In this document: positions 1-47,032 of the stretch, piece by piece
Numbering within the stretch: the first letter of the stretch is position 1
How the letters are laid out: each line of letters opens with the position of its first letter
NCBI GenBank assembly: GCA_030141605.1
Contig: JAQGDQ010001329.1
Coordinates: forward strand, 1-47,032
Direction: 5' to 3'
From: Tubiluchus corallicola
Taxonomy: Eukaryota; Animalia; Priapulida
Length of the DNA stretch: 47,032 nt
Translations under genes and position numbers: made by a program
The notes under the pieces: model-generated
The model's database searches: none
What the model was told of the DNA's origin: nothing
What the model saw: the letters and a program-made list of their open reading frames with translations, nothing else

Positions 1-2340
1 GATGCAGCCTCCAGCTACATCGCTAACGCAGGTGTATACACGTGAACGTAGCTAAAACCTCTAGTGTTACAGAATTCATCTCAGAGAACCTACTGGTCCT
101 GCCACAAACACCAGCGTGACTTGTATTTTAATGCTAAACACCGGTCTACTGATTGCCAAACCATATAAAAAATTCACACACTACACGCGTAGTCTTGCCA
201 GTCCTCACAATGTAGCTATGATTACAAATGTTATGACTGGTAAGTGCTTATTCTATAGGCCTACTATTAAGAAAAACTTCCTTACCTACAAAATAATTAA
301 AAAGCATCTGTTGAAAATTAAACTTAGGTAGGAATCCTGACTACTTTTTCGAATGTGTTCTATAAGAAAGCATCGCTAATCATATGACTTTTCAATCTGA
401 AACACCTAAATTTCCTTTATTTTTGATAAACGGTCGGAAGGGAACCCAGTAATGTGGAGGCAAAGTGTCTGTTTAGGTCACGAGAGCTTAAGTGTATCAT
501 CTGAAAAACTGTACAGTTTTCAGTTTATCTCAAATGACACCGAAATATTTGCGCTGATTCAAGTCAACTCAAAAATGTGTTCAATTGTTCAACTCAGAAC
601 AAGCACAAAAATGTTGGCAGAATGAAGCATTTTATTCGAAAATTATAATTTTTTGGTTCACGTCACAGTCGTAAATTGCAAATTATTTTACTGTTTACAT
701 TCAAGCCTCTTAGCTGCTCCTTGATATGATGGAAAGTCAGCAGCTGCCTTTTTAATGTACAGCTGAAAACAAGTAAAAAAGAAGAGTTTCAAACTATCAC
801 TGTAATGTATCTTTGGATGAGAGAAAAAGGGCAAAATATCACGTGGAATGACTAGTTAAAATTTTCTGTGTGTTTTTATTATTTATATTATTATCACAAA
901 GATATCACAATAATAATGATACAAGCACGTAGAAAGAAACCCAGAAACACAACAGATAAAAACAACAGAGAAGAAAATTGCAAAATCACTAAACACTAAT
1001 CCCAGCACAAAGTGAGACACAACAGAAACTCACAAAATGTCGATCTCGGTCATATGACTTATAGACAAAAAAGTTACTTATAGACGAGTATTGTCATAAG
1101 CTATTAGATATTTGTAAATCTACTGATTCTCACCCAGACGAGTACTCTCATAAGCTATTAGATATTTGTAAATCTACTGATGATTCTCACCCAGACGAAT
1201 ACTGCCTTGAGCTATTAGATATTTGTAAATCTACTGATGATTCTCACCCAGACGAGTATTGTCATAAGCTATTAGATATTTGTAAATCTACTGACGATTC
1301 TCACCCAGACGAGTACTGTCATAAGCTATTAGATATTGTAAATCTACTGATGATTCTCACCCAGACGAGTATTGTCATAAGCTATTAGATATTTGTAAAT
1401 CTACTGATGATTCTCACCCAGACGAGTACTGTCATAAGCTATTAGATATTGTAAATCTACTGATGATTCGCACCCAGACGTGTATTGTCATGAGCTATTA
1501 GATATTTGTAAATCTTCTGATGATTCTCACCCAGACGAGTATTGTCATGAGCTATTAGATATTTGTAAATCTACTGATTCACACCCAGACGAGTATTCTC
1601 ATAAGCTATTAGATATTTGTAAATCTACTGATTCTCACCCAGACGAGTACTGTCATAAGCTATTAGATATTGTAAATCTACTGATGATTCTCACCCAGAC
1701 GAGTACTGTCATAAGCTATTAGATATTGTAAATCTACTGATGATTCTCACCCAGACGAGTATTGTCATAAGCTATTAGATATTTGTAAATCTACTGATGA
1801 TTCTCACCCAGACGAGTATTGTCATAAGCTATTAGATATTTGTAAATCTACTGATGATTCTCACCCAGACGAGTACTGTCATAAGCTATTAGATATTGTA
1901 AATCTACTGATGATTCTCACCCAGACGAGTACTGTCATAAGCTATTAGATATTGTAAATCTACTGATGATTCTCACCCAGACGAGTATTGTCATAAGCTA
2001 TTAGATATTTGTAAATCTACTGATGATTCACACCCAGACGAGTACTGTCATAAGCTATTAGATGTTGTAAATCTACTGATGATTCTCACCCAGACGAGTA
2101 CTGTCATAAGCTATTAGATATTGTAAATCTACTGATGATTCGCACCCAGACGTGTAGTGTGTGAATTTTTTATATGGTTTGGCAATCAGTAGACCGGTGT
2201 TTAGCATTAAAATACAAGTCACGCTGGTGTTTGTGGCAGGACCAGTAGGTTCTCTGAGATGAATTCTGTAACACTAGAGGTTTTAGCTACGTTCACGTGT
2301 ATACACCTGCGTTAGCGATGTAGCTGGAGGCTGCATCACA
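1..2340. mobile_element. Putative non-autonomous TIR/foldback element with >=187-bp inverted repeats (1-187 / 2151-2337)
   Basis: 2151-2337 is the exact reverse complement of 1-187 (gatgcagcctcc...ctacacg vs cgtgtag...ggaggctgcatc). Right side continues 'aca' to 2340; left end and TSD lie outside the window. No transposase seen inside. Confidence 0.7.
1082..2150 (+). repeat. Minisatellite, ~19 copies of a 54-57 bp unit
   Basis: Consensus gacgagtattgtcataagctattagatatttgtaaatctactgatgattctcaccca; variants differ by a 1-bp (t) or 3-bp (gat) indel; array abuts the right inverted repeat. Confidence 0.97.
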
Positions 2341-2751
2341 GAAGAAGTCATCCATAAGTAAACGCCTTGCCATCATTGAAAAACTTCCTAGTGTTTGTGT
2401 TGCCTAATTTTGGTCGCTAAGTTCACATTGTAAGAATGATTGCGCTAATGTTAATTTATCTTAGTTTGACTTGGTTGACTACATGGAGCATTGTTTGTTA
2501 CTCACTGGTCTATGGTCTGTGGCCATATTGATATCAGTTGTAAATGGTACGTCGTGTTTTAGTTCAGAGTTCATATTTGAATGCTTAATTCTCTAAGCAT
2601 CCGATAAACATCTTTTCGAGCAAACCAAAATAATTTCAGTTTTATTCGGCAACATTATTAAACAAACCTACTTTCCAGACCATATCTCGTTTTGAATTAT
2701 GGGGTAAAATATACACATGTATACTGTACGTTGTATCTAAATTCTAAATCA

Positions 2752-2991
2752 TTAAATGTAAGCTATTTTGTTGTCACTTTTAGGTGGACGCGGTGATGTA
2801 GCTTTAATGATGCCTGAATTATTTTGTACTGCCACAACTTGTGAATCTATAACGTCACCTTGATTGTCTAAGATAGCTTGAACGAGTAGCGCTTTCTTTG
2901 TGGAAAGTGCTGACATACCAAACTGTAAAGCAATTGTGCGTATGTCGGCTAAACTGTATTTATTTAATTCTTCTACAGTGAAAACTTGCAT
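2752..2991 (-). pseudogene. Short ORF with Rho_N/SAP(HEH)-like helix-extension-helix motif, likely retroelement ORF1/gag relic
   Basis: ATG-started 79 aa; LNKYSLADIRTIALQFGMSALSTKKALLVQAIL fits the L..L.L.EL+..A...G+.....K..L+..I pattern. TE origin is inference. Confidence 0.4.
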
Positions 2992-4314
2992 TGAAGCCTT
3001 TGCGTTCTCCGTTTGTTTCTCAAATTATATACGCAGTTAGCAAATAAAAGTACCGCGCGCTATGGTATTTATTTCTAGGCGTTTACCTGTCTACCTGTAA
3101 AAGCCTTGTTTACCTGCTTTCAAGAGCAATGCATGAAACGCCAGCATCAGTCCAAACTTTACTGTATCACTCTATTATATCGGCATTGCTGTTAAACTCA
3201 AGGTCACTACCTCACTTTAACAGCGGCCAAGTTTTATCTATGTACTGCACGAATTTCCACCTCGATAATATATCACGTTGCAAGCCTACACAAATTAGCC
3301 ACTGGGTGAATTGTCGCTTGTCTTTTTCCACAATCAAAGTTGATTAATTATTCAATTAATCGAATGACTATTTCACACTCCTGAATGCTTAAAGACAATT
3401 GATTTTGCATCAGATCAATTGCCCGACTCCGAGAGTTTAGGTCAAGTTGATAGGACTATGATATGGTCCCACACAACTGAAACCACGAAATATTGCATTG
3501 CGAGTATAGATCTTTGTCTCTCGAGTTATCAAGCTGACTCCCGCAATAAGCCGTTCAGTGTGAATATACCAAGTTCTTTTATGCAATTTAGTGTCTTAAC
3601 GAGTATGTGCTGTTTACACACACGTGTGTTTGTTTTTTGCAAATTTAGGCTGTTGATAGATAGGTGAGCTAGGACAGGAAATAGGCTATTGGCCTCATTT
3701 TGCAGACAGGATAGTAAAGAAGTCATTCTTGTTCAGTATGTCGTGACGTTTTTTAACAAAATTTTGTCAGTCGAGTTCTCTTTAGCAAGTTAGTAAGATG
3801 CGGCAAAGATGTAAGTTTGATTTCTTCATATTTCATAATAATATTACACATTTTCATTATAGCAATTAATTATCTTTTTGACATTGGATTAGCAGCAAAG
3901 CTTTTTATTTGCTTCAGATAAAACGAAGTCGAGTCGCACATAATATGTCAGTCAGTCAGTCAGTCAAATATGTCATGATGTGACAGTGATTTTGGGATGA
4001 GACAATGATTTCTCATTTTGGACAATAAAAAACCATAAATTACATGTAAAAGACCGTTGGTCTTGTATTTAGCGTATGTCGCAAACAAAAACTTATACTT
4101 TTTTAATTTCTATGTAAATTCAACGTAAATAAAGCTAATAGCGTGCAAAAGTCCTATATTGTATAAATGCTTTCATTCTAGTAACTATAATAGGCCTTTG
4201 CTACAATGCGGTACAGTCTGTGATTATGTGACTTGTAATGTATGAATAAATCCGCGTTTGCTTTGAACTATTAATCTCATCTGATTAAAATATTAGTGTT
4301 ATATAGCCATCTTA

Positions 4315-5346
4315 TTAAAAGATTGTAGACGTTTTTACCGCATCCCAATCAAGCCTTATTGGTTTTTCTGGTAAATTTGCAAAGGAGACATTCCACATTA
4401 ATAGAGGTTCGAAATCACATTCCCCTATAACTTCTTTAGCACCTCTTTGGTAATTCATTCCCACTTCTCTTCTGTTACAAGCAAACGTTTTGTTATCAGG
4501 TAAATTAGCGTACAGTGTATACAAGTTGTTTACTGCAAAATAATACATGATATAGGATGAAGGCATCGACCTCATCTTTAAATGACGTTTCCGTATCCAG
4601 GCATTTGTGATTAATCTTCGACCTGGAATTATCGGAATAAAACTTTCATCTATCATCACATCAAACACCCAATTACAAAACTGATGCCATATTTCTGGAA
4701 TAGGTGCAAATCCCCAAGTGCCTATCTGATGATATAGAAACACGTCTGTTTTATAACAATCTTGACACAAAGGATTTCTATGTTTCCCTGATGTTGAAAT
4801 CAAGGTTCCTCTTTGCAGAGTTATGCCTCCAATATCAGACTTTTTATGATACTGTAATAATGCAGCTTTAAGCCATGTATAATAGTGAGGGGAAACTTCC
4901 AGATCATCTTCCAAAATCAGCCCGAATTCTCCTTTCCTTCCAGACGGTTTCCAACAATCATACCATTGCAAGTATGGTCCATAGTGTACAGGGTGAACAA
5001 CAACTTCCTTTCTACTATAAATCCATATAAATGAGTTAATGACGTCAAGTGCAATAGCTGATATTGAACTGTCATTAGCACTTCTGTCTACACAAATCTT
5101 TAACCCAACTTCATCCTCATCATAGTGACTTGAATTAAGTGATTTTAGAAGCCTCAGCAATGACGCTGGTCTATTGGAAGTCAGTACAACGATTTCCAAC
5201 TTAAATAATTCATTTTTCTTCTTCCACTTGTTAAGCTTAGTTAATCTAAAATGCGCAATTCCACAATAGAACAACACAAACATACAAAAGCAGGCAAATA
5301 TGACAAATCTTTGCTGCTTATTGCAAACTGATGCCTTTCTGCGCAT
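4315..5346 (-). CDS. Intronless type II membrane GT-A fold glycosyltransferase (GT2-like, uncharacterised family resembling plant/fungal proteins), 343 aa
   Basis: Basic N-tail plus TM helix (FVIFACFCMFVLFYCGIAHF), IVVLTSNRPASLLRLLKSL, LILEDDLEVSPHYYTWL (DxD-type motif), FLYHQIGTWG; uninterrupted ATG to TAA. Confidence 0.85.
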   Translation of the reverse strand: MRRKASVCNKQQRFVIFACFCMFVLFYCGIAHFRLTKLNKWKKKNELFKLEIVVLTSNRPASLLRLLKSLNSSHYDEDEVGLKICVDRSANDSSISAIALDVINSFIWIYSRKEVVVHPVHYGPYLQWYDCWKPSGRKGEFGLILEDDLEVSPHYYTWLKAALLQYHKKSDIGGITLQRGTLISTSGKHRNPLCQDCYKTDVFLYHQIGTWGFAPIPEIWHQFCNWVFDVMIDESFIPIIPGRRLITNAWIRKRHLKMRSMPSSYIMYYFAVNNLYTLYANLPDNKTFACNRREVGMNYQRGAKEVIGECDFEPLLMWNVSFANLPEKPIRLDWDAVKTSTIF

Positions 5347-6439
5347 TACTATTTAACTAAGCAGTTAGTCATTGCAGAAGATAAATGAACTCCATCCCTT
5401 CGCAAGCTCTAAAATTGCCTTTTGCTTGTCGGCATATGTTTTCTAAATCGCACACTTTAAGTTTTTCGCAAATGGTGCGCTCTCTGATGAGAAATATCGT
5501 ACTGCATTGTGAGATTATTGAAAAGATGATGATGGTGGCGGTTGCCACCGAAAGTGAAATTAAATTTGATTCGTTTATTCAGTTAAAGTTGCACAAAACT
5601 TTTAATAGCATATCGTGCTTTCCTGAAAGATTTCTTGTCATTAGTCAAAAACAATGAGCACGTGAAGTAACTTTTCGTTTTTATTGGTTCTCTGATGTTG
5701 GTCTCTAGCAGCCATATCACCAAGCTTAATTATTAGAGCATACACATAAACTTAGATATAATTTAGGCACAGCGGTAATAAACTTTCTTTAGTAAATTGA
5801 CCTGGGGCTTAAACCTTTTACAAAATCACTTGACGAGATATACTAGCATTCAAAACTTTTTTCACCTACGTTCCATCGCCAGCAAATAATCTATAATTCG
5901 TGCATTCGTCTAAGAGGATCTAATACCCATTTATCGCATGTTAAATGTTTCATCTTTCAATGACAAATCTAATGTACATATCTGGTTTGCTGCTGATAAT
6001 TAGTTGCTAGTTTGCTTATCGTTTGCAGCGTTTGCTTCTTTGACTCTCACTCATTTCTGAGACTAAGAAAGAAACTGTGTTTGGCTGAAATCAAAAGTGA
6101 CGCCATCATCTTTGCTCGTGCAGTAGATGCTCAGTGCACTCTTCCATGTTGCTGTGAAGAAGACCATAAATTAACTCACCACAGTAACTACAATAATTTT
6201 TATCATTAACATCATTTATTTTCGAAACCACATGTACAGTGACATACGTGGTTCAATTAGAAAATAATCACTGACAAAAACAAGAATGGATTTAACCTAC
6301 ACACAAGAAGACAAAACAATTAGTTTAAACGACCCAACACAAAACAATAATTGTATGTTGTCCAGAAAAAACGACAGTTGCTCTTTGCCTAATGAATGTC
6401 TACGAATCAGAGGTGATTTTGTAATTAAGCGCATTGTTT

Positions 6440-6620
6440 GTTAGTAACATTTTGTTTGATAGTATTGAACGTTTTCCGTACTGTTGTTATCCACGATGGC
6501 CGATTTTTTACGATTCTTTGCATTCATCCAGAACTTCACCACATTTCAAAGTGCTTTTACAGGTACCCTTGTATCTTAGGTTAGGGCGTCCAATGGGGCC
6601 TTCTGTTAGCCTGTTTTAAC
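6440..6620 (-). mobile_element. RTE-clade LINE 3' fragment
   Basis: Minus strand translates to GPIGRPNLRYKGTCKSTLK, matching the RTE C-terminal GRP.LRYKD..K..LK motif; stops nearby. Confidence 0.55.
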
Positions 6621-7377
6621 AATAACCAGTTTTCATGATTTCTATAGATTTTAATTGGTGTTTTGAGAATGCCGCATACACACTTATTATAATGAATAAA
6701 TTTAGAAAAATACATAAATGCAATATATCTTAATAAAAATTAGAATAACCAAACAAACATTTTTTGCAAAATTGATAGTAGATAATTTAATATAGTTGTG
6801 AGACAGATGAGATTCTCCATCTAAGAAGCTAACAAAACACAACACGATCTTCAGTTTCAGTGAGCTACGATATAGCACAAAGTATATATGTGTAGGTCAC
6901 TATGATATTGTAGTTTTGTCCCCCAATCAAGTAGAAATTGCCAAGTATCTAAAAGAAAAAACAATTCCGTGGTAAGATAAAAAAGATAACTATACTATAA
7001 TGTCGCGTTTTTCCATTAAATGCTCTTGTTTTTCAAGTATTGCACCACAGTAAGTATAGGAAGAAACGATTTAGATTTTTTTAAGGCAGCTGGTGTAAAA
7101 GCACCGCAAAAAGACACTTTACTAATAATGAAACAACTAAATTTACAGTGTAAACACGGATTTATCTATGCGGGACATTACCACTTAGAAAAAATCTGAG
7201 TCCTGCATGAAATTGTAAACGAGCTTTTATTTATTGGTATTACACGTAAATATAAAACATTCCATTAAACCATTTCACAGATGGTTCCACAAAAGAAAAT
7301 ATGATTGCATTCATGTAGTTATATCACATCATAGACAATAAAACTTTTATTATTGATGAAGTTTTTTTGAAAGGCTG

Positions 7378-10300
7378 TTATAATGACATAAAAGCTGGCA
7401 TATAGTTTTTTGCATGTTTTAGAGCTAGCGTCTCATATTTTACACCAAAACGACCAAACACTAACAAGTTCGTTTTTGAGTTTCTGATTACTGAACAAAA
7501 ACTTTGTAGTTTTGGTTTGTGTGCATATTTTGACAAAATGTCTGCTGTAAAAGCTTGCTTTAGTTGTCTGCTTTTGCGTTCTTGTTTATAACTACGATTC
7601 TTCTGTTGCATTCGAGTGTGAATCAAAAACGCATTGTCAAGAATGTGAAAGTTGTAATCTTCCAGGCACATCTCAAATAGTTGCTGCATTTTGTTGAATC
7701 CAAATCCTCTAAACCTTTCATCGAACATAGGTACACTGTTGTCACCTTCAAAAATGTAAATATTGTCAAAAATTTTCAATAAAAATGGTAAAGTTTCTAC
7801 ACACAATTGTGTTAGGTATTTACTCCAGGTAATAACAAATATCCCAAAATGCATATTTTATAAAGAGCCACATATAGGGACTGTGGTATCTGTCGTTCAT
7901 GTTGCATAGAATTGTAACTATAACTCCAACAGGACTGTCGACAACCAGGCCTACTGATGAGGATAACGATTGTATGACATCAATATACATTACAGGAAAG
8001 CATTAATTCAACCACAGCTGCACGTTGAGCTTTTACAAAATCGACATGCACTTCCGGAGGATCACCTCATTATGTGTCACGCAAACATTAATAGCCTAAA
8101 AATATTAAACTCGTAAAACCATTTGAAATATTTAACAAAAATTCAGTAGATGTGTCCGTGATATCTCAGACCGAACTAGAAAAAAGCATTTTGAACAGCC
8201 CGCCAACAAATAGTTACTACAAAGTGGTTGCAGAGATGCAAATTAATCTGGTGGTGACGTAGATATGTACGTGCGACACCAGCAAATCTACATCAGATCA
8301 TTTCCTAAGTAATCAGCCCTAAATCGCGTCATTTTGATGACATTCCCTGTACAATTTACAATGTAATTTGCTGACTCATAACCGTGTTCCCAAAATAGCT
8401 GCAAAGTGACGAAAATGTACTTCAAAATAGTTTTTATTATTTTCTGCACATATTGTAGAAGATGACGTAACGCAAGCGTAACATGTGTTAAACTTGTGAA
8501 GAACAATGTTGTAAGTGGCTCTTCGTAAATATCTTACGAGATATTGTAAAAAAAGAAACAACTTTTATTAAAAACTTTAACGCCTTCAGGACTTTTTGGT
8601 GCATTTTGCATGAGTTCATAAGAAACTGCTCTCACTAAGCTCTCACTAATTTTCTACTGCTTATACAAAGGCTACCGCGTTTTGACGAATAAATTGAAAA
8701 AAGCTTTCAGTAATTGTACTGTTTGCGCTGTAGCACTGTACAGACTCAACACTCTGATACACTTTAGCCTCAATTCTGCCCTACTTTTAAGGAGAGATTC
8801 TTTTTAAAAGATGAAACAACCTTAATATGACCTTGGCTGATCGACTGCTTTGTCCTGGAATAGCAGCAGAGCCCTGCACAGCTTGGACTGTAACCTAGCA
8901 GGTGATCAGTAAATTAGTGTGCACGATCACGCAAGTATACGTCAGATCAAGCTACTCAAAAGGTTAAGTTGGAGTGCCTGAAAGGGGCGTGTTTTTCCAA
9001 TTAACTTTATCAAGTTAAATCACTCATAAATGCTGCTACTCCCCTGCATATAACAGCACCTAATTTGTAATTCCTAATTATGTATTTAAAAGGACGCCAA
9101 ATAAGGAAATAAATTAGTTGGCCGGTATAAAAGAGAGCCATATAATAAAACCATAGTTAGGTGCTTGTAAACTAAGTTAAAGGAGTTAAACTATTCTGCA
9201 CATTAAGAGAAGGCTTGTTAGAATACGTTGATAAACTTCCTTTCATTAAAGATGGAAGCCTTCTCCAGAAAATGCTACAAACCAGGAAAAATCTGGTAGT
9301 CCATCTTAGTGGTCATAGGTCTGGAGGCATAACGGAAATTAGAGGCAACTGTACATCATAACTGATAGCAGAATCTGTAAGAGAACGTGTACATTATTGT
9401 ACTAGACTGTGACCTGGCGTAGTTATGGAGAAGACGAACCGGGGGAAGGCTAGACAGAGATTCGCCAAAACTTAAGGTTTGAGTTGGTTGAAGTCTTGCA
9501 GAACCAGGTTAAGGATGGAATTCTCTGTAATTGTTGGCTATCATATGAGAGTGAATATTGAGTTGTGAATAATGCTGTTGCTCATCCAAATGCACCTCTC
9601 TCTGTACGTTCTCAATGATAGTTTGCATGCTCTAACTTGAACTAGTGGGTTTTCGTGTCCAGTGACCATGTTTATGAGTGAAGTTCTGTCATTACAAAAC
9701 AGTTAACATACTTACAAATGTAAACAGGCTCCCATCGTGGAGGTATCCATTTACTGACAAAAAATGTTTCTATCTGATATATGGGATAGTATGGCAGCTT
9801 GAGCATGTTTCCTGAAAGGAAAGCAACATGGTAAATAATTTTGCGATATGAAAAATTTTGATATATTGACATGTCGATTTCGACTGTCAGGCAATTTTTC
9901 GAACCGTCAGACGAATTTTTAAGAAGAATAGTGAATAAAGAGAATAGAGGAAGAGAACTCAGCTTATAGTAATTTGAAACTAACTGTAACGTTACAAACA
10001 ATTGGTATTGCAGAATGCTAACTTCTATTTTCAATGATTAAAAGGCATGCAATTTTATCTTAGTTGCTTACTGTACATTTTGCATAAAGCAGGCATTATG
10101 TTTTTGTGACAACAATATTCAAAAAACTCAAACATTCCAACACATGCAGCATCATTGCTCCAACATGCTTCTCAACATGTTTCTATCAGATCCACTTTCT
10201 TTGGCATAGTCTTCAATTTATGTGCTGAATTTCCCCATAGTGAAAATCACTTCATAGTGAACAGAATATTTTGAGGCTCTCGCAGTAATAATGTATATAA

Positions 10301-11588
10301 TAGTATCATTAGTATTAAATTTTTATATTGATCTTCATATTTTGTAATACCAGTGAAACCAGCAAAATGGTTTTTAACGCAGAATAATTTTTAAAAATGG
10401 CTACTGTTTTTAGAAAAAAAGAATAAAATCAGTTTCAAATCATCAGCTGCGAGTCAGTTGGAAATAGAAAATCTCTAGTAAAAAGACGAACTTTAATATG
10501 TTTAATAAGTACTTTGGGGTTTTTCTCTGATTTTGCAATTATTGTTGAAATATATACTCTTGTCTTACTGCCAAAAATACCTGATGGAATAATTGTGCCT
10601 TGTGCTTGCTGATCAATTTCAATAGTTGAAGTTTATCTTCTGGTAACTGTTGATCGTCAGAAATTTCAAAAACTGGTAAAACATAAACAGATTTTGCAGT
10701 TTCTTTGCTTTTTCTCCTACTCATCATCCGTATAAATTGTTCCATAAGATCCATTGAAGGCTTTAGTTCAACGTCTATTAGTAAGACGTATTTTGTATCA
10801 ACTGCCAGTCGAGCTGTGTTACGACCCACGTTAATCGGATAAAGACCATAGTCAGTTATGTCTGGTTCATTGGATAGAGGCAATGATGAGTTTATTTCAC
10901 GTCCACCGTAAAACATAATACCCTTAGTGTACGGAACATCAGTTTCTGGAAAAAATAAGGAAATTGTTACTTGTTCCATAAATTTGGGATAGCACTTTCT
11001 CATATATAAGACAGAGTTTATTACGAAGTCAAAGTTGTCACCAGGCACATACAATGCTGCTGATATAGGTCCATTGTGTCTTTCTGTTAACTGAAGCAAA
11101 TGCTGTAAGTACTGCCAAGAGGATTGTGTAGCTATTGTCAATGCTTCACGAGGAAACTGCTTTGTGGCAGGTATGAACCTCAATACCTTTTCAAACATCA
11201 CATACTGGTTAGCAGAATTATCATAAAAAACTGAGACTATAGCATTTTGAAATTTTACTTTTGCAAAATGCAGTTTTTTAGTTGAATTGTGTTTGTTCAC
11301 GGACGATAATTCCGCTGTCCCGCTTCCTTCATCATTTTCTTTATTTGTAGAAATGCATGAAAATTGCACTACATTTTCTAACGCTACAAAGTTAAAGACT
11401 ATTTTATTGTCAATCTTCATTTGAATTGAAAATTCACCAAACTTTCTATCACTAGAACCATGATCACTCAGGTGAGTAAAAACACTAAGGTATGTAAAAA
11501 CGAAAAGAAGTGAAATCACTTTTACAAGTTTTCTACATCCATTTTGCATTTTTCTTACAGGAAATGCCTTGAAGCAAGTGAAGGACAT
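7378..11588 (-). pseudogene. B4GAT1/LARGE-type GT49 glucuronyltransferase-like gene, exons ~11588-10581, 9811-9716, 7745-7378; frameshift in exon 2
   Basis: Exon 1: TM helix, LTIATQ, GPISAALY, YPINVGRNTAR, LLIDVEL, VYVLPVFE, donor CAG|gtattt. Exon 2: acceptor ctttcag|, ETCSSCHTIP then RWEPVYI in another frame, donor T|gtaagt. Exon 3: acceptor ttttgaag|, PMFDERFRGFGFNK..Q..E, FHILDNAFLIH. Exon 2/3 phases join as WEPVYICDNSVPMFDERF. Confidence 0.85.
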
Positions 11589-14169
11589 TGTGGTTACAAA
11601 TAAAAATTTGTCACGTATTTATCGTTATACAATATTGGGATCACGAAATTTGGAAAGCAATGAACCATTTTAAATCACGTCGTGTTTGAAAAACGCGATC
11701 TGAAATTGATTTTTTTCTTTCTGTTAATACAACTTTTTGTTGCTCGTCGAATTTCCACTATCTACTTGCAGATCTTTTGCAAGTCACGAAAGTCAAAACA
11801 CCAAAACAACGTTCACAAAGACAAGACATTATTACGTTACAAAAGTATAAATTATCAGCAAGCGAAGAATGGCAGATTTTCTATGGCTTATTGCAGTCAA
11901 ACATGGGAAATCTGTCTTATGTTTTTGTAAAACTTGAATTTTTTGCATTAAACTTGCAAAAAATATTAAACTATCCGAAAATTATAATTTCTGTGTGTGA
12001 ATATACATATTATTTTGTACATACTGACGAAAGTGATTTGTACTGCTTTCCACTGTAAACACTTTATATATTAGGTTCAACTGACTTTTGATGAATCCTG
12101 TGAACTAAGTTATTGTTTTAATTTATTCGCCTATTATGTGCAAATTCGTTTTGTGTAATACTGATTTGCCACACATTTAATTTCGCAACGTTACACGAAT
12201 TTCTATGGAGCATCCGAAGGGCAACAATGAGGAAAACCACTAAATAAATTAGTATCTCGTGCGCATGAAGTACTAATTGTGGCCACGAATATTAGAAATC
12301 CGTACATGAAATTACCAAATGTAATTATTGAAACGGCGTTAGAGCATAAAGAATAAAATTAACCATGTTTTAGTTTCTCTTTCTAACAAGAATTAGCGAG
12401 AAAGCTCAAGATGATTTTGCGCGGTGAAGGAAATTACACGAATTTGCACCAAGTTTATTTTTTTGTGAGACCAGCTTTCAGAATCAAGCTCATTGTACAG
12501 TTAGAGATGGATGTACCAAAAATTTACTGAGAACGTGTTGAAGTTAAAGCAAGAGGGCATTCTTCTGAACGTGCTTGAGCCATACGCCACTTACACAATC
12601 TAAGAAATATATAATTAAGTGCAAATCCAGCATTATAAAAATTAATGAATAACGTTTTATTATTTAGCAGAACATCTGCTAGAATACACCATTATATATT
12701 AGCTAATTATATTAACTCCTGCATGGCCGCGCCATTCAAAATAGGTCTTCTAAGCGCTATAATTTTTCTGCTACCGTATGACCACAGACATAACTAGATG
12801 ATGACAAATTGGTTACTGTTCTATTCATAAGCACATTTGTTTAAACATTTGTAGCAAATGTCCCCCTCAAAAAATGTTGCTTACAAATACACTTATAATC
12901 AACAATGTGCAAACATTCTACCTAGTGTTACCTAAAATTACCTACATTTATCTACCTAAAGCAAAGCCAGCTTTTTCTTAATTATAAGTTTATAAACAGA
13001 GTTAAACACGGTTGCTCACCCGAGAATTCTCTCTGCAAAAGTTCATGCTTATTTTCGTTGCTTACTGTTTTAATTCCCGTGTTTGTGTGCATGTGTATAA
13101 ATAAAACTAATATTCCATATTAGTGTTTAATAATAAAAACGCTATTTGTTTGTTTACAAGATTCTGTTTTAGAAACACACTACAAGAAGTTATTGTCAAA
13201 TATGCAAAAGCCAAAGTGGTCCTGCTAAAAAGCAATTACGTAGTGATAGTGTTATCATCTGTTACTCACAACTGCTGCTCACACGGGAATTCTCTCTACA
13301 AACGTTCATGCCTTATTTTCATTGCTTAAATTTCATGCTCCTGTATTCTCAGTTCGTGAAATCATGTCATGCTTTGGAAGACGTGATATGAGAATCATTC
13401 ACTTGCCATATATGTGGCACGACTCCCAAAGAGCTAACGAAGCCAGAGTTATGAAGTTTATAGATGGTTATCAGCCAGTTTCCAAACAAAAACATATTAA
13501 GTAAGACAAAAGGAAGGATTTTTTGTTTATTGTTCATTAGAGTTTTGTGTATTAAGGATGGGAGTGCCACTATGTAGATTAGCGCTGTTACAAGAAAATT
13601 CGTGTATCTATTACATGTGACCAGGCTCCGATCATGACCTTTTGGAGACCACTAGGCTGATGAAATTATGGGGCCTTCTCAGATGCGCTCGCCCTTCTCG
13701 AATATTTTTACTCGTGATATGTTTATTTACTTAGCTTGAAGTAAACTTACATTATACTTATAACGCGTATCCTTAGAAACCTTGCTCCCATTTGGCTCTG
13801 CTATTATATGCAGTGGTCGAATATTAAGTGGTGAGGATGTTTCAGGCTTTTTTGAGGCTACCCATTTTGGGGACAAGCCCAGCCGTTATCAGAAGTTAGC
13901 AAGTTGATTCCACCCAGCTTCGGAAAAAAATTGCTACTTTAACTGGAGACGCTCTGCCTATGTGAAATGCTTGCAGACTGACCTTGATTGGGGGCACCCC
14001 GCTGTGCTTGTGTAAGTCTTGTGTTTTTTGGTTGATTATGCTTGATTATGCATTTACTGGTTCACACTTTGTTGTATTTACTGTTTTCGTTCACACTGTA
14101 TCACAAGGGCCGTGATGGCCCATAATCTGTAAGGTAGGAAAGATCCGCTCGTTAGCCCGGGACACATGT

Positions 14170-14680
14170 CATCTAAAATGAACAAAACTATTGGTATTAT
14201 GACAAAATTAAGACATTGTGGATATCTCTACTCTCAAAATGACGTATTTTGCTCTGGTTTACCCTTACTTGCAGTATTAAGTATTATGTTGGGGAACTGC
14301 ATCTGCTAGTGCACTACAGCCTGCGAAGACTGCACAAAACAAAATTGTAAAAATAATGATATTTGCCAAAATTCGAGATCTCGCAACTCACTCAAACTAC
14401 TAAAAATAAGAGACATTTACAAACTGGGACTAGCTAAATTTAAGAACAGATACACTAACTATTTTGTAAAAATTAGCAAAATACACAATTGCTCAACAAG
14501 GTCTGCTACAAGTGACAAATTTTACGAAACTAGGAATCAGACATTATGGTGGTTGAATTCTATTAAGCACAAAGGTGTAATTTTATAGAATGAGCTGGGT
14601 AGTGCAATTAAAAATACACACTCACTACATGCATTAGCCAACCAGTATAGATTGAATTTGGTACATAATTGTAGTGTCAA
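14170..14680 (+). mobile_element. CR1/L2-group LINE 3' fragment (post-RT region)
   Basis: Degenerate translation KMNKTIGIMTKLRH, YFALVYPYLQY, QNKIVKIM, KIRDIYKL, KIHNCSTRS, SIKHKGVIL*NEL. Confidence 0.7.
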
Positions 14681-15415
14681 TTAAAGATAGAGAAATTATA
14701 TTCTTTGGTAATACAGTTAATACACTAATGCACTATCTATCTACTTTTAAATTTGCTTCTTTTTTTCTTGTTTGCTGTCTCTGCTGCTAGCCAATTTCAT
14801 CATTGCTTACGTTGACTGCTTTATTGCGTCATCTTTAATGAAATAACAATTAACCCAAACCTGTACATTATTGCATAGTCAAATTAGTTTGTTAGCTATT
14901 TTGTTATTAATTAGTTAGTTTTGCAAATAGAACTCTACTCTACTTTACTAATTGTGTTTTCACTTTTTTTGCGTAAATTTGCATAATTTTATTTACCATA
15001 ATTGTTTGCTATTAATTTAATTTTGATCTGTTTTCCTATTCAAATCTTTATTTTGTTCTAACAATATTTGCTCGCCATGCTGAAATTGGTAGACTCACTA
15101 TTTAGGGATGGCAGAGTAGATGTCCTTGGCCTTCCCGCATTTCTTTAATCTTTGAAAATCATTATTACATACTATCTATGATTGTTATTTTAAAGGCAAA
15201 AATAAATTATTATTATTGTTATTATTTTACATCATAACAAAAAAACTAGATTGTACACAAACTGCTATCGAAGTGTCTAGAGCGAAGCTTCATGTGCAAT
15301 CATTGGTGTACGATCTTCTTTTACTACAGCATTTTGACACAGACTTTTTCGTCAGTCAAGTTGCCTAGCAATTCATGTCTTACATTGTACACGATTACAC
15401 TGTTAATATCCACTT

Positions 15416-15820
15416 CTATTTTCGTAATGAATATTTTCTGACAAATAAATACCTATTTCTTTTGTATTCTAAATTGGTATTTCTTTTTACTGTTGCAACA
15501 AAAACGTCATTATAGTGCAGCGGCATTAATCCATACATCTCAACAAGTTCATTAAGACACTTAGATCTGTTAAGATGATGTTTGTTTGCATATTGTAAGC
15601 CCTTAAAATGCGATCCAAATTTATCTATTTTCAAATGTTTTCTAGGCAATACACACATTCCTGGTGAATCTTGTAGAAACAGTGATACAGCAAAGTTTAC
15701 AGCAATGTCATCGCAGTTGTTGTACTTGTCTATCATGCGGAAAACAGCCTCCGGGAAATTATTGAAGATCTTGAAGTAGCTTCGGTGAATCAACATTGGA
15801 GCTGTAAAAATGCGTGAATA
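15416..15820 (-). pseudogene. Exostosin-like (EXTL2/EXT C-terminal, GT64) glycosyltransferase, C-terminal part only
   Basis: YSRIFTAPMLIHRSY...IDKYNNCDDIAVNFAVS...HHLNRSKCLNELVEMYGLMPL matches GT64 YSMVLTG..F.H / NCEDI.MNF / H...RS.C.N.F...YG.MPL. In-frame TGA just upstream of YSR; possible acceptor tttttacag near 15803; upstream exons not recognised. Confidence 0.75.
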
Positions 15821-17569
15821 AATTCAGTGACCAAATGTAAAAAAGCCCCAGAAATTTAATGACGGCATTAGGACGTCTCATTATCATCTCAAAAATCGAG
15901 AACTATTGGATTCAGAAATCACGAACATGAACATTGAACAATTTTGACCCATGCAAGAAAGGAGCAATAGCCACACAAGGTATGATCTACAGGAAAGATG
16001 ATGAGATAACTATCAATGTCCGAGACATTTAGTCGTCAGGAAAACAATTCTGCGAAAGGGAATTTTACGGAAAGTGGAGGGGAAAATGATTCTTTGGAAG
16101 TTGTTCGACATTTGGTTACGACATTTGGTTCAGAGAAGGATATGAAAAGCAGAGGGAAAACGAGCTTCACGACTGACATCAACAGATTTCTCAGATTGCT
16201 TACAAAGCAGATTTGTCATTAATTGTTTACATAATTATTTGGAACACACTTTAAACAGAAGTGATAATTGCCATGGTCGCTCTAGTCACATCAAGTCTCG
16301 CATATTTTGCTTCTGAGTCGATTTTTCAAAATGTTTGTTCAGAGACTTTTACAGAGAAAAACATTTTTTCAGCATAACACGACACAATTGTTTTGTCCGA
16401 CAGTTAATCGCTTTACAAGTTTTTCAAACATATTTGCAGGTTAGTTTAGAGAAAGTTTTGCTTAAAGATAGAGCGTATAGCATGGGCCATAACAGTTTAT
16501 ATAAGTGATGTCAAAAACGTGCAATAAAGTAAGAAGATACATTTATAGATTATTACTTTTTAGACAGATAGGTGACTTTATACAAGCAGTTAAGATTGTA
16601 AGTTGATTAAATTTTGAACTATGTTATAGTTTTCTCAAAAAGAAATGTGCAGAGCATGTCAATAGTTAACCTTTCAAAGACAAAATCGCTTTGGTAGCCA
16701 GCCTTTTCATAAAAAAAATACATTCATTTTTTCGGAATAAATAAGAGTGAAAATTCCAACTGCAAGTGGATATGAGTAGGGATACAATTTTGTTATCTTG
16801 AATCAGCAACTAATTTGTTATATTTGTTATTGTTTCTATGATTTTTCTTGTCTTACTTTAGTCTAGTTCTTTGCTTCAATGTTTTTGGTTATATGTGCGT
16901 AATTGACGTATATGTGCTTTATTGAAATGAAGCACAAAATCAAATTAAAACGTAAAATGAAAAGATTAGTAATCAGTACTAATCCTGAATTTGAAGATAA
17001 AGACTGTCTTCGTATGGTAAGCGTGTTCCCTGAAAACAGAAACTTCTAAAATTTTTTAAATGACAAAGTCTTGTATTTTTGTATCTAAGTGTTTGTCACT
17101 TAACATTGGATTAAGGCAGGCATACCTGGCAGTATAATCGAATATTTGCCATTCAATGTTGATGGAACATAATTATACCTTCCTCCGAGTATAGTATGTG
17201 CACGACACGCAAAACCAAATATTCGATTTGGCAGCTGAAATAAAGAAAACTAAAATTAATTAAGATGAGGAGGCAAATTGGGCAAAGTATAAGCAGACTG
17301 CAAACCGAGCAAGGTTGCCATACTTTTTTTTAATAAAGTACAAAGGGCATTCTCTGCACGTTAGTTTTCTTAACACGGGAAATAGTTATATTTGGTTTAA
17401 TGTAATGGAAAAAATAGCCCTACCAGCAAAAAGATTGCAAAAAACGTTTGGTGTTTTCTTGTATTGATTGATCCAGAGAATAACATATGCATATTTCACT
17501 CAATCGAGATTTGTTAAGTGACATAATATCATGGTCCTTTTCTCAATAGAGTGATCGTATAGTTTTATT

Positions 17570-18670
17570 TAGCCGTCTCGAGTGATCGTGAACTATATCT
17601 ATAGATTGTATAGATTGTATATTGATTTTACAGATTCGCTCTTCGTTCGCTACAAGATGATTTTATCACCTGCCTTCGAGGGCTATAGTTAAGTCTATCA
17701 GACAATGATACTGTCCTTCAAGACTGTCACTTTGACCTTGCATTGTGAGTGGAGGTCTTCTTCCCTCAAGCTATCGAGCGTCGCTCCCGCAATTGAGCTT
17801 TAGTTAGTTAATACAATGCGAATCTCTCAAGTTCGTATCTAGGTTTTAGTGTTGCTTTACTTTGAACGCTCCTAATCATACCAGAACTCGTTATCTAAAT
17901 TGTCACAGAGAATCGAATTTATCCAGTTATAGAATTTACTTTATCTAATCTGGTTTGCTTTACAAGATTTATCCTTATACGCTTGTAGGTGTTTACAATT
18001 AATGTATAGCTCCAGAAAGATGCTCATACAATTTACTTGACAGCGGCTCAGTAAGCTGCACTTAAGGTGCTTAATACACTGTGAACTACAGTTATGCAGA
18101 GTTACTCTCAGATACGAATGCGTTAAGTACACTTAACTGGCGGGCTGACCACAATGTACCCCGTACACTCGGTCAACTCCAATTAGCTTTACGAGACTCT
18201 CGTTGATCCAGTGCCCAGTCTATCGCTGAGAACGCAGAACTCCTCTACGCTGGTGTCAAACGATGATCTTCCTTCCTAGAAGCTGTCCCGGACACACTGT
18301 CAGATTCTCCTCTTCGATGTGCGTGTGGTCTCGTGCCTGAGATCCCGTGTGTGTGTAACTCTCGTGTCACACACCGCCGTGTGGGTCTGTGTGTCTAAAA
18401 CTCAGAGTTTATATCTCGAAGAGCTGACCATGCTAAAGATTGCACCATATGGCAAAACCGGCGGCAGGTGACATCCCTGCTATGCGATTTCTGCCTTTAC
18501 GATCAGCAAGTTGGTCTTCGAATTCTTTCGCTCCGTGAGATCTCTTTCCGTCGTCGGCAACTCTTTAGAATTTCTCTTCCTCCGATGTCTCCGAGCGCTG
18601 GTAGAGAGACCTTGGTGATGGCCATAAAGTCGTCTTCACAAGACATCTGCCTATTACCGACTTTCTGTTA
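17570..18670 (-). mobile_element. Possible LTR-retrotransposon relic
   Basis: GC-richer island; minus strand reads ISRSERIRRP (resembles RRS.R.RRP at the end of Gypsy pol) followed by gcaggga|tgtcac and a tataaa near 18410. Boundaries approximate. Confidence 0.3.
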
Positions 18671-19744
18671 ATTAACTGTAACTCTGCATGTGGCTATTCA
18701 AGACAATAGTGTCTTCGCTTAAACAGACACCTGTTTTCCTCCAATAAACTATACAAGACACACCTGTATTTCTCTACAATGTGCAATAATTTGCGTCGCA
18801 TTAAATCCGTACTTATCAGCTGGGTGAGTTTCTCTATCAACCAATAAATTTATTTATCAACTGAATCTAATTCAGCTGATAACTCCATTAATTTACCACC
18901 AAATTATCGACTTATAAATTTATTCATAACAATAAAGTCAAGAGCTTTTATTGCCGTCCGTAAACAACCAATCTAAACCTACAAAACTATAAACCCTCTT
19001 TTTCCCTAAATACCGACAGGCAGGACAATAGCAGGTGCCACATTTAAAGTATTTGGTGTGACCCGGCTGCTGTATCAAACTTGAAAACTACGGAAAGTGG
19101 GCGAGTTACCACTAGACTAGCTTATAAGACTAGACTAGACTATATCTTAGCTATCAGAGCATATGAAAGCTAAGATAGCATAAAACTGTGACAATATTTC
19201 AGCTTATTTCGTTAACATTTATTTGTTAGAACATTGGAATCTGCATATTGTACAAATCACAGCTTCTAGAAATTTGCCTGGTTATCTTTGTGGAAAGCGG
19301 ATGTATATCTGTGTGTATCTAAATACTGCGAATTTTCAGGAGATTTTAACCAATCAACGTTTAATGTTATTTCAGCATTGAAATTGTTTCAGGAACGCGA
19401 ATGTGAAAACGTTTTTCGAAAATTCCCTCTAGCGTCAACGCTAAAGCATATTTGTAAACTATGATAATGGTGATTTTATGCAACTTACTGTGCAAAACGC
19501 TATTGTCAATATCCTACGGGGATTTGGTTCTGCAACTTCGTGATTGTTAGCAATGACTCAACCTGTTAACATAGCATCCGAGAGCTATCGATGTCCCCCA
19601 AAACTGCATTTAAGGTATACGTCACTGGATGCTACACATTTCCTTCATACTTAATGATGACATGATTGATTTGATATTTTTCTGATAAGTAAATGATTTG
19701 ATAATCAAAGCCAATTACCAAAAGACATCTATCTATATGGGCAG

Positions 19745-20180
19745 TGTTCTAAATGCGTTCTCGTATGCAATGAACAACGTTGGAATCATTCTAGATGGTC
19801 ATTTAACCATGCACACCAGTATTAACAATGTTTGCAACAGCCACTGAAATTCGTACTTACGCATTTATTTGACAAGGATACATGATATAACACTGTTGTT
19901 ATAGTACACTTTCTGACATTACTCGGTATCAGATTGATAAACAAATTGATCGCTCGAATATTACAGACACTGCCATGGCCCTTAATGGCTTAGCACCATT
20001 CTACATGTGTCATTTTCTAAAGCCACACGCGCCTAAACGTAATTTTAGATCTCTATTAGTTCAACTAGGTGTTCTCCATCACAATCTAGTCACAAACTGT
20101 TTTAGCGTAGTAGCACCAAAATTATGGAACGAAATGCAAATTCATACAAATATAATGACTAGTGTTGACAATGAATTACT
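19745..20180 (+). mobile_element. L2-clade LINE 3' fragment
   Basis: NVGIILDGHLTMHTSINNVC and ALNGLAPFYM..FLKPHAPKRNFRS...FSVVAPKLWN are typical L2 RT-tail motifs. Confidence 0.78.
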
Positions 20181-21726
20181 AAACAGTTGGTTATCATCTG
20201 AAAGTAATTAGATAGATAATTGTTAACTACGCACTAACTATTAAGCATTGATATTAATTGACGCATCTGCATTGATATGCATTAACCAGTGGCGGCTCGT
20301 GTATGGGTACGGTGGTACTGCTGCACCCTGATTTTAGCGAATCCAGGGTTCAGCGTGGATCCGTCACAGGATGTACATGGCATACAAGTGATGACATTTC
20401 TCAGCAGATGAGATAAGTTAAAAGATCCAGAATACGAGTATGAAATAAACTTTAACGCTAACTAGTAGCTCCAAACTTTCAGAAAGAAGGACACGTGATC
20501 GTGTGAAGGACATATTATTATCTGAACTTTAAAAAAGATAGACGCATAGATACGTTTATCCTTCTTACTATCAAAAAAAATTCCCCAGGTAGAAGTCAAC
20601 GCTCCTCATTTAATCTCGTGAATTCGGAGGGATTTTAAGCTCAAAACAAAATGAACTTTGGCTCTACCGCACACCAAGAAAGGGTACTAACTAGGAGTAA
20701 AGAGAACTTGTTAAATTGTACTATATGTTAAATAGTTATGTTAATAAGAGTGTTACAGAAGGAAGCCAAATAAGGAGAGCTAAGGAGTGGTGCCACGAGA
20801 TGACGTAATTGACCTAGTTGTCAGGCTGCGCACGACGCTTATATATAAGACCCCGACAGATTTGTTTACTAATTTAAGCCTCTGGCTTTATATGTCTTTC
20901 TTCACAAAATGTTTTTCAAATTATTATTTGTATTACATCTCTGTGTGTATTGCACGGTATATAAAAGGTTATGAGAAGTTACGTTACGCTATGTGTTACT
21001 GAACTGGAGATTATCATGTAAAAGTAGTTAAGTAGGTAATCGTAAACTAATCATTAACTACTAAAATTGTCACAACTGCAACGACATCACTAACGTCTGT
21101 AATAACAATATTGAAATCTAAATGTAATTAAAGTACTTGGATTTTCTGAACAGCAGTTACGTTGTACTCGTAAATGAGAATCACCTTACACAAAATGGCC
21201 ATTAACCGCCGGTCGTCACTGCCTACACCATACCGATCAATAATACGTAACGTATACACGGACTGAAAATTTGTAATAAAGTCATCTACGAAAACATAAA
21301 CTATAAGTATAATGTCACGTGTCTTTTAGGCCATCCTGTAAAATTTTCAGTTCTATTCGAACCTACGTTTACTTCCACATACACGATATAAACTAGACAA
21401 ATAAAATATATTTAACGGAATATATCATAACGGAAAAGGATAGCGAGTCGAGCCGTCATTTAATAGATCAAAGCACTACTGAGATGGCACTATTTCATTC
21501 AAGTATAATGTGATGATATAATACTATTTTACTTAGCAATTTGATCTTTTTAAATTTGTTTGATGATTGACTGAAAATTTCTTCAACTAATTTTAAATAA
21601 TTCTCCAATTAAAACATCGACACATCAGCATGACAGTAAAATAAAGTCTGTTTATGATAGTGGTTATAGCTGCTGGCTGATTATCGTTGCTTATTATTGT
21701 GGTGGCTGAGGCTCGTGAAGATTGCG

Positions 21727-22060
21727 TGTGGAACAGCCACAATGGGCGTGGCAAGCTACCAAGACTTTGTTTAGTAAACTACACCTTTATTAAATAAGAA
21801 CCTCAGACACAGTAAACATAAGAAGATAGCAATGCCAGCCCTCCATCTTCAAGACTGCTCCTAATCTTGTCTGCCCGAGGTGCGGGGGCCTCGAATTCCT
21901 TTTGTCTAATTAGCTAAAGCATATGAGCTTCTGCGCATAAAGATTTAATCATCAATCTATACTCCTGACTAAGTAGCCCGAACATCAACTGATCATCACG
22001 TGATATGCCACACCTAACCTATGTCTGGGCTTCTAGCTCAGACAATAATTTAATCTTGTA
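21727..22060 (-). mobile_element. Solo-LTR-like dispersed repeat, copy 1
   Basis: Shares tgtgg.acag, ggcaa(a)gcta..aagact, tttattaaa, agatagcaatgcca, atatgagct..gcgca, tcacgtg in the same order with 28677-29060 and 40242-40600. Confidence 0.5.
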
Positions 22061-24784
22061 TTGTCAAGGTTTTAATCTTCATTTAATAATTTAATTATAG
22101 TTTGATTTTGAATCATTATTTTAAAAAGCTTTCCTTTACTATGACATCAGGTAATAACGATGATCACAGGAATAAAAGAGAGCTATATAAATAAAATATT
22201 TGAGTTTAATAAGTGTTTGAAGTTTCATGGCGTACATCATAATTTTAGCTGTAAATGACAATCACGTAACATCCGTGACCATAAACCGCCGATCGTCTTT
22301 AATGATTATAGTAATGGCCGTTACTTGAAAAGCAACAATTTTTCATTAATCAATCTAGCCAACAATATAAATTTATACACCAGCATTTACGATATGTCAG
22401 ATGTAGTATGAGATGCTTGCCTTAATATTACTTACCAACCTCCAAACACCATATGCTCTTAATAAATCTTCTTCACCGACAAGTGTATCGTCATCAAATA
22501 TTAATACAAACTATAAAAGTGAGCGATGTCCTGTGTCTGTAAATTATTTACATTTAATACAAGGACAAGTAGAGATAAATGAAAAATTATTTCAAGGTCA
22601 GATTACATGAAAATGCAAACAAGCTGTTGCAGCTTTTACAATCGACTGTGCGGCCTCCACGTGCTTTAAAGCAAATAATTTACACAACAAAACCTCAGCA
22701 AAGAAAAGACAAAAAAAAGTTGTCATCTTTCTTGAATCTGTTATGCAACACATAATTTGATGACGTAGCTACTCGTCATGCACTCGTATACCAAGTATCT
22801 ACGTATTTACTTCATGAAAAAGTCCTGGTCAGCATCAGTTTATCCACACACAGCATAATAAAATCACCACTGATGTTGTGGTAACTATTACAGGATTGAT
22901 TTAGGAATTCAACCGGAATATTCGTTTGCCCTGAATTTAACGAGCTAGAGGCGAGATTATATTCACACCTTGTTATTCAATCCCATAGCCGCTCTTAAGC
23001 TAAAAGATAAATTAAGTGACGACTAAGAAAATTATCTGTTCCTCTTTGCTCCCCAACCACCAAGACTTTTTTCCACAACTCACACTGCTTGTCTCCATCG
23101 TGTCGAATATTGTTCTTGCATGGTCCATGCAGTTTTTTTTATCTTACATTTACTAAAAGCATCATCCAACACTACTTACCTTCTGTCATTATGTTGGATG
23201 GAATTTTCCACCGATTTGCCAGTGTATTTGTTTGTGGCTTAATTATAATGAATTCCTTTCCCCGGCCTTCCACTATTTGAGCTAGAAAATTTGGCACCAC
23301 TTCACCTAAACAAAATACTTTGCTTATGGAGGAAGTTTCGAAGTAATATAAACTCTTATAATCCAAAAAAATTAATGGGGGGTAAGTGAATAAATGACGT
23401 GAGCAGAATAATCATGATGTACCCATAGCTAACAAAGTTGAATAACAACGTGTCTGACCGCAAGTGCATATGAGATTTATTACCAAAGATGTGAAGTAAT
23501 CATATTGAGGCAGGATTTATAAACAGACTCTGGAAGATCAGTGTCCCATCTTAAGATCACATCTAATAATGTAAATCACGTTACAGTAATGTCTGTACAG
23601 TTAAGACATTTACAGAAATTTCAAGACCGTGGTGAGCAAAGGATTGTTTCTCAATGAACTCTATGAGAGCAAAATAAAACTCAGTGTCACAGTGTATGTT
23701 TCCTGTGATGTTATAGGTTAAAGAATTCCTATTTGACGTCAATTTACAATTTCACCTAGTTTTGATTTTGAAATGCAAATCAATGTTGGCCATTCTGTAT
23801 CGGATCCTTTAAGTGGTCTGGCCTCCAAAGCTCAACACCAGGTTGTTCTCAGAACATAATTTTTTGGTCGCGTCAGTGGCAGATTTCATGTTTGTCGTAA
23901 TTTGGTGATTTGACCTCTTTTTTCCATTTAAATCCAATCCCTTCCCAGCCAGGTAATGTGATTTTTCTTAAAATTCGGATTGAAGCATTTCCAGAGAAAC
24001 AAAAACATTGTGTTTTTTTTCGTATTTTTGCAATAGCAGAAGCTACTCAGTGCCATGTGGTCAATAACTCAATAACAATAATAGCAGTAACAGATTGGCT
24101 GCTTATGCGGAATGCTCCTTCATTGTTGATTTACCCCGATTAGCAACATGCCTGCTGAAGCTCTTTGCCACTTAAGCAGCACTTATACTTCCTACTTATA
24201 CTTACATTTTGGAAGCTTTTGTGCTGCATTGGTTACAGACACTATCCACTTTCATAGAAAATAGAGTATTTAAGTTTAAAAGTCATGTTATCCAAATTTA
24301 GATAGCTAAAACACTGTAGCTATTTAATAAATTGCCCACCAAATCTCAGTCTACTGTCCTTACTGACTTCGTCTTCCAGGATTGAGTTCAGTTCAATCCT
24401 GCAAACCTTTGCAGCATGTAACAAAACACTACAGCAGTAATCTCAGAGCCTGCAAGTGTGGCGAGCAGCCGTGTAAAAGTTAAGGTAATCGAGGCTCTTC
24501 GGGTTTTGCTAGTCATCAGGTTTTAAAGGCTTAGCATTTAAAGCTGCTACAAAATAGAAAACTAAAATATGGTTGATTTGTTATGTAAGCTATGTTTGGA
24601 GTAATATGCAGGGCTTCGCAATCCACATTAGCTTAACTTAGTAAATGTAGTTGACTAAATGAAAATAATTAAATTTCAAAGTAATAAGACACACTCCACT
24701 AAATCAGTACGTATGGACAAATGCATAATCACAGCTTAACAGTAAAGCACATTTGTGGCAGTTGCCTGTGTCAGTGGACTGCTT

Positions 24785-25085
24785 AGAGGACAAAAAACTT
24801 CCTTCCCAAATGACTTCCTAGAAGGCAGAACATTTCCTAGATGACAGAGGACTTCCTAGATGACAGAAGACATGCAAAAGGACAGACAGCTTCTTTGAGA
24901 ACAGAGGGACCTGTTATAGGACTTCCTAGATGCCAGAGGACATGCTAGAATCCAAAGTCTTTCTTGAGGATTTCCTACAAGACAGAAGACTTTCAGTAAA
25001 ACAAAGAACTTCCCAAAGAACTTCATAACGGACAGAATACTTATAGGAGGACAGAGGACTTCCAAAAGGACAGAAGGACATCCTA
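24785..25085 (+). repeat. Degenerate ~18-19 bp satellite (ggacagaggacttcctaga), locus 1
   Basis: Recurrent gacagaggacttcc / cttcctaga motifs. Confidence 0.85.
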
Positions 25086-27530
25086 GCTAAACATCGTACA
25101 ATGAAAAGAACATGATTCTGAATGCTTGTATTTTGAGCATCTACAATCTTACTTATTATTATTTTTTGGCTAAACGAAACCCGGTTTGCAATTTTGACAC
25201 GACACGTCTAATTTTGGTATCATGGGAAATGCAGTAATGTAAGGAAGTCTCTGTACAATTTTTGGCTGGTTTCACGTAGGATTTAAAAGAAACCATGTTA
25301 TCCCATATATTAAGTAAAGGATTCACCTATACACGAAAAAAGTATCTAAGCAAATTTGATTTTCTCATTAATTACCAGACAGTTAAAGTTAGATCGTCTC
25401 TCATTACACAATACGACTTAATTTCGTTTTCCTTGATTGTTCTCATATATATACATAAATAATCCCGAAGGTTTCGATTCTTATAGGTTTTTGTCTTGGT
25501 ACGAAAATACCGCAAACACGAGTTTGTTTCAATTAATTAAAATGTTGTGCGCTTAAGCACGACGTACATTATGTTATTACTTATGCGAAACTTGAAAATT
25601 AAAGAATTTTTTGCAAAATTTTGCGCCTCCGGAAATTTGACGCTCTAGGCAACTGCCTGGCTGGCAAAATTCTCCAATATCCAGCATCCAACAATACTTT
25701 ACAAAATTACAGTATAAAGGGGCACATCACTAAATATATGCTCCTACTAAAAAACTGTTTTGCTTGGTTTTGCTGAAACTCGCTCAGAAACAGTAATTTT
25801 AATTTGATGTGCTCATTTATACACCTGCAGTACCTCTCCATGACCCCACGAAGCCATAAATTTTATTAGGCGTGTCAGTGTATTCTATGGTACTATTTAG
25901 ACTAGTATGTTATACTTGGTAAAACTACACGCCTTGCTACCAAGCTTAACTTCATATTGTCGCTAATTAGACTGTTACAAATATCAATGGGACTTATTGC
26001 ACATAATTTTGCAGTTTCTCTTTGAGTAAATAATAAGTATATAATGGTTGTATGCATGACATGTTGGTGAATACAAATGGAAAGGTATACCTGACTGCTG
26101 TTAACCTAGTGTTCAGTAACTTGAAATTTTCACAAGAAAATTGAGTTAAAGTTTTGCATGCGTTAACAAGCGGGTACTGTCTATCACTATCGGTGTTCCG
26201 ACTACGTTAGCGCTATAGTTTGGTAGTACCTGTATTGTGCCGCATTTTAACATAACGTTTACTTTCGTCGACTTTGACAGACTGTCTCCGCACTCACAGT
26301 GAGCCAATTCGATAGGTCGTCAGTTCACATGGTTTTTGGATTTTTTTAATAAATGTTATGATCTATGTTTTATTTTTTATGAAGAGGCGCGTGTTTAGTA
26401 CATGATTCATGAATGTAAACGTGTGAGGCGAAACAAATGCAGGTATGGTCAAATTTGACAATTTATGTGTGCCAAATCAATTTTTTTATATTAGCTTATA
26501 TGGTTCAGACAACTTTCGTACGATGTTCATCAGAACCGTTTATAGTTATTTAAATATATGACGTTTACATTGGACGATCAGTGAAATTTTTTATAATAAT
26601 GAGCTTAATTTTCTAAATCCATGAATTCGTAAAAAGTTAATAAGCATTCTACTATACATATTAAAGGTCGCCTTCAACTGATTCTTGTTGCTCCAGTACA
26701 CCCATGTACGCTGACCAGTTAATAGGCGCTGACGTCAATATTTGACCCGTGAGCCCCGTAATTATGATAGTGGTACGAAATTCAGCTTGCCCAGGCTATT
26801 TTGACAAGCCACAAGATGAACTACTTGTAGAACTTGCGATGCTTTATTGTAAAATTCATCAAATTATTATTATAATTATTATACAGTAATAATTTTTAGT
26901 TAGTCTTTTAGCGCTATGTTCACTATTTACTATAAGCGAAATAAATTTGCCTTCTAGATAATTTGTTTTCTGTGCATCACGAAATTTTTCCATTTCTATT
27001 GCCTGAATTTTATTTTTCAACATTCAAAAAACATTATAAGAGTAAAGTAATAGCAGTCTTTTTGTCATTAAATTGGCGGGAATTGATAGGAAAATGCACT
27101 TTTTATAACGAGCTTAAGATGAAGATGATGATGCTGCTGATAATGATGATGAAGACAATGATGAAAGTGGTGGTTGGAGTGACGATGGCGATGATATAAA
27201 GATTCATCTATCCCATTCCAGTGGTGACTGCAGTTACGTGTGTGCTATCAGCTTTATGACACATATTTCATCTTTCCACACAACGTTACTTTTTTCAAGA
27301 TAATGCTCAATTTGCCTTTACAAATGTTTAGTTTTTTCCTCTGTGTTAAATGTCCTTAATTTAATTGCATAAAGTCAACTCTTTAATTTCTTGCAGGGTT
27401 GAAAATGGTAAGATGAGAAAAGAAAAACAAGAACAGCAATTAAAATATAGCATGTATCAATCCGGGGATTATTTCATGTAATTCGTATTAAATCTATTAA
27501 ATTGAAGCAAGCTAATCAACGAACACAACA

Positions 27531-28531
27531 ATGCGTCGTGACGAGAAAAATGTAGGACGTAAGCTATGTACACTTCTAGCGGGAGCTGCCGGTTTCCTCG
27601 TGCTCATTGTCATGTCAAAAAATCTACTTTTAAAGAAATCAAATGGAATTGAACTCTTCGAGAACCTGTCGAAAGGCGAAGCTAATGAGGCAAGTAGTAT
27701 GCCTGTTTTCAACGCCAAATCAACAGAAGTTTATCGGGAAAGACTGCAACGTATCAGTGATGTCTGTAAAACTATGAAGGGTTCGTCTATAACGGAAAAC
27801 AACTTAAAGTTCATCTTGGTCAATGATAAATTTAAATTCCTGTACTGCCACATACCAAAGGTCGCCACGACCACTTGGAAATCTGTACTAATGAAAATAC
27901 AACAAGACGCAAATTATATCCTAATCAGAGAGTTCACTTCATACAAAACGAGTATAACCTGGGTATTTATTCAGAATCTCAGAGGCAGTACAGATTGCAG
28001 AATTACTACAAATTCCTGTTCGTTCGTCATCCTCTAGACAGAGTTGTCTCAGCATATCGCGACAAAGTCAATCGAACAGAAGAGGACAGCTTGTACTTCT
28101 TAGTGAAATACTACCTTCAGGGATCAAACGAATATCGCCAACGAGTTGAAACCGAACGAAATCGAACCGTAGACATGAAAAATTTTTCAGAATTTCTTCT
28201 TTTTCTGTTGGATTCAAGTTCTTACATGCCACCTTTCACGAGAAAACGTCACCAGGATCACCACATGTTTGAACATTGGGAACCCTACGTTACTTTGTGC
28301 AATCCTTGTGCCATAGATTATGATTTTATAGGAAAGTACGAAACAATGCATGACGATGCGAGTTATATCCTGAATGAGCTTAATGTCACCAAACTTGTTA
28401 GCTGGCCTAAGAATCGAAGGCCCAAGGTTGAGCATCAAAAGTATTTTCGATCAGTTCCTAGAAACACAACTAAAAAATTGTGTCAACGTTTCAGCGAAGA
28501 CATGGCGCTGTTTGATTACAATTGTTATTAA
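27531..28531 (+). pseudogene. Carbohydrate sulfotransferase (CHST8-14/HNK-1ST, Sulfotransfer_2 family), intronless, one frameshift at ~27895-27915
   Basis: TM helix; 5'-PSB FLYCHIPKVATTTWK in the first frame; 3'-PB KFLFVRHPLDRVVSAYRDK, HWEPYVTLCNPCAIDYDFIGKYETM and EDMALFDY in the second frame. Confidence 0.9.
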
Positions 28532-28676
28532 TTTCCATTATTTTTTCTCAAAAAAATTTGAGATTGATGCCTTTGTAATTAAAATATACAATAGGTACAG
28601 GACATAACTTACTAACGGTTTGTGTTCTATATGCAAAGACAGTTCGTGTCACTACTGCCAGTAAAAATAATTCGTT

Positions 28677-29060
28677 GTATAGCGGATAATCCGTTGTATT
28701 GGTTGTGTGTAGCTGATTATTGATGCTTTAGGAATGGCAAAGCTATGAAGAGTCTGATTATAAAACGACACGTTTATTAAACATCGAACACAATAAATAT
28801 AACAGATAGCAATGCCAAAGGCCCCTGATCTAATGGCTCTCTACGCTCCGGCTCCCAGACTCAGTCTAGTTCTAATTCCTTGAGCTGGGCGCATCTTAGT
28901 AAAGTTATAAATAACAATAATTTTATCCCACGTAACTTCTACAATTGGTATAGAAAGGAAGAAGTGAACGGAACAATAATTAATAATCTCTTCCTCGCCC
29001 TCTTTCTCTAAGTTCCAGGGCCTACCCATGACTGAAAGTCTTGAAAAAGATGCTTGTGAC
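28677..29060 (-). mobile_element. Solo-LTR-like dispersed repeat, copy 2
   Basis: gttgtgtgtagctg...aatggcaaagctatgaaga...tttattaaac...agatagcaatgccaaaggcccctgatct aligns with 40262-40389. Confidence 0.5.
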
Positions 29061-30024
29061 ACAAAAAACTTGTAAGGGTTGCCTTTCTAATTCTTCTTTT
29101 AGCTCAGGTAGGAAGAGTGTTTTCCTTGCGATTTCAAATTTGGCTAAAGAACTATTTTTGCACATCTTTGTTATGAATTTGTTTCAGAATGTCGAATTAT
29201 TTATTAGAAAATAGAATTGAAATCTATCACAAGTGATTGGCGTCTGAAAGAAGATTATTCCGTTCGGCAAAAAAGACTCAACCAGCTTGTATCTTGAATT
29301 TATTGTATGCATGATCATATTTCGGACGACTGTGTAATAACTATAAGTAATAATCAGATCAACCTAGGAAATAGATAACGATAGCCTGAACTCTGTGACA
29401 TTGAAAGGGCTGTTAGCCTATATTGTTTCAGCTAGGGTTAACAATAACAGCTAGTTTATAACACAATACCACAGCACACCATTTCCGAGTTAAATAGCCA
29501 GTGGTCAAACTCCATTGTCCGAGAGTGAAATTCGTGTAGCCAACTCCAACTAATTTAACGAATATTAATGACAGCCTAAAGTAAGGCTATGTGCTACTGG
29601 AACTGGGCCTTGTCCCACTGACAGTAAATTCTTCAAGGCAGTAGTCAAGTCAGAGTGCTCTGACGGCCAGCCACGGAGTGTGTCGTGTCATCTGACAGAG
29701 TGAGAGAGAGATTTTGGGTTGGTTGTTTTCGGTTCGTGACAAAGGACGGAGTGGGCTCTCAAACCAAGGACTCTAAAGGTAGGAGATCGTTTACTATAGC
29801 TCAGCGTAGAGGAAACATCTGCATCATTGGAACTCCAACCACTGGTGCTTAGGATGTCTCGAGTAGAGTTTGGACTTGGCCAATTACAGTCATCTAAGAT
29901 TGGCCAGTCCCCGAGTTAAGTAGCTTTATATACTACTTAGTAAAAGTTGAGTAATTTGTGTTTACTGGTACTAAATTGTACATGTTTTTAAAACAAAGGT
30001 TGTTACGGAATCGTAGAATATTGT

Positions 30025-30700
30025 ATCGACTTCCAAAATTACAGAGGTTTTTCAAAAGGACAGAGGACTTCCAACAGGACAGGGGACTTCCAAGACTACA
30101 GAGGTTCTCCAAAAGAGCAGAGAACTCTCTAAAAGACAGATGACTTCCTAGGAGACAAAGTTCTTCCTAGAGGATTGAACACTTCGAATAGGACAGATGA
30201 CTTCTTTGAAGACGGAAGACCTACTAGAGGACTTCCTAAGCAAGTGAGGGTTTCTAGAACACAAAGGTTTTCCTAGTGGACTTCCTCGAAGGACAGAGGG
30301 CGTCTAAGAGGAAAGAGGATTTGTAAGAGGACAGAAGGCTTCCAAGAGGACAGAGGACTTCCGAGATGAAATCCCAGAGGACACAAGATTTGCAAAAAGA
30401 CAAAATTCTTCCCAAAGGACTTCATGGAGGATACAATACTTCCAAGAGGGCAGATGACTTCCAAGAGGTCAGAAGACTTCCCAGAGGACTTCCTAGAAGA
30501 CAGATGACTTCCTAGAAGACATTGTTCTTCCTAGAGGATTGAACACTTCCAATAGGACAGATGACTTCTTTGAAGACAGAAGCCCTCCTAGAGGTCTTAC
30601 TAGATGCCAGAGGGCATCCTAGAAGCCAAAGGTCTTCCTAGTAGACTTCCTAAAAGACAGAAGACTTCCAGAGGACAGAGGACTTCCAAGAAGACAAATG
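30025..30700 (+). repeat. Degenerate ~18-19 bp satellite, locus 2, with internal higher-order duplication
   Basis: Same gacagaggacttcc unit; ~30135-30290 repeats at ~30500-30660 (ttcttcctagaggattgaacacttc.aataggacagatgacttctttgaagac). Confidence 0.88.
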
Positions 30701-30779
30701 TTTTATTTAAAAAATATTAACAAATTAAACAATTTTTTAAAAAAAAGTTTAACAAATTAGGAACCCGTAGAGTGTCAGA

Positions 30780-31020
30780 GACCCACTACTGAACTATATT
30801 ACATTCTCACAATCCTGTGCCATTCGTTATGGTCTTATAGGAAAGTATGAAGCAACATGCTCAGTGAATTAAATGTGACTGATCTTGTAACCTGCAATAA
30901 AAACAAAGATCTACGATTGTCAATCAAGAATTTTTTAGTATGATTCCTAGATCTGTTACAAAAATTGTGTCATACAATAAGTGAGGATTTGGCATTATTC
31001 GGGTATGAGTGCAGCGAGTT
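30780..31020 (+). pseudogene. Decayed 3' fragment of a second CHST paralog
   Basis: caatcctgtgccattcgttatggtcttataggaaagtatgaa aligns to 28300-28341; translates in pieces to CAIRYGLIGKYE, LSELNVTDLV, KLCHTISEDLALFGYEC (cf. KLCQRFSEDMALFDYNC). Confidence 0.8.
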
Positions 31021-31850
31021 CATAAACTTATCCTCGTCTATAGATTCAATTATTATTCTGACAAAGCGAACAAATGACTTATCTACTGTTAAAATATTAA
31101 CAAATTATTGAATTTGTTCATACATGAAGTATGGCACTAGCCCTCTAATCCCGCAAACACTATTAGTCTAATATTTTTCATGGTGCAGGGTATTATCGCC
31201 CCGTCACTAATGATTTGTAATTTTTAAATTACAAACTCGTTTGTTCTGACTGTAGAAGGTTTTAGATAGTCGCTTTTCTTTTAACTCCAGACAGAATTGA
31301 AAACAAGAAGTGGTACTTAAGTATGTGCCCACGCGCTACCACTCTGCTTTTTTACTGGGAATAACCGAATGCATATATATTAAAATTAAAAAAATTGCAA
31401 TTAATTTTTTGTGCAAATTTCACCGGAAGTTGCTTTGTGCAGTTTTGATAAAAGAAAACGGAAATAAAATAGTTTGTGTAAAATGTGAATAAACAACTCA
31501 GTGTATTTAATAGCCAGTATATTTACTTCGGCATTAATTTTTCGCGCAAGCTTTGCAAATCTTTTTGCGTTTTCGTTACTCTGTTAGAGTTTTCCTAAGT
31601 TTTTTTCTAATGTGTAGTCTAATTGGTATAGAATGTGTTACACGTTTAGGATAAAATTTGGTAGCATGAAGTATGAAGACAAGCTATCCAACAAGATTTA
31701 ATAAAAAGCAAGATGGTGTCATGGGAAAATAAGATTATAAAGAAGACATTGGATAAAAGAGTATGACCAGTGTACAAAAATACGAGTTTGCAAGGCTATG
31801 TTGTTTATAACTGAGTTTTAATTAACATAAATACGCTGAAGGAGCTAAAG

Positions 31851-32480
31851 ATGTTCAACTTTATTCAACTACATAAGAAAAATTGGGAACAATTCAGGCT
31901 ATCGCAAGCTACCCGCATATGTTTTTTACGTTTGTTATTAATTTTCGCTACTTGTCTCTTTATTTACAAGTTTGCGAGTTCATATCACAAACACACGTCA
32001 ACTGTAAAAAAAGCTATCATGGCACTGAAAACGAGTAATTGCTCCGAATACCATATTATAAAAAAACACAGGAAAGAAATGCTGTTGTTTGTTGGCATCA
32101 TAAGTGCACCTATTCGCAGGGAACGACGGGATGCAATCCGATTGACGTGGATGAAATGGTGTCACAGTTTTGACGATGTCATCTGCAAGTTCTTTACTGA
32201 CGAACAGGATCACTTCGGACGCCGATTAAGGGATGAATTGCTTAATCCCTTTATTACTGAAGCCATGTTACACTGTGCTAGCCGAGACACCAGGTGGATA
32301 CAACTTCGGTAGGTGGCTCGCATGGATGATGCATTGGGCTTGGCAAAGATTTGAATTTCAGTATTTCCTGAGAATCGATGATGACACATTTCTGTGAGTT
32401 CCCAGAGTAAAAGCCGATTTTGTCTTCCTGACTAATGACAAGCTGTTGTGGACATACCAAAAATGCGATGGTAAGAATCA
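31851..32480 (+). pseudogene. GT31 beta-1,3-galactosyltransferase-like (B3GALT6-like) gene, disrupted
   Basis: TM helix; LLFVGIISAPIRRERRDAIRLTW; after a frameshift at ~32265-32290 GYNFGRWLAWMMHWAWQRFEFQYFLRIDDDTFL then TGA at 32395-32397 (overlaps a gtgagt, so a donor is not excluded). Confidence 0.82.
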
Positions 32481-33249
32481 TAAAGCAAGTCTGTGCCTGT
32501 GGTCTTTACTATAAATAACTACAGTAAATAAGTATGGTAAAGAATACCTGGATTAGTAATTTCTTGTGGCCAGTGTACAGAGGAATAGCTTTTGGGTTTG
32601 TTTCAATGTCCTAAATATGTAGCCACCTCGATTTCTACCCAGTATGTAAATTGTCGCAACTGCAACAAGTGAACTTATGCACAATATAAGCAGCCAAGCT
32701 TGGCCTCCTAATGTTGTATATCGGTTCACTTGTTACATTTTGTTTATTAGGAGAGGCGATCCTAACGCCAGAACAAAGAATTAGTACAATTATGTCTCTA
32801 CTAACCAAGACATAAAATAAATTATGTCATCACACATTCACAAGAGTGAAATTTAACTTGTCAGAATGTAACTAGAAATGACTTAGGAAGAGGTTCTCGT
32901 GTAAAGAACACTGTAAAAAACACAAAAATAGTACCTTCTATATCAGATTTAGGCAAAGATCACAACATTATTGCCACACGGTGTCAATACTGGCTTCTAG
33001 TTTCTTAAGTCACTTTGATAACTGCTTTCACAATGGTCACAATACAGAGCTTAAATGTTGATATTTAAGAATGTTGAAGAGAGAGAATGTTGGTATTAAT
33101 GCGCCTTGTCGTTTGCTTACCTAACTTATTGCAGTTCTTCTCGCTTCGGGTTAAACAGAAAAAGCCGTTCAAGTTAAAGGCATTCTTCTTTTCCTTCTTC
33201 TTCTTGTTCTGTTACTCTAAACATTTATTGTAGACGTTGAACCTCTATT

Positions 33250-33625
33250 CTTCCTTTATTAGTGCGTCGCACTGTCTCCTGTCTGCAGCATTACAGTATC
33301 AGCTCTTGTAATGCTATAGTTAGGTTTGGTCTCTCCTGATGTAAATCTCTATTAATACTTGATATCCAAGTTGTTTTTTGTATTACTGCAGGTTGTTTTG
33401 TAGGTTTCACTGTTTCATTTAATCTAATCTTAAGACTGTTTCTGTCAGTCGTGTTAAATGTCCTACCAATCTTTGTCTTCTGATTTTAATTTTAGTGTAC
33501 GAACGTTCCAAACTAGTTTTATTACGTAGCTGCAGGTTTGAAATGATATATGGCCATTTTATTTTTAAGATTTATCTGAGTAGACCTCTGTGAAACGCAC
33601 CTAATTCTGCTAATAGTGAAGCCTC
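33250..33625 (-). mobile_element. RTE/RTEX-like LINE 3' fragment
   Basis: LGAFHRGLLR*ILKIKWPYIISN..L...IKIRRQRLVGHLTRL...KTTWISSINRDL...AADRRQ. Confidence 0.72.
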
Positions 33626-36059
33626 ACGTTTCACTCTTGTACATGAAGATACGAGCTAGATATTTCTTTTATTTTTATTACGAAAACACTAAACAACAAT
33701 ACAATATAGCAAAACACATTATGATTATATGGTATACATAGATACTTACTTTCATAATAAAATCGACATGGCATGATATCTATATAAATTGTTGCTTGCA
33801 TTATAGTCAGAAGCATTACTTGGGTGAGTATAGTGATATCTGCATTGAAGGGTCGCAACCTTGTTTTGAGGCATAGTTTCTTGCTGGTTAAAGTTGATTT
33901 AGTTTTTGATAGAACCATACATTGACTGTTGTTTCCTATTTTTGATCTCCACGAATTGCTTGACCCACTTTGCTGGTTGAAAAAGAAAAATTTTCCGCTA
34001 TATTGTCGTATCCCACATTTATATAGGCTCTCAACATAGCAAAAGTTTCGAGTACGTTCAACGCACACTAATCCAGAGACAGTAACTTTCTGTAGGGACA
34101 GAGAGATCAGCAAAGACAGAGAAAATTTTTAATCAAAAATATCTTGTTTACATTTATGGTGTAAGTTCGTACAACAAGGTTCATATCAATGTTAACATTA
34201 TTCTGATTTATAATGTGTCGCAATATGTCTCATTACGTTATATGTTATATAATATCTGCATATTGAATTTCAAATTTTAAATTTCGGGGGCCTGATATGT
34301 GTCATGACGTTGTGGTTGTCCATCAAACTTATGAACAATCAAACATGGAACTTTGGAATCTAGTGAGCAAATCACCGAACTTGGATTACCAAGGAGTAAA
34401 ACACTTTCCTAAAAGTTGCTCTTTAGGACATCGCAATTGTGTAAAACCTTGTCACAATACGACCTTTACTGCTTATTCGTTTTGGAAGGGCGGGGAAGAA
34501 GAATTCAAAAAAAAGAAGCGAAAGACAAAGAAGACGTTGTCATTTAACTAAATTTAAACCTCAGAGCTGAATAATAGCAAAAACCTATTATTATGTAGTT
34601 TTGTATGCTACATCATGTTTAACAAATTGTTACTTAAATACAGTTATTGCAGAATATATATACCAATGCAGAATAATAAGTTAAATCATACATGAAAAAA
34701 ATATAAGTGTCTACGTGCCAAATGTAACGAAGTCGGTAACGAATGCTATTTTATTCTATTTTGCTCTAAACATAACACACTGCTCACAACCTCATTGTAA
34801 ATACAAACACACGTTCTATTCCAGACTTTTACTTTTTAAGCATTGATGACAAACTAACTTGTATGATGCAATCTCATGATGTCACTATTCAATGTGCCGT
34901 AGCTAAGTTTGTTCGCATGTGTATGAAAAATTTTGTTGTATGGATGCCTATTGGTCAAAATTCACTAAATTACTACACTGTAATAAATTGTCTTGTCTTT
35001 GTCTTCGTCTGGCCTCCTCTGACCTCGTTAAAATACTTTTTGGGAGACTGCAACTATAGCTTTTTATCAATTGGTTAAAGGTTATTATGAAGCAACTTCA
35101 CTTATGCAAAATAAAATTTTAAAAACCAATAGCCGCAATCTTGTTTTTGTGACAATATATTACCTCATTTACATAATCTACATCATTTACCTACAACATC
35201 ATTTATATTAATATATTAACTAGCAAAGGCCACGCAAAAAAAATTTGTGTATAAATACTTATAATCAATAATACGCGAACATCCTACATATTCCTCATTT
35301 ATAACGCAAAATCAGCAGCAGCTTTTCCTGAATTAAAGTTATAAGGTATAGACAGAGTATAATGGATGGCGTCATAACAATGGCTTTGCGTCAGCAGTTT
35401 TCCAAGCAAAAAACGCCCAAAATGGAAGCTCCTTTTAACTTATCATTGCTCCTTATGATGGAGATAATCTACACAATCTAAAATATCTACACTTAAGCAA
35501 AATAAGGAGTTTAATAAGAATAGATGAAATGTTAACAATTACTGGGCATCTTGTACAGATTCGACAAAAGGTGCACCAATTCTACAATTGCACCAAAGTT
35601 GCTAGATATCTGTTTTAGTCCAGTCTAGTGTCGGGGATGCTTTCTCTACAACTCTCAATGTTAAACTACTCCAAGATGAAGTATATAACGACATGCTTGA
35701 AGCTATATTTTCAAGCATATTTTGGCTTAGGCATATATTGTTCGTTACTTCATTCATGTGCTGGAGGCTTATTTAATACAAAAAAGCGAAATTCCACATA
35801 TAATTTCAAGAAACCTAGAGATATATTTCTTATTTTTTAAAAAACACAAAAATAATATCCATCACAGAACAAAACAGAAGTAATTCATCTAAGTGCTTTC
35901 ACAGTTTGCAAATGTGCAATAGTTAGTTAGTTACTATTGCTAGTTATTATAAAGATAATGGAAAGATCCAAATAAAGTAAGCACAAATTACATACATCTT
36001 GTCTATGCAACTTAATGAATAAATCCATGAAAACTTTGATTTATAGCAAATTAGACATA

Positions 36060-36596
36060 AAACGTTATAAATAAGAACTTAATAATTGACTAAATGTTTA
36101 CTGGGCATTTGTGAGTCTGTTTACTGAGGTTCGACCTACACCCTTGTGCAATTTATTTGCATTAAAACCGAAAACTTGGTTATTTGCACTACATACTGCC
36201 ATATAAAGTCTATCTACTTTTAGTACATGATTATAGTTTGATTATAGGCCACAAATTCTCAATGGGGTTGAGGTCGGAGAAGTCTCCCGGCCAATTCACT
36301 ACCGTAATTTTTATTTTCTTCATGTATTCCATCAGTTTTTTTGTCTTCTGACATGGCGCAGAGTCCTGTTGAAATATTCCAAATCCATCCAGAAAAGTGC
36401 TTTCAAGATCCCAGACGACTTTTTTGTCTTAAACCTTTGTGTATCTGAATTCATCATTCATTCTATGGGCAGCAATGACCTAATGCCGTAATAACTGAAA
36501 GTACCCCAAAACATCTTCTTGGGGGTGGATGCTTTATAGATTGATCAATATTGCACTCACATATGGGTTCTCCAATGGATCGACGGACGTGCGTTG
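36060..36596 (-). mobile_element. Tc1-family DD34E transposase C-terminal fragment, decayed
   Basis: HVRRSIGE...SIKHP, then IFQQDSAPC...NWPGDFSDLNPIENLW with 34 residues counted between D and E; stops and frameshifts present. Confidence 0.88.
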
Positions 36597-37205
36597 TCCA
36601 AACAAAGTTTTTGGGAATTCGCCGGACAAAGTTTTGCACAAATTCGCCAAACAAAGTTTCTGGGAATTCGCCGGACAAAGTTTTGTGCAAATTCACCATA
36701 CAAAGTTTTTGGGAATTCGCCGGACAAAGTTTTGTGCAAATTTGCAGGACAAAGTTTTTGCTCAAATTCGCCAAACAAAGTTTTTGGGAATTCGCCAAAC
36801 AAAGTTTTGTGCAAATTCGCCATACAAAGTTTTTGGGAATTCGCTGGACAAAGTTTTGTGCAAATTCGCCATAGAAAGTTTTTGGGAATTCGCCGGACAA
36901 AGTTTTGCGCAAATTCGCCATACAAAGTTTTTGGGAATTCGCCGGACAAAGTTTTGCGCAAATTCGCCATACAAAGTTTTTGGGAATTCGCCGGACAAAG
37001 TTTTGCGCAAATTCGCCAAGCAAAGTTTTTGGGAATTCGCCGGACAAAGTTTTGCGCAAATTCGCCATACAAAGTTTTTGGGAATTCGCCGGACAAAATT
37101 TTGTGCAAATTCGCCGGACAAAGTTTTGCGCAAATTCGCCAAACAAAGTTTTTGGAAATTCGCCGGACAAAGTTTTGGAGTAATTTGCCAGACAAAGTTT
37201 TCGAA
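36597..37205. repeat. Tandem array of a 49-bp dimer (25+24 bp related subunits), ~12 copies
   Basis: ttcgccggacaaagttttgcgcaaa + ttcgccatacaaagtttttgggaa. Confidence 0.96.
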
Positions 37206-37424
37206 CAAATTGTGCAAAGACGAATCACTGTGATCAAATGCAAATGCGTAGTTCAGTCCCTTCATCAAACCATGAACTTAGGGGGTCACTAAGAACACAC
37301 GAACAACAGCTGCTCAGCCGAACTATTTAGCCATGCTAATTCATAAAATATGAAATGTAAAAATGTTTAATTTTGTGACATTGAGCACGAGTTCCTTCAC
37401 TCGATGTGTTTTTTTATTATCTTT

Positions 37425-37790
37425 CTACTAGAAAGTCCTGCTTTGTTTTCTAAGAAGTCCTTTGTGTTCTAGGAAGTCCTCTTTCCTCTAGAAAGTCCTC
37501 TGTCAACGTGGAACTCCTCTGTCTTCCTGGAAGTCTTCTGTCCTCATTCTACATCTGCGTTCTGTCCTCTCGGAAGTGCTCCGTCCTCTAGGAAGTCCTC
37601 CGTCCTCGAGGAAGTCTTCTGTCATTTTGGAAGTAATCTGTCCTACAGGAAGTCTTATGTCTTTGAAGAAGTCCTCCAGTCCTCTGTCATCTTTGAAGTT
37701 CTCTGTCCTCTTGGAAGTCATGTGTCCTCTGTCCTCTAGGATACGCCTATCCTCTAGGATGTCTGACTTCAAAGAAGAATGATTCAATTC
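37425..37790 (-). repeat. Degenerate ~18-19 bp satellite, locus 3 (inverted)
   Basis: ggaagtcctctgtc motifs are the reverse complement of the unit at 24.8 kb and 30 kb. Confidence 0.85.
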
Positions 37791-38189
37791 TACAAGAATT
37801 AAGCAGCGATTTAGATGTACTGTTATAATTCATTATCCTTTAAGATGTAAGCACGACTTTCAGTTTTGAATGGGATGAAATCGATGTGAAGTCCTGCAGA
37901 TTCCAAGTTGGTAACCACAGCAAGATTTATATTGTTTTTCCGTTATCTTCCCTGTTCTAGGGCAGTATAAAAAACAGTGAGTTTAAATAATATTATGTAT
38001 CCAGTGCAAAATTTCGTCTGGCCAGTATAATAATATTGTTACGTCTGGGATTTTTGACTTGTTTGGATCAATGGTTCCTGCAGGCGAGCTCGTGCATTCT
38101 GATGGATGCAGGTCGATGGTTCTTCCAGGCGAGCTTCTCACTTCAATAAAAACACGAAGTAAACTTTATTCAACCCACAAAATTCCTAA

Positions 38190-38560
38190 TATTATTCCAA
38201 AACAAGGTACCATAAAAAATTCTCCAAACAAGCTTAATCATGTAAAAGAATTATCAAAGAAAAATTATTACACCCAACTTCTAAAGGAAAAAATAAGATG
38301 TAAAAGATATGGAATAGCCTCATATCCAGTGAAAGACAGCAGCATGCAATACTCTATAAAGTAAATAATAATGGACATAATATGACTTGATGAATCATCA
38401 CTTTGCTTCTGTTGGTTCAGAAATAACTAAAAAAATTCCACATGCAAAAATGAATTTCGCTGCTTTTTTTACCACTTATTAAAACAGTTCCTTCTAAATG
38501 ACGCTTGTAACAGATATATATAATGTCCTTATTTGCCATAAAAAATAACGATTACAAACA
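38190..38560 (+). mobile_element. CR1-group LINE fragment (EN-RT linker)
   Basis: LNHVKELSKKNYYTQLL and LMNHHFASVGSEITKKIP match K..YY...L and N.YF.SVG..L...IP. Confidence 0.65.
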
Positions 38561-40241
38561 TTGCACAATGCATTAAAGTCATTCAGTGTACCTAAAAATT
38601 TAGACTGTTAGCTAAAGATACAAGTGCAACGTAGTTCATAAAACACAAGCATATAAAATAAAGATAAAATCACAGTACAAGATAAAATGTACAAGCACAA
38701 GCACACTGATTACCCATACATGTTGATAATGACAATAGCACATACACAAACATACATGATCATCAAGTATGCATTAAAATTACATGCACGAATCAAAAGT
38801 TTTTTTTTCATTCTTATATGAAGGCAAAATAAATAATAATGTAAATGACTCGTTTTCATTTATGTACGTTAATATTTTTTTTTAAATTTGGTATAATTGG
38901 TTCAATTTTATCACACTCCGCTGCTACCACGTTTTTGAAAACGACGCAATACTTACACATGCAGGTGCACAGAAAAATTACTACTTCAAATAATAATTAC
39001 GTTACAACTTCGGTAAGACCTAAAATGTGAAACAGTTTACTAATAAGGAGAGGAAAAATCCACAATATTTCCCATAAAATTTTGACAAAAAATACTTTAA
39101 GTAAAAGTTGGGTATCTGTAATAGAAGTGTCCTGACCTGTGGGTTAGGTTTAGGGAAACTGAAATAAATAACAATGTGTGGTTGTATTGTATTGCAAGTA
39201 TTGCAAGCAGATTTTTTTATACATTTTTCCAGAAATTTTAAAAATTGAAAAACTCACGAACAACTTTGAATGCCGCAAAACAAATAGTAAACTATAAATA
39301 CTCCTATATAATACATTTTCATTGAAATATCTTTGAATTTTAGTCACATTAGTAATTAAAATAAGAATTATCACTCAAAAGTCAACAATTCAGTATAAAA
39401 AATATTACTTAAAGTATTTCTACTCTTTTACGAGAAAGAGTTTAGATGCTTTTTTCTTTATTAGCCTTTATACTTTATACTTATAATCTTTAAACTTATA
39501 CATATTTATATTTTCACACTTAAGCACTCATCGAAGTAACACATAATCGCTAATTGAGGTATTATTTCACGTGTTTTAAACTGATGCATATACACTGCAT
39601 TAACAGGTCACATCAGAAACTTAAAACCTTTCCTAAAAGGTGAATCCTTAAGGATATTTTTCTGTTGACGCATTTATGTGGTCAGTTTTCAAAAAAAATT
39701 TTAAGAGCATTTTGTAAGAGCATTTTTATATGAGCAAAATCTTCTTAGAGTATGCTTTTTCAAGCTCCACAATAGTTCATACGTTCAGTAAGAATCCATT
39801 TAATTTATTTTAATCTATCGTTTTTCCTAACTCTTATCTTGGTATCTTTTTCCAGGTCTGACGTATTTGCAAAATTGTGAATTTGTCGAAATACATTTCA
39901 TTACTTCACAAACATGCAGGAACCTATTCATTCGTGCTTATTATTTCACAACAAACCGTTACATACTTTACCGAGGCTCTAAAGAGTTATTGTGTCAAAC
40001 ATTTACAATAGCATTTGTTCAAACAATCATGTTTGTTACACACGAATTTGTGTTTACACATTGGATTTGAGCTATTTTGCACAAATGTGAAAAATCTTTC
40101 ATGTTATTTTCAGTCTTTTAATAAACTTTTCCGCATTTTTCAAAATTTATTTTGTTGCTCTTCTTCTGGCACCTCTCACTGTGGGCTCTCAATGATAAGA
40201 CATGATAATGATTTGACATGATAAGAGTAAAGTCTATTAAG

Positions 40242-40600
40242 TGTGGTACAGTGGAAAGTACGTTGTGTGTAGCTGTTTATGAACGTTTGAGTAATGGCAA
40301 AGCTATTAAGACTTTATTTGCGAAATCACTATTAAATAACATCACAATAAACATAATATATAGATAGCAGTGCCAAGGCACCTGATCTACGAGAGACGTC
40401 CTGCTTGCAGGTGTGAACTACAACCCAGCTCTCCTGCTGGCTGATGTCGATGTCTTATATATGAGCTGCATGCGCAGCCTGACAAGTGGGTCAGCTCTCA
40501 AGCACGCCGTCACGTGGTACCACTCCTTAAGCTCTCCTTATTTGGCTGGCTTCAATAAGACTCTTCTTAACATAATTATTTAATATGTAGTATATTTTAA
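40242..40600 (-). mobile_element. Solo-LTR-like dispersed repeat, copy 3
   Basis: See copies 1 and 2; begins tgtgg, carries ttatatat at ~40455. Confidence 0.5.
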
Positions 40601-40922
40601 CAGGTTTTCTTTACTGTAAGCACTCTTTTGGCAAAGGAGATTAAATTTTGGTAATTTCAGTTAATAATCTGTTAGTCCTAGTGGCACAGCTCATTTGAAG
40701 CATGTTGTTCATAGGAATAGCTATAACTTTCAATAATTAACATCATTAACATGATTCTGCTCGGATCATTTGTGATTACAATCCGGTACTTTTAACTCAA
40801 TTGAAGTATTTTGCCATTCTTTTAATGGTGCTCCAGGGTGGTGATTTAATTTAAAAAACTTTATATTCTGTAGACATTCTTATCTGCATTTGCTTTTCAT
40901 CTCTTCTTAGCATTCGCTGGGG

Positions 40923-41610
40923 AGTAGTGTGTATGTTACACCTCTGGTCCATAGGCCACGCCCCATTTGGCTGCCCGGGGGGGTGGGGACAAAAACACCC
41001 CTAAAAAAATGCGAAAATCCGCGAACACCCCTAAAAAAGTGTGAAAAAAAGTGTGAAAGTGCCCGAAACCGTGCACGTGACCGAAATCGAATAAAAAGCG
41101 TGAAAAACAAAGAAAAACAAAGAAAAAGCGTGTGAAACGAGGGGAAAATTTTGCAGTTTTTCCCCTCCCACATGGCTTCACTTGGATCAAATGACCTTGA
41201 ACTCTAGGTCACGTGACCAAAGTTCATTGACCCCTAGATGGCTTCTTTTTTTGACACTCCATTTTAAACCGCGCGAAAGCGTGTGAAAGCGTGTAAAAGT
41301 GTGTGAAAGTGTGTGAAACGAGGTAAAAAGCGCCTCAAACAAAGAAAAAGGGAGAAGTGGAGTTCCCGCCGAGGACTAATTAGTGCTAATTAGCGCTAAT
41401 TGGGGAGTCCGCTGCCACCCCTCCGTCGCGTGCAAACGTCCGTCCCGGGGGTCGGGACCCCCCTGCAACCCACCCCTCCATCGCGTGGAATCGTCCGCTG
41501 CAGGCAATGAGGGAAATCTTTTTCCCACCACTCACACAGTGCCGGTCTTTTTCCGCAACCACTTCTCTCTTGGGTGCCGGCCCTTTCCCACGACCACTAC
41601 TCTCTGGGGT
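40923..41610 (+). repeat. Probable Maverick terminal inverted repeat region with sub-terminal short repeats
   Basis: AGTAGT start; repeated aacacccctaaaaa x2, gtgtgaaa many, gtgtgaaacgagg x2, cacgtgacc x2, aacaaagaaaaa x3. Partner TIR not in window, so inner boundary is a guess. Confidence 0.6.
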
Positions 41611-41614
41611 TTAG

Positions 41615-41615
<1 letters not shown>

Positions 41616-41661
<46 letters not shown>
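41616..41661 (+). repeat. (TG)23 microsatellite
   Basis: Perfect dinucleotide run. Confidence 0.98.
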
Positions 41662-41662
<1 letters not shown>

Positions 41663-41863
41663 AGATTTATTTCAAACGCCAAAGTTCGATAAATGCATTT
41701 TCACAAATCTTTTTTTATTGATAGATTACAAAAAAATTTTTTTTACATTTTTTTATGCAAAATACATACGTGCTAAAACTAGATTATTATTATGGTGACA
41801 TGATAGTTCTACATTTTACGTTTTTTTCGCAAATTACACAAATTACGCAAATTACAGTAAAAA

Positions 41864-42459
41864 CTACACTAATGACGACGACGACGAGCGAGTACATAGG
41901 TTGTCGTCGTCGTCGTCGATGTGATACAGGCAAACGTTATTGTTGTTAAAAACGAATTCGTTAAATTTGCGGAAAACGCGAGAGAAATCCTCGACGTTTG
42001 TCCCGCCCATCATTATCATGCTTCCGGTGTGAAAAATGTTCAGAGTAATTTGCTCGCATTTACAAGTAAATTGGGAAATAGTTCCACTTCGTAAAACACT
42101 TCTCTAAAAGAATGCGTCGAAGGACGAACGAGTTCTTCGTACAGTGCACCCAGTTTCAATCTGCAGCGAATTTTGGCTCTGGCGGTGATGGTGCGAATTG
42201 CGATCCCGTCGGCGGGCATCAGTCCGAGACCTTTCGAGAGTTCTTCGATCGCATTTCGTAGTACTTTTTCCTCAGAAAAACCATTGGCCACCATGGAGCC
42301 GGAGGCAAAAATCATCAGCGTCCCGCCCAGTCGCTTTAGCAGAAGCATTTGCGGTTTCCTTTCGTAGCGTCTTCTGCCCGTTCTCCGTCGGAGTTCGTTC
42401 AGATCGAAGCGCTGCAAGAACGAAGCCGTGGCGACGATGTTGACCGTTTGGACTGACAC
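41864..42459 (-). pseudogene. TATA-box-binding-protein-like domain (both TBP repeats), single -1 frameshift at ~42050
   Basis: Repeat 1 VNIVATA...FDL...YE...LLLKR..GTLMIFASGSMVANG; repeat 2 LKLGALY...YEVELFPNL, continuing after the shift as ITLNIFHTGSMIMMGG...to TAG at 41866-41864. Confidence 0.85.
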
Positions 42460-42984
42460 GTTAGAACGTAGTTGGCAATCGTTTTGGACGCCCGAATTGC
42501 TCTGCCTCGTCCGTTGCTCTGCCAACGTATGGCGGGCGGCGGGCGGCAGGTGCTCGCTTTCCAGATCCTCTACGCGTATGACCACGCGATTTTTGGGGAG
42601 ATGTTTTTTGACGAAATCGTACATCTCTGCTCCCTTGACATAGGTGATCCTGCCTCTGGTGGTCTGTCGTAGAATGTTTTCCAATTCTGCGTACTCGATC
42701 ATTCCCTCCTCCCACGAGATGCCGTGTATGTGTCTGATTAGGTAGTTGTAGGTGGATCGCTTGTGCTGGGGAGAGACTTGATTTTTCGAAGGTGTATTTT
42801 TTATGACCTTGTTGGGGGCACTCTTGCGTGCGTTGGCACGCTTGCAGCCCCGCGTCCCCGGTTGTTGTTGTTGCTTGCGAGGAATGGTGGTTAGAGGTTG
42901 TTTGAAATCCTGCAGTGGTTGTTTATAATCCTGCAAGAGAAGAAGAAGAACAATAGTTATAGTATTGTTGTTCGCTAACGACAA
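42460..42984 (-). CDS. Maverick-associated conserved domain of unknown function, in frame with the TBP-like domain
   Basis: NYLIRHIHGISWEEGMIEYAELENIL...ITYVKGAEM..FV...VEDL fits an HG+.W..G...Y..L..IL...IYVKG.EK motif I recall from invertebrate Polinton ORFs; no ATG at the ORF start. Confidence 0.5.
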
Positions 42985-43929
42985 CTAGGCATTTTTGATG
43001 AGCCATTCTTTCAGATTTCTAGGTTTTTTGGGGGCAGAGGGTGCAGTGGGGGTGAGCACCATCGGCGGCGATGGAGGGGGCGTCGCGGAAATTACGAGTT
43101 TGTCTTCTTCTTCTTCATCATCTTTCTCCTCTTCCTCCTCCTCCTCTCGAAAGATGTCCATTCGTGTCCCTCTCTCGCGTCTGCTTTTACACGGAGGGGC
43201 GGAGGTGCCGACGTCGACGACATTGCCGGCAGACTTCTTTCCGCCCAGTTTGTTCAGTTCCACACGTACCCGTCTTCTCGTATCTGCTCCTTTCAATATT
43301 CTGCGTCCCATTCTACCGATGATGACGCACTGTCCATTTAGCAGACTTCCATCTCTAATGGACACTCCCTCGATGCAGAGGAAACCTTGCCAAACTGTCA
43401 TTCTACGGCGCGGCGACAACTGACATTCGTAGTATTCGTCGTCGTCCTCTATTTTGTCTATCTCCCCCTGTAGTTTTTCGTATTCTTCCAGATGGAGGTT
43501 GATGCCGGGTTTGGTCGGAACGAGCGTGGCGACGTCACCGCTGTCCTCATATTTCCTCTTCACTTTTTCGACCGCCCGTCTGAGACCTATGCTGGGATGC
43601 GTTGCCCATTTGCTGATCAACACGTAGGTCTGCCCGCACAGAAATATGGCACCGGGATGCCGTTGACGTTGATACTTTGCCCTCGTCCAGTAGTGTGACG
43701 TTTTCACGGCTATGATCATCCTATCGATTAATTCCGATTCCAGCAGCGCCTGCACGGCCTCCTGACTCAACTCAAAATTTTGCTCGGGAAAGATGAAGAG
43801 CGGTCTAGAGTTTGCTATCATGAAAGATGTTCTGGCAGACAGTTGTATTTCAAAATCCGTATAAGATATCTCCTCATTCATGGCAGTCAGAATTTCTTCT
43901 TGTTTACGTACGGGTTTGCCATATTCCAT
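42985..43929 (-). CDS. PC4/p15(Sub1)-like ssDNA-binding/coactivator domain protein with acidic, Pro-rich tail
   Basis: YVLISKWATHPSIGLRR...LVPTKPGINLHLEEYEKLQGEIDKI matches PC4 YV.V..F.G...IDIR...P.KKGISL..EQW..L; open from ATG 43929 to TAG; tail EEEEEEKDDEEEED, PPPSPP, PKKPR. Confidence 0.7.
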   Translation of the reverse strand: MEYGKPVRKQEEILTAMNEEISYTDFEIQLSARTSFMIANSRPLFIFPEQNFELSQEAVQALLESELIDRMIIAVKTSHYWTRAKYQRQRHPGAIFLCGQTYVLISKWATHPSIGLRRAVEKVKRKYEDSGDVATLVPTKPGINLHLEEYEKLQGEIDKIEDDDEYYECQLSPRRRMTVWQGFLCIEGVSIRDGSLLNGQCVIIGRMGRRILKGADTRRRVRVELNKLGGKKSAGNVVDVGTSAPPCKSRRERGTRMDIFREEEEEEEKDDEEEEDKLVISATPPPSPPMVLTPTAPSAPKKPRNLKEWLIKNA

Positions 43930-44544
43930 CACCGTCAAAGACACGTGCTTCCCCCTAGTGAGTTTTTCGTAGCGGGTTCGTAGTTAGATCGTCGCCGAAA
44001 GTGAACCTACGAATAAAAGGTCAAAAAATTTTTTAACACGCTCCTGCCCCCTGATGCTAAATAAAACAGGAAAAACAACGTTTCGGTATTCGAAAAGCTA
44101 GAAAAATAATAATGAACATTTACTCACCTGATACACCTCGTCTAAGGATGAAAGCGATGTTGACAAATCGTGTGTCAGAGGATACACCAAGGCGTCATTC
44201 TCCATCATTAACATATAGCGATGTTTTTTCGTCGTCCACGGATGTATGTGCTATCGCTGTGTCGCTCGAGACACTTGTGTCATCCCCCGTCAAAACACCC
44301 CATTATATGGCCGCTCTCTTCCGGTTGACGTCACCCAATGGTCGTTTGCCGTTAACAATACCTCAAGCGTGAATGACGCAGCGTCTGTTCACTCTACCGT
44401 TTTTCCCACCAAACCGTCACGATGCATATCTATTGTGAAAAAAACACGCTGTTTGAACACGTTCGAGTGGGCTAACCGTTTTTTTCTGTACACATTGCGG
44501 TATTTTTATTCTTATTTTGATAAAAAATTTATAAAGGAAGGTAG

Positions 44545-44761
44545 ATTACCTACAGAATTTAAACGGGGTACGACGCTCTTTGGATTTAACCTATCTCCAG
44601 ATCAAAGCCTGGTTGGACATCGCCAAGGCGATAAAGGCGGTCAAGTACGTATCGAATTGAAATTTGCACAAGCATTACCACACACCGTAAATGTGGTGGT
44701 CATGGCAGTATTTGATGCCAAAATCGAGATAACAAAATTACTTGACGTCATAACACTATAA
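44545..44761 (+). pseudogene. Maverick major capsid protein (double jelly-roll), C-terminal ~70 aa only
   Basis: EFKRGTTLFGFNLSPD...GQVRIELKFAQALPHTVNVVVMAVFDAKIEI matches G..LFAFDL.PD...G..R+E..F..AL...V.......F...IEI. Confidence 0.85.
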
Positions 44762-44862
44762 TGTTAACGTTAACAGTACTCGTGTCGACGACGGCATCGG
44801 CAATAGCTGCAGCAGCGACACCATTTTTATCTATGGTTAGTTCTTTAAGGACGATGACAGGA

Positions 44863-45366
44863 ATGAACACCCTTCAATTGGAAGACTTCATGCAAAAACG
44901 CGCCCCTCCCGCAGTGAAACATCGATTTTGAGGGGTTTATTCGTCTTCTGAATTACTGGAGAGTGTCACAGTGAATGAACTCCCTGCTAGCTATATTGTC
45001 AACACTCAACCCAGCAATTTACCGGGCGAACACTGGGTGGCGCTCTATTTAGAGACCTCTGGTCGTGGAGAGTTATTCGATTCCTACGGATTGGCACCCA
45101 CCTATAGAATTAGGAAATTTTTAAATAAAAATTGTAGAGGGAAATGGACTTACAACACGAAAGCATTACAATCACCCATCCTTCCTTGTTGCGGAGCGTA
45201 CGCTTTATGGTTTTGTTGTAGACGACCTTATTACGACTCTCTACAGCAGCTGGTGTGTAATTTCCAGCCATTGTTCCTAGACAGAGAAGTGGTGTTGATG
45301 AAGCATCTATTTTCCATCGATGGCGATGATGATGATGATGATCGCTATAAACCACATCGCCGTTGA
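44863..45366 (+). pseudogene. Adenain-like (adenovirus-type) cysteine protease with premature stop
   Basis: MNTLQL...F*GVY (TGA 44929-44931), YIVNTQPSNLPGEHWVAL (His), FDSYG (Asp), LQ...CCGAY (Gln, Cys). In-frame ATG at 44761 overlaps the capsid TAA. Confidence 0.92.
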
Positions 45367-45519
45367 TGGTGATGGTGACGAGAACGACAACGGCGACGAC
45401 GATGATGATGATGATGATTGAGTTGATGATTACAATGAATTTAATCACGTTGGCGACATCGTGCATGCTTACATTTGTGTACGTTTCACTAATCTCTGTT
45501 TGTATATATCCCCCCTTGG

Positions 45520-45725
45520 GGTTATGTGTCGGCAAAGTAAGGTTTCACTTGCTCCTTTTTGATGCTACAAATAGCTCCCCCTTGGGGGGTTGTGCTCCCC
45601 CGTTGGGGGGTTATGCTCCCCCTCTTGGTGTTGCGTCTCGGCAAAGTAAGGTCTCACTTGCTCCTTTTGATGCTACATATAGCTCCCCCCTTGGGGAGGC
45701 TTGTGCTCTCCCTGGGGGGGTTATG
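45520..45725 (+). repeat. ~110-bp-period direct repeat with cccc-ttgggg palindromic motifs
   Basis: cggcaaagtaaggt(t/c)tcacttgctccttttgatgctaca(a/t)atagctccccc at 45530 and 45640. Confidence 0.9.
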
Positions 45726-46077
45726 TTCCCTTTTAAATTTTAATTTGATAATGCTTATTATTTTTGTATTAGTCTTTTTTATTAATGTTAATTCTAGTAT
45801 ACTAGTATTCTAAACACTGATGTGAATGCAAAAACAAATTCTTCAGACTGTAATAAACATCAATAGGTGTCGTTAATTTCCAATGAAAGCTTTAGCCATA
45901 TAAATTGTTCAAACGTTGATATGCTGTATGCTAGCATCATCTAGCAGTGAATGCGTGGCTAGTTCGCATAATGGCGCCACTTGTTCATACTTTCCAGTGA
46001 AATATAATGCTCCTATGTTGTTCTGTAATGCATGACGGCACTAGCTATGTTTTCTATGCGTATTATAATACATTAGT

Positions 46078-46482
46078 GGAAAAATAAAAATTTTAGATTA
46101 CATTTTTAATGTTAATTTCTTTTCAAGCTTGTTGCATTTGTGAAAAATAAAAATTATATATTACATTTGAAAAAATAAAAATTATATTTAGATTACAAGC
46201 TTTTAATGTTAAATTTCTTTTCAAGCTTGTTGCATATGTGAAAAATAAAAATTAAATATATAAAGCCATGTGAAAGAATAAAAATTATTTTTTAAAACAC
46301 TTTATTAGCAACAACAACACTTTTTAAAACAACTTATTAAAAAATACTTTAAAACATCATAAGTAACAACAATACACTCTTAACAACAATACAGTCTTTT
46401 TATGACATGGGAATGATTGCATACTATATTAAACAGCATCACCAACATGGGAATGATTGCATACTATATTTAACAGCATCAG
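46078..46482 (+). repeat. AT-rich local duplications in the convergent intergenic region
   Basis: ttttaatgttaa(a)tttcttttcaagcttgttgcat.tgtgaaaaataaaaatt twice; acatgggaatgattgcatactatatt.aacagcatca twice (46405, 46446). Confidence 0.85.
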
Positions 46483-46667
46483 CAACAGCATTAAAACATC
46501 ATTTACTAACAACAATACTTTAAAGCATCATATAGTAGCTTCATACAATGTACTTTTCTCACAATGGAGGTGGGATTGCAACATTTCAAACAGACTACAG
46601 ACTGTTACATAAATACAATATTTAGCCGGTTGGATCGTGTCCCTCCCTCCCTCTAACATATTTGTTG

Positions 46668-47032
46668 TCATAGAATAACACTATCATCATCGTCATCATC
46701 AACATCATCATCAGCACAGATATTGACAACAGTTACGTTAGCAGGACCGTGAAAAGGTTGATTTTCGACGGGAGGAGCGACACTAGAAACAAAAGGTTTT
46801 GTCTGGTCTACTAAATAATGTCCGTATGGAACGCTGAAATTTTTTGACAGCCAGCATCTTTTATCGTCAAAAAAAGATAGCGATCTTTTGGAAGAACGTT
46901 TAGTGTATATGTGATGTCGTTGCGATGTGAAGCGAATTGTGTCGTGTGTCTGTTCCACCTGCTCTGTAAAGGCACGCTCAAAATCTTCGTGAGTTATTTG
47001 TTTTGAAATTGTGCGCCTATCGTAAAGCTTTA
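46668..47032 (-). CDS. Protein-primed family B DNA polymerase (pPolB), C-terminus; 5' part outside window
   Basis: Open from window edge: RRTISKQITHEDF...IRFTSQRHHIYTKRSSKRSLSFFDDKRCWL....SVPYGH, the I.S..H.+YT....K..LS..DDKR...P.GH tail of Polinton pPolB. Confidence 0.88.
   Translation of the reverse strand, partial: KLYDRRTISKQITHEDFERAFTEQVEQTHDTIRFTSQRHHIYTKRSSKRSLSFFDDKRCWLSKNFSVPYGHYLVDQTKPFVSSVAPPVENQPFHGPANVTVVNICADDDVDDDDDDSVIL

What the first reader, a model, noticed from the sequence alone, without database searches (positions are those of the whole stretch)
4315..32480. Candidate animal biosynthetic gene cluster for a sulfated GAG-like glycan
Seen: every recognisable host gene in 28 kb is a Golgi-type glycan enzyme and they belong to five non-homologous or distant families (GT2-like, GT49, GT64, Sulfotransfer_2 x2, GT31), three leftward then three rightward. 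Known: B4GAT1 adds GlcA to Xyl, EXTL2 transfers alpha-1,4-HexNAc, GT31/B3GALT6 adds beta-1,3-Gal, CHST8-14 sulfate GalNAc/GlcA; their vertebrate counterparts are not clustered. Tandem duplication cannot explain the mix. Inference: a pathway-like cluster making a lineage-specific sulfated surface, mucus or matrix glycan; actual substrates are unknown.
Basis: partly seen in the sequence, partly recalled or inferred. Interest (0 to 1): 0.82.

Follow-up and report, generated by a model that had tools for sequence, protein, structure and literature searches.

The report
Decaying sugar-enzyme gene cluster, marine worm
An animal, likely a priapulid worm, keeps six genes for Golgi enzymes that add sugars and sulfate side by side; four are broken in this copy and a fifth likely is, while the same DNA sample holds unbroken versions at the two breaks checked, so this is likely a decaying duplicate of a gene cassette whose shared product is untested.

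Summary
The grouping is real: six glycan-enzyme genes of about five families, with no other host gene detected between 4.3 and 32.8 kb. GT49 has a frameshifting deletion, sulfotransferase 1 a one-base frameshift, and sulfotransferase 2 and the GT31-like gene are relics. The 5' third of the multi-exon GT64 gene is not recovered in frame. Only the 'GT2-like' gene is open, and it folds like GT13 (MGAT1/POMGnT1), not GT2. DNA contigs of one sample hold other versions of four genes and of spacers, about 2-14% diverged in the genes. These lack the GT49 and sulfotransferase-1 breaks. Nearest named relatives are Priapulus caudatus proteins. Chance under independent gene placement is small, but these families are expanded in invertebrates. 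Linkage of the unbroken versions, conservation in relatives, expression and product are all unshown. 'GAG-like' is unsupported: no xylosyltransferase or GT47/chondroitin polymerase gene is in the window. The scan noted an intact cluster of this kind before, in another marine worm (unchecked AI note). Verdict: real, mostly pseudogenised cluster; pathway role plausible, about 0.4.

The parts
4315..5346 (-). Open single-exon gene, 343 aa, type II membrane GT-A glycosyltransferase with an EDD motif; GT13-like fold; uncharacterised family of invertebrates, red algae and protists
   Evidence: ORF; hydrophobic anchor at aa 14-32; no Pfam hit; fold Z 19.0 to POMGnT1 (rmsd 3.0, 210 aligned) and 18.6 to MGAT1 (rmsd 3.5, 219 aligned); clade with two Priapulus proteins, support 1.0
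7378..11588 (-). GT49 (B4GAT1-like) gene, three exons (11588-10581, 9811-9716, 7745-7378); exon 2 is out of frame and stops early in this copy
   Evidence: Pfam PF13896; tblastn with P0009-P0012; exon 2 is 96 nt where 3n+1 is needed; two other versions carry 37 letters in place of 6 at 9772-9779 (tables 5 and 5c)
15416..22510 (-). GT64 (EXTL2-like) gene: three in-frame exons (22510-22436 with the DDD motif, 17234-17126, 15801-15416); 5' third not recovered in frame
   Evidence: Pfam PF09258 positions 79-101, 102-140 and 134-239; best PDB hit EXTL2, E 8e-18; exon phases
23180..23560 (-). Candidate degraded 5' part of the GT64 gene; it joins the next exon one base out of frame
   Evidence: By eye only, from a recalled likeness to EXTL2; phases; not confirmed by Pfam or PDB
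27531..28531 (+). Golgi carbohydrate sulfotransferase 1 (Sulfotransfer_2); one-base frameshift near 27908 in this copy
   Evidence: Pfam in two frames; own HMM; another version has one more base at 27908 in 3 of 3 runs; homologs named CHST8/9/12/14 at 30-36% identity
30794..31012 (+). Sulfotransferase 2: 3'-third relic of a tandem duplicate with stops and frameshifts, downstream of a degenerate 19-bp satellite (30028-30696)
   Evidence: tblastn E 1.4e-9; DNA alignment; TRF
31851..32750 (+). GT31/B3GALT6-like relic: membrane anchor, frameshift near 32270, in-frame stop near 32396 and more stops; 3' end approximate
   Evidence: Translations; B3GALT6 top PDB hit at E 0.97; the two best hits of a GT31 domain fall here in order, E 0.34 and 0.82

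Best explanation
This 28-kb block holds six Golgi glycan-enzyme genes of about five families, four of them broken here and a fifth likely broken, and it is likely a decaying duplicate of a gene cassette whose unbroken versions would together build a short sulfated, glucuronic-acid-bearing cap on secreted or surface glycoproteins. Shown: the gene set, the breaks in the window sequence, and other versions of four genes and of spacers in the same sample that lack the two breaks checked. Inferred: the block was copied as a unit and this copy, at about half the depth of the other sulfotransferase version, is being lost. Inferred from family chemistry only: the GT13-like enzyme adds beta-GlcNAc, the GT31-like enzyme beta-1,3-Gal, GT49 GlcA, GT64 an alpha-1,4-HexNAc, and the sulfotransferase sulfates GlcA or HexNAc, giving an HNK-1-like antenna rather than a long GAG. 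No substrate was tested.
For: Five families adjacent with no other host gene detected; fewer than 0.01 such runs expected under independence for an assumed 1.2-5% glycan-gene fraction. Diverged versions cover genes and spacers alike (for example 11585-11961, 16446-16927, 26243-26635). Other versions lack the GT49 and sulfotransferase-1 breaks. 5 of 7 listed coding differences in sulfotransferase 1 and 3 of 4 in GT64 are synonymous, which fits recent function (partial lists). 35 of 43 long homologs of the GT13-like enzyme that I scanned are fused to a GT77-type domain, several to further glycosyl- or methyltransferases, so the family works in glycan assembly lines elsewhere. Sulfated and glucuronylated antennae are known in invertebrates (PMC6367135, passages).
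Against: No listed contig bridges two genes, so linkage of the unbroken versions is not shown. Summed depth differs between genes (about 550-1000 over the GT13-like gene, 260-520 GT49, 230-500 sulfotransferase 1, window-identical pieces 77-100), so at least the GT13-like gene also duplicates on its own (depth is only a hint). The nearest Priapulus caudatus hits to the GT13-like and GT49 genes sit on three different scaffolds of 51, 628 and 743 kb. The families are expanded in invertebrates. In the GT13-like gene only 5 of 13, and in GT49 0 of 4, listed differences are synonymous. Other versions of sulfotransferase 2 and the GT31-like gene were not examined. The window's own breaks at 9772-9779 and 27908 were not seen in a listed contig, so an assembly slip is not excluded. 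Known HNK-1 glucuronyltransferases are GT43, not GT49 (recalled).
Confidence: 0.42

Rival explanations
1. A birth-and-death neighbourhood: fast-turning glycan-enzyme families collect in a gene-poor, transposon-rich region, are copied together by segmental duplication and decay, with no shared product.
For: Most genes broken; many versions of the GT13-like gene; satellites, transposon relics and a virus-like element around the block; several paralogs on different chromosomes in Owenia; unlinked nearest hits in Priapulus.
Against: It does not explain why only glycan enzymes, and no other expanded family, were found here; a glycan-gene fraction near 10% is needed before chance gives 0.2 runs of five.
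Confidence: 0.38
2. A split heparan-like copolymerase: the adjacent GT49 (beta-1,4-GlcA transferase family) and GT64 (alpha-1,4-HexNAc transferase family) alternate to make a GlcA-GlcNAc chain without the usual EXT GT47 half, primed by the GT13-like and GT31-like enzymes and sulfated by the CHST.
For: GT49 and GT64 are neighbours on one strand; the two family activities match the heparan repeat GlcA(b1-4)GlcNAc(a1-4) (repeat from PMC6367135; family activities recalled).
Against: B4GAT1 and EXTL2 are single-step enzymes in vertebrates (recalled); the sulfotransferase is of the CHST8-14 type, not a heparan type; no xylosyltransferase or GT47 in the window; nothing assayed.
Confidence: 0.1
3. The window is the second allele of a single, highly heterozygous locus and some of its breaks are assembly errors, so a working cluster sits at this very place.
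For: The window's breaks at 9772-9779 and 27908 are absent from the listed contigs; at 16446-16927 two versions lie at equal depth.
Against: A net 31-base loss and several substitution stops are not typical errors; window-identical contigs flank the sulfotransferase break at one half to one third of the other version's depth in 3 of 3 runs; GT49 exon 2 has two distinct other versions. Contigs drop rarer variants.
Confidence: 0.1

Closest known systems
Brown-algal fucan cluster (sulfotransferase + FK-GFPP + hydrolase), PMC11468063, passages read
   Same: Eukaryotic cluster of unrelated enzymes including a sulfotransferase, proposed for a sulfated glycan
   Different: Conserved across most brown algal genomes and includes a sugar-donor enzyme; here an animal, only transferases, conservation not shown, copy decaying
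Octocoral terpenoid biosynthetic gene clusters (PMC12685057, passage read; Scesa 2022 and Grayson 2025 seen only in its reference list)
   Same: Animal genes for unrelated enzymes colocalised
   Different: Small-molecule pathways with conserved clusters and shown chemistry; here Golgi glycan enzymes, no product shown
Vertebrate EXTL2, B4GAT1, B3GALT6, CHST8-14 and MGAT1/POMGnT1
   Same: Domain families or folds
   Different: Distant (about 30-36% for the sulfotransferase, 11% structural identity for the GT13-like protein); orthology and activities untested; unclustered in vertebrates (recalled)
Scan note e1-9934415, marine worm four-gene Golgi cluster (AI note, unchecked)
   Same: Multi-family glycosyl/sulfotransferase cluster in a marine worm
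   Different: Reported intact and repeated at several loci; no sequence look-alike to this window was returned

Membership tests
Animal biosynthetic gene cluster | Three or more non-homologous enzyme genes adjacent | tested here: met
   chance estimate
Animal biosynthetic gene cluster | Genes intact in the cluster | tested here: not met
   4 of 6 clearly broken, 1 probably, in this copy; other versions lack 2 of 2 breaks checked
Animal biosynthetic gene cluster | Linkage conserved in paralogous loci or relatives | tested here: inconclusive
   Spacers have diverged versions but no bridging contig is listed; nearest Priapulus hits on three scaffolds, orthology unsure; metagenome scan gave one 1.6-kb contig
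Animal biosynthetic gene cluster | Co-expression and a shared product | not testable with these tools
   No RNA holder listed; no assay possible
Glycosaminoglycan pathway | Linker xylosyltransferase and a GT47/GT64 or chondroitin-synthase polymerase | tested here: not met
   None detected in the window's scanned frames; the rest of the genome is not held
GT2 | Pfam Glycos_transf_2 match or nearest fold | tested here: not met
   No Pfam hit; GT2 folds at Z about 14, below GT13 at Z 18.6-19.0; some distant homologs have weak GT2 hits
GT13 (MGAT1/POMGnT1) | GT-A fold with EDD motif and significant sequence match | tested here: inconclusive
   Top fold in both searches; EDD invariant; sequence match only E 0.25, no Pfam hit
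GT49 | Pfam PF13896 above cutoff | tested here: met
   159 and 71 bits against cutoff 27
GT64 | Pfam PF09258 above cutoff with DDD motif | tested here: met
   73.7 bits against 21.3; two more exons below cutoff singly, collinear
Sulfotransfer_2 (CHST8-14 type) | Pfam PF03567 above cutoff over both halves | tested here: met
   32 and 120 bits against 22, in two frames
GT31 | Significant profile match | tested here: inconclusive
   No Pfam hit; B3GALT6 at E 0.97; second piece gave no GT31 hit in PDB; motifs recognised from recall

The most novel reading that the evidence does not exclude
Marine worms carry modular glycan biosynthetic gene clusters, cassettes of unrelated Golgi transferases that are duplicated and lost as units. 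This priapulid cassette joins an uncharacterised GT13-like enzyme shared with red algae to a GT49/GT64 pair that may be a new split polymerase for a sulfated heparan-like or HNK-1-like secretion. Gene neighbourhood would then become a way to assign substrates to orphan animal glycosyltransferases.
Probability: 0.22. Interest if true: 0.85.

Novelty: new variant of a known kind. Interest (0 to 1): 0.5.

Why it matters
The animal enzyme clusters I found in print are for terpenoids, and the only eukaryotic glycan-sulfation cluster in my searches was algal. If invertebrates group Golgi enzymes by product, the genes for their many unexplained sulfated glycans could be found by neighbourhood, and the widespread uncharacterised GT13-like family (1997 relatives at E up to 0.001) would gain a testable role. 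This window is a poor model for the chemistry because it is mostly pseudogenes; its value is as a pointer to the unbroken versions.

Tried and rejected
No genome is held, so no genome-wide family count or permutation test. No RNA holder listed; this is no evidence on expression. Viral contigs: 0 of 105 pattern matches were relatives of the GT13-like gene. Metagenome contigs: 1 of 85, on a 1.6-kb contig. PHROGs: 0 of 6 proteins. The ESM Atlas gave no answer. My first reading of GT64 as a lone 3' fragment was wrong: a scan of 102 short frames found two more exons. Cargo of the virus-like element at 41-47 kb: not supported, no terminal repeats enclose the block in the self-comparison (first 120 rows). 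Recent transfer of the GT13-like gene from red algae: not supported, it groups with Priapulus proteins and the family is in annelids and molluscs; deep branches are unresolved. A maximum-likelihood tree did not finish; FastTree was used. No complex prediction was run. Scan look-ups by place and sequence returned nothing. Paper searches listed no animal glycosyl/sulfotransferase cluster, judged from listings and abstract starts; two key papers were not held and no supplements were read.
Full report
Setting. The window is AT-rich animal DNA with spliced genes, satellites and a virus-like element at its right end. No genome is held. The two best of 1997 relatives of the leftmost protein (251 bits against 172 for the next) are Priapulus caudatus proteins. 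They form a clade with it at support 1.0 in a FastTree of 157 domains. The only named hit of 4 for GT49 is also Priapulus. The host is therefore likely a priapulid or near relative; this is an inference.

Gene inventory. (1) 5346-4315: an open 343-aa gene with a membrane anchor, no Pfam hit and an invariant EDD. Its model (pLDDT 75.6) matches POMGnT1 and MGAT1 best (Z 19.0, rmsd 3.0, 210 aligned; Z 18.6, rmsd 3.5, 219 aligned), then MGAT2 (16.7) and GT2-type folds near 14. It is GT13-like, not GT2. Named relatives among 30 proteins looked up are Priapulus, Owenia, Sinanodonta, Argonauta, three red algal genera and a Vitrella cluster member. (2) GT49, three exons. Exon 2 is 96 nt, out of phase, with an early stop. 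(3) GT64: three in-frame exons from 22510 to 15416 cover profile positions 79-239. A candidate 5' part near 23180-23560, recognised by eye only, joins out of frame and was not confirmed. (4) Sulfotransferase 1 is split across two frames near 27908. (5) Sulfotransferase 2 is a 3' relic with 199 of 278 aligned bases identical to the first. (6) A GT31-like relic has a frameshift and stops; its label is motif-level only. Spacer scans found no other host family; introns of GT49 were covered only by some ORFs of 55 aa or more, and the short GT64 exons were missed at first, so small exons of other genes can have been missed too.

Is the grouping chance? With 20,000 independently placed genes, runs of five glycan enzymes are expected 0.00006 times at a 2% fraction, 0.006 at 5% and 0.18 at 10%. 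The fractions are assumed, and independence is doubtful for families that expand in unstable regions.

Other versions in the same sample. Three DNA runs of one sample hold the region. I laid their contigs on 4200-17000 and 26200-28690 only, so the two relics and most GT64 exons were not examined. In run X1 the 8 listed window-identical pieces lie at depth 77-100. Diverged versions cover genes and spacers. At GT49 exon 2, two distinct versions (depth 227 and 71) carry 37 letters in place of 6; 96+31 bases is in phase, and read by hand the frame is open and lines up with the Priapulus homolog. At sulfotransferase 1, a version about 5% diverged has one more base at 27908 in 3 of 3 runs, at two to three times the depth of the window-identical pieces, and shows no other frame-breaking gap in the listed pieces from 27608 to 28537. 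Summed depth is highest over the GT13-like gene and its upstream spacer. The tool warns that depth is not copy number, so I use it as a hint. No listed contig bridges two genes. The window's own breaks were not seen in listed contigs, which drop rarer variants. Of listed coding differences, 5 of 7 in sulfotransferase 1, 3 of 4 in GT64, 5 of 13 in the GT13-like gene and 0 of 4 in GT49 are synonymous (from the 40 of 1426 and 40 of 133 rows shown).

Mechanism. The best-supported history is duplication of a block followed by decay of this copy. For function I favour, at about 0.4, a cassette for a short sulfated glucuronylated cap on secreted or surface glycoproteins: GlcNAc by the GT13-like enzyme, Gal by GT31, GlcA by GT49, alpha-HexNAc by GT64 and sulfate by the CHST. 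Every step is inferred from family chemistry (recalled). Support is indirect: 35 of 43 long relatives of the GT13-like enzyme that I picked are fused to a GT77-type domain, and such antennae occur in invertebrates (PMC6367135, passages). Against: the nearest Priapulus hits lie on three scaffolds, Owenia has paralogs on three chromosome-scale sequences, and there is no expression evidence. A product-free birth-and-death neighbourhood is nearly as likely (0.38). A split GT49/GT64 heparan-like polymerase is the boldest variant (0.1).

Known context. A sulfotransferase-containing cluster is conserved in brown algae (PMC11468063, passages), and terpenoid clusters are known in octocorals (PMC12685057, passage). 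Six searches listed no animal Golgi-enzyme cluster, judged from listings; subscription papers are mostly not held. The scan itself noted an intact cluster of this kind in another marine worm (e1-9934415), which I could not test.

Verdict. Observation partly confirmed; interpretation partly supported. A real multi-family cluster, mostly pseudogenised here, with a plausible but unshown pathway role. Novelty: new variant of a known kind. Interest 0.5.

Noticed in passing
window 42043-47030: Polinton/adintovirus-like element (label recalled from gene content): adenoviral-protease-like ORF 44932-45363 (Pfam Peptidase_C5, E 0.004, below cutoff), capsid-like and polymerase-like pieces by recall, and a TATA-binding-protein-like domain in ORF 42043-42984 (Pfam TBP E 6e-11; PDB TBP E 1e-5). 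None of the 8 papers listed contained 'TATA-binding protein'.
   Followed up: partly
window 1-2337: Perfect 187-bp inverted repeat (1-187 and 2151-2337) enclosing about 19 copies of a 57-bp unit; likely a non-autonomous transposon.
   Followed up: no
window 24776-25081, 30028-30696, 37433-37730: Three degenerate copies of a 19-bp-unit satellite; one lies where the 5' part of sulfotransferase 2 is missing.
   Followed up: no
window 36598-37205: 49-bp tandem array of about 12 copies, open in several frames, next to a weak DDE transposase match.
   Followed up: no
window 4315-5346 and relatives P0036-P0177: The GT13-like family has no Pfam model hit for the single-domain members tested, yet spans invertebrates, red algae and multi-domain fusions with GT77, GT47, GT61, GT11, GT31 and methyltransferase domains.
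   Followed up: partly

What the first reader, a model, noticed from the sequence alone, without database searches (positions are those of the whole stretch)
41864..43929. Maverick carrying its own basal transcription module: TBP-like next to PC4-like
Seen: just inside the terminus, two co-oriented intronless ORFs give a two-repeat TBP fold and a PC4-like domain. Known: core Polinton genes are pPolB, integrase, ATPase, protease and two capsid proteins; TBP homologs are typical of large nucleocytoviruses; cellular PC4 is a Pol II coactivator acting at the TBP/TFIIA stage and an ssDNA-binding protein. Inference: the element may redirect host Pol II to its own promoters with a private TBP plus coactivator; PC4 could alternatively be the SSB for strand-displacement replication. 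I cannot confirm whether this pairing has been reported.
Basis: partly seen in the sequence, partly recalled or inferred. Interest (0 to 1): 0.88.

Follow-up and report, generated by a model that had tools for sequence, protein, structure and literature searches.

The report
Maverick's own regulator-proof TATA-binding protein
A repeated virus-like Maverick element in an animal genome carries its own heavily altered TATA-binding protein gene, broken in this copy, whose product likely still grips DNA and recruits the host's TFIIB while likely escaping host brakes; the neighbouring gene only weakly resembles PC4 and is more likely a single-stranded-DNA binder than a partner.

Summary
The TBP is real, but the anatomy was misread. 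Both TBP repeats hit Pfam TBP, in different frames: this copy is broken near 42070 and 42545. The 220-aa 'TBP ORF' is a chimera. Its first half is a separate conserved Maverick gene (~165-aa family, possibly nuclease-fold) whose tail overlaps the TBP start in another frame. Sister copies and a 58%-identical natural relative are unbroken. Identity to human TBP repeat 1 is 22 of 77, so it is not a recent retrocopy. The TBP keeps three of four DNA-kinking phenylalanines and both TFIIB-contact glutamates, but not the helix-2 basic patch used by host regulators. Best reading (0.5): a viral promoter factor that borrows host TFIIB/Pol II. PC4 is only weakly supported (Pfam E 0.007, below cut-off; folds failed), and no TBP-PC4 partnership is shown. 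'Intronless' is doubtful: strand S1 of TBP has no start codon, and splice-like sites exist. A TBP label already appears in a figure legend of Starrett 2021. This scan has noted Polinton TBPs in six earlier findings on other genomes, two of them with PC4.

The parts
40923..41860 (.). Left end of the Maverick: AGTAGT terminus and non-coding terminal region (the other end lies outside the window, so the inverted repeat and target duplication were not seen)
   Evidence: Sequence. Contig depth rises across ~40900-41000 in 4 of 4 runs. AGTAGT as a Polinton end is recalled.
41666..41719 (-). The only two AATAAA signals on the - strand between 40900 and 44400: likely shared 3' end of the PC4-like, 165-family and TBP genes
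   Evidence: the shared transcript is inferred
41864..42064 (-). TBP second repeat, C-terminal part (S3-S5, H2, acidic tail), out of frame with the rest in this copy
   Evidence: Pfam TBP E 4.3e-5; 64% identity to P0001 residues 94-129
42073..42465 (-). TBP first repeat and first half of the second repeat, including the E-x-E-L-F stirrup. No ATG upstream of strand S1 in this stretch; internal Met at 42348
   Evidence: 58% identity to P0001
42399..42542 (-). Tail of the ~165-aa family gene, overlapping the TBP start in another frame
   Evidence: 53% identity to P0002 residues 53-99; overlap test
42550..42786 (-). Core of a conserved Maverick gene (~165-aa family; HG..W..G and YVKG motifs; Maelstrom/DEDD-like fold is a lead only). 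The family's first ~30 profile positions were not found
   Evidence: relative beside capsid, ATPase and protease genes in L001; Atlas lead 0.87
42905..42955 (-). Strong splice-acceptor-like tract ending at 42931, directly followed by a TATAAA at 42927: acceptor or internal promoter
   Evidence: The only strong acceptor on the - strand of the element; TATAAA; function untested
42985..43929 (-). 314-aa unbroken ORF with a weakly PC4-like domain at residues ~89-165 (43435-43665) and an acidic, proline-rich tail
   Evidence: Pfam PC4 E 0.066 and 0.0072, below cut-off; folds uninformative
44127..44214 (-). Candidate first exon (29 codons from ATG 44214) ending in a CAG|GTGAGT donor at 44127
   Evidence: The only such donor in the element, against 1 in 40.9 kb of host DNA on both strands; no RNA support
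44531..44761 (+). Probable C-terminal remnant of the major capsid gene; the upstream part is missing in this copy
   Evidence: Recalled resemblance only: no Pfam or BLAST match. A sister contig has ~1.1 kb of other sequence before 44548.
44863..45366 (+). Adenain-type maturation protease, interrupted by a stop at 44929-44931 in this copy
   Evidence: Pfam Peptidase_C5 E 0.0043, under cut-off; E 4e-9 to the L001 protease
46668..47030 (-). Probable C-terminus of the protein-primed DNA polymerase B, running off the window
   Evidence: Recalled motif only; no Pfam, PHROG, PDB or phage match

Best explanation
A multi-copy Maverick/Polinton family in an animal genome encodes its own deeply diverged TBP, which likely binds the element's promoters and likely recruits host TFIIB and Pol II through its retained glutamate stirrup, while likely escaping Mot1/TAF1/TFIIA-type control because its basic helix-2 patch is lost. 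SHOWN: the TBP fold; the residue pattern; its presence in sister copies and a distant relative; the overlap with a conserved ~165-aa Maverick gene; that this copy is broken. INFERRED: DNA binding with altered specificity (one of four Phe and one of two Asn lost); TFIIB recruitment; a role in turning on element (probably late) genes; expression from one 3'-coterminal unit with the PC4-like and 165-family genes by splicing or internal starts. The PC4-like protein is most likely an ssDNA-binding helper for strand-displacement replication rather than a dedicated coactivator.
For: TBP fold in both repeats. Against human TBP (chain 1c9b; offset to 339-aa numbering) F214, F288, F305, N167, E284, E286 and L287 are kept, F197 aligns to Q and N257 to T. 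E-x-E-L-F-P is also kept in P0001, P0035 and L002. Ravarani 2020 (PMC7221094, sections 11 and 12 read) names two C-lobe glutamates as the TFIIB contact and an N-lobe basic cluster as the dock for TFIIA, TAF1, Mot1 and Brf; matching their codes to these residues is my inference. Of 5 basic helix-2 positions (R231, R235, K236, R239, K243) the window keeps 2 and P0001 keeps 0; none is basic in both. Sister contigs lack the window's breaks, and contigs ~82-85% identical cover the TBP. Differences to sisters are synonymous at 15 of 28 sites pooled over the three genes, against ~29% expected, P 0.005. P0002's tail is compatible with TBP strand S1 in the shifted frame at 10 of 13 changed junctions (null 5.2-7.0; P 0.001-0.036). 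The only - strand poly(A) signals lie after TBP.
Against: No binding, expression or promoter data: no listed holder is on record as RNA. The TBP-only synonymous excess is not significant (5 of 10, P 0.13). The overlap control region upstream of S1 was also above one of the two nulls (12 of 19; P 0.005 and 0.12), so that test is modest. No start codon precedes S1, and the Met shared with P0001 would give a protein without S1-H1-S2. E-x-E could be kept for structure, or to bind TFIIB as a decoy. A shared late-promoter box could not be examined, because the capsid and ATPase upstream regions are missing in this copy. Depth is not copy number, and X2-X4 are one sample that may be the window's source. 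Capsid and polymerase identities rest on recalled motifs.
Confidence: 0.5

Rival explanations
1. First reader's module: TBP and the PC4-like protein act together as a private initiation pair on element promoters.
For: Co-oriented neighbours with one shared poly(A) region; weak PC4 match. A low-depth joint 42731-43494 in 3 of 4 runs shows the same gene order in another copy. PC4 is a coactivator (abstract of PMC9409219). Unchecked earlier notes report both genes in two other Polinton findings.
Against: PC4 is below cut-off and outranked by Lipocalin_10. A third gene separates them. The TBP lacks the N-lobe patch used by TFIIA. The PC4 fold is a general ssDNA-binding fold (listing of PMC7549692 and PMC3575825), which a strand-displacing polymerase would need anyway (inference).
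Confidence: 0.2
2. The TBP is a decoy: it binds host TFIIB (or Brf) and dampens host transcription or defence, rather than activating element promoters.
For: The TFIIB glutamates are kept while one Phe and one Asn of the DNA face are lost. A start at the Met shared with P0001 would give an incomplete saddle.
Against: Both universally conserved Phe positions (my mapping of L5.1) and strand S1 are retained, S1 even under an overlapping gene, which suggests the DNA face still matters.
Confidence: 0.17
3. The 220-aa ORF is a real fusion of a nuclease-fold domain with TBP.
For: Open frame in the window; TBP lobes occur in RNase HIII (PMC7221094 passage); the TBP frame has no start of its own.
Against: 0 of 25 library hits carry both parts. 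P0002 aligns across a frame change and ends with its own stop. The listed sister contigs that span ~42545 differ in length from the window there. A regulated frameshift is not excluded, but by eye I saw no canonical slippery site.
Confidence: 0.07
4. A recently captured host TBP retrocopy, or a dead hitchhiker without function.
For: This copy is broken in TBP, protease and capsid. Close TBP relatives are rare: 1 among 1.84 billion representatives.
Against: 22 of 77 identity to human repeat 1 (hand count) and 26-33% to archaeal-type TBPs, whereas animal TBP cores are nearly invariant (recalled). Unbroken in sisters and in P0001. GC and CpG match the element (0.50, o/e 1.22), not the host (0.35, 0.77).
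Confidence: 0.04

Closest known systems
Cellular TBP (Pfam PF00352; human 1c9b/1cdw) and the paralogue TBPL1/TRF2
   Same: Two-repeat saddle; F214, F288, F305, N167 and the TFIIB stirrup E284/E286/L287 kept.
   Different: About 29% identity; F197 and N257 lost; helix-2 basic patch not conserved; encoded by a mobile element and overlapped by another gene. TBPL1 has Trp at N.L5.1 (PMC7221094 passage); here Phe. No tree against eukaryotic paralogues could be built.
Viral TBPs of large dsDNA viruses (Ravarani 2020, PMC7221094)
   Same: DNA-face Phe kept, N-lobe regulator patch lost.
   Different: Those show only ~40% conservation at the TFIIB glutamate and mostly come with their own TFIIB. Here both glutamates are kept, and no TFIIB-like gene was seen in the 6 kb of element held (the rest is missing).
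Beta/gammaherpesvirus vTBP (KSHV ORF24; PMC12529657, passages read)
   Same: A viral TBP mimic in a virus that relies on host Pol II: the working model for late-gene activation.
   Different: ORF24 is a large multidomain protein, keeps all four Phe, lacks the TFIIB glutamates and works in a six-protein complex. This is a bare TBP core that keeps them.
TBP-labelled gene in MELD viruses with adintovirus-like PolB (Starrett 2021, PMC8502044, Fig. 5 legend)
   Same: A TBP-like gene in a Polinton-related element.
   Different: Only a legend label, with no analysis in the text I saw. The figure is not held, so I cannot tell which element carries it. PC4 is not mentioned (0 occurrences).
PC4/Sub1 (Pfam PF02229) and PC4-like ssDNA-binding domains
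   Same: Weak match to profile positions 25-50 of 52; by eye the upstream strand pattern also resembles PC4 (recalled).
   Different: Below cut-off; ~13-residue insertion (by eye); embedded in a 314-aa ORF with an acidic tail; fold unconfirmed.

Membership tests
TBP family (PF00352) | Profile match above the curated cut-off in both repeats | tested here: met
   42.4 and 23.7 bits against 22.9; P0001 two stretches, 56.9 bits
TBP family (PF00352) | Four intercalating Phe and two central Asn | tested here: not met
   3 of 4 Phe, 1 of 2 Asn: a divergent member, not a canonical TATA binder
TBP family (PF00352) | C-lobe glutamate pair for TFIIB | tested here: met
   E-V-E in the window, E-F-E in P0001
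Eukaryotic cellular TBP | N-lobe basic cluster for TFIIA/TAF1/Mot1/Brf | tested here: not met
   Window 2 of 5, P0001 0 of 5 helix-2 basic positions
TBP family (PF00352) | DNA and TFIIB binding | not testable with these tools
   Needs biochemistry
PC4/Sub1 (PF02229) | Profile match above cut-off | tested here: not met
   13.2 and 16.3 bits against 25
PC4/Sub1 (PF02229) | Beta-sheet plus helix fold forming a dimer | tested here: inconclusive
   Single-sequence models with pLDDT 35.6 and 31.3; no relatives found to build an alignment
Maverick/Polinton | Adenain-type protease | tested here: met
   E 4e-9 to the L001 protease; Pfam C5 E 0.004, under cut-off
Maverick/Polinton | Interspersed repeat beginning with AGTAGT | tested here: met
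   40923-40928; summed contig depth 14- to 161-fold over the flank in 4 of 4 runs (not a copy number)
Maverick/Polinton | pPolB and double jelly-roll capsid | tested here: inconclusive
   Only short remnants with recalled motifs; no tool match
Maverick/Polinton | Integrase, packaging ATPase, paired terminal repeats, 6-bp target duplication | not testable with these tools
   Outside the window or missing in this copy; no genome held
Maelstrom/DEDD-like nuclease fold (for the ~165-aa gene) | Profile or fold match | tested here: inconclusive
   No Pfam or PDB match; Atlas feature score 0.87 with 158 shared features to a Maelstrom cluster for homologue P0015, a lead only

The most novel reading that the evidence does not exclude
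This Maverick lineage runs an adenovirus-like, alternatively spliced, 3'-coterminal regulatory unit that makes three proteins: a TFIIB-competent but regulator-proof TBP, a PC4-fold ssDNA binder and a nuclease-fold protein genetically interlocked with the TBP. Together they form a minimal viral pre-initiation complex that couples strand-displacement replication to late-gene transcription by host Pol II.
Probability: 0.15. Interest if true: 0.85.

Novelty: new variant of a known kind. Interest (0 to 1): 0.55.

Why it matters
How Mavericks/Polintons time their capsid genes without an RNA polymerase of their own is open. A bare TBP that keeps the host-TFIIB contact but drops the surface used by host inhibitors differs from both known viral solutions: giant-virus TBP with its own TFIIB, and herpesvirus vTBP that lacks the TFIIB contact. 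It gives a direct test: TFIIB pull-down, Mot1 resistance, binding-site selection. The report also warns that ORF calls in decayed copies can create false fusions.

Tried and rejected
No whole genome is held, so intact sisters could not be read. Word-index searches with the 220-aa ORF and with the PC4-like ORF found nothing; the TBP alignment found 2 of 349 candidates. Scans of viral contigs: 1 of 7 gave a locus (L001); the TBP, PC4-like, polymerase and capsid queries gave none. Metagenome scans: none, then one 1.3-kb locus L002 with a TBP beside a YqaJ-like gene, of unknown element type. So TBP-PC4 linkage across Polintons was not surveyed. The six L001 ORFs scanned show no TBP or PC4, but that contig is partial. 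No RNA holder listed; the guessed RNA run X6 laid 0 contigs; this is no evidence on expression. Two single-sequence folds of the PC4-like protein failed, so no fold search was run. The two-copy complex job on residues 89-165 gave no verdict (0.19). My idea of three tandem PC4 repeats was not supported (59, 124 and 994 of 1000 shuffles reached the scores). The Atlas answered only for P0015. No TBP tree was built: no eukaryotic TBP sequence was available as a stored protein. Sites dropped before the synonymous count: 3 at the breaks and 5 upstream of 42780, where the frame is uncertain, of 33 listed; the 6 PC4-ORF sites are from a table cut to 40 of 273 rows. Trypanothione reductase and Lipocalin_10 matches to the PC4-like ORF were taken as chance.

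Full report
CONTEXT. The first 40.9 kb are intron-rich animal-type DNA (GC 0.35) with glycosyl- and sulfotransferase exons. At 40923 an element begins with AGTAGT. Public contigs laid on it are 14 to 161 times deeper than on the flank in 4 of 4 runs. Summed depth is not a copy number, and X2-X4 are one sample that may be the source, but 428 and 725 variant contigs on 1.25 kb show a repeat family. A protease matches that of a Maverick contig (E 4e-9). Capsid and polymerase remnants are recognised from recalled motifs only. This copy is decayed: the protease has a stop, and most of the capsid region is missing.

THE TBP IS REAL BUT BROKEN HERE. Pfam TBP is hit above cut-off in two different frames, and 35 of 35 PDB hits are TBPs. 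The copy changes frame near 42070. A natural relative, P0001 (58% identical), reads through that place. Sister contigs differ in length from the window there.

THE 220-AA ORF IS A CHIMERA. A full HMMER scan of 1.84 billion proteins gave 25 hits: 17 match only the N-part and 8 only the TBP part. The N-part belongs to a ~165-aa family without a Pfam name. One member sits beside capsid, ATPase and protease genes in viral contig L001. The Atlas gives a Maelstrom-like lead only (0.87). P0002 aligns to the window across a frame change near 42545 and ends at 42399, inside the TBP's first repeat. P0001 and P0002 both come from contigs of 1855 nt; that it is one contig is inferred. The listed sister contigs spanning 42545 differ in length from the window there, including contigs ~82-85% identical. 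So the family has two overlapping genes. P0002's tail can encode the window's TBP strand S1 in the shifted frame at 10 of 13 changed junctions (null 5.2 or 7.0; P 0.001 or 0.036). The upstream control gave 12 of 19 (P 0.005 or 0.12), so the support is modest. At 42498-42537 five sister differences are all synonymous in the 165-family frame and four are non-synonymous in the TBP frame: the TBP frame is unconstrained upstream of its core.

SELECTION AND ORIGIN. Synonymous differences to sisters: TBP 5 of 10 (P 0.13), 165-family 7 of 12 (P 0.03), PC4-like ORF 3 of 6; pooled 15 of 28 against ~0.29 expected (P 0.005) (dropped sites are listed under Tried and rejected). Identity to human repeat 1 is 22 of 77 by hand count and 26-33% to archaeal-type TBPs. 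A recent retrocopy is excluded; the donor lineage is undetermined. Two more distant divergent TBPs (P0035, L002) share E-V-E-L-F-P; their element type is unknown.

SURFACES. With human numbering taken: F214, F288, F305, N167, E284, E286 and L287 are kept; F197 and N257 are lost. Of five basic helix-2 residues, two remain basic in the window and none in P0001. Ravarani 2020 (PMC7221094; passages and sections 7, 8, 11, 12 read) assigns the glutamate pair to TFIIB and Brf, and the basic cluster to TFIIA, TAF1, Mot1 and Brf. It reports that viral TBPs usually lose both and bring their own TFIIB. KSHV ORF24 also lacks the glutamates (PMC12529657, passages). The pattern here, TFIIB contact kept and regulator dock lost, is what a factor borrowing host TFIIB would look like. 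That is inference; a TFIIB decoy fits as well.

HOW IT IS EXPRESSED. Between 42300 and 43000 the - strand has ATGs only at 42992, 42702, 42641, 42624, 42348 and 42315. Once the overlap is taken into account, none opens the TBP frame ahead of S1. Options: splicing (the element's only CAG|GTGAGT at 44127 and only strong acceptor at 42931); an internal promoter (TATAAA at 42927); or a short TBP from Met 42348, where P0001 also starts. The only - strand poly(A) signals lie after the TBP, so the three genes likely share a 3' end. No RNA could test this. 'Intronless' is unproven.

PC4. The 314-aa ORF is unbroken. Residues 79-165 match the last half of Pfam PC4 at 16.3 bits against a cut-off of 25. 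No relatives, PDB hit or usable model were obtained. I put PC4-like ancestry at about 65%, partly from a recalled by-eye resemblance. Nothing here shows a partnership with the TBP. An ssDNA-binding role is the plainer reading for an element with a strand-displacing polymerase.

WHAT IS IN PRINT. Searches: Polinton + TATA-binding protein, 5 papers (listing only); Maverick/Polinton/PC4; adintovirus + TBP, 2; Polinton + PC4, 1 paper, PMC11662393, not read; Maverick + TBP + transposon + capsid, 2; splicing terms. Starrett 2021 (PMC8502044; passages, section 10, and one supplement of ~4.0 million characters, possibly cut, with 0 hits) and its preprint (passages; supplements not seen) carry 'TBP' only in figure legends. 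Term searches in PMC10748475, PMC8097293 and 10.64898/2026.06.19.733378 gave 0 for TBP and PC4. PMC7549692: term search only. Subscription papers and Repbase are not covered. The scan's own unchecked notes list six Polinton TBP findings on other genomes, two with PC4. Their late-box idea could not be tested here.

VERDICT. A genuine element-borne TBP in a decayed copy of a repeated Maverick family: a new variant of the viral-TBP theme, barely noted in print and seen repeatedly in this scan. New here are the conserved overlap with a Maverick gene and the TFIIB-kept, regulator-lost surface. The TBP+PC4 module remains a hypothesis. Interest 0.55.

Noticed in passing
window 41192-41233: Five nuclear-receptor-type half-sites (RGKTCA/TGAMCY) in 42 bases of the terminal region, the densest cluster in the window; 0 of 2000 shuffles of 40925-41600 reach five in 60 bases (pattern chosen after seeing it). 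One pair has the inverted 1-base spacing of ecdysone/FXR elements (recalled). Possible hormone-responsive enhancer.
   Followed up: partly
window 44758-44762: The capsid-remnant stop overlaps an ATG (TAATG) that is in frame with the protease; possible stop-start coupling.
   Followed up: no
window 1-2337: Non-autonomous element with perfect 187-nt inverted ends enclosing an array of 56/57-nt repeats.
   Followed up: no
window 24800-25080, 30020-30700, 37425-37765: Dispersed family of 19-nt tandem repeats, in both orientations.
   Followed up: no
window 36530-37270: Array of 49-nt units (24+25) with long open frames on both strands.
   Followed up: no
window 20696-20858 and 40445-40615: Two ~85% identical inverted copies of another repeat; the second lies 300 bases before the Maverick end.
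   Followed up: no
window 42564-42773, 43028-43531, 46556-46807 in run X1: Summed depth in run X1 (type unknown) peaks several-fold over the 165-family, PC4-like and polymerase parts but not over TBP. It could mean related elements without TBP; contig depth cannot rank genes.
   Followed up: no
L002:2-1161: Divergent TBP directly followed by a YqaJ-like exonuclease gene on a 1.3-kb metagenome contig.
   Followed up: partly
window 1-35000: Cluster of glycosyltransferase (GT49, GT64, GT2-like) and sulfotransferase exons.
   Followed up: partly
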